Below, one piece after another: positions 1-64,000 of a stretch of DNA of 64,000 bases. The stretch is from Desulfobacterales bacterium (GTDB lineage Bacteria; Desulfobacterota; Desulfobacteria; Desulfobacterales; UBA5852). Location of the stretch: NCBI GenBank assembly GCA_963674755.2, contig CAXXVS010000003.1:1920001-1984000 (forward strand), given 5' to 3'. The notes under the pieces are model-generated. The model had not been told where the DNA came from. It saw only the letters and a list, made by a program, of their open reading frames with translations, and made no database searches. Every line of letters begins with the position of its first letter. Positions within the stretch are counted from its first letter, which is position 1. Both the position numbers and the translations under genes were made by a program.

Positions 1-609
1 GGCAAAGATCTGGACAACAGCGCTCTTCTGCAGCGGCTCAAGAGCAAAGGGGTCCAGTATGTGCTGTGCCAGACGGTCCAGTCGCCGGTGGCCACCCTGC
101 TCAACGATGCCCAGCGCCTGGGCATGACGGCCAAGACCTTCGGCGAACCCGGGAAGATCACCTTCCTGGGCGCCCACTATACCGGCGGCAACGACTTGAT
201 CGCCCTGGCCGGTTCCGCGGCGGAAGGGTATTACTGGACCACCGCCTACCATGTGACCTCCGAACCGGGCCCCTGGAGAGACTGGCAGCTCGATATGGCC
301 AAAAGATTCGGACGCGACGAGAAGACGGCCAACTCCCACAACTATGCCTGCGGCATGATGGCGGCCCAGATCGCCGTGGAGGCCATCCGCCGCACCCGTG
401 ACGCCGGCCAGGAAGTCACGATGGCGTCGCTTTACGATACCCTTAACCAGATGAACGGGGACAAAGCTTTTAGCACGGTGCTCGCCGTCGGGCCGGTGAC
501 GTATTCCCCGACCGACCGCATGGGGGTTGATGTCGTCCAACTCTACGGCGTCAAGGACGGGGCATTCATGTCCGTGGGCAAGCCGTTCAAGCCGGAATTC
601 ATGAAATAG
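1..609 (+). CDS. Branched-chain amino acid (Liv-type) ABC transporter substrate-binding protein, 5' truncated by window edge
   Basis: Frame is open from position 1 to TAG at 609; periplasmic binding protein-like C-terminus; precedes a LivF-like ATPase. Confidence 0.75.
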   Translation, partial: GKDLDNSALLQRLKSKGVQYVLCQTVQSPVATLLNDAQRLGMTAKTFGEPGKITFLGAHYTGGNDLIALAGSAAEGYYWTTAYHVTSEPGPWRDWQLDMAKRFGRDEKTANSHNYACGMMAAQIAVEAIRRTRDAGQEVTMASLYDTLNQMNGDKAFSTVLAVGPVTYSPTDRMGVDVVQLYGVKDGAFMSVGKPFKPEFMK

Positions 610-672
610 GAAAGGGATCGCTCTCCCGGCGTTTTTCTTCAAAAGTAACCCTGTACGAATCGAATCGAGGCC

Positions 673-1494
673 ATGGAAACGAATGCCCCGGACCGTCCGC
701 TTCTGGAAGTCAACAACATCGAAGTGGTTTACAACGACATCATTCAGGTATTGCGGGGCGTAAGCCTGTCGGTGCCCAAGGGCCGCATCGTGGCCCTGTT
801 GGGCACCAACGGGGCCGGCAAGACCACCACGCTGCGCGCCATCAGCGGCCTGCTCAAGCCGGAAAACGGATTCATCCGGGACGGCTACATCAAGTTCAAC
901 GGCCATGATGTGACCAACCGTCTGGGGACCGAGGTAGTGAAACAGGGAGCGGTGATGGTGCCCGAAGGGCGGCGCGTTTTCAAACACCTGACCGTGGACG
1001 AGAACATCCTGGTGGGATCCATCACCCGCACCGACGGCGGCCGCAAGATTCGCGCCGACCACGAGCAGATGTACAAACACTTCCCGCGGCTGGCGGAAAT
1101 CACCAACCGCATGGCGGGCTACTGCTCCGGCGGCGAGCAGCAGATGATCGCCATCGCCCGGGCTCTCATGGCGGCCCCCCAGATGCTGATGCTGGACGAG
1201 CCCTCCCTGGGCCTGGCGCCCCTGCTGGTGAAGGAGATCTTCCGCAATATCGAGATCATCAACCAGGAATTGCAGACCACGATTCTGGTGGTGGAGCAGA
1301 ATGCCAAGATCGCCCTGAAGATCTCCGACTACGCCTACATCATGGAATCGGGCAAGATCGTCATGGAAGGGTCCTCCCAGGAACTGCAGAACAATCCGGA
1401 TGTCAAAGAGTTCTACATGGGGGTTACCCAGGGCGGGGGACGGAAGTCGTTTAAAGAGGTGAAGTCGTATAAACGCCGGAAGCGCTGGATGTAG
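673..1494 (+). CDS. livF: Branched-chain amino acid ABC transporter ATP-binding protein (LivF-like)
   Basis: Walker A GTNGAGKTT, signature SGGEQQM, Walker B MLMLDEPS; GAGG SD. Confidence 0.9.
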   Translation: METNAPDRPLLEVNNIEVVYNDIIQVLRGVSLSVPKGRIVALLGTNGAGKTTTLRAISGLLKPENGFIRDGYIKFNGHDVTNRLGTEVVKQGAVMVPEGRRVFKHLTVDENILVGSITRTDGGRKIRADHEQMYKHFPRLAEITNRMAGYCSGGEQQMIAIARALMAAPQMLMLDEPSLGLAPLLVKEIFRNIEIINQELQTTILVVEQNAKIALKISDYAYIMESGKIVMEGSSQELQNNPDVKEFYMGVTQGGGRKSFKEVKSYKRRKRWM

Positions 1495-1496
1495 CC

Positions 1497-2043
1497 GTTG
1501 GGCTTATCAGACGGCGCTTTTTGGCCCCTGCCGGCGTTCTCGCCCTTTTGGCGCCGCAGGCGTAGCCCACGCTACGTCGAGGACGGCAAAAGGGTCTGCG
1601 GCCTTGGCAGGGAACCAAAATTCACCGCCTGATAAGCCCAACAGGTACTGCAGGCGGCGCCTTTTGGCCCCCTGCCGGCGTTCTCGCCCTTTTGCCGTCC
1701 TCGACGTAGCGTGAGCTACGCCTGCGGCGCCAAAAGGGTCTGCGGCCTTGGCAGGGAACCAAAAGGCGCCGTCTGATAAGCCCAACAGGGACTGCAGGCG
1801 ACACCTTTGGCCCCCTGCCGGCGTTTTCGCCCTTTTGCCGTCCTCGACGTAGCGTGAGCTACGCCTGGGGCGCCAAAAGGGTCTGCGGCCTTGGCAGGGA
1901 ACCAAAATTCACCGCCTGATAAGCCCAACAGGGACTGCAGGCGACACCTTTGGCCCCCTGCCGGCTTCTCGTCCTATTGCCGTCCTCGACGTAGCGTGAG
2001 CTACGCCTGGGGCGCCAAAAGGGTCTGCGGCCTTGGCAGGAAC
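1497..2043 (+). repeat. Tandem array of 4 nested-hairpin units (1497-1642, 1643-1786, 1787-1929, 1930-2043 truncated)
   Basis: Near-identical 143-146 bp units; unit 1 is closed by the 14-bp IR gttgggcttatcag/ctgataagcccaac; same motifs as the dispersed copies. Confidence 0.95.
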
Positions 2044-2168
2044 AAGTTGAGCTACCCCGGGCGCATCACGTATTGGCCTGATGGGCGCGCTTCTTTTTCC
2101 TGTTGATCTAAATCAGTGTTTTTGGCACATGTAAGGTTGCGAAAAAGCCTGTCGATGAGAGGGGGGCG

Positions 2169-2576
2169 TTGACCGTGCAGAAAAAATATCTAGTAGCATA
2201 CAACGGGTCGGAGGCTTCCAGGGTGGCTTTGGAATTGGCCAAGCATCAGGCCGTGCTGCGGGGATCCCATGTGGACATCGTGACATCCATGGAGGGCGGC
2301 CCCAAGGAAAAGCCCGAGGCCATCAGTGAGGCCAATTTTCTTCTGGAAGAGGCCGGCAAAGACCTCAAGGCGGCCGGTGTCGTCTGCGCGGTGCACCAAC
2401 TTGTGCGGGGCTTGTCGCCGGGCGAGGATGTCGTTAAATTCGCCGAAGACAATGAGACCGATTTTATCTTCGTGGGCATCGAGAAGAAGTCCCGCGCCCA
2501 GAAAATCCTCCTGGGCTCCACAGCCCAGTACATCATCCTCAAGGCGGGCTGCCCGGTGGTGACGGTCAAGCCCTGA
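2169..2576 (+). CDS. Universal stress protein (UspA family)
   Basis: N-terminal YLVAYNGSEAS; C-terminal FIFVG...LLGSTAQYIILKAGCPVVTVK. Confidence 0.9.
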   Translation: MTVQKKYLVAYNGSEASRVALELAKHQAVLRGSHVDIVTSMEGGPKEKPEAISEANFLLEEAGKDLKAAGVVCAVHQLVRGLSPGEDVVKFAEDNETDFIFVGIEKKSRAQKILLGSTAQYIILKAGCPVVTVKP

Positions 2577-2689
2577 GCTTGGCCCCGGACAGCGCATCCC
2601 ACCCTCCGCGGCTTTCCCACCGATTCTCTTTGGGGCCGGATCCCGTCGGATCACGATCCGGCCGCCTACGGTTTGTCTGCCGGCCGGCC

Positions 2690-3610
2690 TCACAGGGGCA
2701 GACGGCGCAGGAAAGGCCGGACGCCCAGCTGATCTTCGAGCTGACGGCGAACCGCAAGGGCCTTGTTCTCGTCGTTATAGGGGCCGACCGTGACCTTGTG
2801 CCAGGCGGTTTGTTGGCGCATTTCCGTATGAATGGCGGCCGGGAATCCTTGTGCGGAAAGGATATCCCGCTGCTCCAGGGCCAACTGGCGGTCCAAATAG
2901 GCACCGACCTGCAGTTCGTAATGCCAGGTAGCGGCCGGGGGGGCAGACCCGTCGGGGCCGGGAATACGATCGGCCAGAAAGCGGGTAAGCTCATCCACCG
3001 CCCGGACGATCTGGCTGTCGCGCAGATTCCATCCCGTGCGGGCGCTGCTCAGGGGGATGCCCAGGGGGGTCAGGGGCAGGCTGCCGTCCTGCAGGAGGGC
3101 CACATAACGGTCCGACCAGAGACGCCGACCGTCCTGGGTGCTGTAAATCATGATCGTGGCCCCGACGCTTACGTGGGAGTAGATTCCCATATACAAGCGT
3201 TCATATTCGGTCACCGTGCCGGATACGACGGCATCGCAGCCCAGCCGGCCCCCCAGCCGGCGGAGACTCTGCGGGGTCAGTGCGCCGGCCGCTAAATCTT
3301 TTTCGTCTTCCAATACACGATCCACCTGAAACAACTCCACATCCTGGAACGGACGATGGCTGAGGTGGCCGTACAGGCCTTCCCGGACCATCCGGCCCAG
3401 TTCCGGCATGTCGGTCTGGTTGGCGAAAGGGAGGATCGCGATGGACCGCGGGGCCGCACCGTCGTGGAGGGTGCTCATCTCCTGGTAGACGACCTGCGGT
3501 CGGGAGAGGCAGCCGGTGATCGTCATCACGAGGACCAGCAGGATCATTGTCATCGGCGGCGTCCGCGGATGCTGTCGGGCCCGTTGGCTCTGGGATTCTT
3601 GATGTGTCAT
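2690..3610 (-). CDS. Putative lipoprotein (GNA1162/DUF799-like) with C-terminal SPOR domain
   Basis: Hydrophobic signal plus ITGC lipobox; IAILPF-N motif; C-terminal YELQVGAY...WHKVTVGPY SPOR motif; true start may be downstream. Confidence 0.7.
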   Translation of the reverse strand: MTHQESQSQRARQHPRTPPMTMILLVLVMTITGCLSRPQVVYQEMSTLHDGAAPRSIAILPFANQTDMPELGRMVREGLYGHLSHRPFQDVELFQVDRVLEDEKDLAAGALTPQSLRRLGGRLGCDAVVSGTVTEYERLYMGIYSHVSVGATIMIYSTQDGRRLWSDRYVALLQDGSLPLTPLGIPLSSARTGWNLRDSQIVRAVDELTRFLADRIPGPDGSAPPAATWHYELQVGAYLDRQLALEQRDILSAQGFPAAIHTEMRQQTAWHKVTVGPYNDENKALAVRRQLEDQLGVRPFLRRLPL

Positions 3611-3762
3611 GGCGGCCTTGAAAAAATAATCGCGGGTGCCTTTGGCGCTGCTCTACAGGAAAATCCTCCGCGCTTCGCTGCGTCTGGCGGTGACCAAAAG
3701 AAGCACAAGTCATTTAACGCGCCGTTGGCGCGAATGTCAAAACCAACCCGGGGGCCTGCTGA

Positions 3763-3791
3763 TTGACTCGGCAAGGAGGATAACGTATAGT
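3763..3791 (+). promoter_or_regulatory. Sigma70-type promoter for the ACT-domain gene
   Basis: TTGACT-N17-TATAGT. Confidence 0.6.
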
Positions 3792-3888
3792 GACTCACTC
3801 TGGAAAGCGACATTATTGCGAGGCCTTTGTAAGATAAGGATGTCTGGCAGAGGCCGTTCCCCTTGCCCCCCAAGGAGGATAGATCGTC

Positions 3889-4383
3889 ATGATCAGGACC
3901 GAAATCTCTCTTTTTTTGCAGAATGCGCCGGGTGCGCTGGCCAAGCTTTCGACGCTTTTTTCCGAAACCGGCATCAACATCGACGCCATCACGATCCAGG
4001 ATGCGTCCAGCTACGTGCAGGAACTCTTCCGGGCCCGGGGCAAATCCCTCAAGCGCATCGCTTCGGCCGCCAGCTACAACTCCATGCGCAAGGATTCCGC
4101 CGAATATGCCCTGATCCGCCTTCTGCCGGCCGACGGCAAAACAAATGCCGCCATCGACCTGCTTTCCAAGAACGACTATCTCTTCGACATGCTGCCGGTC
4201 ATCGCGTTGGAGCTGGAAAATCGTCCGGGGGCTATGGCGGAGGTGACCGCCAAGTTCGGCGAAGCCGGCATCAACATCAACTATGTATACGGATCGGTGT
4301 CCTCTCCGGAGGAAAAATGCCTGTTCGTTTTTTGTCCGGAAGATATCGATCTGGCATCGAAAATTTTTAGCGATCACCCCTAA
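3889..4383 (+). CDS. Tandem ACT-domain protein
   Basis: Two ACT motifs (LQNAPGALAKL...GINI; LENRPGAMAEV...GINI); AGGAGG SD. Confidence 0.85.
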   Translation: MIRTEISLFLQNAPGALAKLSTLFSETGINIDAITIQDASSYVQELFRARGKSLKRIASAASYNSMRKDSAEYALIRLLPADGKTNAAIDLLSKNDYLFDMLPVIALELENRPGAMAEVTAKFGEAGININYVYGSVSSPEEKCLFVFCPEDIDLASKIFSDHP

Positions 4384-4628
4384 AACAGCCCAGGGCTCAT
4401 GGCAAGGCGCGCGACCCCGGAGTCCTGCCATGAGTCTGCGTTACCACAGACGGCGCTGATAAGCCGTCGCCCATCCCTGCGTCACTTTCCCGGGCAAACC
4501 GGTCCCCCCCGCTCCTCTTGCTGAAATGCCATGCCCGCTGCCCGGGCACGACCACCCAATTATTTCCTCCAAACCCATAAACTTTTGCGGCGGCGTGCCG
4601 ATAATGAGGGCAGGAGGACGTTAGACTC

Positions 4629-5756
4629 ATGTACCAACAAAGCGATTGTGCTGAAAAAATTAGAGAAATCAAACACGAGGCCCAGGAAAGGGGCGTCGAA
4701 GCGTCGTCTCCCAGCGACCAGGTGCGCAAGCAGATCCTGATCGTTGACGACGAACGCCCGATCCGGATGCTCTTGCAAAAGATCCTGGAGACCAATGGCT
4801 ACGACTGCCGGGCCGCCGAAAACGCGGCCGAGGCACGCGTCCTGATGTCCGCCCAGGCCAGTGATCTGATCCTGTGCGACATCAACATGCCCGGGGAATC
4901 CGGTCTGGACTTCATCCGCCATGTGCTCAAGGCGTTCCCCGACACGGCGGCCATCATGGTGTCGGCCATCGGCGATCCCCTGTTGGCGGAGTCCATGCTC
5001 CAGTTAGGCGTTTATGACTACATCATCAAACCCATGGACCGCAACGGCATCCTGATCAGTGTGGCCAATGCCTTCCGCCGGCGCGACCTGGAAATTGCCA
5101 ACCGTTCCTACCGGCGCAATCTCGAAGAAATGGTGGATGAGCGCACCGACTCCCTCCAGCGCAGTATGAAAAAACTGGAAAACGCCATGAACGGCATCGT
5201 GCGGGCCATTGCCCACACGGTTGAGACGCGTGATCCGTACACCGCCGGCCATCAGCGCCGGGTGGCCGATCTGGCCGTGGCGCTGGCCCAGGCCGTGGGG
5301 TTTGAGGCGGAAATGATCGAAGCCGTGCGCATGGCCGCCATTATCCACGATTTGGGCAAGATCAGCGTCCCGGCCGAGATCCTGAGCAAGCCCAGCCGAT
5401 TGACGGTCAACGAGTTCAACCTGATCAAGGAACACCCCCAGGTGGGCTACAATATTCTCAAGGATATCGAATTCCCCTGGGAAATTGCCACCATGGTCTA
5501 CCAGCACCACGAGAAGCTGGATGGCAGCGGCTATCCCTTAGGCCTTTCCGGGGACGAGATCCTGCCTGAGTCGCGCGTGCTGACCGTGGCCGATGTGGTC
5601 GAGGCCATGGCCTCCCACCGCCCCTACCGGCCGGGGTTGGGCATTGACATCGCCCTGGAGGAAATCCAGAAGAACCAGGGCCGGCTCTATGATCCGAAAG
5701 TGGCCGCCGCCTGCCAGAGCCTTTTCAAGGAGGAGCGCTTTTCTTTCGAGAAGTAA
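4629..5756 (+). CDS. Response regulator with HD-GYP c-di-GMP phosphodiesterase domain (RpfG-like)
   Basis: Receiver ILIVDDE/CDINMPG; HDLGK; HHEKLDGSGYP. Confidence 0.9.
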   Translation: MYQQSDCAEKIREIKHEAQERGVEASSPSDQVRKQILIVDDERPIRMLLQKILETNGYDCRAAENAAEARVLMSAQASDLILCDINMPGESGLDFIRHVLKAFPDTAAIMVSAIGDPLLAESMLQLGVYDYIIKPMDRNGILISVANAFRRRDLEIANRSYRRNLEEMVDERTDSLQRSMKKLENAMNGIVRAIAHTVETRDPYTAGHQRRVADLAVALAQAVGFEAEMIEAVRMAAIIHDLGKISVPAEILSKPSRLTVNEFNLIKEHPQVGYNILKDIEFPWEIATMVYQHHEKLDGSGYPLGLSGDEILPESRVLTVADVVEAMASHRPYRPGLGIDIALEEIQKNQGRLYDPKVAAACQSLFKEERFSFEK

Positions 5757-5914
5757 AGCGGTTGGTTTCAAACGTGCCCTTGCGGCGTCGTGCCGCCTGA
5801 CGCATTCCTTCAGCAGATGCCATCCCCTCAAGAACCCATCAGATGGGAAATCCTGTTCTGCGGGATATCCCGGCTTCGTCTCGATTTCGAGCGCCCCCCA
5901 TTTTGAGATGGGTC

Positions 5915-7084
5915 CTAGGCCATGTGGGTCTTGGGCGTGCGCTTGTCTTTGAGCAGATGGTTGCTGATGACCACGCGCTGAATTTCCGAGGTGCCCTCAT
6001 AGATGGTAAAAACCCGGGCATCCCGATAATAGCGTTCCACCGGATAATCCTTGGTGAAGCCGTAGCCGCCGTGGATCTGAATGGCCTTGGCCGTGAGGCG
6101 ATTGACCATTTCCGAGGCAAAGAGTTTGGCCATGGAGGCCTGGCGGGTATATTTGGCTTTCTGGTCCTTCATGGCCGCGGCGGACATGGCCAATTGGCGG
6201 GCAGCTTCCAATTCGGTGGCCATGTCGGCCAGCATCCAGCGCAGCCCTTGAAACTTGGCGATTTTCTGCCCGAATTGGACCCGTTCCTGGGCGTATTTGA
6301 TGGAGGCGTCCAAGGCGGCCTGGGCCACGCCGATGGATTGGGCGGCGATGCCGATACGTCCGCCATCCAGGGCCGTCATGGCCAGTTTGAAGCCCTCGCC
6401 CTCCTGCCCCAGAAGGTTTTCGGCCGGCACCCGGCAATCGTCGAAGATCAGGTCAGTGGTGTCCGAGGCCCGCAGCCCCATCTTGTCTTCCTCGTGACCC
6501 ACCTTGAAGCCGGGGGTGCCCTTCTCCACGATGAAGGCGCTGATGCCCCGGTGACGCTGGGCTTCGTCGGTCTTGGCGGTGACGATCACCAGACCGGAGT
6601 TCTTGCCGGTGGTGGTAAAGCGCTTGGTGCCGTTGATCACATAGGCGTCCCCGTCCCGGACGGCGGAGGTGATCTGGCTGACCGGGTCGGAGCCGGCTTC
6701 CGGTTCCGTCAGGGCGAAGGCGCCGATTATTTTGCCCGCCGTCAGTTGGGGCAGGTATTTGGCTTTCTGCCCCTCCGAGCCATAGCGCAGGATGCTTTCG
6801 CAGACGATGGAATTGTGGACGGACATGACCACGGCGGTGGCGGCGCAGGCGTAGGCGATTTCCGACAAGGCCAGGACGTAGCTGATGGTGTCGGCTCCCT
6901 CGCCGCCGTATTCGGGGGGCACCATCATGCCCATGAGCCCCAGTTCGGCCATCTTTTTGAGGTTGCCGGCCGGGAATTCCTTGGTACGGTCGCGTTCCGC
7001 TGCGGTCGGGGCGATGACTTTGCGGGCAAATTCCCGCACCATGGCCTGGATCATCAACTGCTCGTCGGTAAACCGGAAAAGCAT
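5915..7084 (-). CDS. Short-chain (butyryl-CoA type) acyl-CoA dehydrogenase
   Basis: ALTEPEAGSD, QIHGGYG, IYEGTSEIQR; start placed at MLFRFT after a GAGG SD. Confidence 0.9.
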   Translation of the reverse strand: MLFRFTDEQLMIQAMVREFARKVIAPTAAERDRTKEFPAGNLKKMAELGLMGMMVPPEYGGEGADTISYVLALSEIAYACAATAVVMSVHNSIVCESILRYGSEGQKAKYLPQLTAGKIIGAFALTEPEAGSDPVSQITSAVRDGDAYVINGTKRFTTTGKNSGLVIVTAKTDEAQRHRGISAFIVEKGTPGFKVGHEEDKMGLRASDTTDLIFDDCRVPAENLLGQEGEGFKLAMTALDGGRIGIAAQSIGVAQAALDASIKYAQERVQFGQKIAKFQGLRWMLADMATELEAARQLAMSAAAMKDQKAKYTRQASMAKLFASEMVNRLTAKAIQIHGGYGFTKDYPVERYYRDARVFTIYEGTSEIQRVVISNHLLKDKRTPKTHMA

Positions 7085-7139
7085 GCCGTCCTCCTGTTCA
7101 TCCATTTGGGGCTAAAATGGCGAGGGGTCTCTGAGCGGG

Positions 7140-7691
7140 TCAGGGGCCGTAGACCACCACCAGCATCTCGACGCGCCGATCGCTGATATTGCGCATACGG
7201 TGGCGAATGCCGGAATTGAAGTGCAGGGAGTCGCCCTCTTCCAGAACGTTGATATGCTCCCCCACGGCGATTTCGACGGCGCCTTGCAGCACGTAGACGA
7301 ATTCTTCGCCCTCATGCTGGTAGCCCACCCCCTCGTGGTCCTGCCGCGGCTCGATGGCCACCTTGAAGGCCTTGAGGTGTTTGTTTTCGGCGCCCGGCGT
7401 CAGGGTGGCGTAGGCGTAGTTGTCCGTCCGTTTGGTATAGGCCTGCACCCGGTCCTGTACGGCCGAGGCCTGCTCCCGCAGAAAGAACGTGGAGTCGATT
7501 TCCAGGGCGCGGGCGATCTGCAGCAGGGCACCCACCGGGGGAATTTTCTTGCCGGCTTCGATCTCTTTCAGATAGTCGATGGCAAACCCGGTATCGTTGG
7601 CCATGGCCTCCAGCGTAATGTTCTTCTTGGAGCGCACCTTTTTGATCTTCTGACCTACGGTTTCCATTTCGCTTTTCTTCTTTTGCGCCAT
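7140..7691 (-). CDS. XRE-family HTH regulator with cupin domain
   Basis: N-terminal XRE HTH; HEGEEFVYVLQG cupin motif. Confidence 0.9.
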   Translation of the reverse strand: MAQKKKSEMETVGQKIKKVRSKKNITLEAMANDTGFAIDYLKEIEAGKKIPPVGALLQIARALEIDSTFFLREQASAVQDRVQAYTKRTDNYAYATLTPGAENKHLKAFKVAIEPRQDHEGVGYQHEGEEFVYVLQGAVEIAVGEHINVLEEGDSLHFNSGIRHRMRNISDRRVEMLVVVYGP

Positions 7692-7726
7692 GACGCCTCC
7701 TTAGTTCCTGCTTTGTTACAATCCGA

Positions 7727-8590
7727 TCATTTCGATCCCCGATCGTAGCGGTAGAACCCCTGTCCGCTCTTGTGGCCCAGCCAGCCGGCTTCCACGTATT
7801 TGCGCAGCAGGGGACAGGGCCGGTATTTGGAATCGCTGAAGCCGTTGTAAAGGGTCTCCATGATGGCCAGGCAGGTATCCAGACCGATCAGGTCCGCCAG
7901 GGCCAGGGGCCCCATGGGGTGGTTCATGCCCAGCTTCATGACCGTATCGATAGCCTCGGCCTCCCCCACCCCGTGGTAGAGGCAGAAAACAGCCTCGTTG
8001 ATCATGGGCATGAGGATGCGGTTGGCGATGAAGCCGGGGAAATCGTTGGCTTCGGCCGGGATTTTGCCGAAGCGCTCGGAAAGGGACCAGGTGAGCGCAA
8101 AGGTCTCCTCCGAGGTGGCCAGCCCCCGGATGACTTCCACCAGTTTCATGACCGGCACGGGGTTCATGAAATGCATGCCGATCACCTTGTCCGGCCGGCC
8201 GGTCTGGGCGGCGATGCGGCCGATGGGAATCGAGGAGGTGTTGGTGGCCAGAATCGTGTCCGGCGGGCAGATGCGGTCCAGATCACGGAAGATGCCGAAT
8301 TTCAGGTCTTCCCGTTCGGTGGCTGCTTCCACCACAACATCCGCTTCGGCCATATCCTTGAGATCGGTGCTGGGCTTGATGCGCCCCAGGATGGCGCTTT
8401 TTTCATCGGCGCCCAGGCGCCCCTTGGCAACACCGCGCTCCAGGTTGGCGGCGATAACGCCCAGGCCCCTGTCGACGAATTCCGGCTTGATGTCGTTCAT
8501 GATCACTTGCAGCCCGCTGGCGGCCGCCACCTGGGCGATGCCGTTGCCCATCTGGCCCGCGCCCACCACACCGAAGACTTTGACTTCCAT
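7727..8590 (-). CDS. hbd: 3-hydroxybutyryl-CoA dehydrogenase
   Basis: GAGQMG, NTSSI, GMHFMNP, PMGPLALADLIGLD. Confidence 0.93.
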   Translation of the reverse strand: MEVKVFGVVGAGQMGNGIAQVAAASGLQVIMNDIKPEFVDRGLGVIAANLERGVAKGRLGADEKSAILGRIKPSTDLKDMAEADVVVEAATEREDLKFGIFRDLDRICPPDTILATNTSSIPIGRIAAQTGRPDKVIGMHFMNPVPVMKLVEVIRGLATSEETFALTWSLSERFGKIPAEANDFPGFIANRILMPMINEAVFCLYHGVGEAEAIDTVMKLGMNHPMGPLALADLIGLDTCLAIMETLYNGFSDSKYRPCPLLRKYVEAGWLGHKSGQGFYRYDRGSK

Positions 8591-8611
8591 GCTTTCCTCC
8601 TAGTGAAAAAC

Positions 8612-8700
8612 GGTTCAAGGATTCTGGGATTCAAGGGCCGAGGGTATAAAGGCGGTTCACGTTCACTTGAACCCTTGACCCCTCGGATCCTTGGTCCCTT
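8612..8700. repeat. Octamer-periodic imperfect inverted repeat
   Basis: Left arm ggttcaag gattctgg gattcaag ggccgagg; right arm cttgaacc cttgaccc ctcggatc cttggtcc. Confidence 0.65.
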
Positions 8701-8704
8701 GTCG

Positions 8705-9883
8705 TTATGGTCTCGTTACCACCAGCGCCACGGCTTCGCCGCCGCCCAGGCAGAGGGAGGCCAGGCCGGTCTTGCTGCCCCGGCGCTCCATTTCGTACAA
8801 CAGGGTCACCAGCACCCGGCCGCCGCTGGCCCCGATGGGATGTCCCAGGGACACGGCCCCGCCGTTGACGTTTACCTTGGCCGGATCCATGTCCAGTTCC
8901 CGCAGCACCGCCAGGGTGGAACCGCTGAAGGCTTCGTTGATCTCGAAGAGGTCTACGTCTGCGATGCCGATCCCCTGTTTGGCCAGGCATTTGGGAACGG
9001 CCCAGATGGGCGCCACCAGCACGTATTTCATGTCAATCCCGTAGGATGCCTGGGCCCCGACGCGGGCCAGGATCCGGCAGCCGGCCGCCTCGGCCTTTTC
9101 CCGGGCCATGACCACCAGGGCGGCGGCGCCGTCGCTGATGATGGAAGCGTTGCCGGCCGTGGCCGTGCCGGTTTTCTGGAAGGCCGGCCGCATGGCGGCC
9201 AGGGCGTCATAAGAGGTTTCACGGACGCATTCGTCCTGATCAAAGACCTTTGCCGGGCCCTTGCGCTGGGGGATCTCCACCGGCAGGATCTCATCCTTGA
9301 ACCGGCCCGCGGCGATGGCGTCCAGGGCACGGCGGTAGGACTCGGCTGCGTAGCGGTCCTGGTCTTCCCGGGAGACCCCGTATTTTTCGGCGCACAGGTC
9401 GTTGGAGATGCCCATGTGGAAGTCGTTGACATGGTCCCACAAGCCGTCGTTGATCATGCTGTCCTTGAGAACGCCGCTGCCCATCCGGTAGCCGGTGCGG
9501 GCTTTATCCAGATAATGGGGGGCCATGCTCATGGTTTCCATGCCGCCCGCCACCACCACGTCGGCATCGCCCACCTGGATGGCCTGGGTTGCCAGCATGA
9601 CGGCTTTGAGGCCCGAACCGCAAACCTTGTTGACCGTGATGCATTCCACCGCGTCGGGCAGGCCGGCCTTGACCGCGGCCTGTTTGGCCGGGTTCTGGCC
9701 GTAGCCCAGGGGCAGCACCTGGCCCATGATGGCCTCGTCCACGTCCTCTTTGGCGATGCCGGCCCGTTTTACGGCTTCGGCGATTACGAGGCCGCCCAAC
9801 GTCGTGGCCCCCGTGGTGCTCAGGGTGCCGCCGAAGCTTCCCAGCGGCGTTCGCACCGCGCTGACAATGACAACCTCTCTCAT
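8705..9883 (-). CDS. Acetyl-CoA C-acetyltransferase (thiolase)
   Basis: NKVCGSG, NEAF, GHPIGASG, CLGGG; ATG at 9883 after GGAGGAG SD. Confidence 0.95.
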   Translation of the reverse strand: MREVVIVSAVRTPLGSFGGTLSTTGATTLGGLVIAEAVKRAGIAKEDVDEAIMGQVLPLGYGQNPAKQAAVKAGLPDAVECITVNKVCGSGLKAVMLATQAIQVGDADVVVAGGMETMSMAPHYLDKARTGYRMGSGVLKDSMINDGLWDHVNDFHMGISNDLCAEKYGVSREDQDRYAAESYRRALDAIAAGRFKDEILPVEIPQRKGPAKVFDQDECVRETSYDALAAMRPAFQKTGTATAGNASIISDGAAALVVMAREKAEAAGCRILARVGAQASYGIDMKYVLVAPIWAVPKCLAKQGIGIADVDLFEINEAFSGSTLAVLRELDMDPAKVNVNGGAVSLGHPIGASGGRVLVTLLYEMERRGSKTGLASLCLGGGEAVALVVTRP

Positions 9884-9896
9884 ATCTCCTCCTTGT

Positions 9897-10020
9897 GGGC
9901 GGATGCGTAAAACGCCCGATAGCGGCGTTACGCGAATTTCTCGTCGCTGCGGCGTACTTGAGTACGCCTCTCTCCTCAAAATCCGCAAGCCTTGTTCTCG
10001 AACGTTTTACGCATCCGCCC
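9897..10020 (+). repeat. Diverged nested-hairpin element with perfect 18-bp terminal IR
   Basis: gggcggatgcgtaaaacg ... cgttttacgcatccgccc enclosing ggcgtt..., ggcgtac-ttga-gtacgcc and ...gccttg. Confidence 0.85.
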
Positions 10021-10254
10021 GAGTTGAATTGAACATTCACATTTCGATATTTAGGCGACTTTATAGATCGCAGCTTGGTGATTTGCGATGTATTTTTCAG
10101 TCTAAGCGAGTCTTGTTCTCGATGGCCTTTCTATATCCTGCGATTCAAGAAGCATGTCATAGGAAGTCATCCCGTTGTTGCCGCGGCCTGCAAAAATTCA
10201 CTACACTCCTCGGGCACCGCAAGCCGTGGAGTCTTAAATGCTCCCTCTCGATAA

Positions 10255-10377
10255 AGGCTGCTGTCAGGCGGTAGATTTTCGATCCCGGCAAGGCCGCAGC
10301 CGATTGGCCCCCGCAGGCGCAGCGGCGCTGCGTCGAGGACGGACAAGGGGCGAAAAGATGCTGTCTGACGGCGGCCT
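10255..10377 (-). repeat. Nested-hairpin family copy (internally deleted), directly after the icmF stop
   Basis: Reverse complement reads gcatctttt...tcctcgacgcagc-gcc-gctgcgcctgcgg...ctgcggcctt...aaaatctacc inside the IR aggccgccgtcag/ctgacagcagcct. Confidence 0.85.
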
Positions 10378-10378
10378 T

Positions 10379-13300
10379 TTACATGTTGCGGCGGTATTTT
10401 CCGCCAACCTCATACAGCGCCCCGGTGATCTGGCCCAGGGAGCAGGTCTTCACAGCCTCCATGAGCTCGGCGAAGATGTTCCCGCCGGACAGGGCGGCCT
10501 GCTGCAGGCGTTCCAGGGCCTGGGGCGCCTCGTCCTGGTGGCGGGCGTGAAAGTCGGCCAGACGCTTGAGCTGGGAGGATTTCTCTTCTTCCGTGGCCCG
10601 GGCCAGCTCGACGCCCTCCGAGAGTTCGTCCTCGTGGGCATCCGGGTCGCGAAAAGTGTTGACCCCGATGATGGGCAGATCGCCGGTATGCTTCAGGGTT
10701 TCATAATAAATGGATTCCTCCTGGATCTGGCCCCGCTGGTAGCCGGTTTCCATGGCGCCCAGGACGCCGCCGCGTTCGGTGATGCGGTCGAATTCCAGCA
10801 GGACGGCCTCCTCCACCAGGTCGGTCAATTCGTCCACGATGAAGCTGCCCTGCAGCGGATTTTCGTTCTTGGCCAGGCCCCACTCCCGGTTGATGATCAT
10901 CTGGATGGCCAGGGCCCGGCGCACCGATTCCTTGGACGGGGTGGTGATGGCCTCGTCGAAGGCGTTGGTGTGCAGGCTGTTGCAATTGTCGTAGATGGCG
11001 CACAGGGCCTGCAGGGTGGTGCGGATGTCGTTGAACTGGATGTCCTGGCTGTGCAGGGAGCGGCCCGAGGTCTGGATGTGGTACTTGAGCATCTGGGAGC
11101 GGGCCGAGGCGCCGTATTTATCCCGCAGGGCCACGGACCAGATGCGCCGTGCCACGCGGCCGATGACGGTGTACTCGGGATCCATGCCGTTGGAGAAGAA
11201 GAAGGAGAGATTCGGTCCGAAATGGTCCAGCGGCATGCCCCGGGAGAGATAGTATTCCAGATAGGTGAACCCGTTGGCCAGGGTGAAGGCCAGCTGGGAG
11301 ATGGGGTTCGCGCCGGCCTCGGCGATATGGTAGCCCGAGATGGAGACGGAGTAGAAATTGCGGACGTTGTTTTCGATGAAAAAGGCCTGGATGTCGCCCA
11401 TCATCTTGAGGGCGAAATCGATGGAGAAGATGCAGGTGTTCTGCCCCTGGTCCTCCTTGAGGATGTCGGCCTGGACCGTGCCGCGCACGTTGGCCAGGAC
11501 GTCGACCCGGATCTGATGATAGACGTCTTGGGATGGTGCTTTGCCGTTTTCGGCCCGGTAGCGTTCCACCTGCTGATCGATGGCCGTATTGAGAAACATG
11601 GCCAGGACGATGGGGGCCGGCCCGTTGATGGTCATGGAGACCGATGTGCTCGGCGCGCAGAGCTCGAAGCCGCCGTAGAGCACCTTGACGTCGTCCAAAG
11701 TGCAGACGCTCACCCCGGAAGTCCCCACCTTGCCGTAGATATCGGGCCGCGGGTCCGGGTCGTAGCCGTAGAGGGTGACGGAATCGAAGGCCGTGGAAAG
11801 GCGTTTGGCGGCGCTTTCGGCCGAGAGCAGCTTGAAGCGGCGGTTGGTGCGGGCCGGGTCGCCCTCGCCGGCGAACATGCGGGTGGGGTCTTCGCCCACC
11901 CGTTTGATGGGGAAGACGCCGGCCGTGTAGGGAAAGTAGCCGGGCAGGTTTTCGCGCCGCAGCCAGCGGTAGATCTCGCCGGGGTCCTTGAAATGGGGCA
12001 GGGCGATTTTGGGAATCTTTTTGCGACACAGGGATTCGGAAAAGAGCGGGACGCGGATCTCCCGGTCGCGGACCTGATAGACCAGCTCGTCCTGTTGATA
12101 CGCCTTTTGGGTCTTTTTCCAGCCCTCCACCAGGGCGGTGGTTTCCGGATCCAGGGCCTGACGGGCCTTAGCGGTGGCCTGGTTCAATGGCGCCAGCAAC
12201 TCCCCGGTGGTATCGCCCGGGGTTTCAGCGGATAGGGTGCGGGCGGTTTCCTCCAGGTGCCATACCCGGCGCAACAGATCGGCCTGATCGTCGGTGCGGC
12301 GATGGTAGTGGCGTACGGTGTCCGCGATTTCGGCCAGGTAGCGGGTGCGTTCGGGCGGAATGATGATGGTCTTGGAGGAGGAGACCCGGGTGGCCGGGCG
12401 GGACAGCTGGGAGGCGAAAGCCACTCCGGTCTTTTCACTGATGGTGTCCAGTAGGCCGTGGTAGAGGGCGGTCACCCCGTCGTCGTTGAACTTGGAGGCG
12501 ATGGTGCCGTAGACGGGCATTTCCTCCGGCGCCTTTTCAAAGGCCATCCGGTTGCGCTGCACCTGTTTACGCACGTCGCGCACGGCATCTTCGCCGCCGC
12601 GCTTTTCGAATTTGTTGACCACCACGATGTCGGCGAAATCGAGCATGTCGATTTTTTCGAGCTGGGAAGCCGCCCCGAATTCGGCGGTCATGACGTAGAC
12701 GGAAATGTCTACCATATCGACGATGAGGGAGTCGCCCTGGCCGATGCCGGCGGTTTCGGCAATGATCAGATCGAAACCGGCCGCCTTGGCCACCTGGACG
12801 ATGTCGCTCATGGCCTCGGGAATCTCGGTGTGGGAGCGCCGGGTGGCCAGCGAGCGCATATAGACCCGGGAATTGCCGATGGCATTCATGCGGATGCGGT
12901 CCCCCAGCAGGGCGCCGCCCGTCTTGCGGCGGGAAGGATCGGCGCTGATGATGGCCACGCGGAGGTCCTTGAGATCGAGGAGCATGCGCTGGATCAGCTC
13001 GTCGGTCAGCGACGACTTGCCCGAGCCGCCCGTACCGGTGATGCCGATCACCGGAATGGTGCGCTGGGGCGTGCGGGCCTGGAGTTCTTCCCGCAGTTGG
13101 GCCAGATGGCCGTTTTGCATGGCCTTGGCCTGCTCCACAGTGGTAATCAGATTGGCTACGAGCAGTTTGTTGTCAGGATCCAGCCGGCTCAGGTCGGGCG
13201 CCTGGCCGCTGGCCCGGGGAAAATCCATGGTTTTCACCATGTGGTTGATGATGCCTTGCAGCCCCAGGTGTGCGCCGTCTTCCGGGGAGTAGATCTTGGC

Positions 13301-13657
13301 CACGCCATAGGCCTCCAGCTCCCGGATTTCCTCCGGCACGATGACGCCCCCCCCGCCGCCGAAGACCTTGACGTGATCCGCTCCAGCCTCCTTGAGAAGA
13401 TCCACCATGTACTTGAAGTATTCCACATGGCCGCCCTGATAGCTGGAAACGGCGATGCCCTGGACATCCTCCTCCACGGCGGCATCCACGATTTCCTGCA
13501 CCGCGCGGTTGTGGCCCAGGTGGATCACTTCCACGCCGGTGCTCTGCAGGATGCGCCGGAAGATGTTGATGGAGGCATCGTGGCCGTCGAAAAGCGAGGT
13601 GGCCGTGACGACCCGGATGCTGTTTTGGGGCTGGTATACTTCAGTGGCTGCGGTCAT
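10379..13657 (-). CDS. icmF: Fused isobutyryl-CoA mutase / MeaI GTPase chaperone (AdoCbl-dependent)
   Basis: 1092 aa; B12-binding [10 protein letters not shown]-loop [13 protein letters not shown]; mutase barrel with RMFAGEG and QTSGRSL. Confidence 0.97.
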
Positions 13658-13724
13658 AAACCCTCCTTACATCCACCATGGAAGGGCGCTGCAGGCCAGC
13701 GCCCTTTCTGGGACAAGAGATCTT

Positions 13725-14879
13725 CTATTTCAATTTTCCGATAAGGGCGCTGGCGATGGTGTTTTTCTGGATTTCGCGGGTGCCCTCATAGAGTTCGGTG
13801 ATCTTGGCATCGCGGTAGAAGCGCTCCACCTCGTACTCGCTCATGTAGCCGTAGCCCCCATGGAGCTGGATGGCCTCGTCACAGACCTCCACCGCCGTTC
13901 TGGCCGCCACCATCTTGGCCATGGAGGTCAGCTTGGGGTCGATACGCCCCTGGTCGAAATTCCAGGCCGCCTTGTAGGTCATCAGCCGCGCCAGCTCGAT
14001 CTTGGTGGCCATCTCGGCCAGCTTGTGCTGGGTCACCTGGAACTGGGCGATCTTCTTGCCGAACTGCTCGCGCTGCTTCACATAGGCCAGCGCTCGGTCA
14101 TAGGCCCCCTGGGCCGTACCCAGGGCCTGGGCCGCCACCTGGATGCGGCTCTCGTCAAAGAAATGCAGCACCTGGTAAAACCCCCGGCCCTCCTCGCCCA
14201 GGAGATTCTCCACGGGCACGCGCACGTCCTTGAAGTTCACCTCGGCCGTGGCCATCATGCGGATGCCCATCTTGCGGCCCACATCGGCCGTCGTCAATCC
14301 CTCACGGCCGGCCTCCACCAGAATCACGCTCATGCCCCGGTGGCTGGGGACAATCTCCCCGTCGGTCTGGCAGAGCACGCAGTACACGCTGGCCAGCCCC
14401 CCGTTGGTGATAAAGGTCTTGGTGCCGTTGATCACCCATTCGTTGCCGTCTTTCACCGCCGTGGTGTTCATGCGGGTGATGTCCGAACCGTGGTCGGGTT
14501 CGGTGAAGGCCCCGGCCGAAAGGGCCTGGCCCTCGGCGATCTTGGGCAGCCAGGCCTGCTTCTGGGCCTCGGTGCCGTTGTGCAAAATCAGCTCCGAGGC
14601 AAAGGCCGCCAAAGCCACCGCGCTGCCGATGGTGGAATCCCCCCGGCAAAGCTCCTCGATGACCAGAATGTCTTCCAGAGACCCCAGCCCCTGGCCGGAA
14701 TATGCTTCCGGAAAATGCACCCCGATCAGCCCCAGGTCACCGGCCTTCTGCCAGATCTTCCTGGGGAATTCGTGGGCCTCCTCCAGCTCCAGGGCCAGAT
14801 CCTTGTCAAACTCCCCCTTGGTGAAATCACGAACGGCCTTCACGATCTCCTGCTGTGTGCGATTTAACTCAAAGTCCAT
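13725..14879 (-). CDS. Acyl-CoA dehydrogenase
   Basis: FTEPDHGSD, QLHGGYGY, LYEGTREIQ. Confidence 0.92.
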   Translation of the reverse strand: MDFELNRTQQEIVKAVRDFTKGEFDKDLALELEEAHEFPRKIWQKAGDLGLIGVHFPEAYSGQGLGSLEDILVIEELCRGDSTIGSAVALAAFASELILHNGTEAQKQAWLPKIAEGQALSAGAFTEPDHGSDITRMNTTAVKDGNEWVINGTKTFITNGGLASVYCVLCQTDGEIVPSHRGMSVILVEAGREGLTTADVGRKMGIRMMATAEVNFKDVRVPVENLLGEEGRGFYQVLHFFDESRIQVAAQALGTAQGAYDRALAYVKQREQFGKKIAQFQVTQHKLAEMATKIELARLMTYKAAWNFDQGRIDPKLTSMAKMVAARTAVEVCDEAIQLHGGYGYMSEYEVERFYRDAKITELYEGTREIQKNTIASALIGKLK

Positions 14880-14921
14880 TGTGCGTCCCCATGTGTTGTT
14901 GCTGTGGTTAACGATAACGGT

Positions 14922-15605
14922 TTATCCCGTGTCGCCGCCGGCACGGACGGCCGGGGCGGGTTCCTCGGTATGGCACATGCTCAGAATGAAGGCGGTCTGG
15001 TGCCGGATATAATCCTCGATGGTGTAATGGCGCCCCAGAAACCAGCGCCGGAAGGTCCACATGTGTCCCATCACGGCGATGTTGTGGGCGATGAGGTCCA
15101 TGGCGGTTTCCGAGAGCAGCGGAATGTCTCCGGAGGCCATCAGCTGGGCCAGGGCGCGGGTGAACAGGCCGGTGATGCGCACATCGTTTTCCAGCACCAT
15201 CCGCCGCCATTTACCCGGCAGGGACTGGGTTTCCTGATAGATCAGGAGGATGTGGTCGCTCATGCGGTGGCAGACCAGCAGGTACTCCCGAACGACTTCG
15301 GTCAGGGGATTATCCTGGCGGGAGACCCGCTGCAGGGCATCCGCCATGCCGCGCTCCATTTCGGCATGGATGGCGTCGCAGACCAGGTAGAGCACGTCTT
15401 CCTTATTGGCGATGTACTCGTAGAGCGAACCGATGGAAATGCCGGCCGCCCGGGCAATCTGGCGGGTGGTGGTCTTGTGGAAGCCGTTTTGGATAAAGAG
15501 CTCCACGGCCGCATCGACGATCTGCCGGCGGCGGCGCTGCACGAGGTCCTGATTCTTGACCAGCGTGGGGATCGGCTGATGGGTGTCACGCGGGACGATG
15601 CCCAT
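14922..15605 (-). CDS. TetR/AcrR-family regulator
   Basis: GFHKTTTRQIARAAGISIGSLYEY HTH; start uncertain. Confidence 0.88.
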   Translation of the reverse strand: MGIVPRDTHQPIPTLVKNQDLVQRRRRQIVDAAVELFIQNGFHKTTTRQIARAAGISIGSLYEYIANKEDVLYLVCDAIHAEMERGMADALQRVSRQDNPLTEVVREYLLVCHRMSDHILLIYQETQSLPGKWRRMVLENDVRITGLFTRALAQLMASGDIPLLSETAMDLIAHNIAVMGHMWTFRRWFLGRHYTIEDYIRHQTAFILSMCHTEEPAPAVRAGGDTG

Positions 15606-15664
15606 GATGATCGCATCCTTTTCGGAATACAGGGAAGCCCGTCAGGCCATGGTGTCGAACAAAT

Positions 15665-15713
15665 CTGAACGAGCGCTCAGTCGGAAATACATCCTCCAGA
15701 CGAAAGTTGTCAA
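15665..15713 (-). promoter_or_regulatory. Putative promoter and palindromic operator upstream of the tetR-acad-icmF operon
   Basis: Minus strand TTGACA-N18-TATTTC; palindrome ctgaacg-ag-cgctcag at 15665-15680. Confidence 0.5.
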
Positions 15714-16010
15714 TATTTTTTTGGGGGTCGCAAAGCGCTCATTAACATCTGAAAAATGCTGGGATTTAATGCCCGTGCGAACCGGCTCCCGCAAGTTTTC
15801 CCCAAACGGAGGAACCCATTAAGGGGTTGTCAGATATCAAAATTTGACATAGGGACAGCTGGCGTTGTCATGAATTGTTTTAGCGATAATTATAAAAACG
15901 GCATTCATTAAATCGGGTTGATTAATCATATCGGTCCGGTGGTCGGGTCGGCCAAAGATACGCCGCCAGGCCCCGGCCTTATCCATGGGAAAGGGAGGAA
16001 CGTTCGCGCA

Positions 16011-17648
16011 ATGAGCAGCACAACGATGATGAACATGACCGACTATGACAAGGAATACGCTGCATTCAAATGGGAGGTGCCGGAGTATTTCAATTTCGCC
16101 GGCGACGTGATCGACAAATGGGCTGAGAACCCGGACAAACTGGCCATGCTGTGGGTCGACGACGACGGCCATGAGGTGCGCAAGACCTTTCGCGACCTGA
16201 GCCAGGCCTCCAATCGCCTGGCCAATGTCCTTACCGCGCAGGGGGTCCGGCGGGACGACGTGGTCCTCGTGATCCTGCCGCGCAACATCGAATGGTGGGA
16301 GACCTTCACAGCCTGCATCCGCATGGGGGCGGTGGTGGCGCCGGGCACCACCCAGCTGACGGCCAAGGATATCAAATACCGCGCCAACACGGCCGAGGCC
16401 ACCTGCATCATCACCAATCCCGAGATCGCCGCCCGGTTCGACGAAGTGGCCGGCGAATGCCCCACGGTGAAGAGCCGCATCGTGATTACCGAACCCCGCG
16501 ACAGCTGGCTTTTTTACACAGATGCCGTGACAGCGGCCTCCGGGGACTTCGAGACGGCCAAGACCCGCAGCGGCGACAACTGCATCGTCTACTTCACCTC
16601 CGGCACCACCGGCTTTCCCAAGATGGCGTTGCACACCCACGCCTCCTATCCCATCGGCCACCAGGTGACCGGCAAATACTGGCTGGACCTGCGGGAAGAC
16701 GACATGCACTGGAACGTGAGCGACACCGGCTGGGCCAAGGCCGCCTGGAGCAGCTATTTCGGCCCCTGGAACATGGGCGCGGCCCAGTTCATCCACCATA
16801 CCGACCGCTTCGATCCCAAGAAGACCCTCGAGCTCCTCGGCCAGTACCCCGTCACCACCATGTGCGGGGCCCCCACCATCTACCGCATGCTGGTGCTGCA
16901 GGATCTCGGTCAGTACAAGTTCCCGCACCTGCGCCACTGCGTGGGGGCCGGAGAACCGCTCAACCCGGAGATCATCGAGGTCTGGAAAAAGGCCACCGGC
17001 TGCACCATCCGCGACGGCTACGGCCAGACCGAAACCGTGTGTCTGTGCGGCAGCTTCCCCTGCCTGGAACCCAAATTCGGCTCCATGGGCAAACCCATGC
17101 CGGGCATCGATTTGCAGGTGATCGACGAGACGGGTGCAGTTCTGCCCCCCAACAAGGAAGGCGACATCGCCGTGCGGGTCAAGCCGGAACGCCCGGTGGG
17201 GTTGTTCAAGGAATACTGGAAGGAGCCGGAACGCACGGCCGCAACCTACCGCAATGATTGGTATCTGACCGGGGATCGGGCCTTTGTGGACGAGGACGGC
17301 TATTTCTGGTTCGTGGGCCGGGCGGATGACGTGATTTTGACTTCGGGCTACCGCATCGGTCCCTTCGAGGTGGAAAGCGCGCTCATCGAACACCCGGCCG
17401 TGGCCGAATCGGCCGTGGTCTCCAGCCCGGACGAAACCCGGGGCGAAGTGGTCAAGGCCTTTGTCATCCTGGCGCCGGGCTACACCGGCAGCGACGAACT
17501 GGCCAAGGAGCTGCAGGACTACGTCAAAAAGGTCACGGCGCCCTACAAGTATCCGCGCAAGATCGATTTCGTGATGGAGCTGCCCAAGACCGTGAGCGGC
17601 AAGATCCGCCGCATCGAACTGCGCGACAGGGAATGGGGCAAGGCCTAA
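16011..17648 (+). CDS. Medium/short-chain acyl-CoA synthetase (ACSM-like)
   Basis: YFTSGTTGFPK, DGYGQTET, LPKTVSGKI; GGAGG SD before ATG 16011. Confidence 0.92.
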   Translation: MSSTTMMNMTDYDKEYAAFKWEVPEYFNFAGDVIDKWAENPDKLAMLWVDDDGHEVRKTFRDLSQASNRLANVLTAQGVRRDDVVLVILPRNIEWWETFTACIRMGAVVAPGTTQLTAKDIKYRANTAEATCIITNPEIAARFDEVAGECPTVKSRIVITEPRDSWLFYTDAVTAASGDFETAKTRSGDNCIVYFTSGTTGFPKMALHTHASYPIGHQVTGKYWLDLREDDMHWNVSDTGWAKAAWSSYFGPWNMGAAQFIHHTDRFDPKKTLELLGQYPVTTMCGAPTIYRMLVLQDLGQYKFPHLRHCVGAGEPLNPEIIEVWKKATGCTIRDGYGQTETVCLCGSFPCLEPKFGSMGKPMPGIDLQVIDETGAVLPPNKEGDIAVRVKPERPVGLFKEYWKEPERTAATYRNDWYLTGDRAFVDEDGYFWFVGRADDVILTSGYRIGPFEVESALIEHPAVAESAVVSSPDETRGEVVKAFVILAPGYTGSDELAKELQDYVKKVTAPYKYPRKIDFVMELPKTVSGKIRRIELRDREWGKA

Positions 17649-17959
17649 GGCCCGGTCTCTTCTCTTTGTCTGTCAATGCGGCCGCTGCCGGTGAGGGCGA
17701 CACCGGGCCGGCGGCGGCCGCTCCTCCCCCCTCCCTCCCTACCCCCGGTCATCGGCAAGTCGATGGCGGTCATCCCAAAACAGCGGAGGCGTTTTCAGCC
17801 CATCATCCTTTCCCCAGATCTGACGAGAATTCCGCGCTTTCTTTAGGGACCGGTTGCCGACCGCCGTGTCGAATTCTGCCATTGCTTCCACGCCGTCTTC
17901 GGGGCAGCCGCTAAAAATGCACTTGACAAGCCATCCTGATCCTCGGTAGAAGGGAGCAG

Positions 17960-17975
17960 CCTACCGTCCGGTAGG
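17960..17975. promoter_or_regulatory. Putative TetR operator
   Basis: Palindrome cctacc-gtcc-ggtagg just downstream of TTGACA...TAGAAG and upstream of a tetR gene. Confidence 0.6.
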
Positions 17976-17997
17976 TAGGGAGTGGCGTTCATCCCCC

Positions 17998-18609
17998 ATG
18001 AGGTCTGCAATGCCCCACATGAAAGACACCATCACCGATGCGGCCGTCGATCTGTTCTACCAGAAGGGCTATTTCGCCACCAGCGTGAGCGAGATCGCCC
18101 GCCAGTGCGGCATTCAGAAAGCCAGCCTCTACTACCACTACCCGAGCAAGGAAAACATCCTCTTCCAGATTCAAAAGGTCACCATGGATGAGCTCACGGA
18201 CTACCTGCGCAGCAACCTGGACGGTCTCACCGATGTGGAAACGCGTATGCGGGCCGCGGTGCACAGCCACGTGCGCTTCCACCTCAACCGGCAGAAGGAA
18301 ACCTTCATCGCCAACAGCGAGTTGCGCGGCCTGACCCCGGACCATTACCGGGAGATCGTCAGCCGGCGCGATGCCTACGAGCAGATCTTTCAGAATATCA
18401 TCCGGGAGGGCTGTGAGGCCGGCGTTTTTGCGCCGGTCGACGTGAAAATTCTCTCCTATGCCATATTGACCCTGTGCAATGCGGGGGCGATCTGGTTCAA
18501 GCCGAAAGGCCGCATGCCGGTGGATGCCATCGCCGCCATTTACGAAGCTTTCGTCCTGCAGGGACTCAAAACCGGGCGTCCGGGGCTGGCGCCGATGCCT
18601 GCCGGATAA
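17998..18609 (+). CDS. TetR-family regulator (KstR2/PaaR-like)
   Basis: GYFATSVSEIARQCGIQKASLYYHYPSKE HTH; alternative start 18019. Confidence 0.9.
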   Translation: MRSAMPHMKDTITDAAVDLFYQKGYFATSVSEIARQCGIQKASLYYHYPSKENILFQIQKVTMDELTDYLRSNLDGLTDVETRMRAAVHSHVRFHLNRQKETFIANSELRGLTPDHYREIVSRRDAYEQIFQNIIREGCEAGVFAPVDVKILSYAILTLCNAGAIWFKPKGRMPVDAIAAIYEAFVLQGLKTGRPGLAPMPAG

Positions 18610-18662
18610 AGGGGTTTACGGCCAAGGGAAAAAAACAACGTTGGTGAAATGCAAAGGAGGTC

Positions 18663-19814
18663 GTGGTGGACTTCGATCTGACCCGAGAGCAGGAAATGAT
18701 CCGCAAAGAGGTGCGCCTGTTTGCCGAAAAGGAGATTGCACCGATTGCCCTGGAGCTGGATGAAACCGAGACGTTTTCGCCCGAGCTGACCCGCAAGATG
18801 GGCGAGATCGGGTTGTTCGGCATGTTCGTGCCCGAAGTTTACGAGGGGCAGCAGATGGACTATCTGGCCTATATCATCGCCGTGGAGGAGATCGCCCGGG
18901 TGGACGGCTCCCAGGCCGCCACCATCGCGGCCGGCAACTCCCTGGGCATCGGGCCCATCTACTATTTCGGCTCCGAAGAGCAGAAGCGCAAATACCTCCC
19001 CCCCCTGTGCCGGGGCGAAGGCCTGTGGGGCTTCGGGCTGACCGAGCCCACGGCAGGCAGCGATGCCGGCGGCAGCAAGACCACAGCCGTGCGGGACGGC
19101 GACAGCTGGGTCCTCAACGGGTCCAAAATTTTCATCACCAATGCGGCCAGCCCCATCTCCATGGGGGTCACCGTGCAGGCCATCACCGGGACCCGCGCCA
19201 ACGGACGGCCCGAATACACCTGCTTCCTGGTGGAGCACGGCACCCCGGGGTTCAAGGCGGTGGAGATGCACCGCAAGATGATGTGGCGCGCTTCCAACAC
19301 GGCCGAACTTTATTTCGACGACGTGCGTGTGCCCGCGGCCAATGTGCTGGGCAATATCGGCGACGGATTCCATCAGATGCTCCAGACCCTGGACGGCGGG
19401 CGCCTCTCCATCGGGGCCATGGGGCTGGGCGGCGCCCAGGGGGCCTATGACGCGGCCCTCAAATACGCCACCCAGCGGGAGCAGTTCGGCCAGCCGATCT
19501 CGAAGTTCCAGGCCGTGGCCTTTAAACTGGCCGACTGCGCCATGGAAATCGAGTGCGGCCGCAACCTGCTTTACAAGGCCTGCTGGCTGCGGGACCGGAA
19601 GCGTGACTTTGGCAAGGAGGCCGCCATGGCCAAGCTCTACTGCTCGGAGCTGATGGGGCGGGTGACCAACCACGCCGTCCAGATCCACGGGGGCTACGGC
19701 CTGATGAAAGAGTACAACGTGGAGCGTTTTTACCGCGACCAGAAACTGCTCGACATCGGGGAAGGGACGTCCGAGGTGCAGCGGATCGTTATCTCACGGT
19801 TTCTGGGGTGCTAA
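18663..19814 (+). CDS. Acyl-CoA dehydrogenase (isovaleryl-CoA dehydrogenase-like by context)
   Basis: GLTEPTAGSD, IGEGTSEVQR; first enzyme of a yng/liu-like cluster. Confidence 0.88.
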   Translation: MVDFDLTREQEMIRKEVRLFAEKEIAPIALELDETETFSPELTRKMGEIGLFGMFVPEVYEGQQMDYLAYIIAVEEIARVDGSQAATIAAGNSLGIGPIYYFGSEEQKRKYLPPLCRGEGLWGFGLTEPTAGSDAGGSKTTAVRDGDSWVLNGSKIFITNAASPISMGVTVQAITGTRANGRPEYTCFLVEHGTPGFKAVEMHRKMMWRASNTAELYFDDVRVPAANVLGNIGDGFHQMLQTLDGGRLSIGAMGLGGAQGAYDAALKYATQREQFGQPISKFQAVAFKLADCAMEIECGRNLLYKACWLRDRKRDFGKEAAMAKLYCSELMGRVTNHAVQIHGGYGLMKEYNVERFYRDQKLLDIGEGTSEVQRIVISRFLGC

Positions 19815-19817
19815 CCC

Positions 19818-20014
19818 GTGTCCACCCCTAAACGGCATCTTTTGGCCCCTGGCGGCGTTCTCGCCTCCTGTCGGTCCTCGGCGTAGCCGGGCTACGCCTG
19901 TGGGCGCCCGTCGGCTGCGATTTGTTGAACACCGATGTGTTTAAGACTCAGACGTGAAATCCCGCGCTGTGCGGCGGGACCAGGAACCAAAATCTACCAT
20001 TTAGGGATGGACAC
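19818..20014 (+). repeat. Nested-hairpin family copy, long subtype
   Basis: Outer IR gtgtcca..ccctaaa / tttaggg.tggacac; ggcatcttttgg, ggcgttctcgc, tcctcggcgtagc...gctacgcc, aaccaaaatctacc; starts 3 nt after stop. Confidence 0.9.
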
Positions 20015-20134
20015 TGATTTCTTATCGATGAGCACTAAATAGTGCGTTTGACAGGGGTACGGGGGACCGTATTCGGCCAACCATTTTTAACCGATTCCAT
20101 TCGAACCACCGCAACTGATGAGGAGGAGAGCTCG

Positions 20135-21814
<1,680 letters not shown>

Positions 21815-21907
21815 TGACCGCTTAACCGTTTCAAAGGGCCGGCGCTCTTAACGCCGGCCCTCCAAGAAATCGCCCCCCACTTGGGGGCGATGCCAAAGGA
21901 GATGGCG

Positions 21908-22690
21908 ATGGAAGAAAAAGCCCTTCGCATTGAGGAAAAGGATGCGGTGGCCGTCTTGACCCTCAATCGGCCCGAGACCATGAATGCCTTCAATTTTGCA
22001 CTTCTTCTGGAACTGAAGGCGGCGGTGGAGGAACTGCGGTTTCGGCCGGAGATCCGGGTGGTGATCATTACCGGGGCGGGGCCCAAGGCCTTTTGCGCCG
22101 GCGCCGACTTGAAAGAGCGGGCCACTCTGGCGCCGTTGGACGTTAAGCGCTTCATCTATACGATCCGCAATCTTTTTACCGCCATTGAGGACCTCAACAA
22201 GCCGGTCATTGCCGCCATCAACGGCGTGGCCCTGGGGGGCGGCACCGAGCTGGCCCTGGCCTGCGACATCCGTCTGGCCGCGGAAACCGCCAGCATGGGG
22301 TTGACCGAAACCCGCCTGGCCATCATTCCCGGGGCGGGGGGCACCCAGCGCCTGCCGCGCCTGATCGGCCGCGGCAAAGCCAAGGAGCTCATCTTCACGG
22401 GCCAACGGGTACCGGCCGCCGAGGCCCTGGCCATGGGGCTGGTCAACCAGGTCTGCCCACCCGACAACCTGCTGGACGCTTGCCACGCCATGGCGGCCCA
22501 GATTTGCGAAACCGGCCCCATTGCCATCGAGCAGGCCAAATACGCCATCAATCACGGGCTGGAAACCGATCTTCACACCGGGCTGGCCATCGAGTCCAAT
22601 GCCTATTGGGTGACCATTCCCACCCAGGACCGGCTGGAGGGGCTGGCCGCGTTCCGTGAAAAACGAAAACCCGTCTACAAGGGGGAGTAG
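21908..22690 (+). CDS. Enoyl-CoA hydratase (methylglutaconyl-CoA hydratase-like)
   Basis: AFCAGADLKER, ALGGGTEL, PGAGGTQRLPR. Confidence 0.88.
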   Translation: MEEKALRIEEKDAVAVLTLNRPETMNAFNFALLLELKAAVEELRFRPEIRVVIITGAGPKAFCAGADLKERATLAPLDVKRFIYTIRNLFTAIEDLNKPVIAAINGVALGGGTELALACDIRLAAETASMGLTETRLAIIPGAGGTQRLPRLIGRGKAKELIFTGQRVPAAEALAMGLVNQVCPPDNLLDACHAMAAQICETGPIAIEQAKYAINHGLETDLHTGLAIESNAYWVTIPTQDRLEGLAAFREKRKPVYKGE

Positions 22691-22695
22691 CCATC

Positions 22696-24309
22696 ATGAC
22701 CGCAACGGCCACGACGCCGACCGTCGACAACCGTACCTTCTGGTTGAATGAAGAGCAGAAGCTGGATCAGCAGGCCCAGGCCGCCATCTACCCCGGCGGA
22801 CAGAAGGCCATCGACCGCCTGGTCAAGCAGGGCAAACGGCCGGTCCGGGAACTTATCGGGCAGTTGATCGACCCCGGCACGGAATTTTTCGAGCTGAGCC
22901 GCATCGCCGGTTTCGGCATGGGCTATCCCGGGGTGGAAGACGTGCCCTGCGGCGGCGTCGTCACCGGGATCGGCAAGATTTACAACAACTGGACCATGAT
23001 TGTCGCCAACGACAGCCGGGTCAAGGCGGGCACCTATTTCCCTATCACGCTCAAAAAGCACATGCGGGCCCAGGCCATCGCCGAGCGCTGCGGGCTGAAC
23101 TGCGTCTACATCGCCGACAGCGGGGGCGCTTTTTTACCCATGCAGGCCGATGTCTTTCCCGACGACCAGCATTTCGGTTCCATGTTCTACAACATGGCCC
23201 GCATGTCGGCCATGGGACTCAAACAGATCACCCTCAGCACCGGAGGCAACACGGCCGGCGGGGCCTACATCGTCTTCATGGCCTGCCAGTCGGTCATGAT
23301 CGACCAGAAGGCCTATTCCTTCCTGGGCGGTCCGCCGCTGGTGAAGATGGCCACCGGCGAGGTGATTTCGGCCGAGGACCTGGGGGGCGCCCGGGTTCAC
23401 ACCCAGGTTTCCGGCGGGGCGGACCATTTCTGCACCTCCCAGGAGGAAGCCATTGCCCGGGTGCGCGAGATCCTGTGCCTGGAAAAACCCCAGCAGGTCA
23501 GGATTCAGCGTTTCGAAGAGCGTCCGCCTGCCGTCCCGCTGGAGACCCTCTACGATGGCATGCCGGCGGTCATCCACAAGGGGATCGACGTGCGCAACGT
23601 GCTCCAGTGCCTGGCGGACGACAGCATGTTTTCCGAGTACAAACGGGACTACGCCCCGGGGCGCGGCGACAACATCGTGGCCGGCAAGCTGCGCATCAAG
23701 GGCCTGCCGGTGGGGGTGATCGCCTCCAACGGGGTGGGCATCATTTTCGTGGAGGCCGCCCGCAAGGCCACCGAGTGGATCGTGCGCTGCAGTCAGGAGA
23801 AGATCCCCCTGCTCTTCATCCAGAGTTCGCCGGGCTACATGGTGGGCTCCGAATCGGAGCACATGGGCATCGGCAAATACGGGGCCGACATGGTGCGGGC
23901 CGTTTCCTGCGCCCAGGTACCGCGCATCCAACTGGTGATCGGGCCGGACAACGGGGCCGCCAACTACGGCATGTGCGGAAGGGCCTATCGGCCGCACTTT
24001 CTCTTTCATACCATGCGCTCGCGCACCTCGGTCATGAGCGGGCGCAGCGCCGCCGGCGTGCTGCTTTCCATTGAAGAACGCAAGCGCGAAGCCAAGGGCA
24101 ATCCCATGAGCGAGGAAGAAAAGCAGGCTTTTCGCGACAAGATGATCGAAAAGTACGACGGCGAGGCCCATCCGTTTTACTGCGGTGCCCGCCTGCTGAG
24201 CGACCGGGTGCTCAAGTTTGCCGAAATCCGCGACTGGCTGGCCATGGCCTTCGAGGTCAGCACCCTGCGGGAGATCGGCGAGCCGGCTTTCGGGAATTTC
24301 CGTTTTTAG
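22696..24309 (+). CDS. Acyl-CoA carboxylase carboxyltransferase subunit (methylcrotonyl-CoA carboxylase beta-like)
   Basis: DSGGAFLPMQ, TAGGAY, FLGGPPLVKMATGE, GAANYGMCGRAY. Confidence 0.9.
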   Translation: MTATATTPTVDNRTFWLNEEQKLDQQAQAAIYPGGQKAIDRLVKQGKRPVRELIGQLIDPGTEFFELSRIAGFGMGYPGVEDVPCGGVVTGIGKIYNNWTMIVANDSRVKAGTYFPITLKKHMRAQAIAERCGLNCVYIADSGGAFLPMQADVFPDDQHFGSMFYNMARMSAMGLKQITLSTGGNTAGGAYIVFMACQSVMIDQKAYSFLGGPPLVKMATGEVISAEDLGGARVHTQVSGGADHFCTSQEEAIARVREILCLEKPQQVRIQRFEERPPAVPLETLYDGMPAVIHKGIDVRNVLQCLADDSMFSEYKRDYAPGRGDNIVAGKLRIKGLPVGVIASNGVGIIFVEAARKATEWIVRCSQEKIPLLFIQSSPGYMVGSESEHMGIGKYGADMVRAVSCAQVPRIQLVIGPDNGAANYGMCGRAYRPHFLFHTMRSRTSVMSGRSAAGVLLSIEERKREAKGNPMSEEEKQAFRDKMIEKYDGEAHPFYCGARLLSDRVLKFAEIRDWLAMAFEVSTLREIGEPAFGNFRF

Positions 24310-24357
24310 CAGGCCCATCGAATCGAAATGGTAAAGCCATTGAAGGAGGATGACCCC

Positions 24358-25533
24358 ATGACCGAATATGACTACTGGAAAATTTTCCCCCGCATGCCGC
24401 GCAAGGTGACCCTCGGCGACATTACGGTGCGGGACGGTTTTCAGCACCTGGAGAAATTCATTTCCACGCGGGCCAAGATCTTTTACGCCGAGGAGATGAT
24501 TTTTGCCGGCTGCCGCAACATCGAAGTCACCAATCTGGGCAACCCTTATCTCATGCCCCAGTTCAGCGATGCCGAAGATCTGCTGGGCTACCTGCGCGGG
24601 GACCGCTTCCGCAGCAAGTGCGCCAAGCGCGGCATCAATTATGACGACATCACCATCACGGCCGTCACCATCCGGGAGAAGTCGGTGGACCGGGCCATCC
24701 AGCTGCGGGAGCAGGGGATCGGTCCCGACCGCTGCCTGATGATGGTCTCCACCGAGGAGGAGCACCACTTCGCCAATTCGGGCACCTCGCTGCCCGACTA
24801 TTGGAAAGAGTGCGAACGCGCCATCCGCAAATGCCGGGATGCCGGTATGAAGATGTGCGGCACGGTGAGCACCATCTGGGGCAGTCCCATCGCCGGGGCC
24901 ACCGAGCTGAAGGATGCCGTGGAGTTCACCAAGCGCTTCCTTGAGATCGGCGCTTCGGACATCGAGCACGCCGACCACGACGGCAGTGCCTCGGCGCCGG
25001 AGGTCTACCGCTATTTTTCCATGATCCTGGATGAAATCCCGGACACCAGCGTCCACATCGCCCATTTTCACGAAACCAAGCGGGTGGCCTCGGCCTCGGT
25101 TCTGGCGGCCCTGCAGGCCGGGATTACTCATTTCGAGGCGGTTTTGGGAGGCATGGGCGGCCAGCCCGCCAATTTCCTGGACGATTGCCCGGTGCCGGGC
25201 ACCGGCGATTATTATTACGAGGACCCCCGCTACGTAGGACTTGTCTGCCTGGAGGATACCCTGGTACAAATCGACGAAATGGGTATCGCACACGGCTATG
25301 ACGTGGACCGCGTGCTCTGGCTGGGCCGCCAGATGGAGCGCACCGTGGGCCACCGGCTGCGCAGCGAAGCGGCCATCAACGGCCGGACCCTCAAGGGGGG
25401 GCATCCCAGGTTCGCCCGGCCCGGCCTAGCCAAGGTCAAGACCCGCCTCGGCGAAGCGCCGGATCAGAATCTGCCCGCGGACTGGGGGCCCAAGGCGGTG
25501 CTCCCCGAGCATTTGCGCCCCAAGGTTAAGTAG
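24358..25533 (+). CDS. HMG-CoA lyase-like DRE-TIM metallolyase
   Basis: DITVRDGFQ, HFH metal motif; cluster context. Confidence 0.78.
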   Translation: MTEYDYWKIFPRMPRKVTLGDITVRDGFQHLEKFISTRAKIFYAEEMIFAGCRNIEVTNLGNPYLMPQFSDAEDLLGYLRGDRFRSKCAKRGINYDDITITAVTIREKSVDRAIQLREQGIGPDRCLMMVSTEEEHHFANSGTSLPDYWKECERAIRKCRDAGMKMCGTVSTIWGSPIAGATELKDAVEFTKRFLEIGASDIEHADHDGSASAPEVYRYFSMILDEIPDTSVHIAHFHETKRVASASVLAALQAGITHFEAVLGGMGGQPANFLDDCPVPGTGDYYYEDPRYVGLVCLEDTLVQIDEMGIAHGYDVDRVLWLGRQMERTVGHRLRSEAAINGRTLKGGHPRFARPGLAKVKTRLGEAPDQNLPADWGPKAVLPEHLRPKVK

Positions 25534-25675
25534 TGCCCATCCGGAGGTGGCATCTTTTGGCTCCGGCCGGCGTTCTCGCTCTTTGGAAATCCTCGCCGTA
25601 GCCCAGCTACGCCTGCGGTTTCCAAATCACTGCGGCCTTGGCCGAAACCAAAATCTACCACCGCTGGATCGACAC
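25533..25675 (+). repeat. Nested-hairpin family copy
   Basis: ggcatcttttgg...ggcgttctcgc..tttggaaa-tcctcgccgtagc-cca-gctacgcctgcgg-tttccaaa..ctgcggcctt...accaaaatctacc; abuts the stop codon. Confidence 0.92.
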
Positions 25676-25723
25676 TCTGTTCGAACCGAAACACGGTGGA
25701 CGACCACCATCGAGGAGTGATCC

Positions 25724-26362
25724 ATGAAAAGCAAAGAGGACAAACCGCACATCAACGTGGACTATTTCGAGGATTTGACGGGCAAGATCGACGCCCCCGA
25801 AACCGAAGGGATGGAAGAGATCGGCAGCCGGGTGCGCAAGCTGCGGGAATCCAAGGGCCTGTCCCTGGCGGAGCTTTCCAACCTGACCGGGTTCGATGAG
25901 GCCCTGCTGGACAAGATCGAGCAGCAGGAAGTCTACCCCCAGCTGGGGACGGCCATCCGCCTGTCCAAGGCCCTGGACAGCGCTTTCGGCCGGCTGGTCT
26001 CCGGGGTGGGCGACCGGCTTTACTCCATTACCCGCCGCCAGGAGGAGCGGGTCGTGGCACGCTCCACCGGCCGGGCCGGCACCCAGAAGCTCTATACCTA
26101 CAAGAGCCTGGCCCCGGAAGTGAAGGGCCGCCATATGGAGGCCCTTCTGGTGCAGTTGGAGGAAAATCCCAGCGGCGAGCTGTCCGTGCATGACGGAGAA
26201 GAGTTCATCTACGTACTGGAAGGCACGGTGGCGATGCAGGTGGGCGAGGACCGCTTCGATCTCGCCCCGGGCGACAGCGTCTACTACCTGTCGACCACCC
26301 CGCATCTGATTGCCGCCAAATCCGGGCAGGCCCGAATCCTGGCGGTGCTTTACGGGCATTGA
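25724..26362 (+). CDS. XRE-family HTH regulator with cupin domain
   Basis: IGSRVRKLRESKGLSLAELS HTH; HDGEEFIYVLEG. Confidence 0.9.
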   Translation: MKSKEDKPHINVDYFEDLTGKIDAPETEGMEEIGSRVRKLRESKGLSLAELSNLTGFDEALLDKIEQQEVYPQLGTAIRLSKALDSAFGRLVSGVGDRLYSITRRQEERVVARSTGRAGTQKLYTYKSLAPEVKGRHMEALLVQLEENPSGELSVHDGEEFIYVLEGTVAMQVGEDRFDLAPGDSVYYLSTTPHLIAAKSGQARILAVLYGH

Positions 26363-26460
26363 TGGATCGCGGCCGTCTTCCCGGACGCTTTCGATGACCG
26401 GAGTGTCCGGGAGATGCACCGCAGGCCGGGCCTGTGCCCGAACGAGGAAGGGAGCGTGTC

Positions 26461-28416
<1,956 letters not shown>

Positions 28417-28458
28417 GAATTTTTTGAACCTATAAACGGCATCGGGAAGGGAGCCTCT

Positions 28459-29211
28459 ATGACATCGCAATCTGTAACCGGCATCGACGATCTGGCTCAT
28501 AAGGACAAAGCGCGCCTCGTGATGGACTACCTCCACCGCACGATGATGCACTCTGCCATGTGGTACGGAGAGGTGCGCCATCAGCTGCCGGCCGACTTGG
28601 CCTACGCGGTTTTGGCGGAGGCCTCCCAGCGCAGCATCGGCATCCAGCTCAAGCGCCTGGGGAAAGTCCTGGGATTCGACCTGGAAGACGGTCTGCCCAA
28701 ACCCCTTCTGGACCTGGCGCCCGAGGACATGGAAGGCCTGCTGGACAGCGTGGCCTTCAATTGGCTGGCCAACGACGGAGTCTGGTTCCAGGCCGTGGAA
28801 TTTACGCACGGCATGAACGATGCCAAGCGCTGCAACGATTCCTGCTGGGCCCAGTTCTCGCCTTTCGAGGCCTGGTCCATTCGGCGTTTTCTGGGATCCG
28901 ACCTGAAACCGGGACTGGAAGGCCTTAAACAGGCGCTCAATTTCAGAGTCTACGGGCGCATCAACCGTCAGTCCTTTGAGGACGACGGCCCCCGGGCCTT
29001 CATCTTCCGGATGGACGAATGCCGGGTTCAGGCCGCCCGCAAACGCAAGGATCTGGATGACTATCCCTGCAAATCGGGAGGGCTTGTGGAGTATACTTAT
29101 TTTGCGCGGGCCTTCGACGCCCGCATTCAAACGGAATGTATCGGGTGCCCGCCCGATCCCCATCCGGAGAACTGGTACTGTGCCTGGCGCTTTTCCCTGC
29201 CGGAGGATTGA
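28459..29211 (+). CDS. Conserved hypothetical Cys-containing protein (DUF6125-like)
   Basis: WLANDGVWFQAVE, CRVQAARKRK, CIGCPPDPHP...CAW. Confidence 0.7.
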   Translation: MTSQSVTGIDDLAHKDKARLVMDYLHRTMMHSAMWYGEVRHQLPADLAYAVLAEASQRSIGIQLKRLGKVLGFDLEDGLPKPLLDLAPEDMEGLLDSVAFNWLANDGVWFQAVEFTHGMNDAKRCNDSCWAQFSPFEAWSIRRFLGSDLKPGLEGLKQALNFRVYGRINRQSFEDDGPRAFIFRMDECRVQAARKRKDLDDYPCKSGGLVEYTYFARAFDARIQTECIGCPPDPHPENWYCAWRFSLPED

Positions 29212-29282
29212 CGCCTCTTCGGTTGGAAAACGCATGACACTAAAGCGGCCGGTCGGCCGCTTTCTCTTTGTAAAGGAGTAGG

Positions 29283-30134
29283 ATGACCATGACGCTGCGC
29301 AAGATCACCTCTTTGACCGCCCTGCTGGCCTTTGTCGGCATGGTGGTGACAAGCCTCGTACTCTACATCGTTCCCCAAGGCCGGGTGGCCTATTGGTCGG
29401 ACTGGACCCTGCTGGGGCTGGACAAGACCCGCTGGGGCGATCTCCATATCAATATGGGGCTGCTCTTCCTGCTGTCCTTGAGCCTGCACATTTATTACAA
29501 CTGGAAGGCCATTGTGACCTATCTCAGGAACAAGGCCCGTCAGGTGCGTATTTTTACACCGGACTTCAGCGTGGCCCTCGTCCTGACCCTGGCCATCCTG
29601 GTGGGCACCCTGCTGGCGGTGCCGCCTTTCAACTGGCCGCTTCTGCTCAATACCCATTTCAAGGATGCCGCGGCGGCCAAGTACGGTGAGCCGCCATACG
29701 GGCATGCCGAATTGTCCCCCCTGCGCCAGCTGGCCCGCCGAACCGATCTGGACCTCCCGGCGGCGCTCGCCGCCCTCAAGGCCGCCGGCATCCGTTTCGA
29801 CAGCGAGCAGGCCACCGTGCAGGACATTGCGCGCCAGAACAATCGTTCCCCCCAGGACATCTTTCAGATGATGCAGAAGGCCGCTGCGCCTGCCCCGGCG
29901 CAAGGCCTCCCGATCAATCCGCCCCCGGGAACCGGCAACAAGACCCTGGCCGGCCTGTGTGAAAGCTATGGCCTGCCAGCCGCCGAACTAATCCAGGCGC
30001 TTCAGGGCGGTGGGATCGAGGCCCAGCCGGAATTGACGATCAAGGCCATCGGCGCTAATAATGGGCTCAGTCCGATGGCCGTCTACGATGCCATCCGGGA
30101 AGCCGCGGCGGCCTTGGGTGCCAGAACCCCCTGA
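29283..30134 (+). CDS. Membrane protein (DUF4405-like) with duplicated C-terminal helical domain
   Basis: Three hydrophobic segments with His residues (LHIN, LHIYYNW); two similar C-terminal repeats. Confidence 0.7.
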   Translation: MTMTLRKITSLTALLAFVGMVVTSLVLYIVPQGRVAYWSDWTLLGLDKTRWGDLHINMGLLFLLSLSLHIYYNWKAIVTYLRNKARQVRIFTPDFSVALVLTLAILVGTLLAVPPFNWPLLLNTHFKDAAAAKYGEPPYGHAELSPLRQLARRTDLDLPAALAALKAAGIRFDSEQATVQDIARQNNRSPQDIFQMMQKAAAPAPAQGLPINPPPGTGNKTLAGLCESYGLPAAELIQALQGGGIEAQPELTIKAIGANNGLSPMAVYDAIREAAAALGARTP

Positions 30135-30171
30135 CCGCCATTACGATGCATCTCAGCGATTGGAAGACCGT

Positions 30172-31320
30172 GTGTCCATTACCCTGACCAGCAAACTGCC
30201 CGACGTCGGCCTGACCATCTTTTCGGCCATGTCCCAGCTGGCGGCCGAACACGGTGCCGTCAATCTTTCCCAGGGATTTCCGGATTTCGCGGTCAGCCTG
30301 GCCCTGATCGACCGGGTGGTCCACTACATGCGCAAGGGGTGCAACCAATACGCCCCCATGACCGGAGCGGCCTCCCTGCGGGCGGCGATTGCCGCCAAAA
30401 CGGCCGACCTGTATGACGCCCCCTACGATCCGGAAAGCGAAGTCACCGTCACCTCGGGGGCCACGGAAGCCGTCTTCGCCGCTATCACGGCGGTGGTGCG
30501 CCCCGGCGATGAGGTGATCATCATCGAGCCGGCCTACGATGCCTACGAGCCGGCGGTGCGCTTGAGCGGCGGCCGTCCGGTGTTCGTCCCCCTGACCTTT
30601 CCCGGCTACCGCCTGGATTGGGATCGGGTGCGTGGGGTCCTCAACGCCCGGACGCGGCTGCTGATCCTCAATTCGCCCCACAACCCCACCGGTACCGTCC
30701 TGGGCGCCGAAGACATCCTGCAATTGAAAGCACTTGTGGCCGGCACCGACGTGCTGATTTTAAGCGATGAAGTCTACGAACACATTCTCTTTGACGGACG
30801 CCGCCACGAGAGCATGGCCCGCTATCCCGAACTGCGCCGGCGCAGTTTCGTGGTCAGCTCCTTCGGGAAGACCTATCACGCTACCGGCTGGAAGATCGGC
30901 TACTGTCTGGCGCCGGCCGATCTGAGCAGCGAATTGCGCAAGATCCACCAGTATCTGACCTTTGCTTCCAACACACCAATCCAGTTGGCCCTGGCCGATT
31001 ATCTGCAACATACCACCGACCATCTGGAACTGTCCGCTTTCTACCAGAAGAAAAGAGACCACTTCCGCTCGCTCCTGCGCCCCTCCCGGCTACGGCCCCT
31101 GGCCTGTGAAGGAACCTATTTCCAGATGGTGGACTATACCGCCGTCAGCGACGAGCCCGACACGGCCTTTGCGCGCCGGATGACCATCGAATACGGCGTG
31201 GCCGCCATTCCGCCCTCGGTGTTTTATCACGGACGGGACGACCACCGTGTGCTGCGGTTTTGTTTCGCCAAGAACGACACCACTCTAAAGGAGGCCGCCG
31301 ACAAGCTATGCCGCATCTGA
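30172..31320 (+). CDS. ybdL: PLP-dependent methionine aminotransferase (YbdL-like)
   Basis: SKLPDVGLTIF, NLSQGFPDF, SSFGKTYHATGWKIGY; GTG start inferred. Confidence 0.88.
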   Translation: MSITLTSKLPDVGLTIFSAMSQLAAEHGAVNLSQGFPDFAVSLALIDRVVHYMRKGCNQYAPMTGAASLRAAIAAKTADLYDAPYDPESEVTVTSGATEAVFAAITAVVRPGDEVIIIEPAYDAYEPAVRLSGGRPVFVPLTFPGYRLDWDRVRGVLNARTRLLILNSPHNPTGTVLGAEDILQLKALVAGTDVLILSDEVYEHILFDGRRHESMARYPELRRRSFVVSSFGKTYHATGWKIGYCLAPADLSSELRKIHQYLTFASNTPIQLALADYLQHTTDHLELSAFYQKKRDHFRSLLRPSRLRPLACEGTYFQMVDYTAVSDEPDTAFARRMTIEYGVAAIPPSVFYHGRDDHRVLRFCFAKNDTTLKEAADKLCRI

Positions 31321-32111
31321 AGATCGCCCTTGTGCAGACGGAACTGGTCTGGGAAGATCCCGCGGCGAACCGGATCCGCTTCGATGAGCGCTTGGCCGCC
31401 CTGGATGGCGCGGCCGATGTCGTGGTGCTGCCGGAGATGTTTACGACGGGATTCACCATGGCCGGTCCCCGTCTGGCGGAACCCATGGACGGCCCCTCGG
31501 TGGAATGGCTGCGCAGCAAAGCCGTTCAGATGAAGGTTCACCTGACGGGCAGTCTCATTATCGGCGAGGCCGGCGCGGTCTACAATCGGTTGCTGTGGGC
31601 CACGCCGGAGGGGACGCTCGACTATTATGACAAACGTCATCTATTCCGGATGAGCGGCGAGCACCACGTCTACGGTGCCGGCCGCCGTCATCTGACGGTC
31701 ACCATCGGTCCGTGGCGCGTGCGCCCCTTCATCTGCTACGATCTGCGTTTTCCGGTCTGGACCCGCAATGTCGGGCCCGCTTACGATGCGGCTCTTTTCG
31801 TGGCCAACTGGCCGGCCGCCCGGGCGGCCCACTGGATGGCCCTGTTAAAAGCCCGAGCTATCGAAAACCAGGCCTATGTGATCGGAGTCAACCGGGTGGG
31901 GCGCGACGGCAAAGGCCACGCTTACGCCGGGGATTCCATTGTGCTGGATCCCCTGGGAGAGATCATCTATCACGCCGCAGACCGTGAGGTCGTCCATACG
32001 ATAGAACTGGATCTTGCCCTCCTGGAAGACTGCCGTCGTCAATTCCCCGCCTGGCGCGACGCCGACCCCTGGACGTTGCAACCGGCCGAAGGGGATCGCA
32101 GGCCGGAATGA
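31308..32111 (+). CDS. yafV: Omega-amidase (YafV/Nit2 nitrilase family)
   Basis: LPEMFTTGF, YDKRHLF, ICYDLRFP triad; overlaps the aminotransferase stop. Confidence 0.88.
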   Translation: MPHLKIALVQTELVWEDPAANRIRFDERLAALDGAADVVVLPEMFTTGFTMAGPRLAEPMDGPSVEWLRSKAVQMKVHLTGSLIIGEAGAVYNRLLWATPEGTLDYYDKRHLFRMSGEHHVYGAGRRHLTVTIGPWRVRPFICYDLRFPVWTRNVGPAYDAALFVANWPAARAAHWMALLKARAIENQAYVIGVNRVGRDGKGHAYAGDSIVLDPLGEIIYHAADREVVHTIELDLALLEDCRRQFPAWRDADPWTLQPAEGDRRPE

Positions 32112-32387
32112 TCCTTGTCGTCAACGCTGCGGAAACGCTGCGCTAGAAGTATTTCGCTTGACAGTTTCAGTGCTTTCTGAAAAGAATTATAAGCTTTTCT
32201 TCCAGTTAGCGATGATCGTTATTTAGCGTCAGCCAGCCGTTCGGCTGCCGTCTTCTAATTTTTTGCGAGGAGATTATCCCTTCGAGACGGCTATGCCCGT
32301 CGATGGTCTTTGATCGGGATCGGTCGCAACGGACGATCCCCCTGGGCGATATATCTGGAATAACCCCAAGCGATAGGAGAGGACGCG

Positions 32388-34124
32388 ATGACATCAGCCC
32401 CCTGGCCCACCCCGAACTGGCCCGAAGGCGTACCCTTCGAGGTTTCCGACTATGAAAAGCCCATCTTCAGTCTGCTGGATGAAGCGGCCCGTGACTATCC
32501 CCAGCAGGTGTACACGGTTTTCAACGATGCCACTCGCACCTATGCCCAGGTCAAGGACACGGCCGACCGGATTGCCAATTTCCTACATACCAAAGGCATC
32601 CGCAAAGGGGACCGGGTGGCCATATTCCTGCCCAACTTGCCCCACTACCCGGCGGTCTACTTCGGCATTCTGAAGGCCGGTGCCGTCTGCGTCACCTGCA
32701 ACCCTCTCTACACACCCAGCGAGCTGAACTATCAACTAAAAGATGCCGGCGCCAAAGCCCTGTTCTGCATGGATCACCCCCAGTTCTACCCCACGACCGT
32801 AAAGGCCATCGAAGGCACCGACGTGGAAACGGTGGTGATCTGCAGCGTCAAGTCCTATTTGCCGCCCCTGAAAGGCTTTCTGGGCGGCTTGCTGGGCAAG
32901 ATTCCCAAGGCCGAAAACCATGTCTCCGGCCATTTGATGTTCGATGACGTGGTCAAAAACGCCCAACCCTCTCCCCCAGCCGTGAACATCAACCCTACGG
33001 AAGACCTGGCCCTGATCATCTACACCGGTGGCACCACAGGGGTGCCCAAAGGCGCTGCCCTAGTCCATTCCAATTTCTGCTATGACCTCGCGGCATTGGA
33101 TGCCTGGATGCGTCTCGAATACGAGAAGGGCGCACCGCGGGAAGGCGTCCGCAAGGGCGGCTATCATTGTTATCTGGGGGTGCTGCCCTGGTACCACAGC
33201 TTCGGTATGACCTGCGCCATGCTGTCGGCCTGCGCATCGGGCAGCCGCCTGATCTGCGTGCCGGACCCCCGGGCCGGCGATCCCCCCTTTACCGAAGTCC
33301 TCAAGATCGTCCAGAAACAGCGGCCGACCCTGATGCCGGCCGTCCCGACGGTTTTTGTGGCCTTTACCAACCACCCGCTTTTGGATCAATATGATCTCAC
33401 TTCCCTGATGGGGTGCTTCTCGGGCGGGGCCCCCCTTCCGCCTGAGGTCTGCAAGCGTTTCGAAGAGAAGACCGGGTCCGTCATTTTCGAAGGCTATGGT
33501 TTGAGTGAAACCGCTCCGGTGGCCACTACCAATCCGACATTTCCGGACAAACGCAAAATCGGATCCATCGGTTTCCCCCTTCCGGGTACCGACATCAAGA
33601 TTTTGAATGCCGAATCCAGCGAGATCGAGATCCCCCGGGGTGAGGATGGCGAAGTGGCCATCTGCGGCCCTCAGGTCATGAAAGGCTATTGGAACAAACC
33701 GGCCGAAACCGCGGAAGTGTTCCGGGAAATCGACGGCCGGCGTTATTTTTTGACCGGTGATATCGGACACGTCGACGAAGATGGTTACGTGGTGATTACC
33801 GACCGTAAAAAGGATATGGTCCTGGTGGGAGGCTTCAATGTCTATCCACGGGAGGTGGAAGATATCCTTTTCACGCACCCCAAGGTAGAACTGGCTGCCG
33901 TGGTGGGCGTACCGGATGCGAAAAGCGGCGAAACCGTCAAGGCCTTTATCAAAATCAAAGAAGGTGAATCCTGCACGGAAGAAGAGATTCTGGCCTTCTG
34001 CAAGGAGAACATGGCCGGCTACAAGCGGCCCAAGCTGATCGAATTCCGCGATGAAATCCCCACCTCCAACGTGGGCAAGGTGTTGCGGCGGGTGCTGCGG
34101 GATGAGGAGCAGGGTAAAGCTTAG
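32388..34124 (+). CDS. Long-chain fatty acid--CoA ligase
   Basis: YTGGTTGVPKG, EGYGLSET, SNVGKVLRR. Confidence 0.92.
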   Translation: MTSAPWPTPNWPEGVPFEVSDYEKPIFSLLDEAARDYPQQVYTVFNDATRTYAQVKDTADRIANFLHTKGIRKGDRVAIFLPNLPHYPAVYFGILKAGAVCVTCNPLYTPSELNYQLKDAGAKALFCMDHPQFYPTTVKAIEGTDVETVVICSVKSYLPPLKGFLGGLLGKIPKAENHVSGHLMFDDVVKNAQPSPPAVNINPTEDLALIIYTGGTTGVPKGAALVHSNFCYDLAALDAWMRLEYEKGAPREGVRKGGYHCYLGVLPWYHSFGMTCAMLSACASGSRLICVPDPRAGDPPFTEVLKIVQKQRPTLMPAVPTVFVAFTNHPLLDQYDLTSLMGCFSGGAPLPPEVCKRFEEKTGSVIFEGYGLSETAPVATTNPTFPDKRKIGSIGFPLPGTDIKILNAESSEIEIPRGEDGEVAICGPQVMKGYWNKPAETAEVFREIDGRRYFLTGDIGHVDEDGYVVITDRKKDMVLVGGFNVYPREVEDILFTHPKVELAAVVGVPDAKSGETVKAFIKIKEGESCTEEEILAFCKENMAGYKRPKLIEFRDEIPTSNVGKVLRRVLRDEEQGKA

Positions 34125-34196
34125 TACCAATTATGCTCTCAAACGGTAGGGGAGGGCCTAAAAGGCTTTTTCGGCCTGGGCAGGACTCATATCGAT

Positions 34197-34407
34197 GTTC
34201 ATTTTCTTCCGCGTGGAAGAAAGCGAACCAATCACGCCTCGGCGTGACAGGCTTCAGACGCCCGTGTCCCGCTTAACCCTGCGCGTCGTCGACACGGTCG
34301 GAGCGCGCGGAAGCTCGCCCTGCTTCCAGCGGGATTCAAACAAGTCCGCACGCTTTTATCCGACCGTATCGCCGATGCTCGGCGCGGAACAAAGGGGGTT
34401 AACCCCC
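34197..34407. repeat. Multi-hairpin intergenic element between convergent genes (second structural family)
   Basis: Hairpins gttc..tttcttcc/ggaagaaa..gaac and tcacgcc/ggcgtga, long stem acggtcgga/tccgaccgt, gggggttaaccccc. Confidence 0.65.
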
Positions 34408-34502
34408 GAACGCTAAAAGCGCTGCAAGGCAACCCTTAGGGGGTGCCTATTCAGATCTATCGTTGGGTGAAATTTATGATGGAATCAACGCCGCTGGCGG
34501 TT

Positions 34503-34811
34503 TTACGACCGCTGCGGCGTTTTGCGTTGGGGGAGATCCGTAAGGGGGCGGCCGTCGATTTGGATCACCAGAAGCCCTGTGGATTCTTCTTTGGACAGAG
34601 TGATGCGGGCCTCCGTCGATCCGGCCAGGGCGGGCTGGGTGCTGCGCAGGGCGGGAAAATCCAGCGTCTCCAGAGCTTCCAGGAGCAGGGCGATTTCCTT
34701 CTCCAGCCGGGAACGCTCGTCATTCTGTCTGAAGTAGGACCGCACGGCGGCATTGTAGCGCTGCCGGATGGCGGTTTCGATGCAATGGCGGCTGAGATCC
34801 AGTTCCAGCAT
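34503..34811 (-). CDS. Hypothetical protein
   Basis: 102-aa ORF with AAGGA SD, co-oriented downstream of the radical SAM gene. Confidence 0.6.
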   Translation of the reverse strand: MLELDLSRHCIETAIRQRYNAAVRSYFRQNDERSRLEKEIALLLEALETLDFPALRSTQPALAGSTEARITLSKEESTGLLVIQIDGRPLTDLPQRKTPQRS

Positions 34812-34840
34812 GATCGTCCTTGTTCATCCCTGGTCCGATG

Positions 34841-36451
34841 TCAGGCCTCCGGGAGATAATCGACCCAGCGCCACATGGTTTGTCCCTCCCGGGTGGGCTC
34901 CCGGCGCAGGCCGTCACGCTGCCAGGCATGTCCCAGGGCGTCGCGGATAGCCTCCCGGGACCAGTTGGGCATCCGGCGGGCGGCGCGCTGTGACAGGGCG
35001 TCGAGGGCCTTCCCGTCGTCACCGACAGCCCCTTCCCCATCGGCTGTGGGGGCAAGCTTTTCGAGGACTTCGGCCATCATCATATCATAGAGAATCGCCG
35101 TCCGGTTCATGTTGTGGATCAGGGCGGCTTCTTCTTCCGAAGCATTGCCGGTCGGCATGCGCTTCTGGATATCGGCCAGGTAATCCAGGAAGCGCGTCTG
35201 CCATTCTTCGGCAATGGCGTCCAGGCCTGCCGGATCCATACCGTGGGGCAGGCAGATGGCGCGGTTGGCATGGTAGTCGGGCCAGTGGCGGGACAGCACC
35301 TGCAGACCGAAGGCTTCGGGATCGTCGCCGATGGCCGTTCCGGGAAAGGGGGCCAGCAGGTGAAACCCGTAAGAGAGGCCCTGTTCGCCCAGGCGCCGGG
35401 CAAAGGCCATGGTCTGCTCCAGGGTGTCCGGTGTTTCCCCGGGCAGGCCCAGGATAAAGGAGGCCGTGGCCTCCAGACCGGCCTGGCGGCACATGGCCAC
35501 GGCGTCTTCCACCTGGGTCAGGGTGATCTTTTTGCGCACCCGTTTGAGAATGTCGGGACACCCGGATTCAACCCCGAAACTGACGGCATGGCAACCGGCC
35601 TCGCGCATGCGGGTCAACAGCGGAACCGATACGGTATCCACCCGGGCGAAGGACGACCAGCGGATGATCAGGTTGCGGCGCAGGATCTCATCGCAGATGG
35701 CCAGGCAGTGGCGCGGGCTGGCCGTGAACAGATCGTCGGCCAGATTGGCCTGGCGAAATCCCAGGGCGGCCAGACCGGCGATCTCGTCCACCACGCGCAG
35801 GGGCGGACGGTAACGCACCCGGGCCCCCACCATCCGGCGCCCCACGCAAAACGCACACTGGAAGGGACAGCCGCGGCTGGTGGTGACGCTGACCGGTATG
35901 CCCAGGGTGCGATAGCGCCCCAGGGGCAAACCATGACGGACCGGGTCCGGCAGGCGGCTTAGATCGGCTTCAGGCTCCCGCCAGGGGGTATGGCGAACCG
36001 CCCCGTTTTCACGGAAGGCCAGCCCCGGGATCTTTTCCCATCGCGTGGGGTCGGGTTCGGCCAGCAGGTCCAGAATCGTGTTCTCGCCTTCGCCCCGGAC
36101 GATGACATCCAAGCCCGGGACGGCGGCCAGGGTGGCCGCCGTGCTGAAGGTCACATGGGGGCCGCCCATGACGGTCAGGACCTCCGGCGCGATGGTCTTG
36201 ACCTCCCGGATGAGGGTAAAGGCGGTTTCCGCAGTCATGGTGACGGCCGTGACGCCCACCATGTCCGGCTGAAAGCCATTCAGCGCCGCGGCGATGGTCG
36301 TGGCGTTTTGGGGTGTGACCACCAGGTCGAGGATCTTAACGGCGATGCCGGCGGCTTCCAGGGCCCCGGCCAGATAGGCCAGGCCGAGGGGCGGCGAAGG
36401 GGTTTCGGTAATGGGATAGTAGGGGTTGATGAGCAGAACGCGTTTGGTCAT
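34841..36451 (-). CDS. Cobalamin-binding radical SAM protein (class B methylase-like)
   Basis: PPLGLAYLA B12-binding N-terminus, GGPH, SRGCPFQCAFC, FGVESG. Confidence 0.9.
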   Translation of the reverse strand: MTKRVLLINPYYPITETPSPPLGLAYLAGALEAAGIAVKILDLVVTPQNATTIAAALNGFQPDMVGVTAVTMTAETAFTLIREVKTIAPEVLTVMGGPHVTFSTAATLAAVPGLDVIVRGEGENTILDLLAEPDPTRWEKIPGLAFRENGAVRHTPWREPEADLSRLPDPVRHGLPLGRYRTLGIPVSVTTSRGCPFQCAFCVGRRMVGARVRYRPPLRVVDEIAGLAALGFRQANLADDLFTASPRHCLAICDEILRRNLIIRWSSFARVDTVSVPLLTRMREAGCHAVSFGVESGCPDILKRVRKKITLTQVEDAVAMCRQAGLEATASFILGLPGETPDTLEQTMAFARRLGEQGLSYGFHLLAPFPGTAIGDDPEAFGLQVLSRHWPDYHANRAICLPHGMDPAGLDAIAEEWQTRFLDYLADIQKRMPTGNASEEEAALIHNMNRTAILYDMMMAEVLEKLAPTADGEGAVGDDGKALDALSQRAARRMPNWSREAIRDALGHAWQRDGLRREPTREGQTMWRWVDYLPEA

Positions 36452-36511
36452 ATGTTTCCGACAACCATCAGCCGTTGACAGCCGTCAGGTGAACCTACCC
36501 GAGCCGTCAAG

Positions 36512-36538
36512 AAAAAGGCCCGGAATTTCTTCCGGGCC
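36512..36538 (-). terminator. Intrinsic terminator downstream of fhs
   Basis: 9-bp stem ggcccggaa/ttccgggcc followed by T5 on the minus strand. Confidence 0.75.
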
Positions 36539-36595
36539 GTAATCGATCATCAGGGCGGCACCGGCGGAGGCCAGTGCCGCATATTATTGAAAGGG

Positions 36596-38359
36596 CTAGA
36601 AGAGTCCCGACACCTTGCCGGTTTCCGGATCGACATCCACCCGGCGGAAGGCCGGGTTGGAGCTCGTGCCGGGCATCAGGCTGATGGTGCCCGCGCAGGG
36701 GCAGAGGAACTTGGCGCCGGAGTAGATCAGCACGTCGCGGATCGGCAGACGCCATCCCTTGGGCACGCCCTTCTTGACCGGATCGTGGCTCAGGGAGAGG
36801 TGGGTCTTGACCATCATGGTGGCGAAATCGGCGTATTTGGGGTCGTTCTCCAGCATTTCGGCCTTGGCATTGGCCTCGGGAGCCCAGTCCACACCGTCGG
36901 CGCCGTAGACGTTCTTGGCGATGGTTTCGACGCGGTCGCGCAGCTTCATCTCCAGCGGATACAGGAAGTCGAAGTCGTTTTTCTCGTTGCAGGCGTCGAT
37001 GACGGCATCGGCGAATTCGAGGGCCCCGTCGCCGCCCTTTTCCCAGTGCTTGGACTCGGCGCAGCGGGCACCGGCCGCTTCGGCGGCCTTGCGCACGATG
37101 GCGCACTCGGCATCCGTGTCGGTGTAGAAGCGGTTGATGCAGACCACCGGGTTGATGCCGGCCTTGCGGATCACACCGATCATGTGGACCATGTTCTCGC
37201 AGCCCTTTTCGACCAGTTCGAGATTCTCTTTGGTATAGGCATCGTCAAGCGCCTTGCCGGCGACAACCTTAGGTCCGCCGCCGTGCATCTTGAGGGCCCG
37301 GATGGTGGTGGTCAGGACCGAGACATGGGGTTTGAGGCCGGAGAAGCGGCACTTGACATTCCAGAATTTCTCGAAGCCGATGTCGGCGGCGAAGCCGGAC
37401 TCGGTGACGTGGTAGTCGAACAGCTTGAGGCCCACGCGGTCGGCGATGATGGAGCTCTGGCCCACGGCGATGTTGGCAAACGGGCCGGCGTGCACCATGC
37501 AGGGGTTGTATTCCGCGGTGCACATCAGGGTGGGGTTGATGGTGTTGCGCATGAAAGCGGCCATAGCGTTGCCCACTTCGAGGTCGCCGGTGGTGACCGG
37601 CTTGCCGCTCTTGTCGAAGGCTACCGTAATGTTGTTGAGGCGCTCCTTGAGGTCGGCCAGGTCTTTGGCCACGGCCAGGATGGCCATACACTCGGAGCCT
37701 ACGGCGATACCGAATTTGGACTGCATGGTGAAACCGTCGTAGCGGCCGCCGAGGCCGATCACGATGTTGCGCAGGGCCTGGGCGCAGAAATCGATGATCC
37801 AGCCCATTTCCACGCGGGTGGGATCGATATCGAGGCGGCGCATCTTGGTGAGGCGTTCCAACTGCTCATCGTTGTAGTTGCGCTCATGCTGCATACGGGA
37901 GGTCATGGCCACCATGGCCAGGTTGTGGGCGTTCATGATGTCGTTGATGTCGCCCGTGAGGCCCAGGGAGAATTCGGTCATGGGGATCAGCAGGGAGTTG
38001 CCGCCGCCGGCCGCGGTGCCCTTGACGTTCATGGTGGGGCCGCCGGAGGGCTGGCGCAGGGCGCCACCCACGTTGACGCCGCGTTTGCCGAGACCTTCCA
38101 TGAGTCCGCAGGAGGTGGTGCTCTTGCCTTCTCCCAGGGGAGTCGGGGTAATGGCGGTCACTTCGATGTATTTTCCATCGGGTTTGTTCTTCAGGCGATC
38201 GATGATCTTGAGGAAGTCGAGCTTGGCCAGCCGCCCCATGGGCAGCATCTCATCGGCCTGCAAGCCGAGTTTCTCCCGCCATTCGTCGGGCGAGGGCATG
38301 TTCTTTTCTGCCGCTTCGGAAATCTGCCAGTCTGCCATATTAACCGCATCGTAAGCCAT
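36596..38359 (-). CDS. fhs: Formate--tetrahydrofolate ligase
   Basis: [45 protein letters not shown]. Confidence 0.97.
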
Positions 38360-38618
38360 TTATCCTATCCTCCTTTGCTAAGTTGTTGGATTAAACAGGC
38401 AACGAATCCATAAGGTGGTGCGTCATCTATTGTAAGAACCACGAAAATCAGGTGGGCGGTCTGATGGCTGCGGTCTTCAGGCGGAACTCAGCCCTGTTCG
38501 CAGCGTTCGAAATGAACTCCGCCCTTGTAGCAGCTCGGTCCTTTTTTGGCAAGGATAAATCATCGCACCGCGGGGTTGCCGGCGGCCGGATCGGCCGCTC
38601 TCGTTCTTGAGGGGGGCG

Positions 38619-40592
38619 TTAGCCCCGGGCGTGCTGGAGGCGGTAGTAAAACCCCTTCTTTTCCATCAACCGGGCATGCGTGCCGGCCTCGATGATCCGG
38701 CCGTGGTGCAGCACCAGGATATGGTCGGCATGCTGCACGGTGGACAGGCGATGGGCCACCAGAAAGGTGGTGCGGCCGCGGGTCAGGCGCTGGAGAGCCA
38801 CTTGGATGCGGGTTTCGGTTTCCGAATCGATGTAGGAGGTGGCTTCATCGAGGATAATGATATCCGGCCGGCGGGCAAAGGCGCGGGCAATGGACAGGAG
38901 CTGGCGCTCCCCGCTGGACAGGGAGGCGCCGCCTTCGGACAGGACGGTATCCACCCCCCCGGGCAGGCGTGCCACGATGTCGAGGCAATTGGCATCTGAC
39001 AGGATCTCGCGAAGCTTTTCGTCGGGAACATCTTCGCTGGCCGGCAGGATGTTGTCGCGGATGGAGCCGGAGAACAGGAACGGGTCCTGCATGACAAGCG
39101 CCATGCGGGCGCGCAGGACGGCCGGATGCCAGGCCCGGATGTCGACATCGTTGATGCGGATGGTGCCGGTGCTCGGCAGGTGAAAGCGCCCCAGGAGTTG
39201 GGTCAGGGTGGTCTTGCCGGAGCCGGTGGGTCCCACCAGGGCCACGGTTTCGCCGGCCTGGACGCGGAAGGAAATATCGTGCAGGACGCGTTCGCCCGGA
39301 AGATAGCTGAAGGAGACCTTGTCGAAGACGATGTGGGCGATGGGCGTTTCGGCCGCGGGCGTGATCGCGGACTCCTCCGGGGGGCGGGGCAGGGTTTCCC
39401 GGCTGTCCAGCACCAGAAAAAGGCGTTCCGCAGAGGCCAGGGCGTTTTGCAGAATATTGTACTTTTCCGAAAGGTCGCGGATGGGGCGGAAAAACATGCG
39501 CAAATAGGAGATGAAGGCCACCAGCACCCCGAGGGTCATATCACCGGCCAGAATGCTGTTGCCGCCGTAAAGGATGACGATGGCCACGGTCACCAGGCCC
39601 AATACTTCCACCAGGGGCATGAAAACCGCCAGGAGATGAATCTGCTCCATGCCGGCCAGGTAGTTGGCATGGTTCAGGGTGCGGAATTTCCGTTCGTTGT
39701 CGGCTTCCCGCCGGAAGGCTTGAATCACCCGGATGCCGCCGATGGTTTCCGCGAAAAGGGTGTTGATCTCGGCGACCTTGATGCGCAGCAGGCGAAACAC
39801 CGAGCGCACCCGGCGGGAAAACCACCAGGAGGCCAGGACCACCAGGGGCAGGACCGTAAAGGATGTGAGGGCCAGGCGCCAGTGCATCGCCAGCAGGACG
39901 CCCCCGATGCCCAGCAACAGGAAGAGATCCTTGAAGAGCATGGACAGGACGGAGGTGAACAATTCATGCATATTCTGCACGTCGTTGGTGACGCGGGTCA
40001 CCAGGCGGCCCACCGGATTGCGGGTGAAAAAGGTCATGGACAGATCCTGCATGTGCCGGAAGAGCGCCAGACGCAGATCATGCATGACGAAATGACCGGT
40101 TTTTTCCATGATGATCTTCTGGAAAAAGTTGAGCACGAAATCGATCACGATCAGCAGCAGATAAGCGCCCGCAATCACCAGGAGACCATGGAGCTGGGGG
40201 TGGCGCAGGGTCTGGCGCTCGGCCGGAGAGAGTCGCCCGAAATCTTCGTAAGACAGGACCCAGCCCCCATTGCGCTGCACCAGCATCCCGGGATGGCGCT
40301 GCCGGAAGGCCGGCAGGGCGGGATTGCCGGCGGACAGGAACAGCCCCCGGGCCTCCGGTGTGTGCGCCGCAGCCGCCACGGCCTTGGGCCGGGGGACGAT
40401 ATAGCGGTCGATGGCGATTTTGGTCAGGTAGGGCAGGGTCAGATCCAGCACGGTGAGCAGCACGACCAGGCCCATCGAGACGGCCAGCATGCGGCGATAG
40501 GGCGCAATAAAGGGCAGCAGCCGGCGCAGCAGGCCCAGATCCCGGCGCTTGTCCAACTGTCCTTCTTCGAAATACCCCATGTCATGCTGCAT
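38619..40592 (-). CDS. ABC exporter ATP-binding/permease subunit (heterodimer partner 2)
   Basis: TM domain, GPTGSGKTT, LSSGERQ, ILDEATS. Confidence 0.92.
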   Translation of the reverse strand: MQHDMGYFEEGQLDKRRDLGLLRRLLPFIAPYRRMLAVSMGLVVLLTVLDLTLPYLTKIAIDRYIVPRPKAVAAAAHTPEARGLFLSAGNPALPAFRQRHPGMLVQRNGGWVLSYEDFGRLSPAERQTLRHPQLHGLLVIAGAYLLLIVIDFVLNFFQKIIMEKTGHFVMHDLRLALFRHMQDLSMTFFTRNPVGRLVTRVTNDVQNMHELFTSVLSMLFKDLFLLLGIGGVLLAMHWRLALTSFTVLPLVVLASWWFSRRVRSVFRLLRIKVAEINTLFAETIGGIRVIQAFRREADNERKFRTLNHANYLAGMEQIHLLAVFMPLVEVLGLVTVAIVILYGGNSILAGDMTLGVLVAFISYLRMFFRPIRDLSEKYNILQNALASAERLFLVLDSRETLPRPPEESAITPAAETPIAHIVFDKVSFSYLPGERVLHDISFRVQAGETVALVGPTGSGKTTLTQLLGRFHLPSTGTIRINDVDIRAWHPAVLRARMALVMQDPFLFSGSIRDNILPASEDVPDEKLREILSDANCLDIVARLPGGVDTVLSEGGASLSSGERQLLSIARAFARRPDIIILDEATSYIDSETETRIQVALQRLTRGRTTFLVAHRLSTVQHADHILVLHHGRIIEAGTHARLMEKKGFYYRLQHARG

Positions 40593-42339
40593 CGATGGCC
40601 TCCGTAACCGTTTGCAACTGAACGGTTTCGGCATAGTAGCCGCCGGCCCGGAGCAAATCGTCGTGGGAACCGGCGGCGGCGATCCGGCCCTGGTCGAGAA
40701 CGATGATCCGGTCGGCCCGGCGGACCGCCGACAAACGGTGCGAGACGATCAGCAGGGCGCGTTCCCCCTGGAGTTGCTGGAGGGTTTGGATCAGACGCCG
40801 ACCGGTGGCCATGTCCACCTGGCTGATGGGATCGTCCAGGAGCAGCAGGGGCGCCTCCGCCAACAGGGCCCGGGCCAAGGCGATGCGCTGTTTCTGGCCG
40901 CCGGAGAGCACCACCCCCTTTTCGCCCACCAGGGTGTCGAGCCCGCGGGGAAAGGCGGCCAGGGTGCGGGTCAAAGCCGCCTGTTCGAGCACCCGCTCCA
41001 ACTGATGGCGTTGCACCGCGCGCCCCAGGGTGATGTTGTCGCGGACGGTGGCGGCGAAGAGAAAGGGTTCCTGGGGAACGAGCGCCATGGCAGCGCGCAG
41101 GGTTTCCAGTCGGATCGCCCGCAAATCGATGCCGTTTAAAAGAATCCGTCCCGCGGAAGGATCGTACAGGCGGGGGATCAGGTTCAACAGGGTGGTTTTC
41201 CCGGCCCCGGGCGGTCCCACGATACCCAGGGTTTCACCGGGTCTCACCGTCAGATCGATATCCTGTAGAACGAGCGGGGAGGACTCGTCCCGGTCGCCCT
41301 TGCCGTAACGGAAGGATACCTTCCGGAACGCGAGGCGGCAGGGGGGGCTGATGCGGGCGGCGGCCCCGGGACGGTCGGCAATGAGCGGCCGGGTTTCGAG
41401 GATGCGATTCAAGCGTTTCAGCGAGGCCCGGCCCCGCTGAATCAGGTTGGTGACCCAGCCCATGGCCATCATGGGCCAGGTCAGCAGACCGAGATAACTG
41501 ATGAAGGCCACGAAATCCCCCGGGGTGATGTGTTGCAGGATGGTCTGGCGTCCCCCCAGGGCGATCACGAACACCATGCTGAGATTGGTCAGCAGCACCA
41601 TCATGGGCAGGAAGGCGCCGGTCACGCGGACCAGGCCCAGGTTTTCCTGCACATATCCCCGGGAGGCCTTTTGCACGGCGTTTATGGATGCGGACTGCCA
41701 GCCATAGGCTTTGATCACCCGTATCCCGGCCAGCCGTTCGCGCACCACTTCCGTCATATCGGCAAAGGATTTCTGGACGGTCTGATAGCGCTGGTGCATC
41801 TGGCGGCTGAAGAAGCGGGTTCCCAGGACGATCAAGGGGGCCGGAATAAGGACGAACAGGGTCAGCCGCACGTTGATGAAGAGCATGAAACCGACCGCGG
41901 CCGCCCCCAGGACGATGGCGTCATTGAACGCCACCATGCCCATGCCGGTGGCCATGCGGACCTGGTTGATATCGTTGGTGGCATGGGCCATCAGGTCGCC
42001 GGTCGAAGCGCTGTCGAAAAAGCGGGGCGAAAGCGTCTGCAAATGCCGAAACAGGCGGTTGCGCAGGGCTTCCTCGACCCGCCGGGAGGTTCCCAGCAGG
42101 CAGCGGCGCCATACATAGCGGAAACCGCCGATCAGCAGACCGACCCCGACGATCAGGAGGGCATCGTGCATCAGGCCTTGCCAGGCAATTTGGGCCAGGG
42201 TCAGGCTGTCCACCGCGGATTTGATGATGCGGGGGATGATCAGCTGGAGGAAATCGACGATGATCAGGCTGACCAGACCGATAAGGATGCGGGCGCGATT
42301 GGCGATGATGGTGGGTTTGATCAGATCCAGGGGTGTCAC
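40582..42339 (-). CDS. ABC exporter ATP-binding/permease subunit (heterodimer partner 1, degenerate Walker B)
   Basis: GPPGAGKTT, LSGGQKQR, LLLDD; overlaps the start of its partner. Confidence 0.92.
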   Translation of the reverse strand: MTPLDLIKPTIIANRARILIGLVSLIIVDFLQLIIPRIIKSAVDSLTLAQIAWQGLMHDALLIVGVGLLIGGFRYVWRRCLLGTSRRVEEALRNRLFRHLQTLSPRFFDSASTGDLMAHATNDINQVRMATGMGMVAFNDAIVLGAAAVGFMLFINVRLTLFVLIPAPLIVLGTRFFSRQMHQRYQTVQKSFADMTEVVRERLAGIRVIKAYGWQSASINAVQKASRGYVQENLGLVRVTGAFLPMMVLLTNLSMVFVIALGGRQTILQHITPGDFVAFISYLGLLTWPMMAMGWVTNLIQRGRASLKRLNRILETRPLIADRPGAAARISPPCRLAFRKVSFRYGKGDRDESSPLVLQDIDLTVRPGETLGIVGPPGAGKTTLLNLIPRLYDPSAGRILLNGIDLRAIRLETLRAAMALVPQEPFLFAATVRDNITLGRAVQRHQLERVLEQAALTRTLAAFPRGLDTLVGEKGVVLSGGQKQRIALARALLAEAPLLLLDDPISQVDMATGRRLIQTLQQLQGERALLIVSHRLSAVRRADRIIVLDQGRIAAAGSHDDLLRAGGYYAETVQLQTVTEAIDAA

Positions 42340-42533
42340 AATAGCGTTTTCCGATCCTAAGGCGACCGCCGGGTAGCGAAACAGCCAACCGATGTCATCT
42401 GCAAATCTATAAACCTAAGGCCCGTTGGCGAGGCGGTCAATGAACGCTCCTCCGATGGGAGCTTGTGCGGCACTGTCGTTGGGGTAGGACGTGGAATCGA
42501 TGCCACGATTCCCACCTCTCCTGTTTTCGCCGA

Positions 42534-42562
42534 TTGACTTTAGAAAATTAGGTTGATATTTT
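42534..42562 (+). promoter_or_regulatory. Sigma70-type promoter, probably leaderless transcript
   Basis: TTGACT-N17-TATTTT with extended -10 TG, 8 nt before ATG 42571. Confidence 0.55.
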
Positions 42563-42570
42563 GAGCGGTT

Positions 42571-44559
42571 ATGGAATCCGGTCTTGTTGTTGAATATATT
42601 GATAAACAGCGCATCTTGTGTGCTGTCGTTCTCGAAGTCAAGCCGCAACGGCTGCGGCTGTTGACCGAGAATGCCCGCGAGGTCAGCCTGTCGCCTAATC
42701 GCCTGTCCCACCAGAGTTCGGCGCGGCTGGATCTGTCGCTGGGGCGCGACCGGGTTGTGGACACGCTCAAGCAACTTGCCAGCCGCCGCCACGCATTGAT
42801 GCAGGCCATCGATATCCGTGAACTCTGGGAGGTCCTCAATTCCGAACAGGAGTGGATCGACCTGGGAACGATGACGGCCTTCTGTTTTCCCCGCAACGCC
42901 ACCAGCGACCACGAAGCGGCGGTTATCCGCGCTTTTTTCGGCAACCGTCTCTATTTCAAGTTCAAGACCGACGCCTTTTTCCCCCACCCGGAAGATTATG
43001 TCGCGCAGCTGATTGCCCGTGAAGCGGAGGCGGCCCGCCGCCGACAACTCATCCAGGACGGCAGCGCGTGGCTCCAGCGGGCGCTGGCCGACCCCACCCA
43101 GGCCGGAGCCGCCCGGAACGGGGGCCAGGCCGCCGAATTCGCGGAGATTCTAAGATCCTATTGCATTTTGGGCAAAGAAAGCCCGTCCCATGAGATCGGG
43201 CAGGCCATGGCCGCGGTGTGCGGGGTGGAACAGCCGGACGATCTTTTGCCGCAGTTGGTGAAACTGGGCCTGATGGATCGTGATGCGAACATCGAACTCA
43301 TACGGGAAGGCATTCCCGAAGCCTTCCCGGCCGATGTGCTGGCGCAGGCCGGCCGGATGGCCGCGGCCCTGGATTTCGGGGGACCCCGCCGTGATTTGAC
43401 GGATCTGCCCCTGATGACCATCGACGGCCAGTCCACCCTCGATTACGACGATGCCCTGAGCATTCAGGACCTGGGGGATGCCTTTCTGATCGGGGTACAC
43501 ATCGTCGACGTGGCCCAGCTTGTCCGCAAAGGGGACCCCCTCGACCTGGAAGCCCTGGCCCGGGGCAGCTCGATCTATATGCCCGATCACCGGATTCCCA
43601 TGCTGCCGCCGCTGCTCTCCGAAGGGGTTTGCAGCCTCCGGGCCGGGGAGATACGCCCCGCCATATCGACCTTCATCAAAGTTAGCCCCTTCGGCACGAT
43701 TCAATCCTACGATATCTGCGCCAGCAGGATACGGGTCCGCGACCAGCGGACCTACTACGACGTGAACCTGGCAGCGGATGAGGACCCGGATATCGTCACT
43801 TTGCGCCGGATTGCCGAAGCTTTCCGGGAATTCCGCCTGGACCAGGGGGCCGTGCAGATCACCCTCCCGGATGTCAATGTCTGGATCGACGAGGGAGGGC
43901 AGGTCAATCTCAGCCGTCTGAACCGGGAAAGCCCGGCCCGCCTCCTGGTGTCGGAGCTGATGATCATGGCCAACTGGATCATGGCGCGCTTTCTGCGCGA
44001 CAACGGTCTGCCGGCCATCTTCCGCGCCCAGCCCGAACCGAAAGAGCGCCTCTACAAACGCAATGAAGGCACGCTTTTTCAAAATTGGATGCAGCGCCGC
44101 CGCTTGAACCGTTTCGTTCTGGATACCGCGTCCGCGCGTCATTCCGGGTTGGGGCTGGATGCCTACATCACGGCCACGAGTCCCATCCGGAAGTATTTCG
44201 ACCTGATCACCCAGCGTCAGATCCGGGCCGCTTTGGGTTTGGAAACCCCCTACACGGCCGACGAGATCAATGCCTTGATGCAGCAGCTCGATCAGCCCAT
44301 GGCGGCCGTCTCCCGCGTGCAGCACCGTCGGCACCATTACTGGCTGCTGCGCTATCTCGAAAGCCGGGTCGGCGAGAAGACGGAAGCCATTATTTTGCAG
44401 CGGCGCCGGAACGCCTACCAGGTGTTGTTGACGGAGTATATGGTGGAGTGTGATATGCCCTTGAATGCCGGGCGAAGCCTGAAACCCGAAACGGTTGTCG
44501 AGGTAACCCTGCAAAACGTCAACCCCCGCAAGGGGCTGCTGGCCGTCTTTACAGCCTGA
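42571..44559 (+). CDS. RNB-domain 3'-5' exoribonuclease (RNase II/R family)
   Basis: TIDGQSTLDYDDAL catalytic motif, HSGLGLDAY, TSPIRKYFDL. Confidence 0.9.
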   Translation: MESGLVVEYIDKQRILCAVVLEVKPQRLRLLTENAREVSLSPNRLSHQSSARLDLSLGRDRVVDTLKQLASRRHALMQAIDIRELWEVLNSEQEWIDLGTMTAFCFPRNATSDHEAAVIRAFFGNRLYFKFKTDAFFPHPEDYVAQLIAREAEAARRRQLIQDGSAWLQRALADPTQAGAARNGGQAAEFAEILRSYCILGKESPSHEIGQAMAAVCGVEQPDDLLPQLVKLGLMDRDANIELIREGIPEAFPADVLAQAGRMAAALDFGGPRRDLTDLPLMTIDGQSTLDYDDALSIQDLGDAFLIGVHIVDVAQLVRKGDPLDLEALARGSSIYMPDHRIPMLPPLLSEGVCSLRAGEIRPAISTFIKVSPFGTIQSYDICASRIRVRDQRTYYDVNLAADEDPDIVTLRRIAEAFREFRLDQGAVQITLPDVNVWIDEGGQVNLSRLNRESPARLLVSELMIMANWIMARFLRDNGLPAIFRAQPEPKERLYKRNEGTLFQNWMQRRRLNRFVLDTASARHSGLGLDAYITATSPIRKYFDLITQRQIRAALGLETPYTADEINALMQQLDQPMAAVSRVQHRRHHYWLLRYLESRVGEKTEAIILQRRRNAYQVLLTEYMVECDMPLNAGRSLKPETVVEVTLQNVNPRKGLLAVFTA

Positions 44560-44607
44560 GTCAACCTATGCTGCACGCCGGCCTTTCGCCGTCCTGCCTG
44601 CCGGACC

Positions 44608-44847
44608 TCAGCCGATACGTCCCCGTTGCGCCGCGTAACAGCGCTTTTCGATATAGGCTGCGCTGGCCGCATCATAGATGGCTTCATGCTCGTGAATCAA
44701 CCGTGGACCGCCTTCCCATGCGCCGCAGGCCTCCACGACCGGATCGCCCAGGTTGAACTTGTGGCCGCAGGCCGGGCAGCCTTCGGCATTGAGCTGGTTG
44801 ATCAGGACCAGATCGATGATATGTTTGCCCGGTTGGGATTTCCGCAT
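44608..44847 (-). CDS. Small hypothetical protein with CxxC motif
   Basis: 79 aa, GCPACGHKF...ACG...IHEHE; start inferred. Confidence 0.65.
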   Translation of the reverse strand: MRKSQPGKHIIDLVLINQLNAEGCPACGHKFNLGDPVVEACGAWEGGPRLIHEHEAIYDAASAAYIEKRCYAAQRGRIG

Positions 44848-45024
44848 GGCGTTGCCCCCGTTTCTCTTTTTTAACATCATCGGAACGTTCGGCCGATGGT
44901 CGGCCAACGGCCGCTGTCGTTCCACGCGCAACCTAGGGCCGGCGCCCCGGACTGTCAACCGGCCGCGACGGCGGCATCGCGGGCGGGGAACTGTTGGCCC
45001 GGCCGCCGGGAAGGAATCAATCTA

Positions 45025-45912
45025 GTGAGAGGTTATGTTTACATCTTTGCGGCGGCCGCGCTCTGGGGACTGATCGGACCCTTTGCCAAGCTGGCCTTTC
45101 AGGAGGGGGTCTCCCCCCTCGAGGTGGCCTTCTGGCGGGCGGTCCTGGCATGGTGTTGTTTCGGGCCCCAGGCGCTGGTGCAGCGGCAGGTCCGGGTGGC
45201 GCTCGCCGATCTGCCGATCCTGGGCCTGTTCAGTCTGACCGGCGTCTTCTTTTTTTACGGTTCTTATCAGTTGGCGGTCCAGCAGGGGGGGGCTGCCCTG
45301 GCGTCGGTTCTGCTCTATACGGCCCCGGCCTGGGTGGCCCTGCTGGCGGCCCTGTTGTTCAAGGAAAAGATGACGCCCATGAAGATGGTGGCCCTGGCGG
45401 CCACCCTGGCGGGGGTGGCGCTGGTCTCGCTGGGCTCCGGTACCGGCCTTGCCGGCGGTGGGGGGAAGACGGCCTCCGCCATATTCTTCGGTTTGGTGGC
45501 GGGTTTCTGTTATTCCCTCTACTACATCTTCGGCAAATACTTCGGCGCCAGGTATTCCGCTGCCACGGTTTTCTTCTATATCCTTCCCATGGGGGCCGTC
45601 TGTCTGATCCCCTGGCTGCACCGGATGCCGCAGTCCGGGACCGCCTGGTGGGCGTTGCTGTGGATCGCCCTGCTGTCCACCTATGGGGCCTACCACTGCT
45701 ACTATGCCGGCCTTAAACACCTCGAAGCGGGGCGGGCGGCCATCGCCGCCACGCTGGAGCCGGTGGTGGCGGCGGTGGTGGCCTTTTGCTGGTGGGGGGA
45801 ATACTTTACGCCGGCGGGCTATATCGGGAGCCTGCTGATTCTGGCGGCGGTCGTTTTGACGATCCGCGATCAATCAGGGGCGGCGCCCCGGGATGGAGAG
45901 GACACCCCATGA
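45025..45912 (+). CDS. EamA/DMT family transporter
   Basis: About 10 hydrophobic segments, LLYTAP and LEPVVA motifs; GTG after AAGGA. Confidence 0.88.
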   Translation: MRGYVYIFAAAALWGLIGPFAKLAFQEGVSPLEVAFWRAVLAWCCFGPQALVQRQVRVALADLPILGLFSLTGVFFFYGSYQLAVQQGGAALASVLLYTAPAWVALLAALLFKEKMTPMKMVALAATLAGVALVSLGSGTGLAGGGGKTASAIFFGLVAGFCYSLYYIFGKYFGARYSAATVFFYILPMGAVCLIPWLHRMPQSGTAWWALLWIALLSTYGAYHCYYAGLKHLEAGRAAIAATLEPVVAAVVAFCWWGEYFTPAGYIGSLLILAAVVLTIRDQSGAAPRDGEDTP

Positions 45913-46859
45913 AACAGCTCCTCCATGTTCCGGAAAGCAACGCGTCGCCCGCCGCCCTGTCCCGGGCGACGCTTTACGGGCTGATGGCCCTGCATGTGGG
46001 ATGTGCGTCGGCGACCTATATCTTCGGCAAGGCCGCGGCGGTCGGCTTCGACGATCCCGCCGTCCTGACCCTGCTGCGGTCTTGCGGGGCGGCGGTGCTT
46101 TTTTTGTTGCTGACCGGTACGCTCATTCCGGTTCCCCGTTTCAGACTGAGGGAATGGGGCCATCTTTGCTGGCTGGGTTTTCTGGTAGTGCCGCTAAATC
46201 AGTATTGTTTTCTGCGCGGGCTGCAATACACGGTTCCCAGTCATCCGGCCCTGCTCTATGCGTTGACCCCCCTCGTGGTCCTCCTCCTGGACAGCCTGCG
46301 TCTGAAAAGCATGCCGCCCCCGGCCAAGCTGACCGGTGTTTGCCTGGCCTTGGCGGGGGCCGCCGTTATCCTGCGGCCCTGGGAGCGGGGCGCGGAATTC
46401 AACCGTATCCGGACAGGCGATTTGTGGATATTAGCCGCCGTGCTCAGTTGGGCGATCTACACGATTGCGGCGCGGGAGTTTTGCCGTGCCCACGATCCCC
46501 GGGCGGTGACCGCCTGGAGCCTGATCATCGGGGCCGTGATGACCTTGCCGATCGCGGTAAGTCATCTGATGGCGTTGCCCTTGGCGGCCATCCCGGTCCA
46601 GGCCTGGTTTTCGCTGGCCTGGCTGGCGGTGATCACCAGTGTGGTCATGATGCTGCTGTGGAATGCCATGCTGCACGATTTGGGCCCGGTGGAAGTGGCG
46701 ATTTGCACCAACGCCCAACCCCCCGCCACCGCTCTTCTGACCGCCCTTTTGGCCGGTCTGGGTTGGCTGAGCCGTCAGCAGGACCTGGGACTGCTTTTCT
46801 TTTCCGGGATGGTGCTGGTGATTGCGGGGGTGGTGTTAGTCCAATTCAGACGCGCCTGA
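45909..46859 (+). CDS. EamA/DMT family transporter
   Basis: About 10 hydrophobic segments; ATGA overlap with the upstream gene. Confidence 0.85.
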   Translation: MKQLLHVPESNASPAALSRATLYGLMALHVGCASATYIFGKAAAVGFDDPAVLTLLRSCGAAVLFLLLTGTLIPVPRFRLREWGHLCWLGFLVVPLNQYCFLRGLQYTVPSHPALLYALTPLVVLLLDSLRLKSMPPPAKLTGVCLALAGAAVILRPWERGAEFNRIRTGDLWILAAVLSWAIYTIAAREFCRAHDPRAVTAWSLIIGAVMTLPIAVSHLMALPLAAIPVQAWFSLAWLAVITSVVMMLLWNAMLHDLGPVEVAICTNAQPPATALLTALLAGLGWLSRQQDLGLLFFSGMVLVIAGVVLVQFRRA

Positions 46860-46861
46860 AA

Positions 46862-47006
46862 CGTGCCAGTCCAGAGGCGGCATCTTTTGGCCCAGCCCGG
46901 CGTTCTCACGTTTTTGCAATCCTCGGCGTAGCACCACTACGCCTGTGGTTCCGAAAACGCTGCGGCCTTGGTCTGAACCAAAATCTACCCCCTCTGAACA
47001 GGCACG
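46862..47006 (+). repeat. Nested-hairpin family copy
   Basis: Outer IR cgtgcc..cagagg / cctctg..ggcacg; all conserved motifs present; starts 2 nt after stop. Confidence 0.92.
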
Positions 47007-47071
47007 GCCTCAATGTCGGCCCGTTTAGCATTTCAGGATGGCGCACCTCCGTCTGTCATATGAACGCTCGT

Positions 47072-47809
47072 TTATTGCAGGGTTTCTTTTAAAAATTCCA
47101 GGAAACGTCTCCAGGACTTTTGGTCGGCATCTTTCCGGTAGCGGTCGCTGCCGAAGACGGTAAAGGCATGGGGGGCGCCGCCGTAGGTGATCATTTCGTG
47201 GTTGACCCCGTACTGCTCGAATTGATTGGCCAGGGCCGCGAACTGATCCATGGTGATATTGGTGTCGGCCGTGCCGTGCAGGATCAGGTACTTCCCCCTG
47301 GCCTTGGCGTAATCCTGTCCGGCGGGGGTTTCCAGCCCGCCGTGAAAGGTCACAAAGCCTTTCATGTCCGCCCCGGAGCGGGCGTATTCCAGGACAGCGG
47401 CCCCCCCGAAGCAATAGCCCATCACGACGGCATTGCCGATAGCGGCGCCCTGAGCCCGGGCCGCATCCAAGGCCCCCTGGACCAAAGTCCGCATTTTGGC
47501 GCGATCTTGGTACAATTCCCCGGTCTGCTGGCGCTTGTCTTCGATCTTGGTGGGGCGTACCCCGGCCCCGAACAGGTCCGCGGCAAAGACGGCGTAGCCT
47601 TCCGCGGCCAGCATCTCGGCGCGTTTGACTTCATAGTCGGTCAAACCGTCCCAGTCGTGAATCAGCAGCACGAGCGGTGCCTTGGGGGAGGGGCTGACGA
47701 AATAGCCTTCATAGGGTTCGCCGTCGACCGTGTAGGTCACATTCGTGCCGGCGGCGCCGGCGGCGCTTACCATGGCGATGCTCAACATGAAGCTATACAA
47801 GGATTTCAT
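47072..47809 (-). CDS. Dienelactone hydrolase family protein with signal peptide
   Basis: HDWDG, GYCFGG nucleophile elbow, HGTAD, HAFT. Confidence 0.9.
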   Translation of the reverse strand: MKSLYSFMLSIAMVSAAGAAGTNVTYTVDGEPYEGYFVSPSPKAPLVLLIHDWDGLTDYEVKRAEMLAAEGYAVFAADLFGAGVRPTKIEDKRQQTGELYQDRAKMRTLVQGALDAARAQGAAIGNAVVMGYCFGGAAVLEYARSGADMKGFVTFHGGLETPAGQDYAKARGKYLILHGTADTNITMDQFAALANQFEQYGVNHEMITYGGAPHAFTVFGSDRYRKDADQKSWRRFLEFLKETLQ

Positions 47810-48029
47810 GGGTTGTCTCCTGAATACGTTGGTGTTGATGTGGGGGTCGGCGCAACGGCGGCCTGCGCAGGGAGGTGCGCCGAAAACCCCCATCCGGCGG
47901 ATTTAGGGAAGTTAGCGCCAAAATGCGTATTGTAAACAGAAGGGGGTGAAGCGGGCGGGACCACCTGAAGCGGTTGGCCCGGCGGCAGGTTCCGCCCGGA
48001 TCGGGGACAAAAGCCTGCCAGCGGCGTCA

Positions 48030-48221
48030 TCAACCGGTTCTGACCGCGATATGGCGGGGGTTCGCTTTTTCAAGCTTGGGCAGGGTCAGCCGCAACGCGC
48101 CGTCGGTGCATTGCGCTGCGATCCGGTCATGATCGGCGGCTTTTGGCAGGGCAAAGCGCCTCGTGTCGCGGCCGGTTTCGAATTCGATCAAAATGCCCGA
48201 TTCTTCGGCATCTTCCCAGGG
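48030..48221 (-). pseudogene. Remnant of an Hsp20/alpha-crystallin small heat-shock gene (C-terminal part only)
   Basis: Translates PWEDAEESGILIEFETGRDTRRFALPKAADHDRIAAQCTDGALRLTLPKLEKANPRHIAVRTG*; no in-frame start upstream of it before the TAA at 48288-48290. Confidence 0.7.
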
Positions 48222-48335
48222 GCGCTGGCCTATTATCCTGCCGTGCGGGGCGGAGACGGGGGCATCCCCTATCTCCGCCTTTTTGCGTTATCGCAGGGTG
48301 CCTCCTTTAGCTGAAGGCGGCCCTATATGACGGTG

Positions 48336-48947
48336 TTAACCCGCGAGCCGGGCGGCAATCGATGCTACATGCCGGCCCTGGAAACGGGCGGCTTCGAGCT
48401 CGTTCTCGCTGGGCATGCGTTCGCCGGAACCGCCGGCAATGGTGGTGGCGCCGTAGGGTGAACCGCCGGTGATTTCGTCCGTGCGCATCTGGCCCTGGAA
48501 GGCGTAGGGTAAGCCGACGATCACGAACCCCTGGTGCAGGAGGGTGATGTGGAAGGACAGAATGGTGGACTCCTGACCGCCGTGCTGGGTGTTGCTGGAA
48601 GCGAAGACGCTGCCGACCTTGCCCACCAGGGCCCCCTTGGCCCAGAGCTGGCCGGTGGCATCCAGAAACTGGCGCATCTGGCCGCACATGTTGCCGAAAC
48701 GGGTCGGGGTCCCGAAAATCACGGCATCGGCCTCGGCCAGTTCGTCCACCGTACAGACCGGAATGGGGGCCATGGCTTTCTGGGATTCGACCGCACCCAT
48801 CTTGGCCAGAACATCATCCGGCAGGGTTTCAGGCACCCGCCGCAGGACGGCCTCGGCCCCTTCGACCTGCCGCACGCCCTCGGCAATGGCTTGGGCCATC
48901 TGGTGAATATGGCCGTACAGGGAATAATAGACGATCAATACTTTCAT
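48336..48947 (-). CDS. wrbA: NAD(P)H:quinone oxidoreductase, WrbA type
   Basis: [31 protein letters not shown]. Confidence 0.95.
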
Positions 48948-49062
48948 GAGGAATCGCTCCTTTTCATTTTCGGTTGTTGTTCAATTCGGGGCGGCCCCGT
49001 TGTCCGAACCGTTGCGGTGTCCGCCGGAGGACGGATCGAAAACCGATAGCCGATAACCGCGC

Positions 49063-49497
49063 TCAGCCGATATCAATGCTCTCCGCGCGATGGCCGATGG
49101 TTTTCAAAAGCCGGACCAATGTCTCACGCTCGGACGGGGTCAAGGCTTCGGTCACCCGTTCCAGATTGGCGGCGTGTTTGGCATAGGCCCTGTCGATAAC
49201 GGGCCGGCCGGTGTCCGTCAGGTGGACATGGCAGCGGCGACCGTCGCTGGCATCCCGCTGACGCCGGACGTAGCCCTTGTGCTCCAGGCGGTTGATGGCC
49301 GCCGTCATCGATCCGCTGGTCAACAGCGCTTTTGCCCCTATGGCCGTGATGGTGAGCGGGCCTTTATGCATGAGGGCCTCCATGATGGTAAATTCGCTGA
49401 GCTGTAAACCCGTGTGAGCGATGCTGGCGCGGTCGATCTTTTCGATCGTTTTGGCGGCCTTCCAGAGCACCAGTCGTATGTGTGCTGCCGTTGTCAT
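49063..49497 (-). CDS. MarR-family regulator (MhqR-like)
   Basis: LSEFTIMEALMHKGP...LLTSGSMTAAINRLE...DGR winged helix. Confidence 0.9.
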   Translation of the reverse strand: MTTAAHIRLVLWKAAKTIEKIDRASIAHTGLQLSEFTIMEALMHKGPLTITAIGAKALLTSGSMTAAINRLEHKGYVRRQRDASDGRRCHVHLTDTGRPVIDRAYAKHAANLERVTEALTPSERETLVRLLKTIGHRAESIDIG

Positions 49498-49517
49498 GAA
49501 GGAAAGCTAAGGGGTGT

Positions 49518-49535
49518 TATCTTGATGTCAAGATA
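49518..49535. promoter_or_regulatory. MarR operator overlapping the -35 of the marR promoter
   Basis: Perfect palindrome TATCTTGA-tg-TCAAGATA containing a minus-strand TTGACA. Confidence 0.75.
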
Positions 49536-49642
49536 CTTGTGGGGATCGCCCCGCAAGGGCGTTGACTTTTGGCAGGCCGGCCGCTAAGTCGATTTTGTGA
49601 AGCGCCCTCGGGCAGACGAAACGGTCGTCGGTGGGTGCCTAA

Positions 49643-49830
49643 CAGGCTGTGGCTAAACGGCGCCCCAGGCCGAAAGGCGGCGTTGTCCCGCGCTGCGGGA
49701 GTTCTCATCTGGTTCTATGGGCTAAGGCGAGTCCCGCCCTCGCGAAACCGCCGCTGCAACCCTGATGGTTGCTGCGCTTTTCGCAGCGCACGGCGCCTTG
49801 CCTTTCGACCTGTTGGTGATCCACAGCCTG
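49643..49830 (+). repeat. Diverged nested-hairpin family copy
   Basis: IR caggctgtgg/ccacagcctg; inner stem cagg.cgaaaggc / gcctttcg.cctg flanking ggcgtt ... gcctt. Confidence 0.65.
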
Positions 49831-49867
49831 CTGAGTCCCATTACAAAAAAAGCAGCAGACCTGATTC

Positions 49868-51241
49868 ATGAACTTGAAAGATATCCCCCGGGACCTCCTG
49901 GAAGCATTGCTTGAAAACCCGTACGAGAGCCTCATCCTGATCGATGCGGACGGCATCGTGCGGTACATGAGTTCCTCCAACGAGGGGGTCTATCCCATGC
50001 CGGTCAAGGAGGCCGTCGGCAAGCCTATCCGCGAGGTCAGCCCGCATACCCGGCTGGACCGTGTTCTCAAGACCGGCAGGGCCGAAATCGGCCGCAGCAT
50101 GGTATTGAAGAGTAAGAACCGGGTGATTGCGCGCATTCCCCTCATCCATGACGGACGCATCATCGGGGCGGCCGGCAAGCTGATGTTCATGAGCCCTCAA
50201 AAGCTCAAAGAACTCTACGACCGCATCGAAAACCTGGAAACCAAGATCGACTTCTACCAGAGCGAACTGAACCAGGTTTACGGCGGGCGCTATTCATTTG
50301 AGAGCATCATTGGAACCTCCGAGCCGATTCGAAATGCCAAGGAACTGGCCCGGCAGGCCGCCGCCACGGATGCCGCCGTCATCCTTACGGGCGAGTCCGG
50401 CACCGGCAAGGAACTCTTCGCCCACTCCATCCACCAGGCCAGCCGGCGCCGAGATCAGCATTTCGTCCGCGTCAATTGTGCCGCCATTCCCGCCGACCTG
50501 ATCGAATCGGAGCTGTTCGGCTATGAAGCCGGCGCCTTTACAGGCGCCCGCAAAAAAGGCAAAGCCGGCAAATTCGAGCTGGCCCACAAGGGGACCATCT
50601 TCCTGGATGAAATCGGCGACATGCCCATGACCCTGCAGGTCAAATTGATGCGGGTGCTGGAGGAAAAGGAGGTGGAGCGCATCGGATCGCGCAGACCCAA
50701 ACCGATCGATTTTCGCGTCGTCAGTGCCACCAACCGGGACCTGAAAAAGCTGATCGACAAGCAGGCCTTCCGGCTGGACCTCTACTACCGCCTCAACGTC
50801 GTCCATATTCACCTGCCCGCCCTGCGGGAAATTCGCGCCGATATTCCCGCCATCTTCCACCATTTCTTCGACCGCCTGTCCGTCGGAAAGAAGCCGCGAA
50901 TCCGAACCGTTGCGCCGGATGCCCTGGCGGCGATGCAGCAGTATGTCTGGCCCGGAAACATCAGGGAACTGCGCAACGTGGTGGAGCGGGCCATGATCGT
51001 CTGCCGGGGCGAGGCCATTACGCGGTCCGACCTGCCTCTCGAAAAGAGCGTGGCGCCGGACGTGCCCGCCTTCACCGACGGAGTGCTCCCTTCCCTGAAG
51101 CAGTTGCTGCAGGAAACCGAGCGGCAGGCCATCCTTGCCGCCCTCGAGCATACCGGCAACAACAGGGCCGAGGCGGCCAAGATTCTGGGCATTCATCGCA
51201 CCGGCCTTTACCAGAAAATGAAAAAACACGGCATCCCCTGA
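49868..51241 (+). CDS. PAS-domain sigma54-dependent activator (bEBP)
   Basis: N-terminal [31 protein letters not shown]; Fis-type HTH. Confidence 0.95.
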
Positions 51242-51305
51242 GCGGGAACCGGAAATGCCGTCCCCCCCTCCGTATAGGGGTATTCAATGAATAACCTTCG
51301 ATACA

Positions 51306-51394
51306 TGTATATAGTCTTCTACAATCAGATGAATTATTCATAATATCAGACTATTGTGTCTGATATGCGCTGGGGTTGTAGAAGCTTGCCGACA
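51306..51394. promoter_or_regulatory. Two putative upstream activator sites (TGT-N12-ACA)
   Basis: tgtatatagtcttctaca (51306-51323) and tgtagaagcttgccgaca (51377-51394) in an AT-rich spacer. Confidence 0.6.
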
Positions 51395-51494
51395 ATGCCC
51401 TCCCCCGATGACTATCGGCCCGCATTGTTTTCGAGTAAAATTAACCCGATAAAATTACAGATAAATACAGCTTCTGTGGTAGGCGTCAGGCGTG

Positions 51495-51511
51495 CTGGCA
51501 GAGTTGTTGCA
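51495..51511 (+). promoter_or_regulatory. Sigma54 (-24/-12) promoter
   Basis: CTGGCAGAGTTGTTGCA, GG-N10-GC, downstream of a bEBP gene. Confidence 0.8.
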
Positions 51512-51611
51512 AATTGACGATCGAGAATGGTCGTTCCCTTCACCGGCTCTACAAAAACTTCCGTTGACCGATGGTCATGCGCAGGATGGGCTGCGCCCGA
51601 GGAGGCTCCTA

Positions 51612-52487
51612 ATGGGAATCAATTATGTATTGGTGGTGGGCTCAGGGTTAATGGGCAGCGGCATTGCGCAGGTGTGCGCCCAGGCCGGAATCCGGGTCGT
51701 CCTGAACGATGTGTCCGAAGAGACGCTGGAACGCGCGATCGGGAATATTGCCTGGTCGGTGGGCAAATTCGTCGAGAAGGGCAAGCTTCAGGAGAAGAGC
51801 GAGGTCATCATGGACCGGATCGCGACGAGGACCAGCCTGGATGACATCGGCCCCGTCGATCTGGCCATCGAGGCGGTGTTCGAAAAAATAGAAGTGAAGC
51901 ACGAGATTTTCAGGAAGCTGGACCAGGTCCTGCCGCCGGAGGCCATGATCGCCTCCAATACGTCGGCGATTCCCATTACCGAACTGGCGGCGGTCACCGA
52001 CCGGCCCGCCCATGTTCTGGGCCTTCATTTTTTTAGTCCGGTGCCGATGATGGTCGCCGTGGAAGTCATCCGGGGAATCGCCACCAGCGATGCCACGGCC
52101 GAGGCCGGGCGCCGGTTTGCCGGCCAGATCGGCAAGGAGCCCATCATGGTCAACCGCGACGTGGCCGGGTTCGTGATCAACCGCATCAATTTCCCTTCGA
52201 TCATCGAGGCCATGAATCTGGTGGAAGCCGGGGTGGCCACGGTCGAAGACATCGACAAGGGGCTGCGCCTGGCCTCCGGCCGCAAGATGGGCATCTTCGA
52301 GACCGGCGACATGGTGGGCCTGGACGTGACCTACGGCGGCATGACGGCCATGTATAACGAAACCGGAGACCCCCGCTTCTATCCACCCCTGCTCCTGCGG
52401 CGCAAGGTCAAGGCCGGCCATCTGGGCCGCAAGACCGGCCGGGGCTGGTACCGCTACGATGAAAACGGCAACCGCATCAAAAACTGA
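51612..52487 (+). CDS. 3-hydroxyacyl-CoA dehydrogenase
   Basis: GSGLMG, SNTSAI, GLHFFSP; GGAGG SD. Confidence 0.92.
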   Translation: MGINYVLVVGSGLMGSGIAQVCAQAGIRVVLNDVSEETLERAIGNIAWSVGKFVEKGKLQEKSEVIMDRIATRTSLDDIGPVDLAIEAVFEKIEVKHEIFRKLDQVLPPEAMIASNTSAIPITELAAVTDRPAHVLGLHFFSPVPMMVAVEVIRGIATSDATAEAGRRFAGQIGKEPIMVNRDVAGFVINRINFPSIIEAMNLVEAGVATVEDIDKGLRLASGRKMGIFETGDMVGLDVTYGGMTAMYNETGDPRFYPPLLLRRKVKAGHLGRKTGRGWYRYDENGNRIKN

Positions 52488-52507
52488 CCGCCACGGGAGA
52501 GCCGCGC

Positions 52508-54295
52508 ATGGGCAGCTTCAAAGTCAACCAAAAGGATCTCTTTTTCATTCTCAAGGATCAGCTCAACTACGGCAGCTTATGTGAGCTGCCGCGCTACCGG
52601 GATTTAAATGAAAAAACCCTGGATCTGCTGGTCACCGAGGCCATCAGTTTTGCCAAAGGCGTGGTGGACCCGCTCAACGCGGTGGGCGAAACGCAGCCGG
52701 TTCGCTTCGAAAACGGCCAGGTGGTCTGCCCACCCGGTTTCCGGGAAGCTTTCCGGCAGTACGGACAGGACGGCTGGACGGCCGCCGTCCGAGATGCCAC
52801 CTATGGCGGGCAGGGGTTCCCCCACATGATGCGCATCATCGTGAACGACCTGATGTACGGCGCCTGCCAGTCCTTCAACATGGCCCCCAGCCTGACCCAC
52901 GGGGCCGCCCATCTGATCGAGAGCTTCGCCACGGAAGAATTGAAGACGCGCTTCGTGCCCAGGATGTACGATGGGACCTGGTCCGGCACCATGTGCCTGA
53001 CCGAACCCAACGCCGGATCCAACCTGGCCACCCTGGAAACTACAGCCTTCCGCGAGGGGGATCATTTTAAAATCAAAGGCAGCAAGATCTTCATCTCCTG
53101 GGGCGATCACGACATCGCCGAGAATATCGTCCATCTGGTGCTGGCGCGGATCGACGGGGCGCCGGAAGGGGTGCGGGGCATATCGCTGTTCATCGTGCCG
53201 AAGTTCCGGGTCAACCCGGACGGCCGTGTGGGGGCCTTCAACGACGTGGTATGCACCGGGATCGAAGAAAAGCTGGGCCTGCACGCCTCCCCCACGGCAG
53301 CCCTGACCTTCGGCGGCCAGGACGACTGCCTCGGCCATCTCTGCGGCCAGGAAAATCAGGGCCTGGCCCACATGTTCCAGATGATGAATTCGGCCCGCAT
53401 CAACACCGGGGTGAGCGGCATGGCCATGGCCAGCACGGCCTATCTCAATGCCCTGGCCTACACCAGGGAGCGCCGGCAGGGGCGGGACCTGAGCGGCCAA
53501 TCGGCAGGTGAGGTGCCCATCATCGCGCATCCGGACGTACGCCGCATGCTGCTGTGGATGAAGGCCATGGTGGACGGAATGCGCTCTATGATCTACGCCG
53601 GAGCCCTCTGGGCCGAGCTGGCCGGCGAACTGCCCGACGAGGAGCGGCGTATCCATTACGCCGACCTGGTGGACTTCATGACCCCCATTATCAAGGCCTA
53701 TTGCGCGGACATGGGCTTCCGGGTCTGCGAGACAGCCGTCCAATGCCTGGGGGGCTACGGCTACTGCAAGGACTATCCCCTGGAGCAATACCTGCGCGAT
53801 GCCAAGATCATGTCCCTCTACGAGGGCACCAACGGCATTCAATCCATGGACTTGATGGGCCGCAAGATGACCATCAAGAAGGGGGCCTGTTTTGCGGCCT
53901 ATCGCCGGGAGATCGAGGCGTTCTGTGAGCACCACCGCCTCGATGAAGACCTCGGCGACCGGGTGCGGGCCCTGGCCGGTGTGGTGGAGCGGCTGGGGGA
54001 AGCCGCAGCCGAGATGACCGCGCGCAAAGAGGCCGATCCGCTCCTGTGGGCCGCCAGCACCTATCCCGCCCTGATGGCCTTCGGGGACGTGACCATGGCC
54101 TGGCGCCTGCTGGATCTGGCCATCATCGCACGACCCCTTGCGGACAAGAAGGGGGCCAAATACGATTTCCATCGGGGCAAAGTCTACCAGGCCAAATACT
54201 TCGTGGACATTACCTTGCCCCATACCCTGGCCACCATCGATACCTGCCTGCGGCCGGGCCGCGAAGTGGTGGAGATACCGGTCAACGCTTTATAG
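52508..54295 (+). CDS. Acyl-CoA dehydrogenase, long (~600 aa) type
   Basis: MCLTEPNAGS, QCLGGYG, LYEGTNGIQSMDL. Confidence 0.92.
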   Translation: MGSFKVNQKDLFFILKDQLNYGSLCELPRYRDLNEKTLDLLVTEAISFAKGVVDPLNAVGETQPVRFENGQVVCPPGFREAFRQYGQDGWTAAVRDATYGGQGFPHMMRIIVNDLMYGACQSFNMAPSLTHGAAHLIESFATEELKTRFVPRMYDGTWSGTMCLTEPNAGSNLATLETTAFREGDHFKIKGSKIFISWGDHDIAENIVHLVLARIDGAPEGVRGISLFIVPKFRVNPDGRVGAFNDVVCTGIEEKLGLHASPTAALTFGGQDDCLGHLCGQENQGLAHMFQMMNSARINTGVSGMAMASTAYLNALAYTRERRQGRDLSGQSAGEVPIIAHPDVRRMLLWMKAMVDGMRSMIYAGALWAELAGELPDEERRIHYADLVDFMTPIIKAYCADMGFRVCETAVQCLGGYGYCKDYPLEQYLRDAKIMSLYEGTNGIQSMDLMGRKMTIKKGACFAAYRREIEAFCEHHRLDEDLGDRVRALAGVVERLGEAAAEMTARKEADPLLWAASTYPALMAFGDVTMAWRLLDLAIIARPLADKKGAKYDFHRGKVYQAKYFVDITLPHTLATIDTCLRPGREVVEIPVNAL

Positions 54296-54320
54296 TTTTA
54301 ATAAGAGGAGAAAAACGCCG

Positions 54321-55562
54321 ATGCAGGACGTCGTCATCGTAGAGGCCGTGCGCACCGCCGTAGGCCGGTATCTGGGTGCCCTGAAAGAGGTGGAAGCCTA
54401 CGACCTGGCCGCCCAGGTGCTCAATGCCGTGGTGACGCGCAGCGGGGTCGCACCGGAACAGGTGGATCAGGTCATGATGGGCCAGTCCTACCAGAACGGC
54501 GAATACGTCAACATGGCCCGCATGGGCTTGCTGACCGCCGGTTGGCCGGAAGCCGTGCCCGGCACCACCGTGGACAGCCGCTGCTGCACCGGTCTGGATG
54601 TGGTGCGCCTGGCCGCCGCCCAGATTGCCGCGGGCCAGGTGGATATCGTGGTGGCCGGCGGGGTGGAAAGCATGAGCAATGCCGAATTCTATTTGCCCGG
54701 TCGGGTGAAGTGGGGCGTCGGCGGCCCCGGCATGCCCCGCGGCCACGGGGATCCCTCCATCTGGGGGCTTTCCCTCTACGACCGTATTCAGCGGGCGCGG
54801 GTCATGTCTCAGCCGGAAGGACGCTACGGTGTTTTACCCTCCATGATGACCTGGGCCGAGACCGCCGCCAGAGAAGAGCAGATCAGCCGGGAGGCCTGCG
54901 ATGCCTGGGCCTTAGGGAGCCACCAGAAGGCCTGTGCCGCGTGGGAAGCGGGTGTCTTCGCGGATGAAATCGTTCCCATCAGTGTGCCCCGTCCCAAACA
55001 GGAGCCGCTGGTATTCGAGCGCGATGAAAATCCCCGGACCGACACGACCCTGGAAAAACTTGCCCGGCTGCGGCCTGTGTTGGGAGGGGTCTGCACGGCC
55101 GGCAACAGCAGTTCCGAAAACGACGGGGCCGCTGCAGTGTTGATGATGTCGGCGGCCCGGGCGGCCAGGCTGGGACTGACCCCCCTGGCCACGGTGCGAT
55201 CCTGCGTGCTGGCGGGCGACGATCCCCGGCGGGCTTATCAAACGGTGCCGGTGGCCGTGGCCAAGGCTCTGGACCGGGCCGGGCTCGCGCTTTCCGCCAT
55301 GGACTTGATCGAAATCCAGGAAGCCTTCGCCGCCCAGGTGCTGGCCGATTTGAAGCAGATGGGGGTGGGCCCCGATGATTATGAGCGGGTCAATGTGAAT
55401 GGATCGGGCATCTCCCTGGGGCATCCCATCGCCTGCACTGGCACCCGCGTGCTGGTGACCCTGCTGCACGAGATGAAACGCCGCCAGAGCCGTTTCGGGC
55501 TGGAGTGCATCTGCGGCGGCGGAGGGCTGGGCATCGCCGCCGTATTCGAGCGTGTGGCCTGA
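54321..55562 (+). CDS. Thiolase (acyl-CoA C-acyltransferase) with QEAF variant motif
   Basis: DSRCCTG, QEAFA, GHPIACTG, CGGGG. Confidence 0.9.
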   Translation: MQDVVIVEAVRTAVGRYLGALKEVEAYDLAAQVLNAVVTRSGVAPEQVDQVMMGQSYQNGEYVNMARMGLLTAGWPEAVPGTTVDSRCCTGLDVVRLAAAQIAAGQVDIVVAGGVESMSNAEFYLPGRVKWGVGGPGMPRGHGDPSIWGLSLYDRIQRARVMSQPEGRYGVLPSMMTWAETAAREEQISREACDAWALGSHQKACAAWEAGVFADEIVPISVPRPKQEPLVFERDENPRTDTTLEKLARLRPVLGGVCTAGNSSSENDGAAAVLMMSAARAARLGLTPLATVRSCVLAGDDPRRAYQTVPVAVAKALDRAGLALSAMDLIEIQEAFAAQVLADLKQMGVGPDDYERVNVNGSGISLGHPIACTGTRVLVTLLHEMKRRQSRFGLECICGGGGLGIAAVFERVA

Positions 55563-55615
55563 CCCCCCTTAGGCCGCGTTTTCGTCAAACAGGGCATGAA
55601 TCGGGGAAAGTTAAC

Positions 55616-56425
55616 ATGGGTGAGGCCCAAATTATGACCACCGCCACTGATGCCGTACCGATTCGGATTACGGTCCGTGACATGATCATGGACATCGTCT
55701 TCAATCGACCGGCCAAGAAAAACGCTTTGAGCGATGAGATGTACCTGGCCTTGATCGCCGGCCTCAGGCAGGCCCAGGCGGACGATGAGATCCGTGTCGT
55801 TCTGCTGCGCGCCGAGGGAGACTGTTTCTGTGCCGGCAATGACTTGCATGCCTTCCGCAACCGAGAACCCGGTGAAGACCCCAGTCCGGGACGCCTGTTC
55901 CTCGAGACCCTGGCGGCCCTGGAAAAGCCGGTCGTGGCCGCGGTCAACGGACCGGCCGTGGGCATCGGCACGACGATGCTGTTGCACTGCGACCTCGTCT
56001 ACGCCGGGATGGGGGCTACCTTCAAGACGCCCTTCGTGAATCTGGGGCTCTGCCCCGAGGGCGCCTCCAGCTTCCTGCTGCCGCAGATCGTCGGTCACCC
56101 CCGGGCCGCGGAGATGCTGCTCCTGGGGGAACCCATCTCAGCCCATATGGCCTGGGAATTCGGTCTCATCAACAATGTCTTCCGGGACGACGATCTCGTG
56201 ACGGAAGTGTTCGCCCAGGCCCGCAAGCTGGCCCAGCAGCCGCCGGATTCCGTGCGGCTGACCAAGCGCCTGCTCAAGGCCGCGCGTATGAAAACCGTTA
56301 AGGAAACGATCGCCACGGAAAGTCGTCATTTTGCCGAGATGCTGGGTTCTCCGGAATTCGCCGACGCGTTTGGGGCGTTTTTCAACCGGGAGCCGTCAGT
56401 TTCACCTTCACAGTCGCGTTTGTAA
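55616..56425 (+). CDS. Enoyl-CoA hydratase/isomerase
   Basis: FCAGND, AVGIGTTM, GLCPEGASS; alternative start 55634. Confidence 0.88.
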   Translation: MGEAQIMTTATDAVPIRITVRDMIMDIVFNRPAKKNALSDEMYLALIAGLRQAQADDEIRVVLLRAEGDCFCAGNDLHAFRNREPGEDPSPGRLFLETLAALEKPVVAAVNGPAVGIGTTMLLHCDLVYAGMGATFKTPFVNLGLCPEGASSFLLPQIVGHPRAAEMLLLGEPISAHMAWEFGLINNVFRDDDLVTEVFAQARKLAQQPPDSVRLTKRLLKAARMKTVKETIATESRHFAEMLGSPEFADAFGAFFNREPSVSPSQSRL

Positions 56426-56441
56426 CAAGGAGAGACGCTCG

Positions 56442-57605
56442 ATGGATTTCAACCTGTCCAAGGAACATGCAATGCTGCGCAAAGCGGTGCGGGAGTTCGC
56501 CGCCAAGAAGATCGCGCCCTATGCCGACGAGTGGGACGCCAATCATTACCTGCCGGTGAAAGAGGTCCTTCGCCCCATGGGTGAACTGGGGTTTTTGGGG
56601 GCGGTGATCCCCGAAGCCTACGGCGGAGAAGACATGGGATGGCTGGCAGCCGTCATTGTTACCGAAGAAATCGCCCGGGCCTCCAGCTCCATGCGGGTTC
56701 AGCTCAACCTCAGCGGCATCGGCTGTGCCTATCCGATTTATAAATACGGCACCGAAGCCGCCAAGCAAAAATATGTGGCCAAGCTCTGCACGGGGGAATA
56801 CCTGGGTGGGTTTGCGATCACCGAGCCTAATGCCGGTTCGGATGTCTTCGGTATGGAAACCGTCGCCGAAGACCGCGGCGACCATTACGCCATCAGCGGC
56901 TCCAAGACCTGGATTTCCAACGCCCACCAGGCCGACGTGATCGTGCTCTACTGCTACACCGACCGCGGCGCACGCACCAAAGGTCTGTCGGCCTTCGCGA
57001 TGGAATTGAAAAATACCAACGGCGTCAAGACCACCGACCTTGACAAGATGGGTTCCCATTCGTCGCCCACCGGCGAGATCTTTTTTGACCAGGCGCGGGT
57101 GCCCAAGGAAAACCTGCTGGGCCAGCCGGGCGACGGGGCGGCCATCGTATTCGCTTCCCTGAACAATACCCGCATCTCCGCCGCGGCCGGGGCGTTGGGC
57201 TGTGCCCAGGCCTGCCTGGACATTGCCACCAGGTACTGCAACGAACGCCGCCAGTTCGGCAAGCCCATCGGACAGTTCCAGATGAACCAGGACCTGATTG
57301 CCCAGATGGCCACCGAAGTGGAAGCCGCCCGCCTGCTGGTCTACAAAGGCGCCTGGCAGAAAGATCAGGGCCAGGAAAACAACGGCCTGGAAGTGGCCCA
57401 GGCCAAGTACTTCGCCGGCGAGACGGCCGTCAAGTGCGCCAACTACGCCATGCGGATCCTGGGCGCCTACGGGTATTCAACGGAATATCCGGTGGCACGC
57501 TATTACCGGGATGTGCCCACCTACACCATGGTGGAAGGCTCGGCCAACATCTGCAAACTGATTATTGCCGGCGACCAGTTGGGCTTCCGAAAGGCCAACC
57601 GCTAA
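56442..57605 (+). CDS. acd: Glutaryl-CoA dehydrogenase, non-decarboxylating type (glutaconyl-CoA forming)
   Basis: Resembles, from memory, the Desulfococcus multivorans enzyme: MDFNLSKE, RVQLN, ILGAYGYSTEYPVAR, MVEGSANICK, DQLG.RKANR. Confidence 0.85.
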   Translation: MDFNLSKEHAMLRKAVREFAAKKIAPYADEWDANHYLPVKEVLRPMGELGFLGAVIPEAYGGEDMGWLAAVIVTEEIARASSSMRVQLNLSGIGCAYPIYKYGTEAAKQKYVAKLCTGEYLGGFAITEPNAGSDVFGMETVAEDRGDHYAISGSKTWISNAHQADVIVLYCYTDRGARTKGLSAFAMELKNTNGVKTTDLDKMGSHSSPTGEIFFDQARVPKENLLGQPGDGAAIVFASLNNTRISAAAGALGCAQACLDIATRYCNERRQFGKPIGQFQMNQDLIAQMATEVEAARLLVYKGAWQKDQGQENNGLEVAQAKYFAGETAVKCANYAMRILGAYGYSTEYPVARYYRDVPTYTMVEGSANICKLIIAGDQLGFRKANR

Positions 57606-57608
57606 CCT

Positions 57609-57994
57609 GTGTCCGTGCGGAGGCGGCATCTTTTGGCCCCGGCCGGCGTTCTCGCGATCGGGAAATCCTCGCCGTAGCTCAGCTACGCCTCCGGTTTCCC
57701 AATTACTGCGGCCTTGGACGGAACCAAAACCTACCACCTCCGGAAGGGCACTCATATTGTAGCCATCGGGAGATCACATCTTTCGGCCTCTGGCCCGCCG
57801 CCGGTGGACCAAATCCACCTTTGGCGGACGAGCTGGCGTACTCGCCTCCTGTCGGTCCTCGGCGCAGCCGGGCTGCGCCTCGGGGCACCCGTCGTCGTCG
57901 GTTTGGTGAACACCGATGTGCCCCAAGATCAGGCCTGAAATCCTGCGCTGTGCGCGGGACCAGGAGCCGAAATCGACCGTTTGCGGACGGACAC
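57609..57994 (+). repeat. Two adjacent nested-hairpin copies (57609-57751 standard; ~57775-57994 long subtype)
   Basis: First starts 3 nt after stop and has all motifs; second resembles 19818-20014; pair closed by gtgtccgt/acggacac. Confidence 0.9.
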
Positions 57995-58046
57995 TTAACG
58001 TGGCAAAGGGGAGGTCCCCCAGCCTTCAATAGCCTTCCGAATTTTT

Positions 58047-59117
58047 TTATAAATCGGATTTGGCGATGACTTCGGCCGCGGCGTGTTCCAGGACGGGCAC
58101 GGCCAGGCCGAAGTGCTTGAAGCGCTCGTTGGTGGTCTGGCCGTGGTAGTAGCGGTAGTAGATCTGCTGCACGATGACGGCCAGGCGGAAGAGGCCGAAG
58201 CAGTAGTAGAAGTCGAATCCGTCCATGCGCAGACCGGAGAGGCGGCCGTAGGTGTCCACGAATTCCCGGCGGGTCAGGGCCCCTTCCAGGTGGGTGGGCA
58301 TGGCGCGCAGGATCTGGCGCTCGGGCGGGTCGTCTTTGTTCACCCAGTAGCCCAGGGTGCTGCCCAGGTCCATCAGGGGATCGCCCAGGGTGCACATCTC
58401 CCAGTCCAGCACGCCGATGATTTTAAAAGGGTCGGCGGGATCCAGGACGATGTTGTCCAGCTTGAAGTCGTTGTGGATGATGGCCGCCCGTTCCGTTTCC
58501 GGGGGCATTTTCTCCGCGAGCCAGGCCATCACCGCCTCGAAATCGGGCACATCCGGGGTGCGTGCCGCCCGGTAGCGTTTGCTCCAGCCGGTTACCTGCC
58601 GCGCGACATAGCCCTGGGGCTTGCCCAGGTGGGCCAAGCCCACTTCATGGTAATCCAGGGCGTGCAGTTCGTGGAGGACTTCCACGAAGCGTTCGAACAG
58701 GGCGTGCAATTGGGAAGGTGACGTAAACAGGCCAGGGGGCAGGTCCTGGCGCAGAATGATGCCCTCGATGCGTTTCATGACGTAGAACGGGCATCCCATG
58801 ACGGCTTCGTCTTCGCAATAGACCAGGGGCCGGGGTACGTAGGGCAGGTGCTCGCACAGGGCCGAGAGCACCTTGACCTCGCGGCCCATGTCGTGGGCCG
58901 TGGCCGCCTTGGTGCCGAAGGGCGGACGCCGCAGGATCAACTGCCGCGGGCCGCAGGTCACCAGATAGGTCAGGTTGGAGGCGCCGCTGGGAAACTGCGC
59001 CAGCGTGACGTCGCCTTCCAAACCCGGGATGCTGTCTTTCAAATAGGCTGCCACCCGGCTCAAGTCCAGTTGATCACCGTTGCGAACGGCGCCGGGACGA
59101 TCGATATGGTCACTCAT
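58047..59117 (-). CDS. APH/choline-kinase-fold phosphotransferase (LvaA / ACAD10-11 kinase domain-like)
   Basis: QFPSGASNLTY, LRRPPFG, AHDMGRE, HNDFKLDN, VLDWEMCTLGDPLMDLG. Confidence 0.88.
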   Translation of the reverse strand: MSDHIDRPGAVRNGDQLDLSRVAAYLKDSIPGLEGDVTLAQFPSGASNLTYLVTCGPRQLILRRPPFGTKAATAHDMGREVKVLSALCEHLPYVPRPLVYCEDEAVMGCPFYVMKRIEGIILRQDLPPGLFTSPSQLHALFERFVEVLHELHALDYHEVGLAHLGKPQGYVARQVTGWSKRYRAARTPDVPDFEAVMAWLAEKMPPETERAAIIHNDFKLDNIVLDPADPFKIIGVLDWEMCTLGDPLMDLGSTLGYWVNKDDPPERQILRAMPTHLEGALTRREFVDTYGRLSGLRMDGFDFYYCFGLFRLAVIVQQIYYRYYHGQTTNERFKHFGLAVPVLEHAAAEVIAKSDL

Positions 59118-59836
59118 GATTTCCCTCCCTGCCGTGACGGGTCGTCGTTCAGGCCTAGATTTTTTTCGAGAAACGCTGTCAGATAGCGGGCGTACTGATC
59201 AACACCGACGCCGCGCCGGGTGTATTTGGCGCGCTTCAGGTACCAGTCCTGGAGCATGGCCTTGATCAGGCTGGCCGTCATGCGGCAGTCCGTGGTTTGA
59301 AACAGGCCCTGGGCGCAGCCGGCTTCCAGGATATCGGTGAATTGCTGCTCGGTGCTCAGCTCGCTTTCCACCGCGGCGCGGCGCTCATCCGGATCGAGGT
59401 TTTTGGCTTCCATGTAGGAGAAGTAAAACCAGGGCTGCATGATTTCGCTCAGATAAAGATGGGTGCGGATGGCGATGCGCAGCTTCTCAAGCGGGTCCCT
59501 GCCGGCCGCGATGTCGGCCGACAGAATTTCGCGCGTGACCGTGCGGCGCTGTTGCTGCATCAACCGCAGCAGGGCCTCCTTGCCCGCGAAATAGTTGTAG
59601 AGTGCGCCGGTGCTCATATCGGCTTCCCGGCTCAGGTCCCGCATGCTCATGGCATGGAAGCTTTTCGCGTTGCTGATTTTGAGGGCCGCCGCGAAAATGC
59701 GTTCCATGTTTTTGGCAATGGTCTTCTCCTTCTTGATCTGGATCGACTGGCGATTTGCGTTGTAGAGCTTGAGGCAGCACTGCTGCTTTAACGCTTCGAC
59801 CCTCTGGAGAAACGGTTGAAATCCTTCCGGCGGCAT
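59114..59836 (-). CDS. TetR-family regulator
   Basis: SFHAMSMRDLSREADMSTGALYNYF HTH; ATGA overlap with the kinase gene. Confidence 0.88.
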   Translation of the reverse strand: MPPEGFQPFLQRVEALKQQCCLKLYNANRQSIQIKKEKTIAKNMERIFAAALKISNAKSFHAMSMRDLSREADMSTGALYNYFAGKEALLRLMQQQRRTVTREILSADIAAGRDPLEKLRIAIRTHLYLSEIMQPWFYFSYMEAKNLDPDERRAAVESELSTEQQFTDILEAGCAQGLFQTTDCRMTASLIKAMLQDWYLKRAKYTRRGVGVDQYARYLTAFLEKNLGLNDDPSRQGGKS

Positions 59837-59839
59837 GGC

Positions 59840-61045
59840 TTACAGCACTTTCTTATTGTCATAGCCTTTCAGGATCTGCCGGGCCACGGAAACCTTGTGC
59901 ACTTCGTCGGCCCCGTCATAGATGCGGGCCGCCCGTTCGTGGCGGTAGAAGAAGGCGATGATGGTATCGTCCGTCATGCCCAGACCGCCGTGCACCTGGA
60001 GGGCCCGGTCGATTACCTGCTGCATGGTGTTGGCCACGACGAATTTGATCAGGGAAACTTCCTTGCGGGCGGCTTTGGCGCCCAACTGGTCGATTTTCCA
60101 GGCGGCATGCAGCACCATCAGACGGGCCGCTTGAATGGCGGCCGCGCTTTCCGCGATCCAGGCCTGGATGATCTGTTTACTGGCCAGGGTACGGTCCGGA
60201 CCGATGATGCGGTCCCGCGCCCGGGCGCACATCAAATCGAAGGCCCGGTTGCAGATCCCGATCCAGCGCATGCAGTGGTGGATGCGGCCGGGTCCCAGGC
60301 GTTCCTGGGCGATGACGAAGGCGTGGCCTTCCGGCCCCAGCAGATTGCTCTGGGGCACCCGGCAGTTCTGGTAGAGAATTTCGGCATGGGAGAAATACCC
60401 CTCGCCGGCATGTCCCATCACCGGGATGTTGCGCACCAGGTTGTAGCCGGGGGTGTCGCTGGGTACGATGATCATGCTGGCCCGCATGTAGGGGGGGGCC
60501 TCCGGATTGGTCACGGCCATCACGATGGCGAAGGCCGCCCCGTCGGCGGACGATGTATACCACTTGTGGCCGTTGATGACATAGTCGTCGCCGTCTTTGA
60601 CAGCGGTAGTGTCCAGCATGACCGGATTGGAGCCGGGCATGTCCACTTCGGTCATGGAAAAGCAGCTGCGGATGTCCCCCGCCACCAGGGGATTCAGCCA
60701 CTTTGCGGTCTGTTCGGGGGACGCATACTTGTGCAGGATTTCGATGTTGCCGGCATCCGGTGCCATGCAGCCGAAGGCATACAACCCGAGGGGGGTTCGT
60801 CCCAGGGCTTCGAAAATCAGGGCGCTTTCCAAGAGACTCAGGCCCATGCCGCCGTGTTCGACCGGGTGCAGGGGAGCCCACAGCTCCATCTGCTTGACCA
60901 TGGCGCGCTTTTCTTCCAGGGCCGGCAGGACCTTGTCCAGTTTGTCGGCCAGAAAGTCCTTTTCCAGGGGGATCAATTCATTGTCTACGAATTCATCGAT
61001 CATGCCCAGGATGGTCTGCATTTTTTCCGAGATGGTGAAGTCCAT
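59840..61045 (-). CDS. Acyl-CoA dehydrogenase, ACAD10/11 (LvaC/FadE2)-like
   Basis: APDAGN, RSCFSMTE, RLGPGRIHHCMR, RIYDGADEVH. Confidence 0.9.
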   Translation of the reverse strand: MDFTISEKMQTILGMIDEFVDNELIPLEKDFLADKLDKVLPALEEKRAMVKQMELWAPLHPVEHGGMGLSLLESALIFEALGRTPLGLYAFGCMAPDAGNIEILHKYASPEQTAKWLNPLVAGDIRSCFSMTEVDMPGSNPVMLDTTAVKDGDDYVINGHKWYTSSADGAAFAIVMAVTNPEAPPYMRASMIIVPSDTPGYNLVRNIPVMGHAGEGYFSHAEILYQNCRVPQSNLLGPEGHAFVIAQERLGPGRIHHCMRWIGICNRAFDLMCARARDRIIGPDRTLASKQIIQAWIAESAAAIQAARLMVLHAAWKIDQLGAKAARKEVSLIKFVVANTMQQVIDRALQVHGGLGMTDDTIIAFFYRHERAARIYDGADEVHKVSVARQILKGYDNKKVL

Positions 61046-61363
61046 GGGATCTCCTTAACGTGTTCGTTTTGATAATGGAAGTTTTAATCCGCCAACGCCA
61101 GCCAAGGGGTTAATTCCCCGCCGCTTGCGGGGTTGCATGGCCGTTATCAATACCCAGCTGCTTTGCGGCTGGACGTTCATTTTTTTCCCGGTTGTCCGGC
61201 ATGCGCAAGTTGTTTTCAATACAAAAGCAACACCCACGAAGATCACGAAGGGATCCATCTTTTTTCGAACCGTATTTCTTCGCGGTAAATTCTCGTTGAC
61301 GGGTGCTTTCCGGAGAACCGGTTTGTTTGCCCATGCCATTTGCTTTAGCGGGGGTTGCGATCC

Positions 61364-61427
61364 GTGTCAATAAAAAACGAACACTCGTTAGTTTTTTATT
61401 GACACAGACAAGGCTTGTCTCTAATAA
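61364..61427. promoter_or_regulatory. Back-to-back sigma70 promoters inside a 15-bp inverted repeat, with central operator
   Basis: gtgtcaataaaaaac-N12-gttttttattgacac (61364-61405); plus strand TTGACA-N17-TAATAA; minus strand TTGACA-N17-TAAAGC. Confidence 0.7.
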
Positions 61428-61518
61428 AAGGGACCACGGGCCGGCACCTAGCTGACAAGCGGGAACGCCGGTGAAATCGTCGTCCGGCTGAATAGGTCAG
61501 CCTTCACAGGTCATCGAA

Positions 61519-62298
61519 ATGAACCTTCTCGTTTGCGTCAAACAAGTCCCTGATCTGGAGCAAATGGCCGTCCATTGCGGTTCGGATGGCGTGCCCGTAA
61601 TCGGTGAACCGAGCGAGTTCCGCATGAACCGCTTTGACGAATTTGCCGTGGAAGCGGCGGTGCAATTGAAGGAGACGCTGGCGGAGGTCCACATCGACGC
61701 CTTGAGCGTCGGTCCGGAGGCGGCCCTGGCAGTGATCAAACGCGCCATCGGCATGGGGGCCGACCAGGGGGGGCTGCTGGATACCGGCGACCGGGCCGAT
61801 CCCGGCCCCTACGAGGTGGCCCGCCGCATTGCCCGCTATGCGGCCCCCAAGCGCTACGACCTCATTTTAACCGGCAGCTGGTCGGAAGACGGCATGAACG
61901 GCCAGGTGGGCCCCATGACAGCGGCGCTGCTGGAGCTGCCCTGTGCCACCCAGGTGATGGCCCTGCAACTGGCCGACGACCGGCGCAGCGTGGCAGTGGA
62001 GCGGGAGGTGGAGGGGGGGGCCCGGGAACAGCTGCAATTGCGGCTGCCAGCCCTCCTGGCAGTTCAATCCGGCATCAACCGGCCCCGCTATCCTTCCCTG
62101 TCCAATCTGTTGCGGGCCAACCGGCAGCCGGTGGAGATCATTCCCGGGGATGCCGGGGAGAAGACCATCGATCCGGTGGTCGGCCTGGGCTTGATGCAAC
62201 CGCCGCGCCACCGGTCCGGACGGGTGCTGGAAGGCAGCCTGGAAGAAAAAGCCGCCGCTTTTTTAGCCCTTTTAAAAGAAAAGGCCTTCATACACTAG
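61519..62298 (+). CDS. etfB: Electron transfer flavoprotein beta subunit
   Basis: VCVKQVPD, MNRFDEFAVEAA, INRPRYPSL. Confidence 0.93.
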   Translation: MNLLVCVKQVPDLEQMAVHCGSDGVPVIGEPSEFRMNRFDEFAVEAAVQLKETLAEVHIDALSVGPEAALAVIKRAIGMGADQGGLLDTGDRADPGPYEVARRIARYAAPKRYDLILTGSWSEDGMNGQVGPMTAALLELPCATQVMALQLADDRRSVAVEREVEGGAREQLQLRLPALLAVQSGINRPRYPSLSNLLRANRQPVEIIPGDAGEKTIDPVVGLGLMQPPRHRSGRVLEGSLEEKAAAFLALLKEKAFIH

Positions 62299-62300
62299 CC

Positions 62301-63320
62301 ATGGAAGACAGGGCGGATATCATTGTTGTGGCCGACGCCGCCGGCGATCGTGTCGACCCGGTCATCTACGAAATGCTTGCCTTTGCCAGGCGTTTGCAGA
62401 CCCTGGCTATGGGCCGCATCCAGATTTGGCTGCTGGGCGAAGGGCCGCAAGACGCGGCCTGGGAAGTGGCCCGGCTTGGCGGAACCGACGTCACGGCCCT
62501 GTGCTGCCCGGGTCTGTCACGTTATCTGGGCGAGGCCTATCGGAGAATTCTGGAGCCGGCTCTCGCGGCGGCCGCGCCGCGCTATGTGGTCACCGTGCAT
62601 AGCTCCGGCGGCGCCGAGTGGGCCCCGGCCGTGGCGGCCCGTCTGGAGGCCGGCTGCATCAGCGGCGTGGACGGTTTGGGGACGCAAGACGGCTGCATCT
62701 GGTTTTCCAAGGATCGCTACGGCGGCAAAGTCAAAGGCCGCTTTGCCTCCAATTCCGCCCTCACCGTGCTGACCGTGCAGCCGGGCTGCTTCCCATTCGA
62801 GAACCCGCCCGAGGAGAACCGGGCGCCGGAAGCGGCGGCCGGCCGGGTGACCATCAAAACGATGGCCTGGCAGCCCGAGCAGACCCGCTTGACCGGTGTG
62901 ATACCGGCCGTTGCGAAGGCCGCCAATCTAAAGGACGCCCAGATCATCGTGGCCGCCGGCAACGGCATCGGCGAGGAAGAAAATCTCGAGTGGATTCACC
63001 GCCTGGCCGAAGGGCTGCCCAAAGCCATGGTGGCCGGGACCCGCATTGTCTGCGACCGGGGCTGGCTGGACTACGACCGGCAGGTGGGCGTCACCGGTGT
63101 TACCGTGGCCCCGGCGCTCTACATCGCCTGCGGGATATCGGGTGCTTCCCAGCACGTCATGGGCATGCGCGGGTCCGGCTTCGTCATCGCCATCAATACC
63201 GACCCCCAGGCGGCCATCTGTGCCGAGGCCGACGTCTGCATCGTGGAAGATCTCAAGACCTTCATTCCCATGGTGCTGGACGTTTACGAAAAACAGAAGG
63301 CGAAACAGAACGGAGCATAG
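62301..63320 (+). CDS. etfA: Electron transfer flavoprotein alpha subunit
   Basis: IIVAAGNG, QVGVTG, LYIACGISGASQH, AINTD. Confidence 0.93.
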   Translation: MEDRADIIVVADAAGDRVDPVIYEMLAFARRLQTLAMGRIQIWLLGEGPQDAAWEVARLGGTDVTALCCPGLSRYLGEAYRRILEPALAAAAPRYVVTVHSSGGAEWAPAVAARLEAGCISGVDGLGTQDGCIWFSKDRYGGKVKGRFASNSALTVLTVQPGCFPFENPPEENRAPEAAAGRVTIKTMAWQPEQTRLTGVIPAVAKAANLKDAQIIVAAGNGIGEEENLEWIHRLAEGLPKAMVAGTRIVCDRGWLDYDRQVGVTGVTVAPALYIACGISGASQHVMGMRGSGFVIAINTDPQAAICAEADVCIVEDLKTFIPMVLDVYEKQKAKQNGA

Positions 63321-63324
63321 ACTT

Positions 63325-64000
63325 ATGGTCACATTCAATCTTGATAACAAGGTCGCTCTTATCACCGGCGCCAGCCGGGGCATTGGGGAATCCATTGCCA
63401 TGACGCTGGCCGAATACGGTGCCACCTGTATCCTGGCGAGCCGCAAGATCGAGGGGTTGCAGGCAGTGCAGCAGAAAATCGTGGACAAGGGCGGCCGCGC
63501 CGAAGCCCTGGCCTGCAACATGGGCGAACTCGACCAGATCGAGGCCCTTTTTGCCGAGATCAGAGACCGTTACGGACGACTGGATATCCTGGTGAACAAC
63601 GCGGCCACCAATCCCTATTTCGGCCCCCTGACAGGTGCTCCCGAATCAGCCTGGGACAAGACCCTGGCCGTGAATCTGAAGGGCCCCTTTTTCATGATCC
63701 AGCAGGCTGCCGCACTGATGGGCGAAAGCGGCGGGGCCATCGTGAACGTGGCCTCCATCAATGCCATAAGCCCGGCGCCCATGCAGGGCATCTACTCCAT
63801 CACCAAGGCCGGGGTGGTTGCCATGACCAAGGCCTACGCCAAAGAGTTGGCCTCTAAAAATATCAGGGTGAACGCCCTGTTGCCCGGGTTGACCGAAACC
63901 AAGTTCGCCGCGGCCCTGATCAGCAACGAGAAGATCTACAAGCACGTGCGGGGGATGATTCCGATGCAGCGGCATGCCCAGCCGGACGAGATGGCCGGGG
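63325..64000 (+). CDS. SDR-family oxidoreductase (DHRS4-like), 3' truncated by window edge
   Basis: Translated by hand: MVTFNLDNKVALITGASRGIG...VNNAATNPYFG...YSITK. Confidence 0.9.
   Translation, partial: MVTFNLDNKVALITGASRGIGESIAMTLAEYGATCILASRKIEGLQAVQQKIVDKGGRAEALACNMGELDQIEALFAEIRDRYGRLDILVNNAATNPYFGPLTGAPESAWDKTLAVNLKGPFFMIQQAAALMGESGGAIVNVASINAISPAPMQGIYSITKAGVVAMTKAYAKELASKNIRVNALLPGLTETKFAAALISNEKIYKHVRGMIPMQRHAQPDEMAG

Follow-up and report, generated by a model that had tools for sequence, protein, structure and literature searches.

Hairpin elements in the window

The window, the whole 64-kb stretch of Desulfobacterales DNA analysed here, contains copies of a dispersed family of nested hairpins. 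All of the copies listed in a first-pass annotation are present near the places where it had put them:

1497..1642, plus strand: array copy 1, a complete hairpin with GGGCTTATCAG-type arms
1643..1786, plus strand: array copy 2, core and right arm, with a unit of 144 nt
1787..1929, plus strand: array copy 3
1930..2043, plus strand: array copy 4, without the right arm
9897..10020, plus strand: copy of the second family; its arms and the ends of an IS1182-like insertion sequence are related
10253..10378, minus strand: diverged copy of the main core, immediately 3' of the icmF stop codon
19818..20014, plus strand: ISNCY-ended copy, core type b, with the optional insert C at ~19920-19979
25533..25675, plus strand: ISNCY-ended copy, core type a
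46863..47005, plus strand: ISNCY-ended copy, 3 nt past the stop of a transporter gene
49643..49830, plus strand: distant relative, its ends CAGGCTG and its flanks CTAA/CTGA (an IS5-like footprint)
57609..57751, plus strand: ISNCY-ended copy, core type a, 3 nt past the glutaryl-CoA dehydrogenase stop
57760..57994, plus strand: older copy with a decayed left end, core type b, inserts A and C

Eleven of the copies are recovered, at E-values from 2e-19 to 9e-5, by a covariance model to which some of them contributed. The element at 49643-49830 is not among the matches of the model; its relationship was judged by eye, the link to the core being two bulge motifs, and it carries insert B reversed. 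A pattern of the two core motifs has nine matches in the window, seven of which are elements, whereas shuffled sequences give 0.18. No Rfam family matches the window at the gathering threshold, and the best E-value on two stretches is 1.2.

Each of the six core loci is no more than 3 nt away from the stop codon of a gene in the same orientation, as had been observed before. The TAG stop codon of an HMG-CoA-lyase-like gene takes its G from the first base of the copy at 25533..25675, and the copy at 19818..20014 starts 3 nt past the acyl-CoA dehydrogenase stop and has a remnant of an old right end behind it. The copy at 57609..57751 sits between the glutaryl-CoA dehydrogenase stop and the older copy at 57760..57994. 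The second-family copy at 9897..10020 is positioned 14 nt upstream of the start of a thiolase gene on the minus strand. The central 52 nt of array copy 1 (1543-1594) are inverted relative to copies 2-4; this inversion, absent from the first-pass annotation, is the sole case among 86 tested.

Terminal repeats and target duplications

The genome of the bacterium harbors ~298 copies. The main family comprises 214 loci of 117-290 nt without a transposase gene, and only one of the 214 lies within a called gene. A terminal repeat of the GTGYCCRTCC type is present at both ends of 113 loci, at one end of 54, and at neither end of 47, which contradicts genome-wide the earlier statement that the terminal sequences are not conserved. 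Exact 6-bp flanking repeats border 14 of the 113 two-ended copies (shuffled mean 0.8, maximum 5), and the two middle bases of TAnnTA agree in 46 of the 113 (shuffled mean 8.6, maximum 18 in 1000). Five or six of the six duplicated bases are kept in only 32 of the 113. The impression that there is no target-site duplication, likewise contradicted, is explained by decay of the duplications at the copies in the window. The main family consists of gene-less MITEs with ISNCY terminal repeats and a 6-bp TAnnTA duplication.

Relatives of the bacterium carry an ISNCY-family insertion sequence of ~1.67 kb, presumably of the ISDol1 subgroup, the transposase of which scores 445.2 bits against the NF033593 cut-off of 325 bits. 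It shares with the MITE the terminal repeat GTGTCCATCC and a 6-bp, mostly TAnnTA duplication, which is exact at 27 of 34 full-length copies, with 23 of these being TAnnTA. By contrast, the MITE is gene-less and both of its ends resemble the right end of the insertion sequence, which matches the MITE consensus end, and the insertion sequence has no core; the core is absent from all 91 insertion sequence loci examined. A transposase of the partner kind was not found in the bacterium's own genome, which is 97% complete, and genome G004 has two. Judged from these sequence matches, the ISNCY DDE transposase likely moves the main family in trans. An IS4 fragment at G000:C1:1286472 was also considered as a partner, since its end has TAGTGTCC. 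However, in the 4 loci, out of 30, for which both ends were located, the repeat runs outward as CAnTA, and the fragment was rejected because CAnTA is incompatible with TAnnTA flanks.

Occupancy of orthologous sites

The comparison of filled and empty orthologous sites proposed in the first-pass annotation did reveal empty sites in the sister species, at 14 of 34 positions in one direction and 23 of 42 in the other. The case at G000:C3:1919115 is near perfect. The length difference equals the element plus 5-7 nt in 10 of 34 empty-site cases and falls outside 5-7 nt in the other 24. Among the matches listed, contigs of other runs contain no clean empty-site joint over two stretches. The core type differs at 11 of 20 shared sites (classified by signatures, with an unclassified core in 4 of the 11), and 3 are inverted.

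Similar variation is found at the window copies. The site of 19818..20014 holds a different variant in G004, and that of 25533..25675 is empty in G004 and G005 and holds a different variant in G008. The G004 site matching 46863..47005 contains a core element whose ends are of a different type, and the pair at 57609 and 57760 corresponds to one G004 element, which matches the latter in core and right junction. Near-identical copies of 150-210 nt are present in G326, G414 and G384, and those in G414 and G326 are recent bursts. An autonomous element carrying the core was sought among them and rejected, as all are gene-less.

Adjacent copies share orientation in 47 cases and differ in 3. Formation of the tandem arrays by site-specific nicking or from a rolling-circle origin was rejected: the array junctions fall at varying bases, and the last copies are truncated or have their own arms; therefore, recombination between neighbors suffices.

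One folded core under several end types

A single covarying core occurs between ISNCY, IS1182-like and IS5-like ends, with footprints of 4, 5 and 6 bp, and is spread with these differing ends over Desulfobacterota and Nitrospirota. The presence of the same folded core under several insertion sequence end types in distant bacteria is the unusual aspect of the family. The ends of the second family match those of an insertion sequence termed only "IS1182-like", because its transposase scores 134.8 bits, below the NF033551 cut-off of 270 bits for IS1182. Testing 32 copies of the second family for duplications at a fixed offset gave a negative result; the only duplications seen lie beyond a further right end (two copies by script, one by eye) or in relatives. 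Viral contigs were dismissed as carriers: of seven pattern matches, the five viewed represent one coding-like context without a hairpin. A match in Gemmatimonadaceae (L103), which is left out of the folding count below, is a chance pattern match.

The bulges are conserved and the stems covary, as the first-pass annotation had claimed, with 12 of 18 stem pairs changed on both sides, to which relatedness or DNA-level correction of the arms could contribute. In three sets of copies, the strand missing from the upstream mRNA folds better in 107 of 113, 57 of 72 and 68 of 79 cases, and DNA energies give the same preference (102, 62 and 60 copies, respectively). The loops on this strand are predicted to contain G-U pairs, tandem GA/GA pairs and bulges rich in A. 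Folding is retained by the sense strand as well (z -2.7 to -4.7). The closing arm is often internal, in Nitrospira-type and many other copies, with the true right end ~25-80 nt further out.

These features raise the possibility, to which some weight is given although it is held to be improbable, that the core is a functional folded module of single-stranded DNA or RNA, from the strand opposite the upstream gene, which would be bound by a protein and aid copying, in-place conversion or the switching of end types. The strand preference, the predicted loop pairs, the two-sided stem changes, the internal closing arm and the exchanged or inverted cores at shared sites are consistent with it. However, the strand-folding counts are non-independent, because the bias descends from a few master copies, and the search pattern itself fixed two motifs in 36 of 44 aligned rows. 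Rare changes amount to 4.2% in the loop motifs and 5.3% in the rest, a difference that is not significant (p 0.13), and there is no partner gene beside the copies inspected. TAnnTA is present at only 136 of 5261 gene ends; good targets are few, and therefore re-insertion can account for the same-site swaps. An extended form, in which the core would be a strand-specific, factor-bound chassis of non-autonomous elements across phyla, mirroring IS5-, IS1182- and ISNCY-type ends, accepting plug-in hairpins at fixed positions and being replaced in place at stop sites, is unlikely.

Stop codons and orientation

Stop-adjacent copies are sense rather than antisense by 75 to 11 genome-wide. The orientation preference suspected earlier holds near stops, at 64:13, and disappears away from them, at 29:34; the bias is thus limited to near-stop copies. 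Replication direction was rejected as its source, because the bias is present on both strands (53:8 and 22:3). The ratio of stop-sense to stop-antisense copies is 8:4 with an intact duplication and 32:3 with a decayed one, a difference that is not significant (Fisher p 0.06). By gene calls, 11 of 18 sites shared with G004 are stop-adjacent, versus 4 of 14 species-specific sites. The element contributes the final base of the stop codon in 24 copies.

Near-stop copies could have been retained because the sense hairpin helps the host as a 3'-UTR stabilizer or processing site, in the manner of ERIC and Correia elements. The restriction of the sense bias to near-stop copies, the more frequent stop adjacency of shared sites, the residual folding of the sense strand and the orientation-dependent effects of ERIC on mRNA, described in the excerpted text of PMC2229807 and PMC3049150, point in this direction. 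Nevertheless, loss of the harmful orientation fits the same data, supply of the last stop base can alone hinder loss, and at shared sites one variant can replace another or be missing. Of the 3'-UTR module proposed in the first-pass annotation, the sense bias stands, and the idea is weakened because the upstream mRNA carries the weaker-folding strand; empty or variant sites and the absence of significant motif constraint also speak against it. A host benefit of this kind is doubtful.

Relationship to known elements

The elements are MITEs and not REP/RAYT elements. They resemble REP/REPIN sequences in being extragenic palindromes that are frequent after stop codons and occur as doublets and arrays, and the hairpin shape, a GTAG in the apical stem and 13 Y1-domain matches in the genome could be read as signs of movement by an HUH (RAYT) enzyme. 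However, none of the 298 copies has a Y1/RAYT-type gene within 2.6 kb, the nearest lying 2692 bp from any of the 13 matches, so that no such gene in this genome is flanked by copies. One subtype has another sequence in place of the apical GTAG, and the terminal repeats matching DDE-type insertion sequences and the 4-6 bp duplications are DDE signatures. Movement by a RAYT-type enzyme is thus extremely improbable. The previous proposal of selection on a fold recognized by a trans factor is retained as regards the importance of the fold and movement by a factor acting in trans, and fails in the HUH/RAYT identity, given the ISNCY ends and footprint.

The bacterial MITEs RUP, ERIC, Correia/NEMIS, Nezha and Chunjie, as far as they are covered by the excerpts of PMC2229807 and PMC3184786, are likewise short and gene-less, with terminal repeats matching insertion sequences, target duplications, a long hairpin, filled and empty sites, and 3' placement with orientation effects. 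According to the same excerpts, the partner insertion sequence of Nezha, too, occurs in another species only. In contrast to the one end type per family described there, several end types and footprints surround the present core, and the hairpin may close internally. The excerpted text of PMC2700814 describes a multicopy intergenic element of Geobacter, with one copy inside an operon and occurrences in other Geobacter and Desulfotalea, that carries a similar palindrome at its center, with the same apical pattern. It is likely identical with the present family, as compared by description, although in that excerpt it is presented as an RNA element and the ends, footprint and transposase are not named. 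The first alignment rows of Desulfotalea-1, Solibacter-1 and Nitrosococcus-1 (Weinberg 2010) are unlike the core. A description of the shared-core family or of its ISNCY partner was not found in the mainly non-subscription literature.

Proposed history and significance

The favored account is of an ISNCY-moved MITE with repeated insertion at stop sites, loss of one orientation, and a core that changes its ends; as a whole it is considered very probable. Insertions would land at stop codons because TAnnTA often contains or creates TAA or TAG, and the same spot would be targeted repeatedly because every insertion regenerates two targets. Neighboring copies may then expand or collapse by recombination; arrays, mosaics and the swapping of variants at one site would result. 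Near stops, the sense bias probably develops after insertion, when the orientation that places the tighter hairpin in the mRNA is lost. The shared core is probably an old MITE body, the ends of which would have changed several times while the hairpin was kept because it favors copying.

The favored account alone leaves the cross-phylum conservation of the core and closing arm, and the absence of the core from the 91 insertion sequence loci, unexplained.

Interiors of MITEs are usually regarded as filler between transposon ends. One folded interior, present in two phyla and combined with at least four end types, indicates either a role in mobility or the switching of transposases with the body kept, and identification of the matching transposase, target and empty sites makes both testable. 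The family is also likely to give rise to false calls of "conserved RNA motifs". With ~300 copies, more than one-third of them beside stop codons, it may shape the ends of mRNAs in these sulfate-reducer-type genomes.

Termini, target and window copies

The hairpin elements are a MITE family and not a new class, with the core, their shared folded interior, as the one unexplained feature. They display MITE anatomy, matching insertion sequences (ISs), empty sites, site re-use and two orientation biases. All copies listed in the first-pass annotation are present in the window, where the core pattern has nine matches against 0.18 expected by chance. They have no Rfam match, and, as it had stated, the six core loci lie at most 3 nt from a stop codon in sense orientation. 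Window elements adjoin metabolic genes (icmF, acyl-CoA dehydrogenases, thiolase, CoA ligases). Among named records, this end type is confined to Desulfobacterales and delta proteobacteria, which probably places the host in that group.

Two rounds of nhmmer identified 214 main-family loci in the window's genome, G000, and a second profile identified 84 further loci of a second family, which has the same core between IS1182-like ends. A GTGYCCRTCC-type repeat occurs at both ends of 113 main-family loci, one end of 54 and neither end of 47. Exact 6-bp repeats flank 14 of the 113 copies (0.8 in shuffles), and the two central bases agree in 46 (8.6 in shuffles), with TA at −6/−5, −2/−1, +1/+2 and +5/+6. 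The earlier claims that terminal sequences are not conserved and that target-site duplication is lacking are thus contradicted genome-wide.

In array copy 1, the middle 52 nt (window 1543-1594) are the reverse complement of the matching part in copies 2-4, an inversion found in one of 86 copies tested. Window 49643-49830 is one of at least three copies of a further family. In tandem arrays of the second family, the full left arm is confined to the first copy.

Further family with IS5-like ends and optional insert B reversed
G000:C1:175511-175543
G000:C1:971268-971282
window 49643-49830

Second-family tandem arrays in G000, three to five cores each
C3:729721-730418
C2:1908285-1908802
C1:873275-874035
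C2:2492326-2492871
C2:1709608-1710203
C3:202063-202369

Long ORFs on the plus strand that run antisense to real genes, none of the three retained by the gene caller
window 7772-9910, without NCBIfam match
window 10238-12235
window 36587-38413

Probable partner insertion sequences

DUF772 transposases were searched for among 17 relatives. An IS in the sister species, G004, carries the main-family repeat at its ends, and its transposase scores above the ISNCY cut-off. Of 301 genomes in the order, 29 have such a transposase, and none was found in G000. Exact 6-bp duplications flank 27 of 34 full-length ISNCY copies (1660-1698 bp), 23 of them TAnnTA, and both MITE ends resemble the right end of this IS. 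Neither element profile matches any of the 91 IS loci scanned, so these ISs do not contain the core. The left end of the second family matches a 619-aa IS1182-like element.

An IS5-family element (G000:C3:1412501-1417000; three related copies in G000) has TAnnTA duplicated, a target common to it and the main-family MITE, and one core copy carries ends similar to those of the own-genome IS5 element. Short elements at G000:C1:852183-852314 and C1:866587-866716 have the IS1182-like ends of the second family around a different hairpin interior. Y1-domain genes in G000 (~275-355 aa) are bounded by short inverted repeats starting GGG and are not linked to the hairpin family.

Y1-domain genes in G000
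C1:626392
C3:764779
C3:1282460
C1:1285484
C2:1644746
C1:916428

Filled and empty sites

The orthologous-site comparison covered 2.0 Mb of the ~6 Mb of G004. Orthologous flanks were found for 34 of 235 G000 elements queried (20 filled, 14 empty) and, in the reverse direction, for 42 of 59 G004 elements (19 filled, 23 empty). The length difference equals the element plus 5-7 nt in 10 of 34 cases, the remaining ones being scattered. At 25533, G004 and G005 have an empty site and G008 has a different variant; G004 also has different variants at 19818 and 46863, and a single G004 element corresponds to 57609 plus 57760.

At the 20 filled shared sites the core type, judged by signatures, differs at 11 (four involving an unclassified core), and the element is inverted at three. 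These swaps can be explained if an element re-inserts at the regenerated target and the copies then collapse, TAnnTA being available at only 136 of 5261 gene ends; in-place conversion between copies may also produce them. Two ISNCY copies back to back at G143:C1:2206400-2212600, with the same 6-bp duplicated target, are a direct example of target re-use.

Placement and orientation

Gene positions were taken from a simple purpose-made caller (5261 genes). The stop codon of a co-oriented gene abuts the element 5′ end at 75 of 214 loci and that of an opposed gene the 3′ end at 11, against 0-7 expected for random intergenic placement. For elements between co-oriented genes, the sense:antisense count is 64:13 up to 40 nt from the stop and 29:34 farther out. 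Among stop-adjacent copies it is 8:4 with intact and 32:3 with decayed duplications (p 0.06). Stop adjacency characterizes 11 of 18 shared and 4 of 14 species-specific sites (pooled p 0.011, shared sites counted twice).

The leading strand carries about 71% of copies (53/75 near stops, 80/112 elsewhere), compared with 54% of genes. Residues 7-11 (QLPLM) of the transposase of the G004:C12 ISNCY element presumably resemble a beta-clamp-binding motif, which could be related to this bias. Leading-strand bias and beta-clamp binding are described in PMC3971601 for group ISNCYa, which may or may not be the present ISNCY group.

The shared core

The exact two-motif pattern occurs in at least 118 stretches, mostly Nitrospirota and Desulfobacterales among the 80 matches listed, and of 141 genomes in the phylum, 25 have the core according to a covariance model, G000 among them. 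The core sits between different ends with footprints of 4 bp (15/23 copies; shuffled 6.3, maximum 11), 5 bp (17/28; shuffled 0.8) or, in the main family, 6 bp. In many of these copies the hairpin is closed by an internal arm, the genuine right end and its duplication lying farther out. Optional inserts sit at set positions and nearly always share the orientation of the element (B 59/60, C 31/31, D 17/17, by loose patterns).

Folding favours the strand opposite to the upstream gene: this holds for 107 of 113 copies in the main family (mean 13.7 kcal/mol), 57 of 72 in the second family and 68 of 79 taken from other genomes. The loops of that strand can be read as tandem GA pairs and A-rich bulges. 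Stems differ between copies yet stay paired, as had been noticed, 12 of 18 named pairs being changed on both sides. A functional module bound by a putative partner is a possible but rather doubtful explanation of the core; it is compatible with the MITE reading. Against it, 36 of 44 aligned rows were gathered by a pattern fixing two motifs, the subfamilies are not independent samples, and rare changes are not significantly scarcer in bulge motifs (44/1046) than elsewhere (527/9866; p 0.13). Therefore, conservation of the core seems to belong to the amplified copies more than to each inserted copy. A host-beneficial 3′-UTR role of the elements, likewise compatible with MITEs, is unlikely.

General MITE properties and the orientation effects of ERIC and Correia elements are described in PMC2229807, PMC3184786 and PMC3049150. 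PMC2700814 describes 24 intergenic "short RNA elements" of Geobacter with a central palindrome that, judged by its description, has the pattern found here. The searched passages of PMC11602168 contain nothing specific to these taxa and IS families, and its large MITE catalogue may include these sequences; a passage of PMC8147514 names ISDol1 as an ISNCY subfamily and nothing more. The literature search turned up no account of the shared core.

The MITE is probably mobilized in trans by the ISNCY transposase, possibly supplied formerly or by a relative, and its TAnnTA target probably places insertions at stop codons. Copies are likely lost when they give the mRNA the tighter, more continuous duplex, and recombination between neighbouring copies probably yields the arrays and mosaics.
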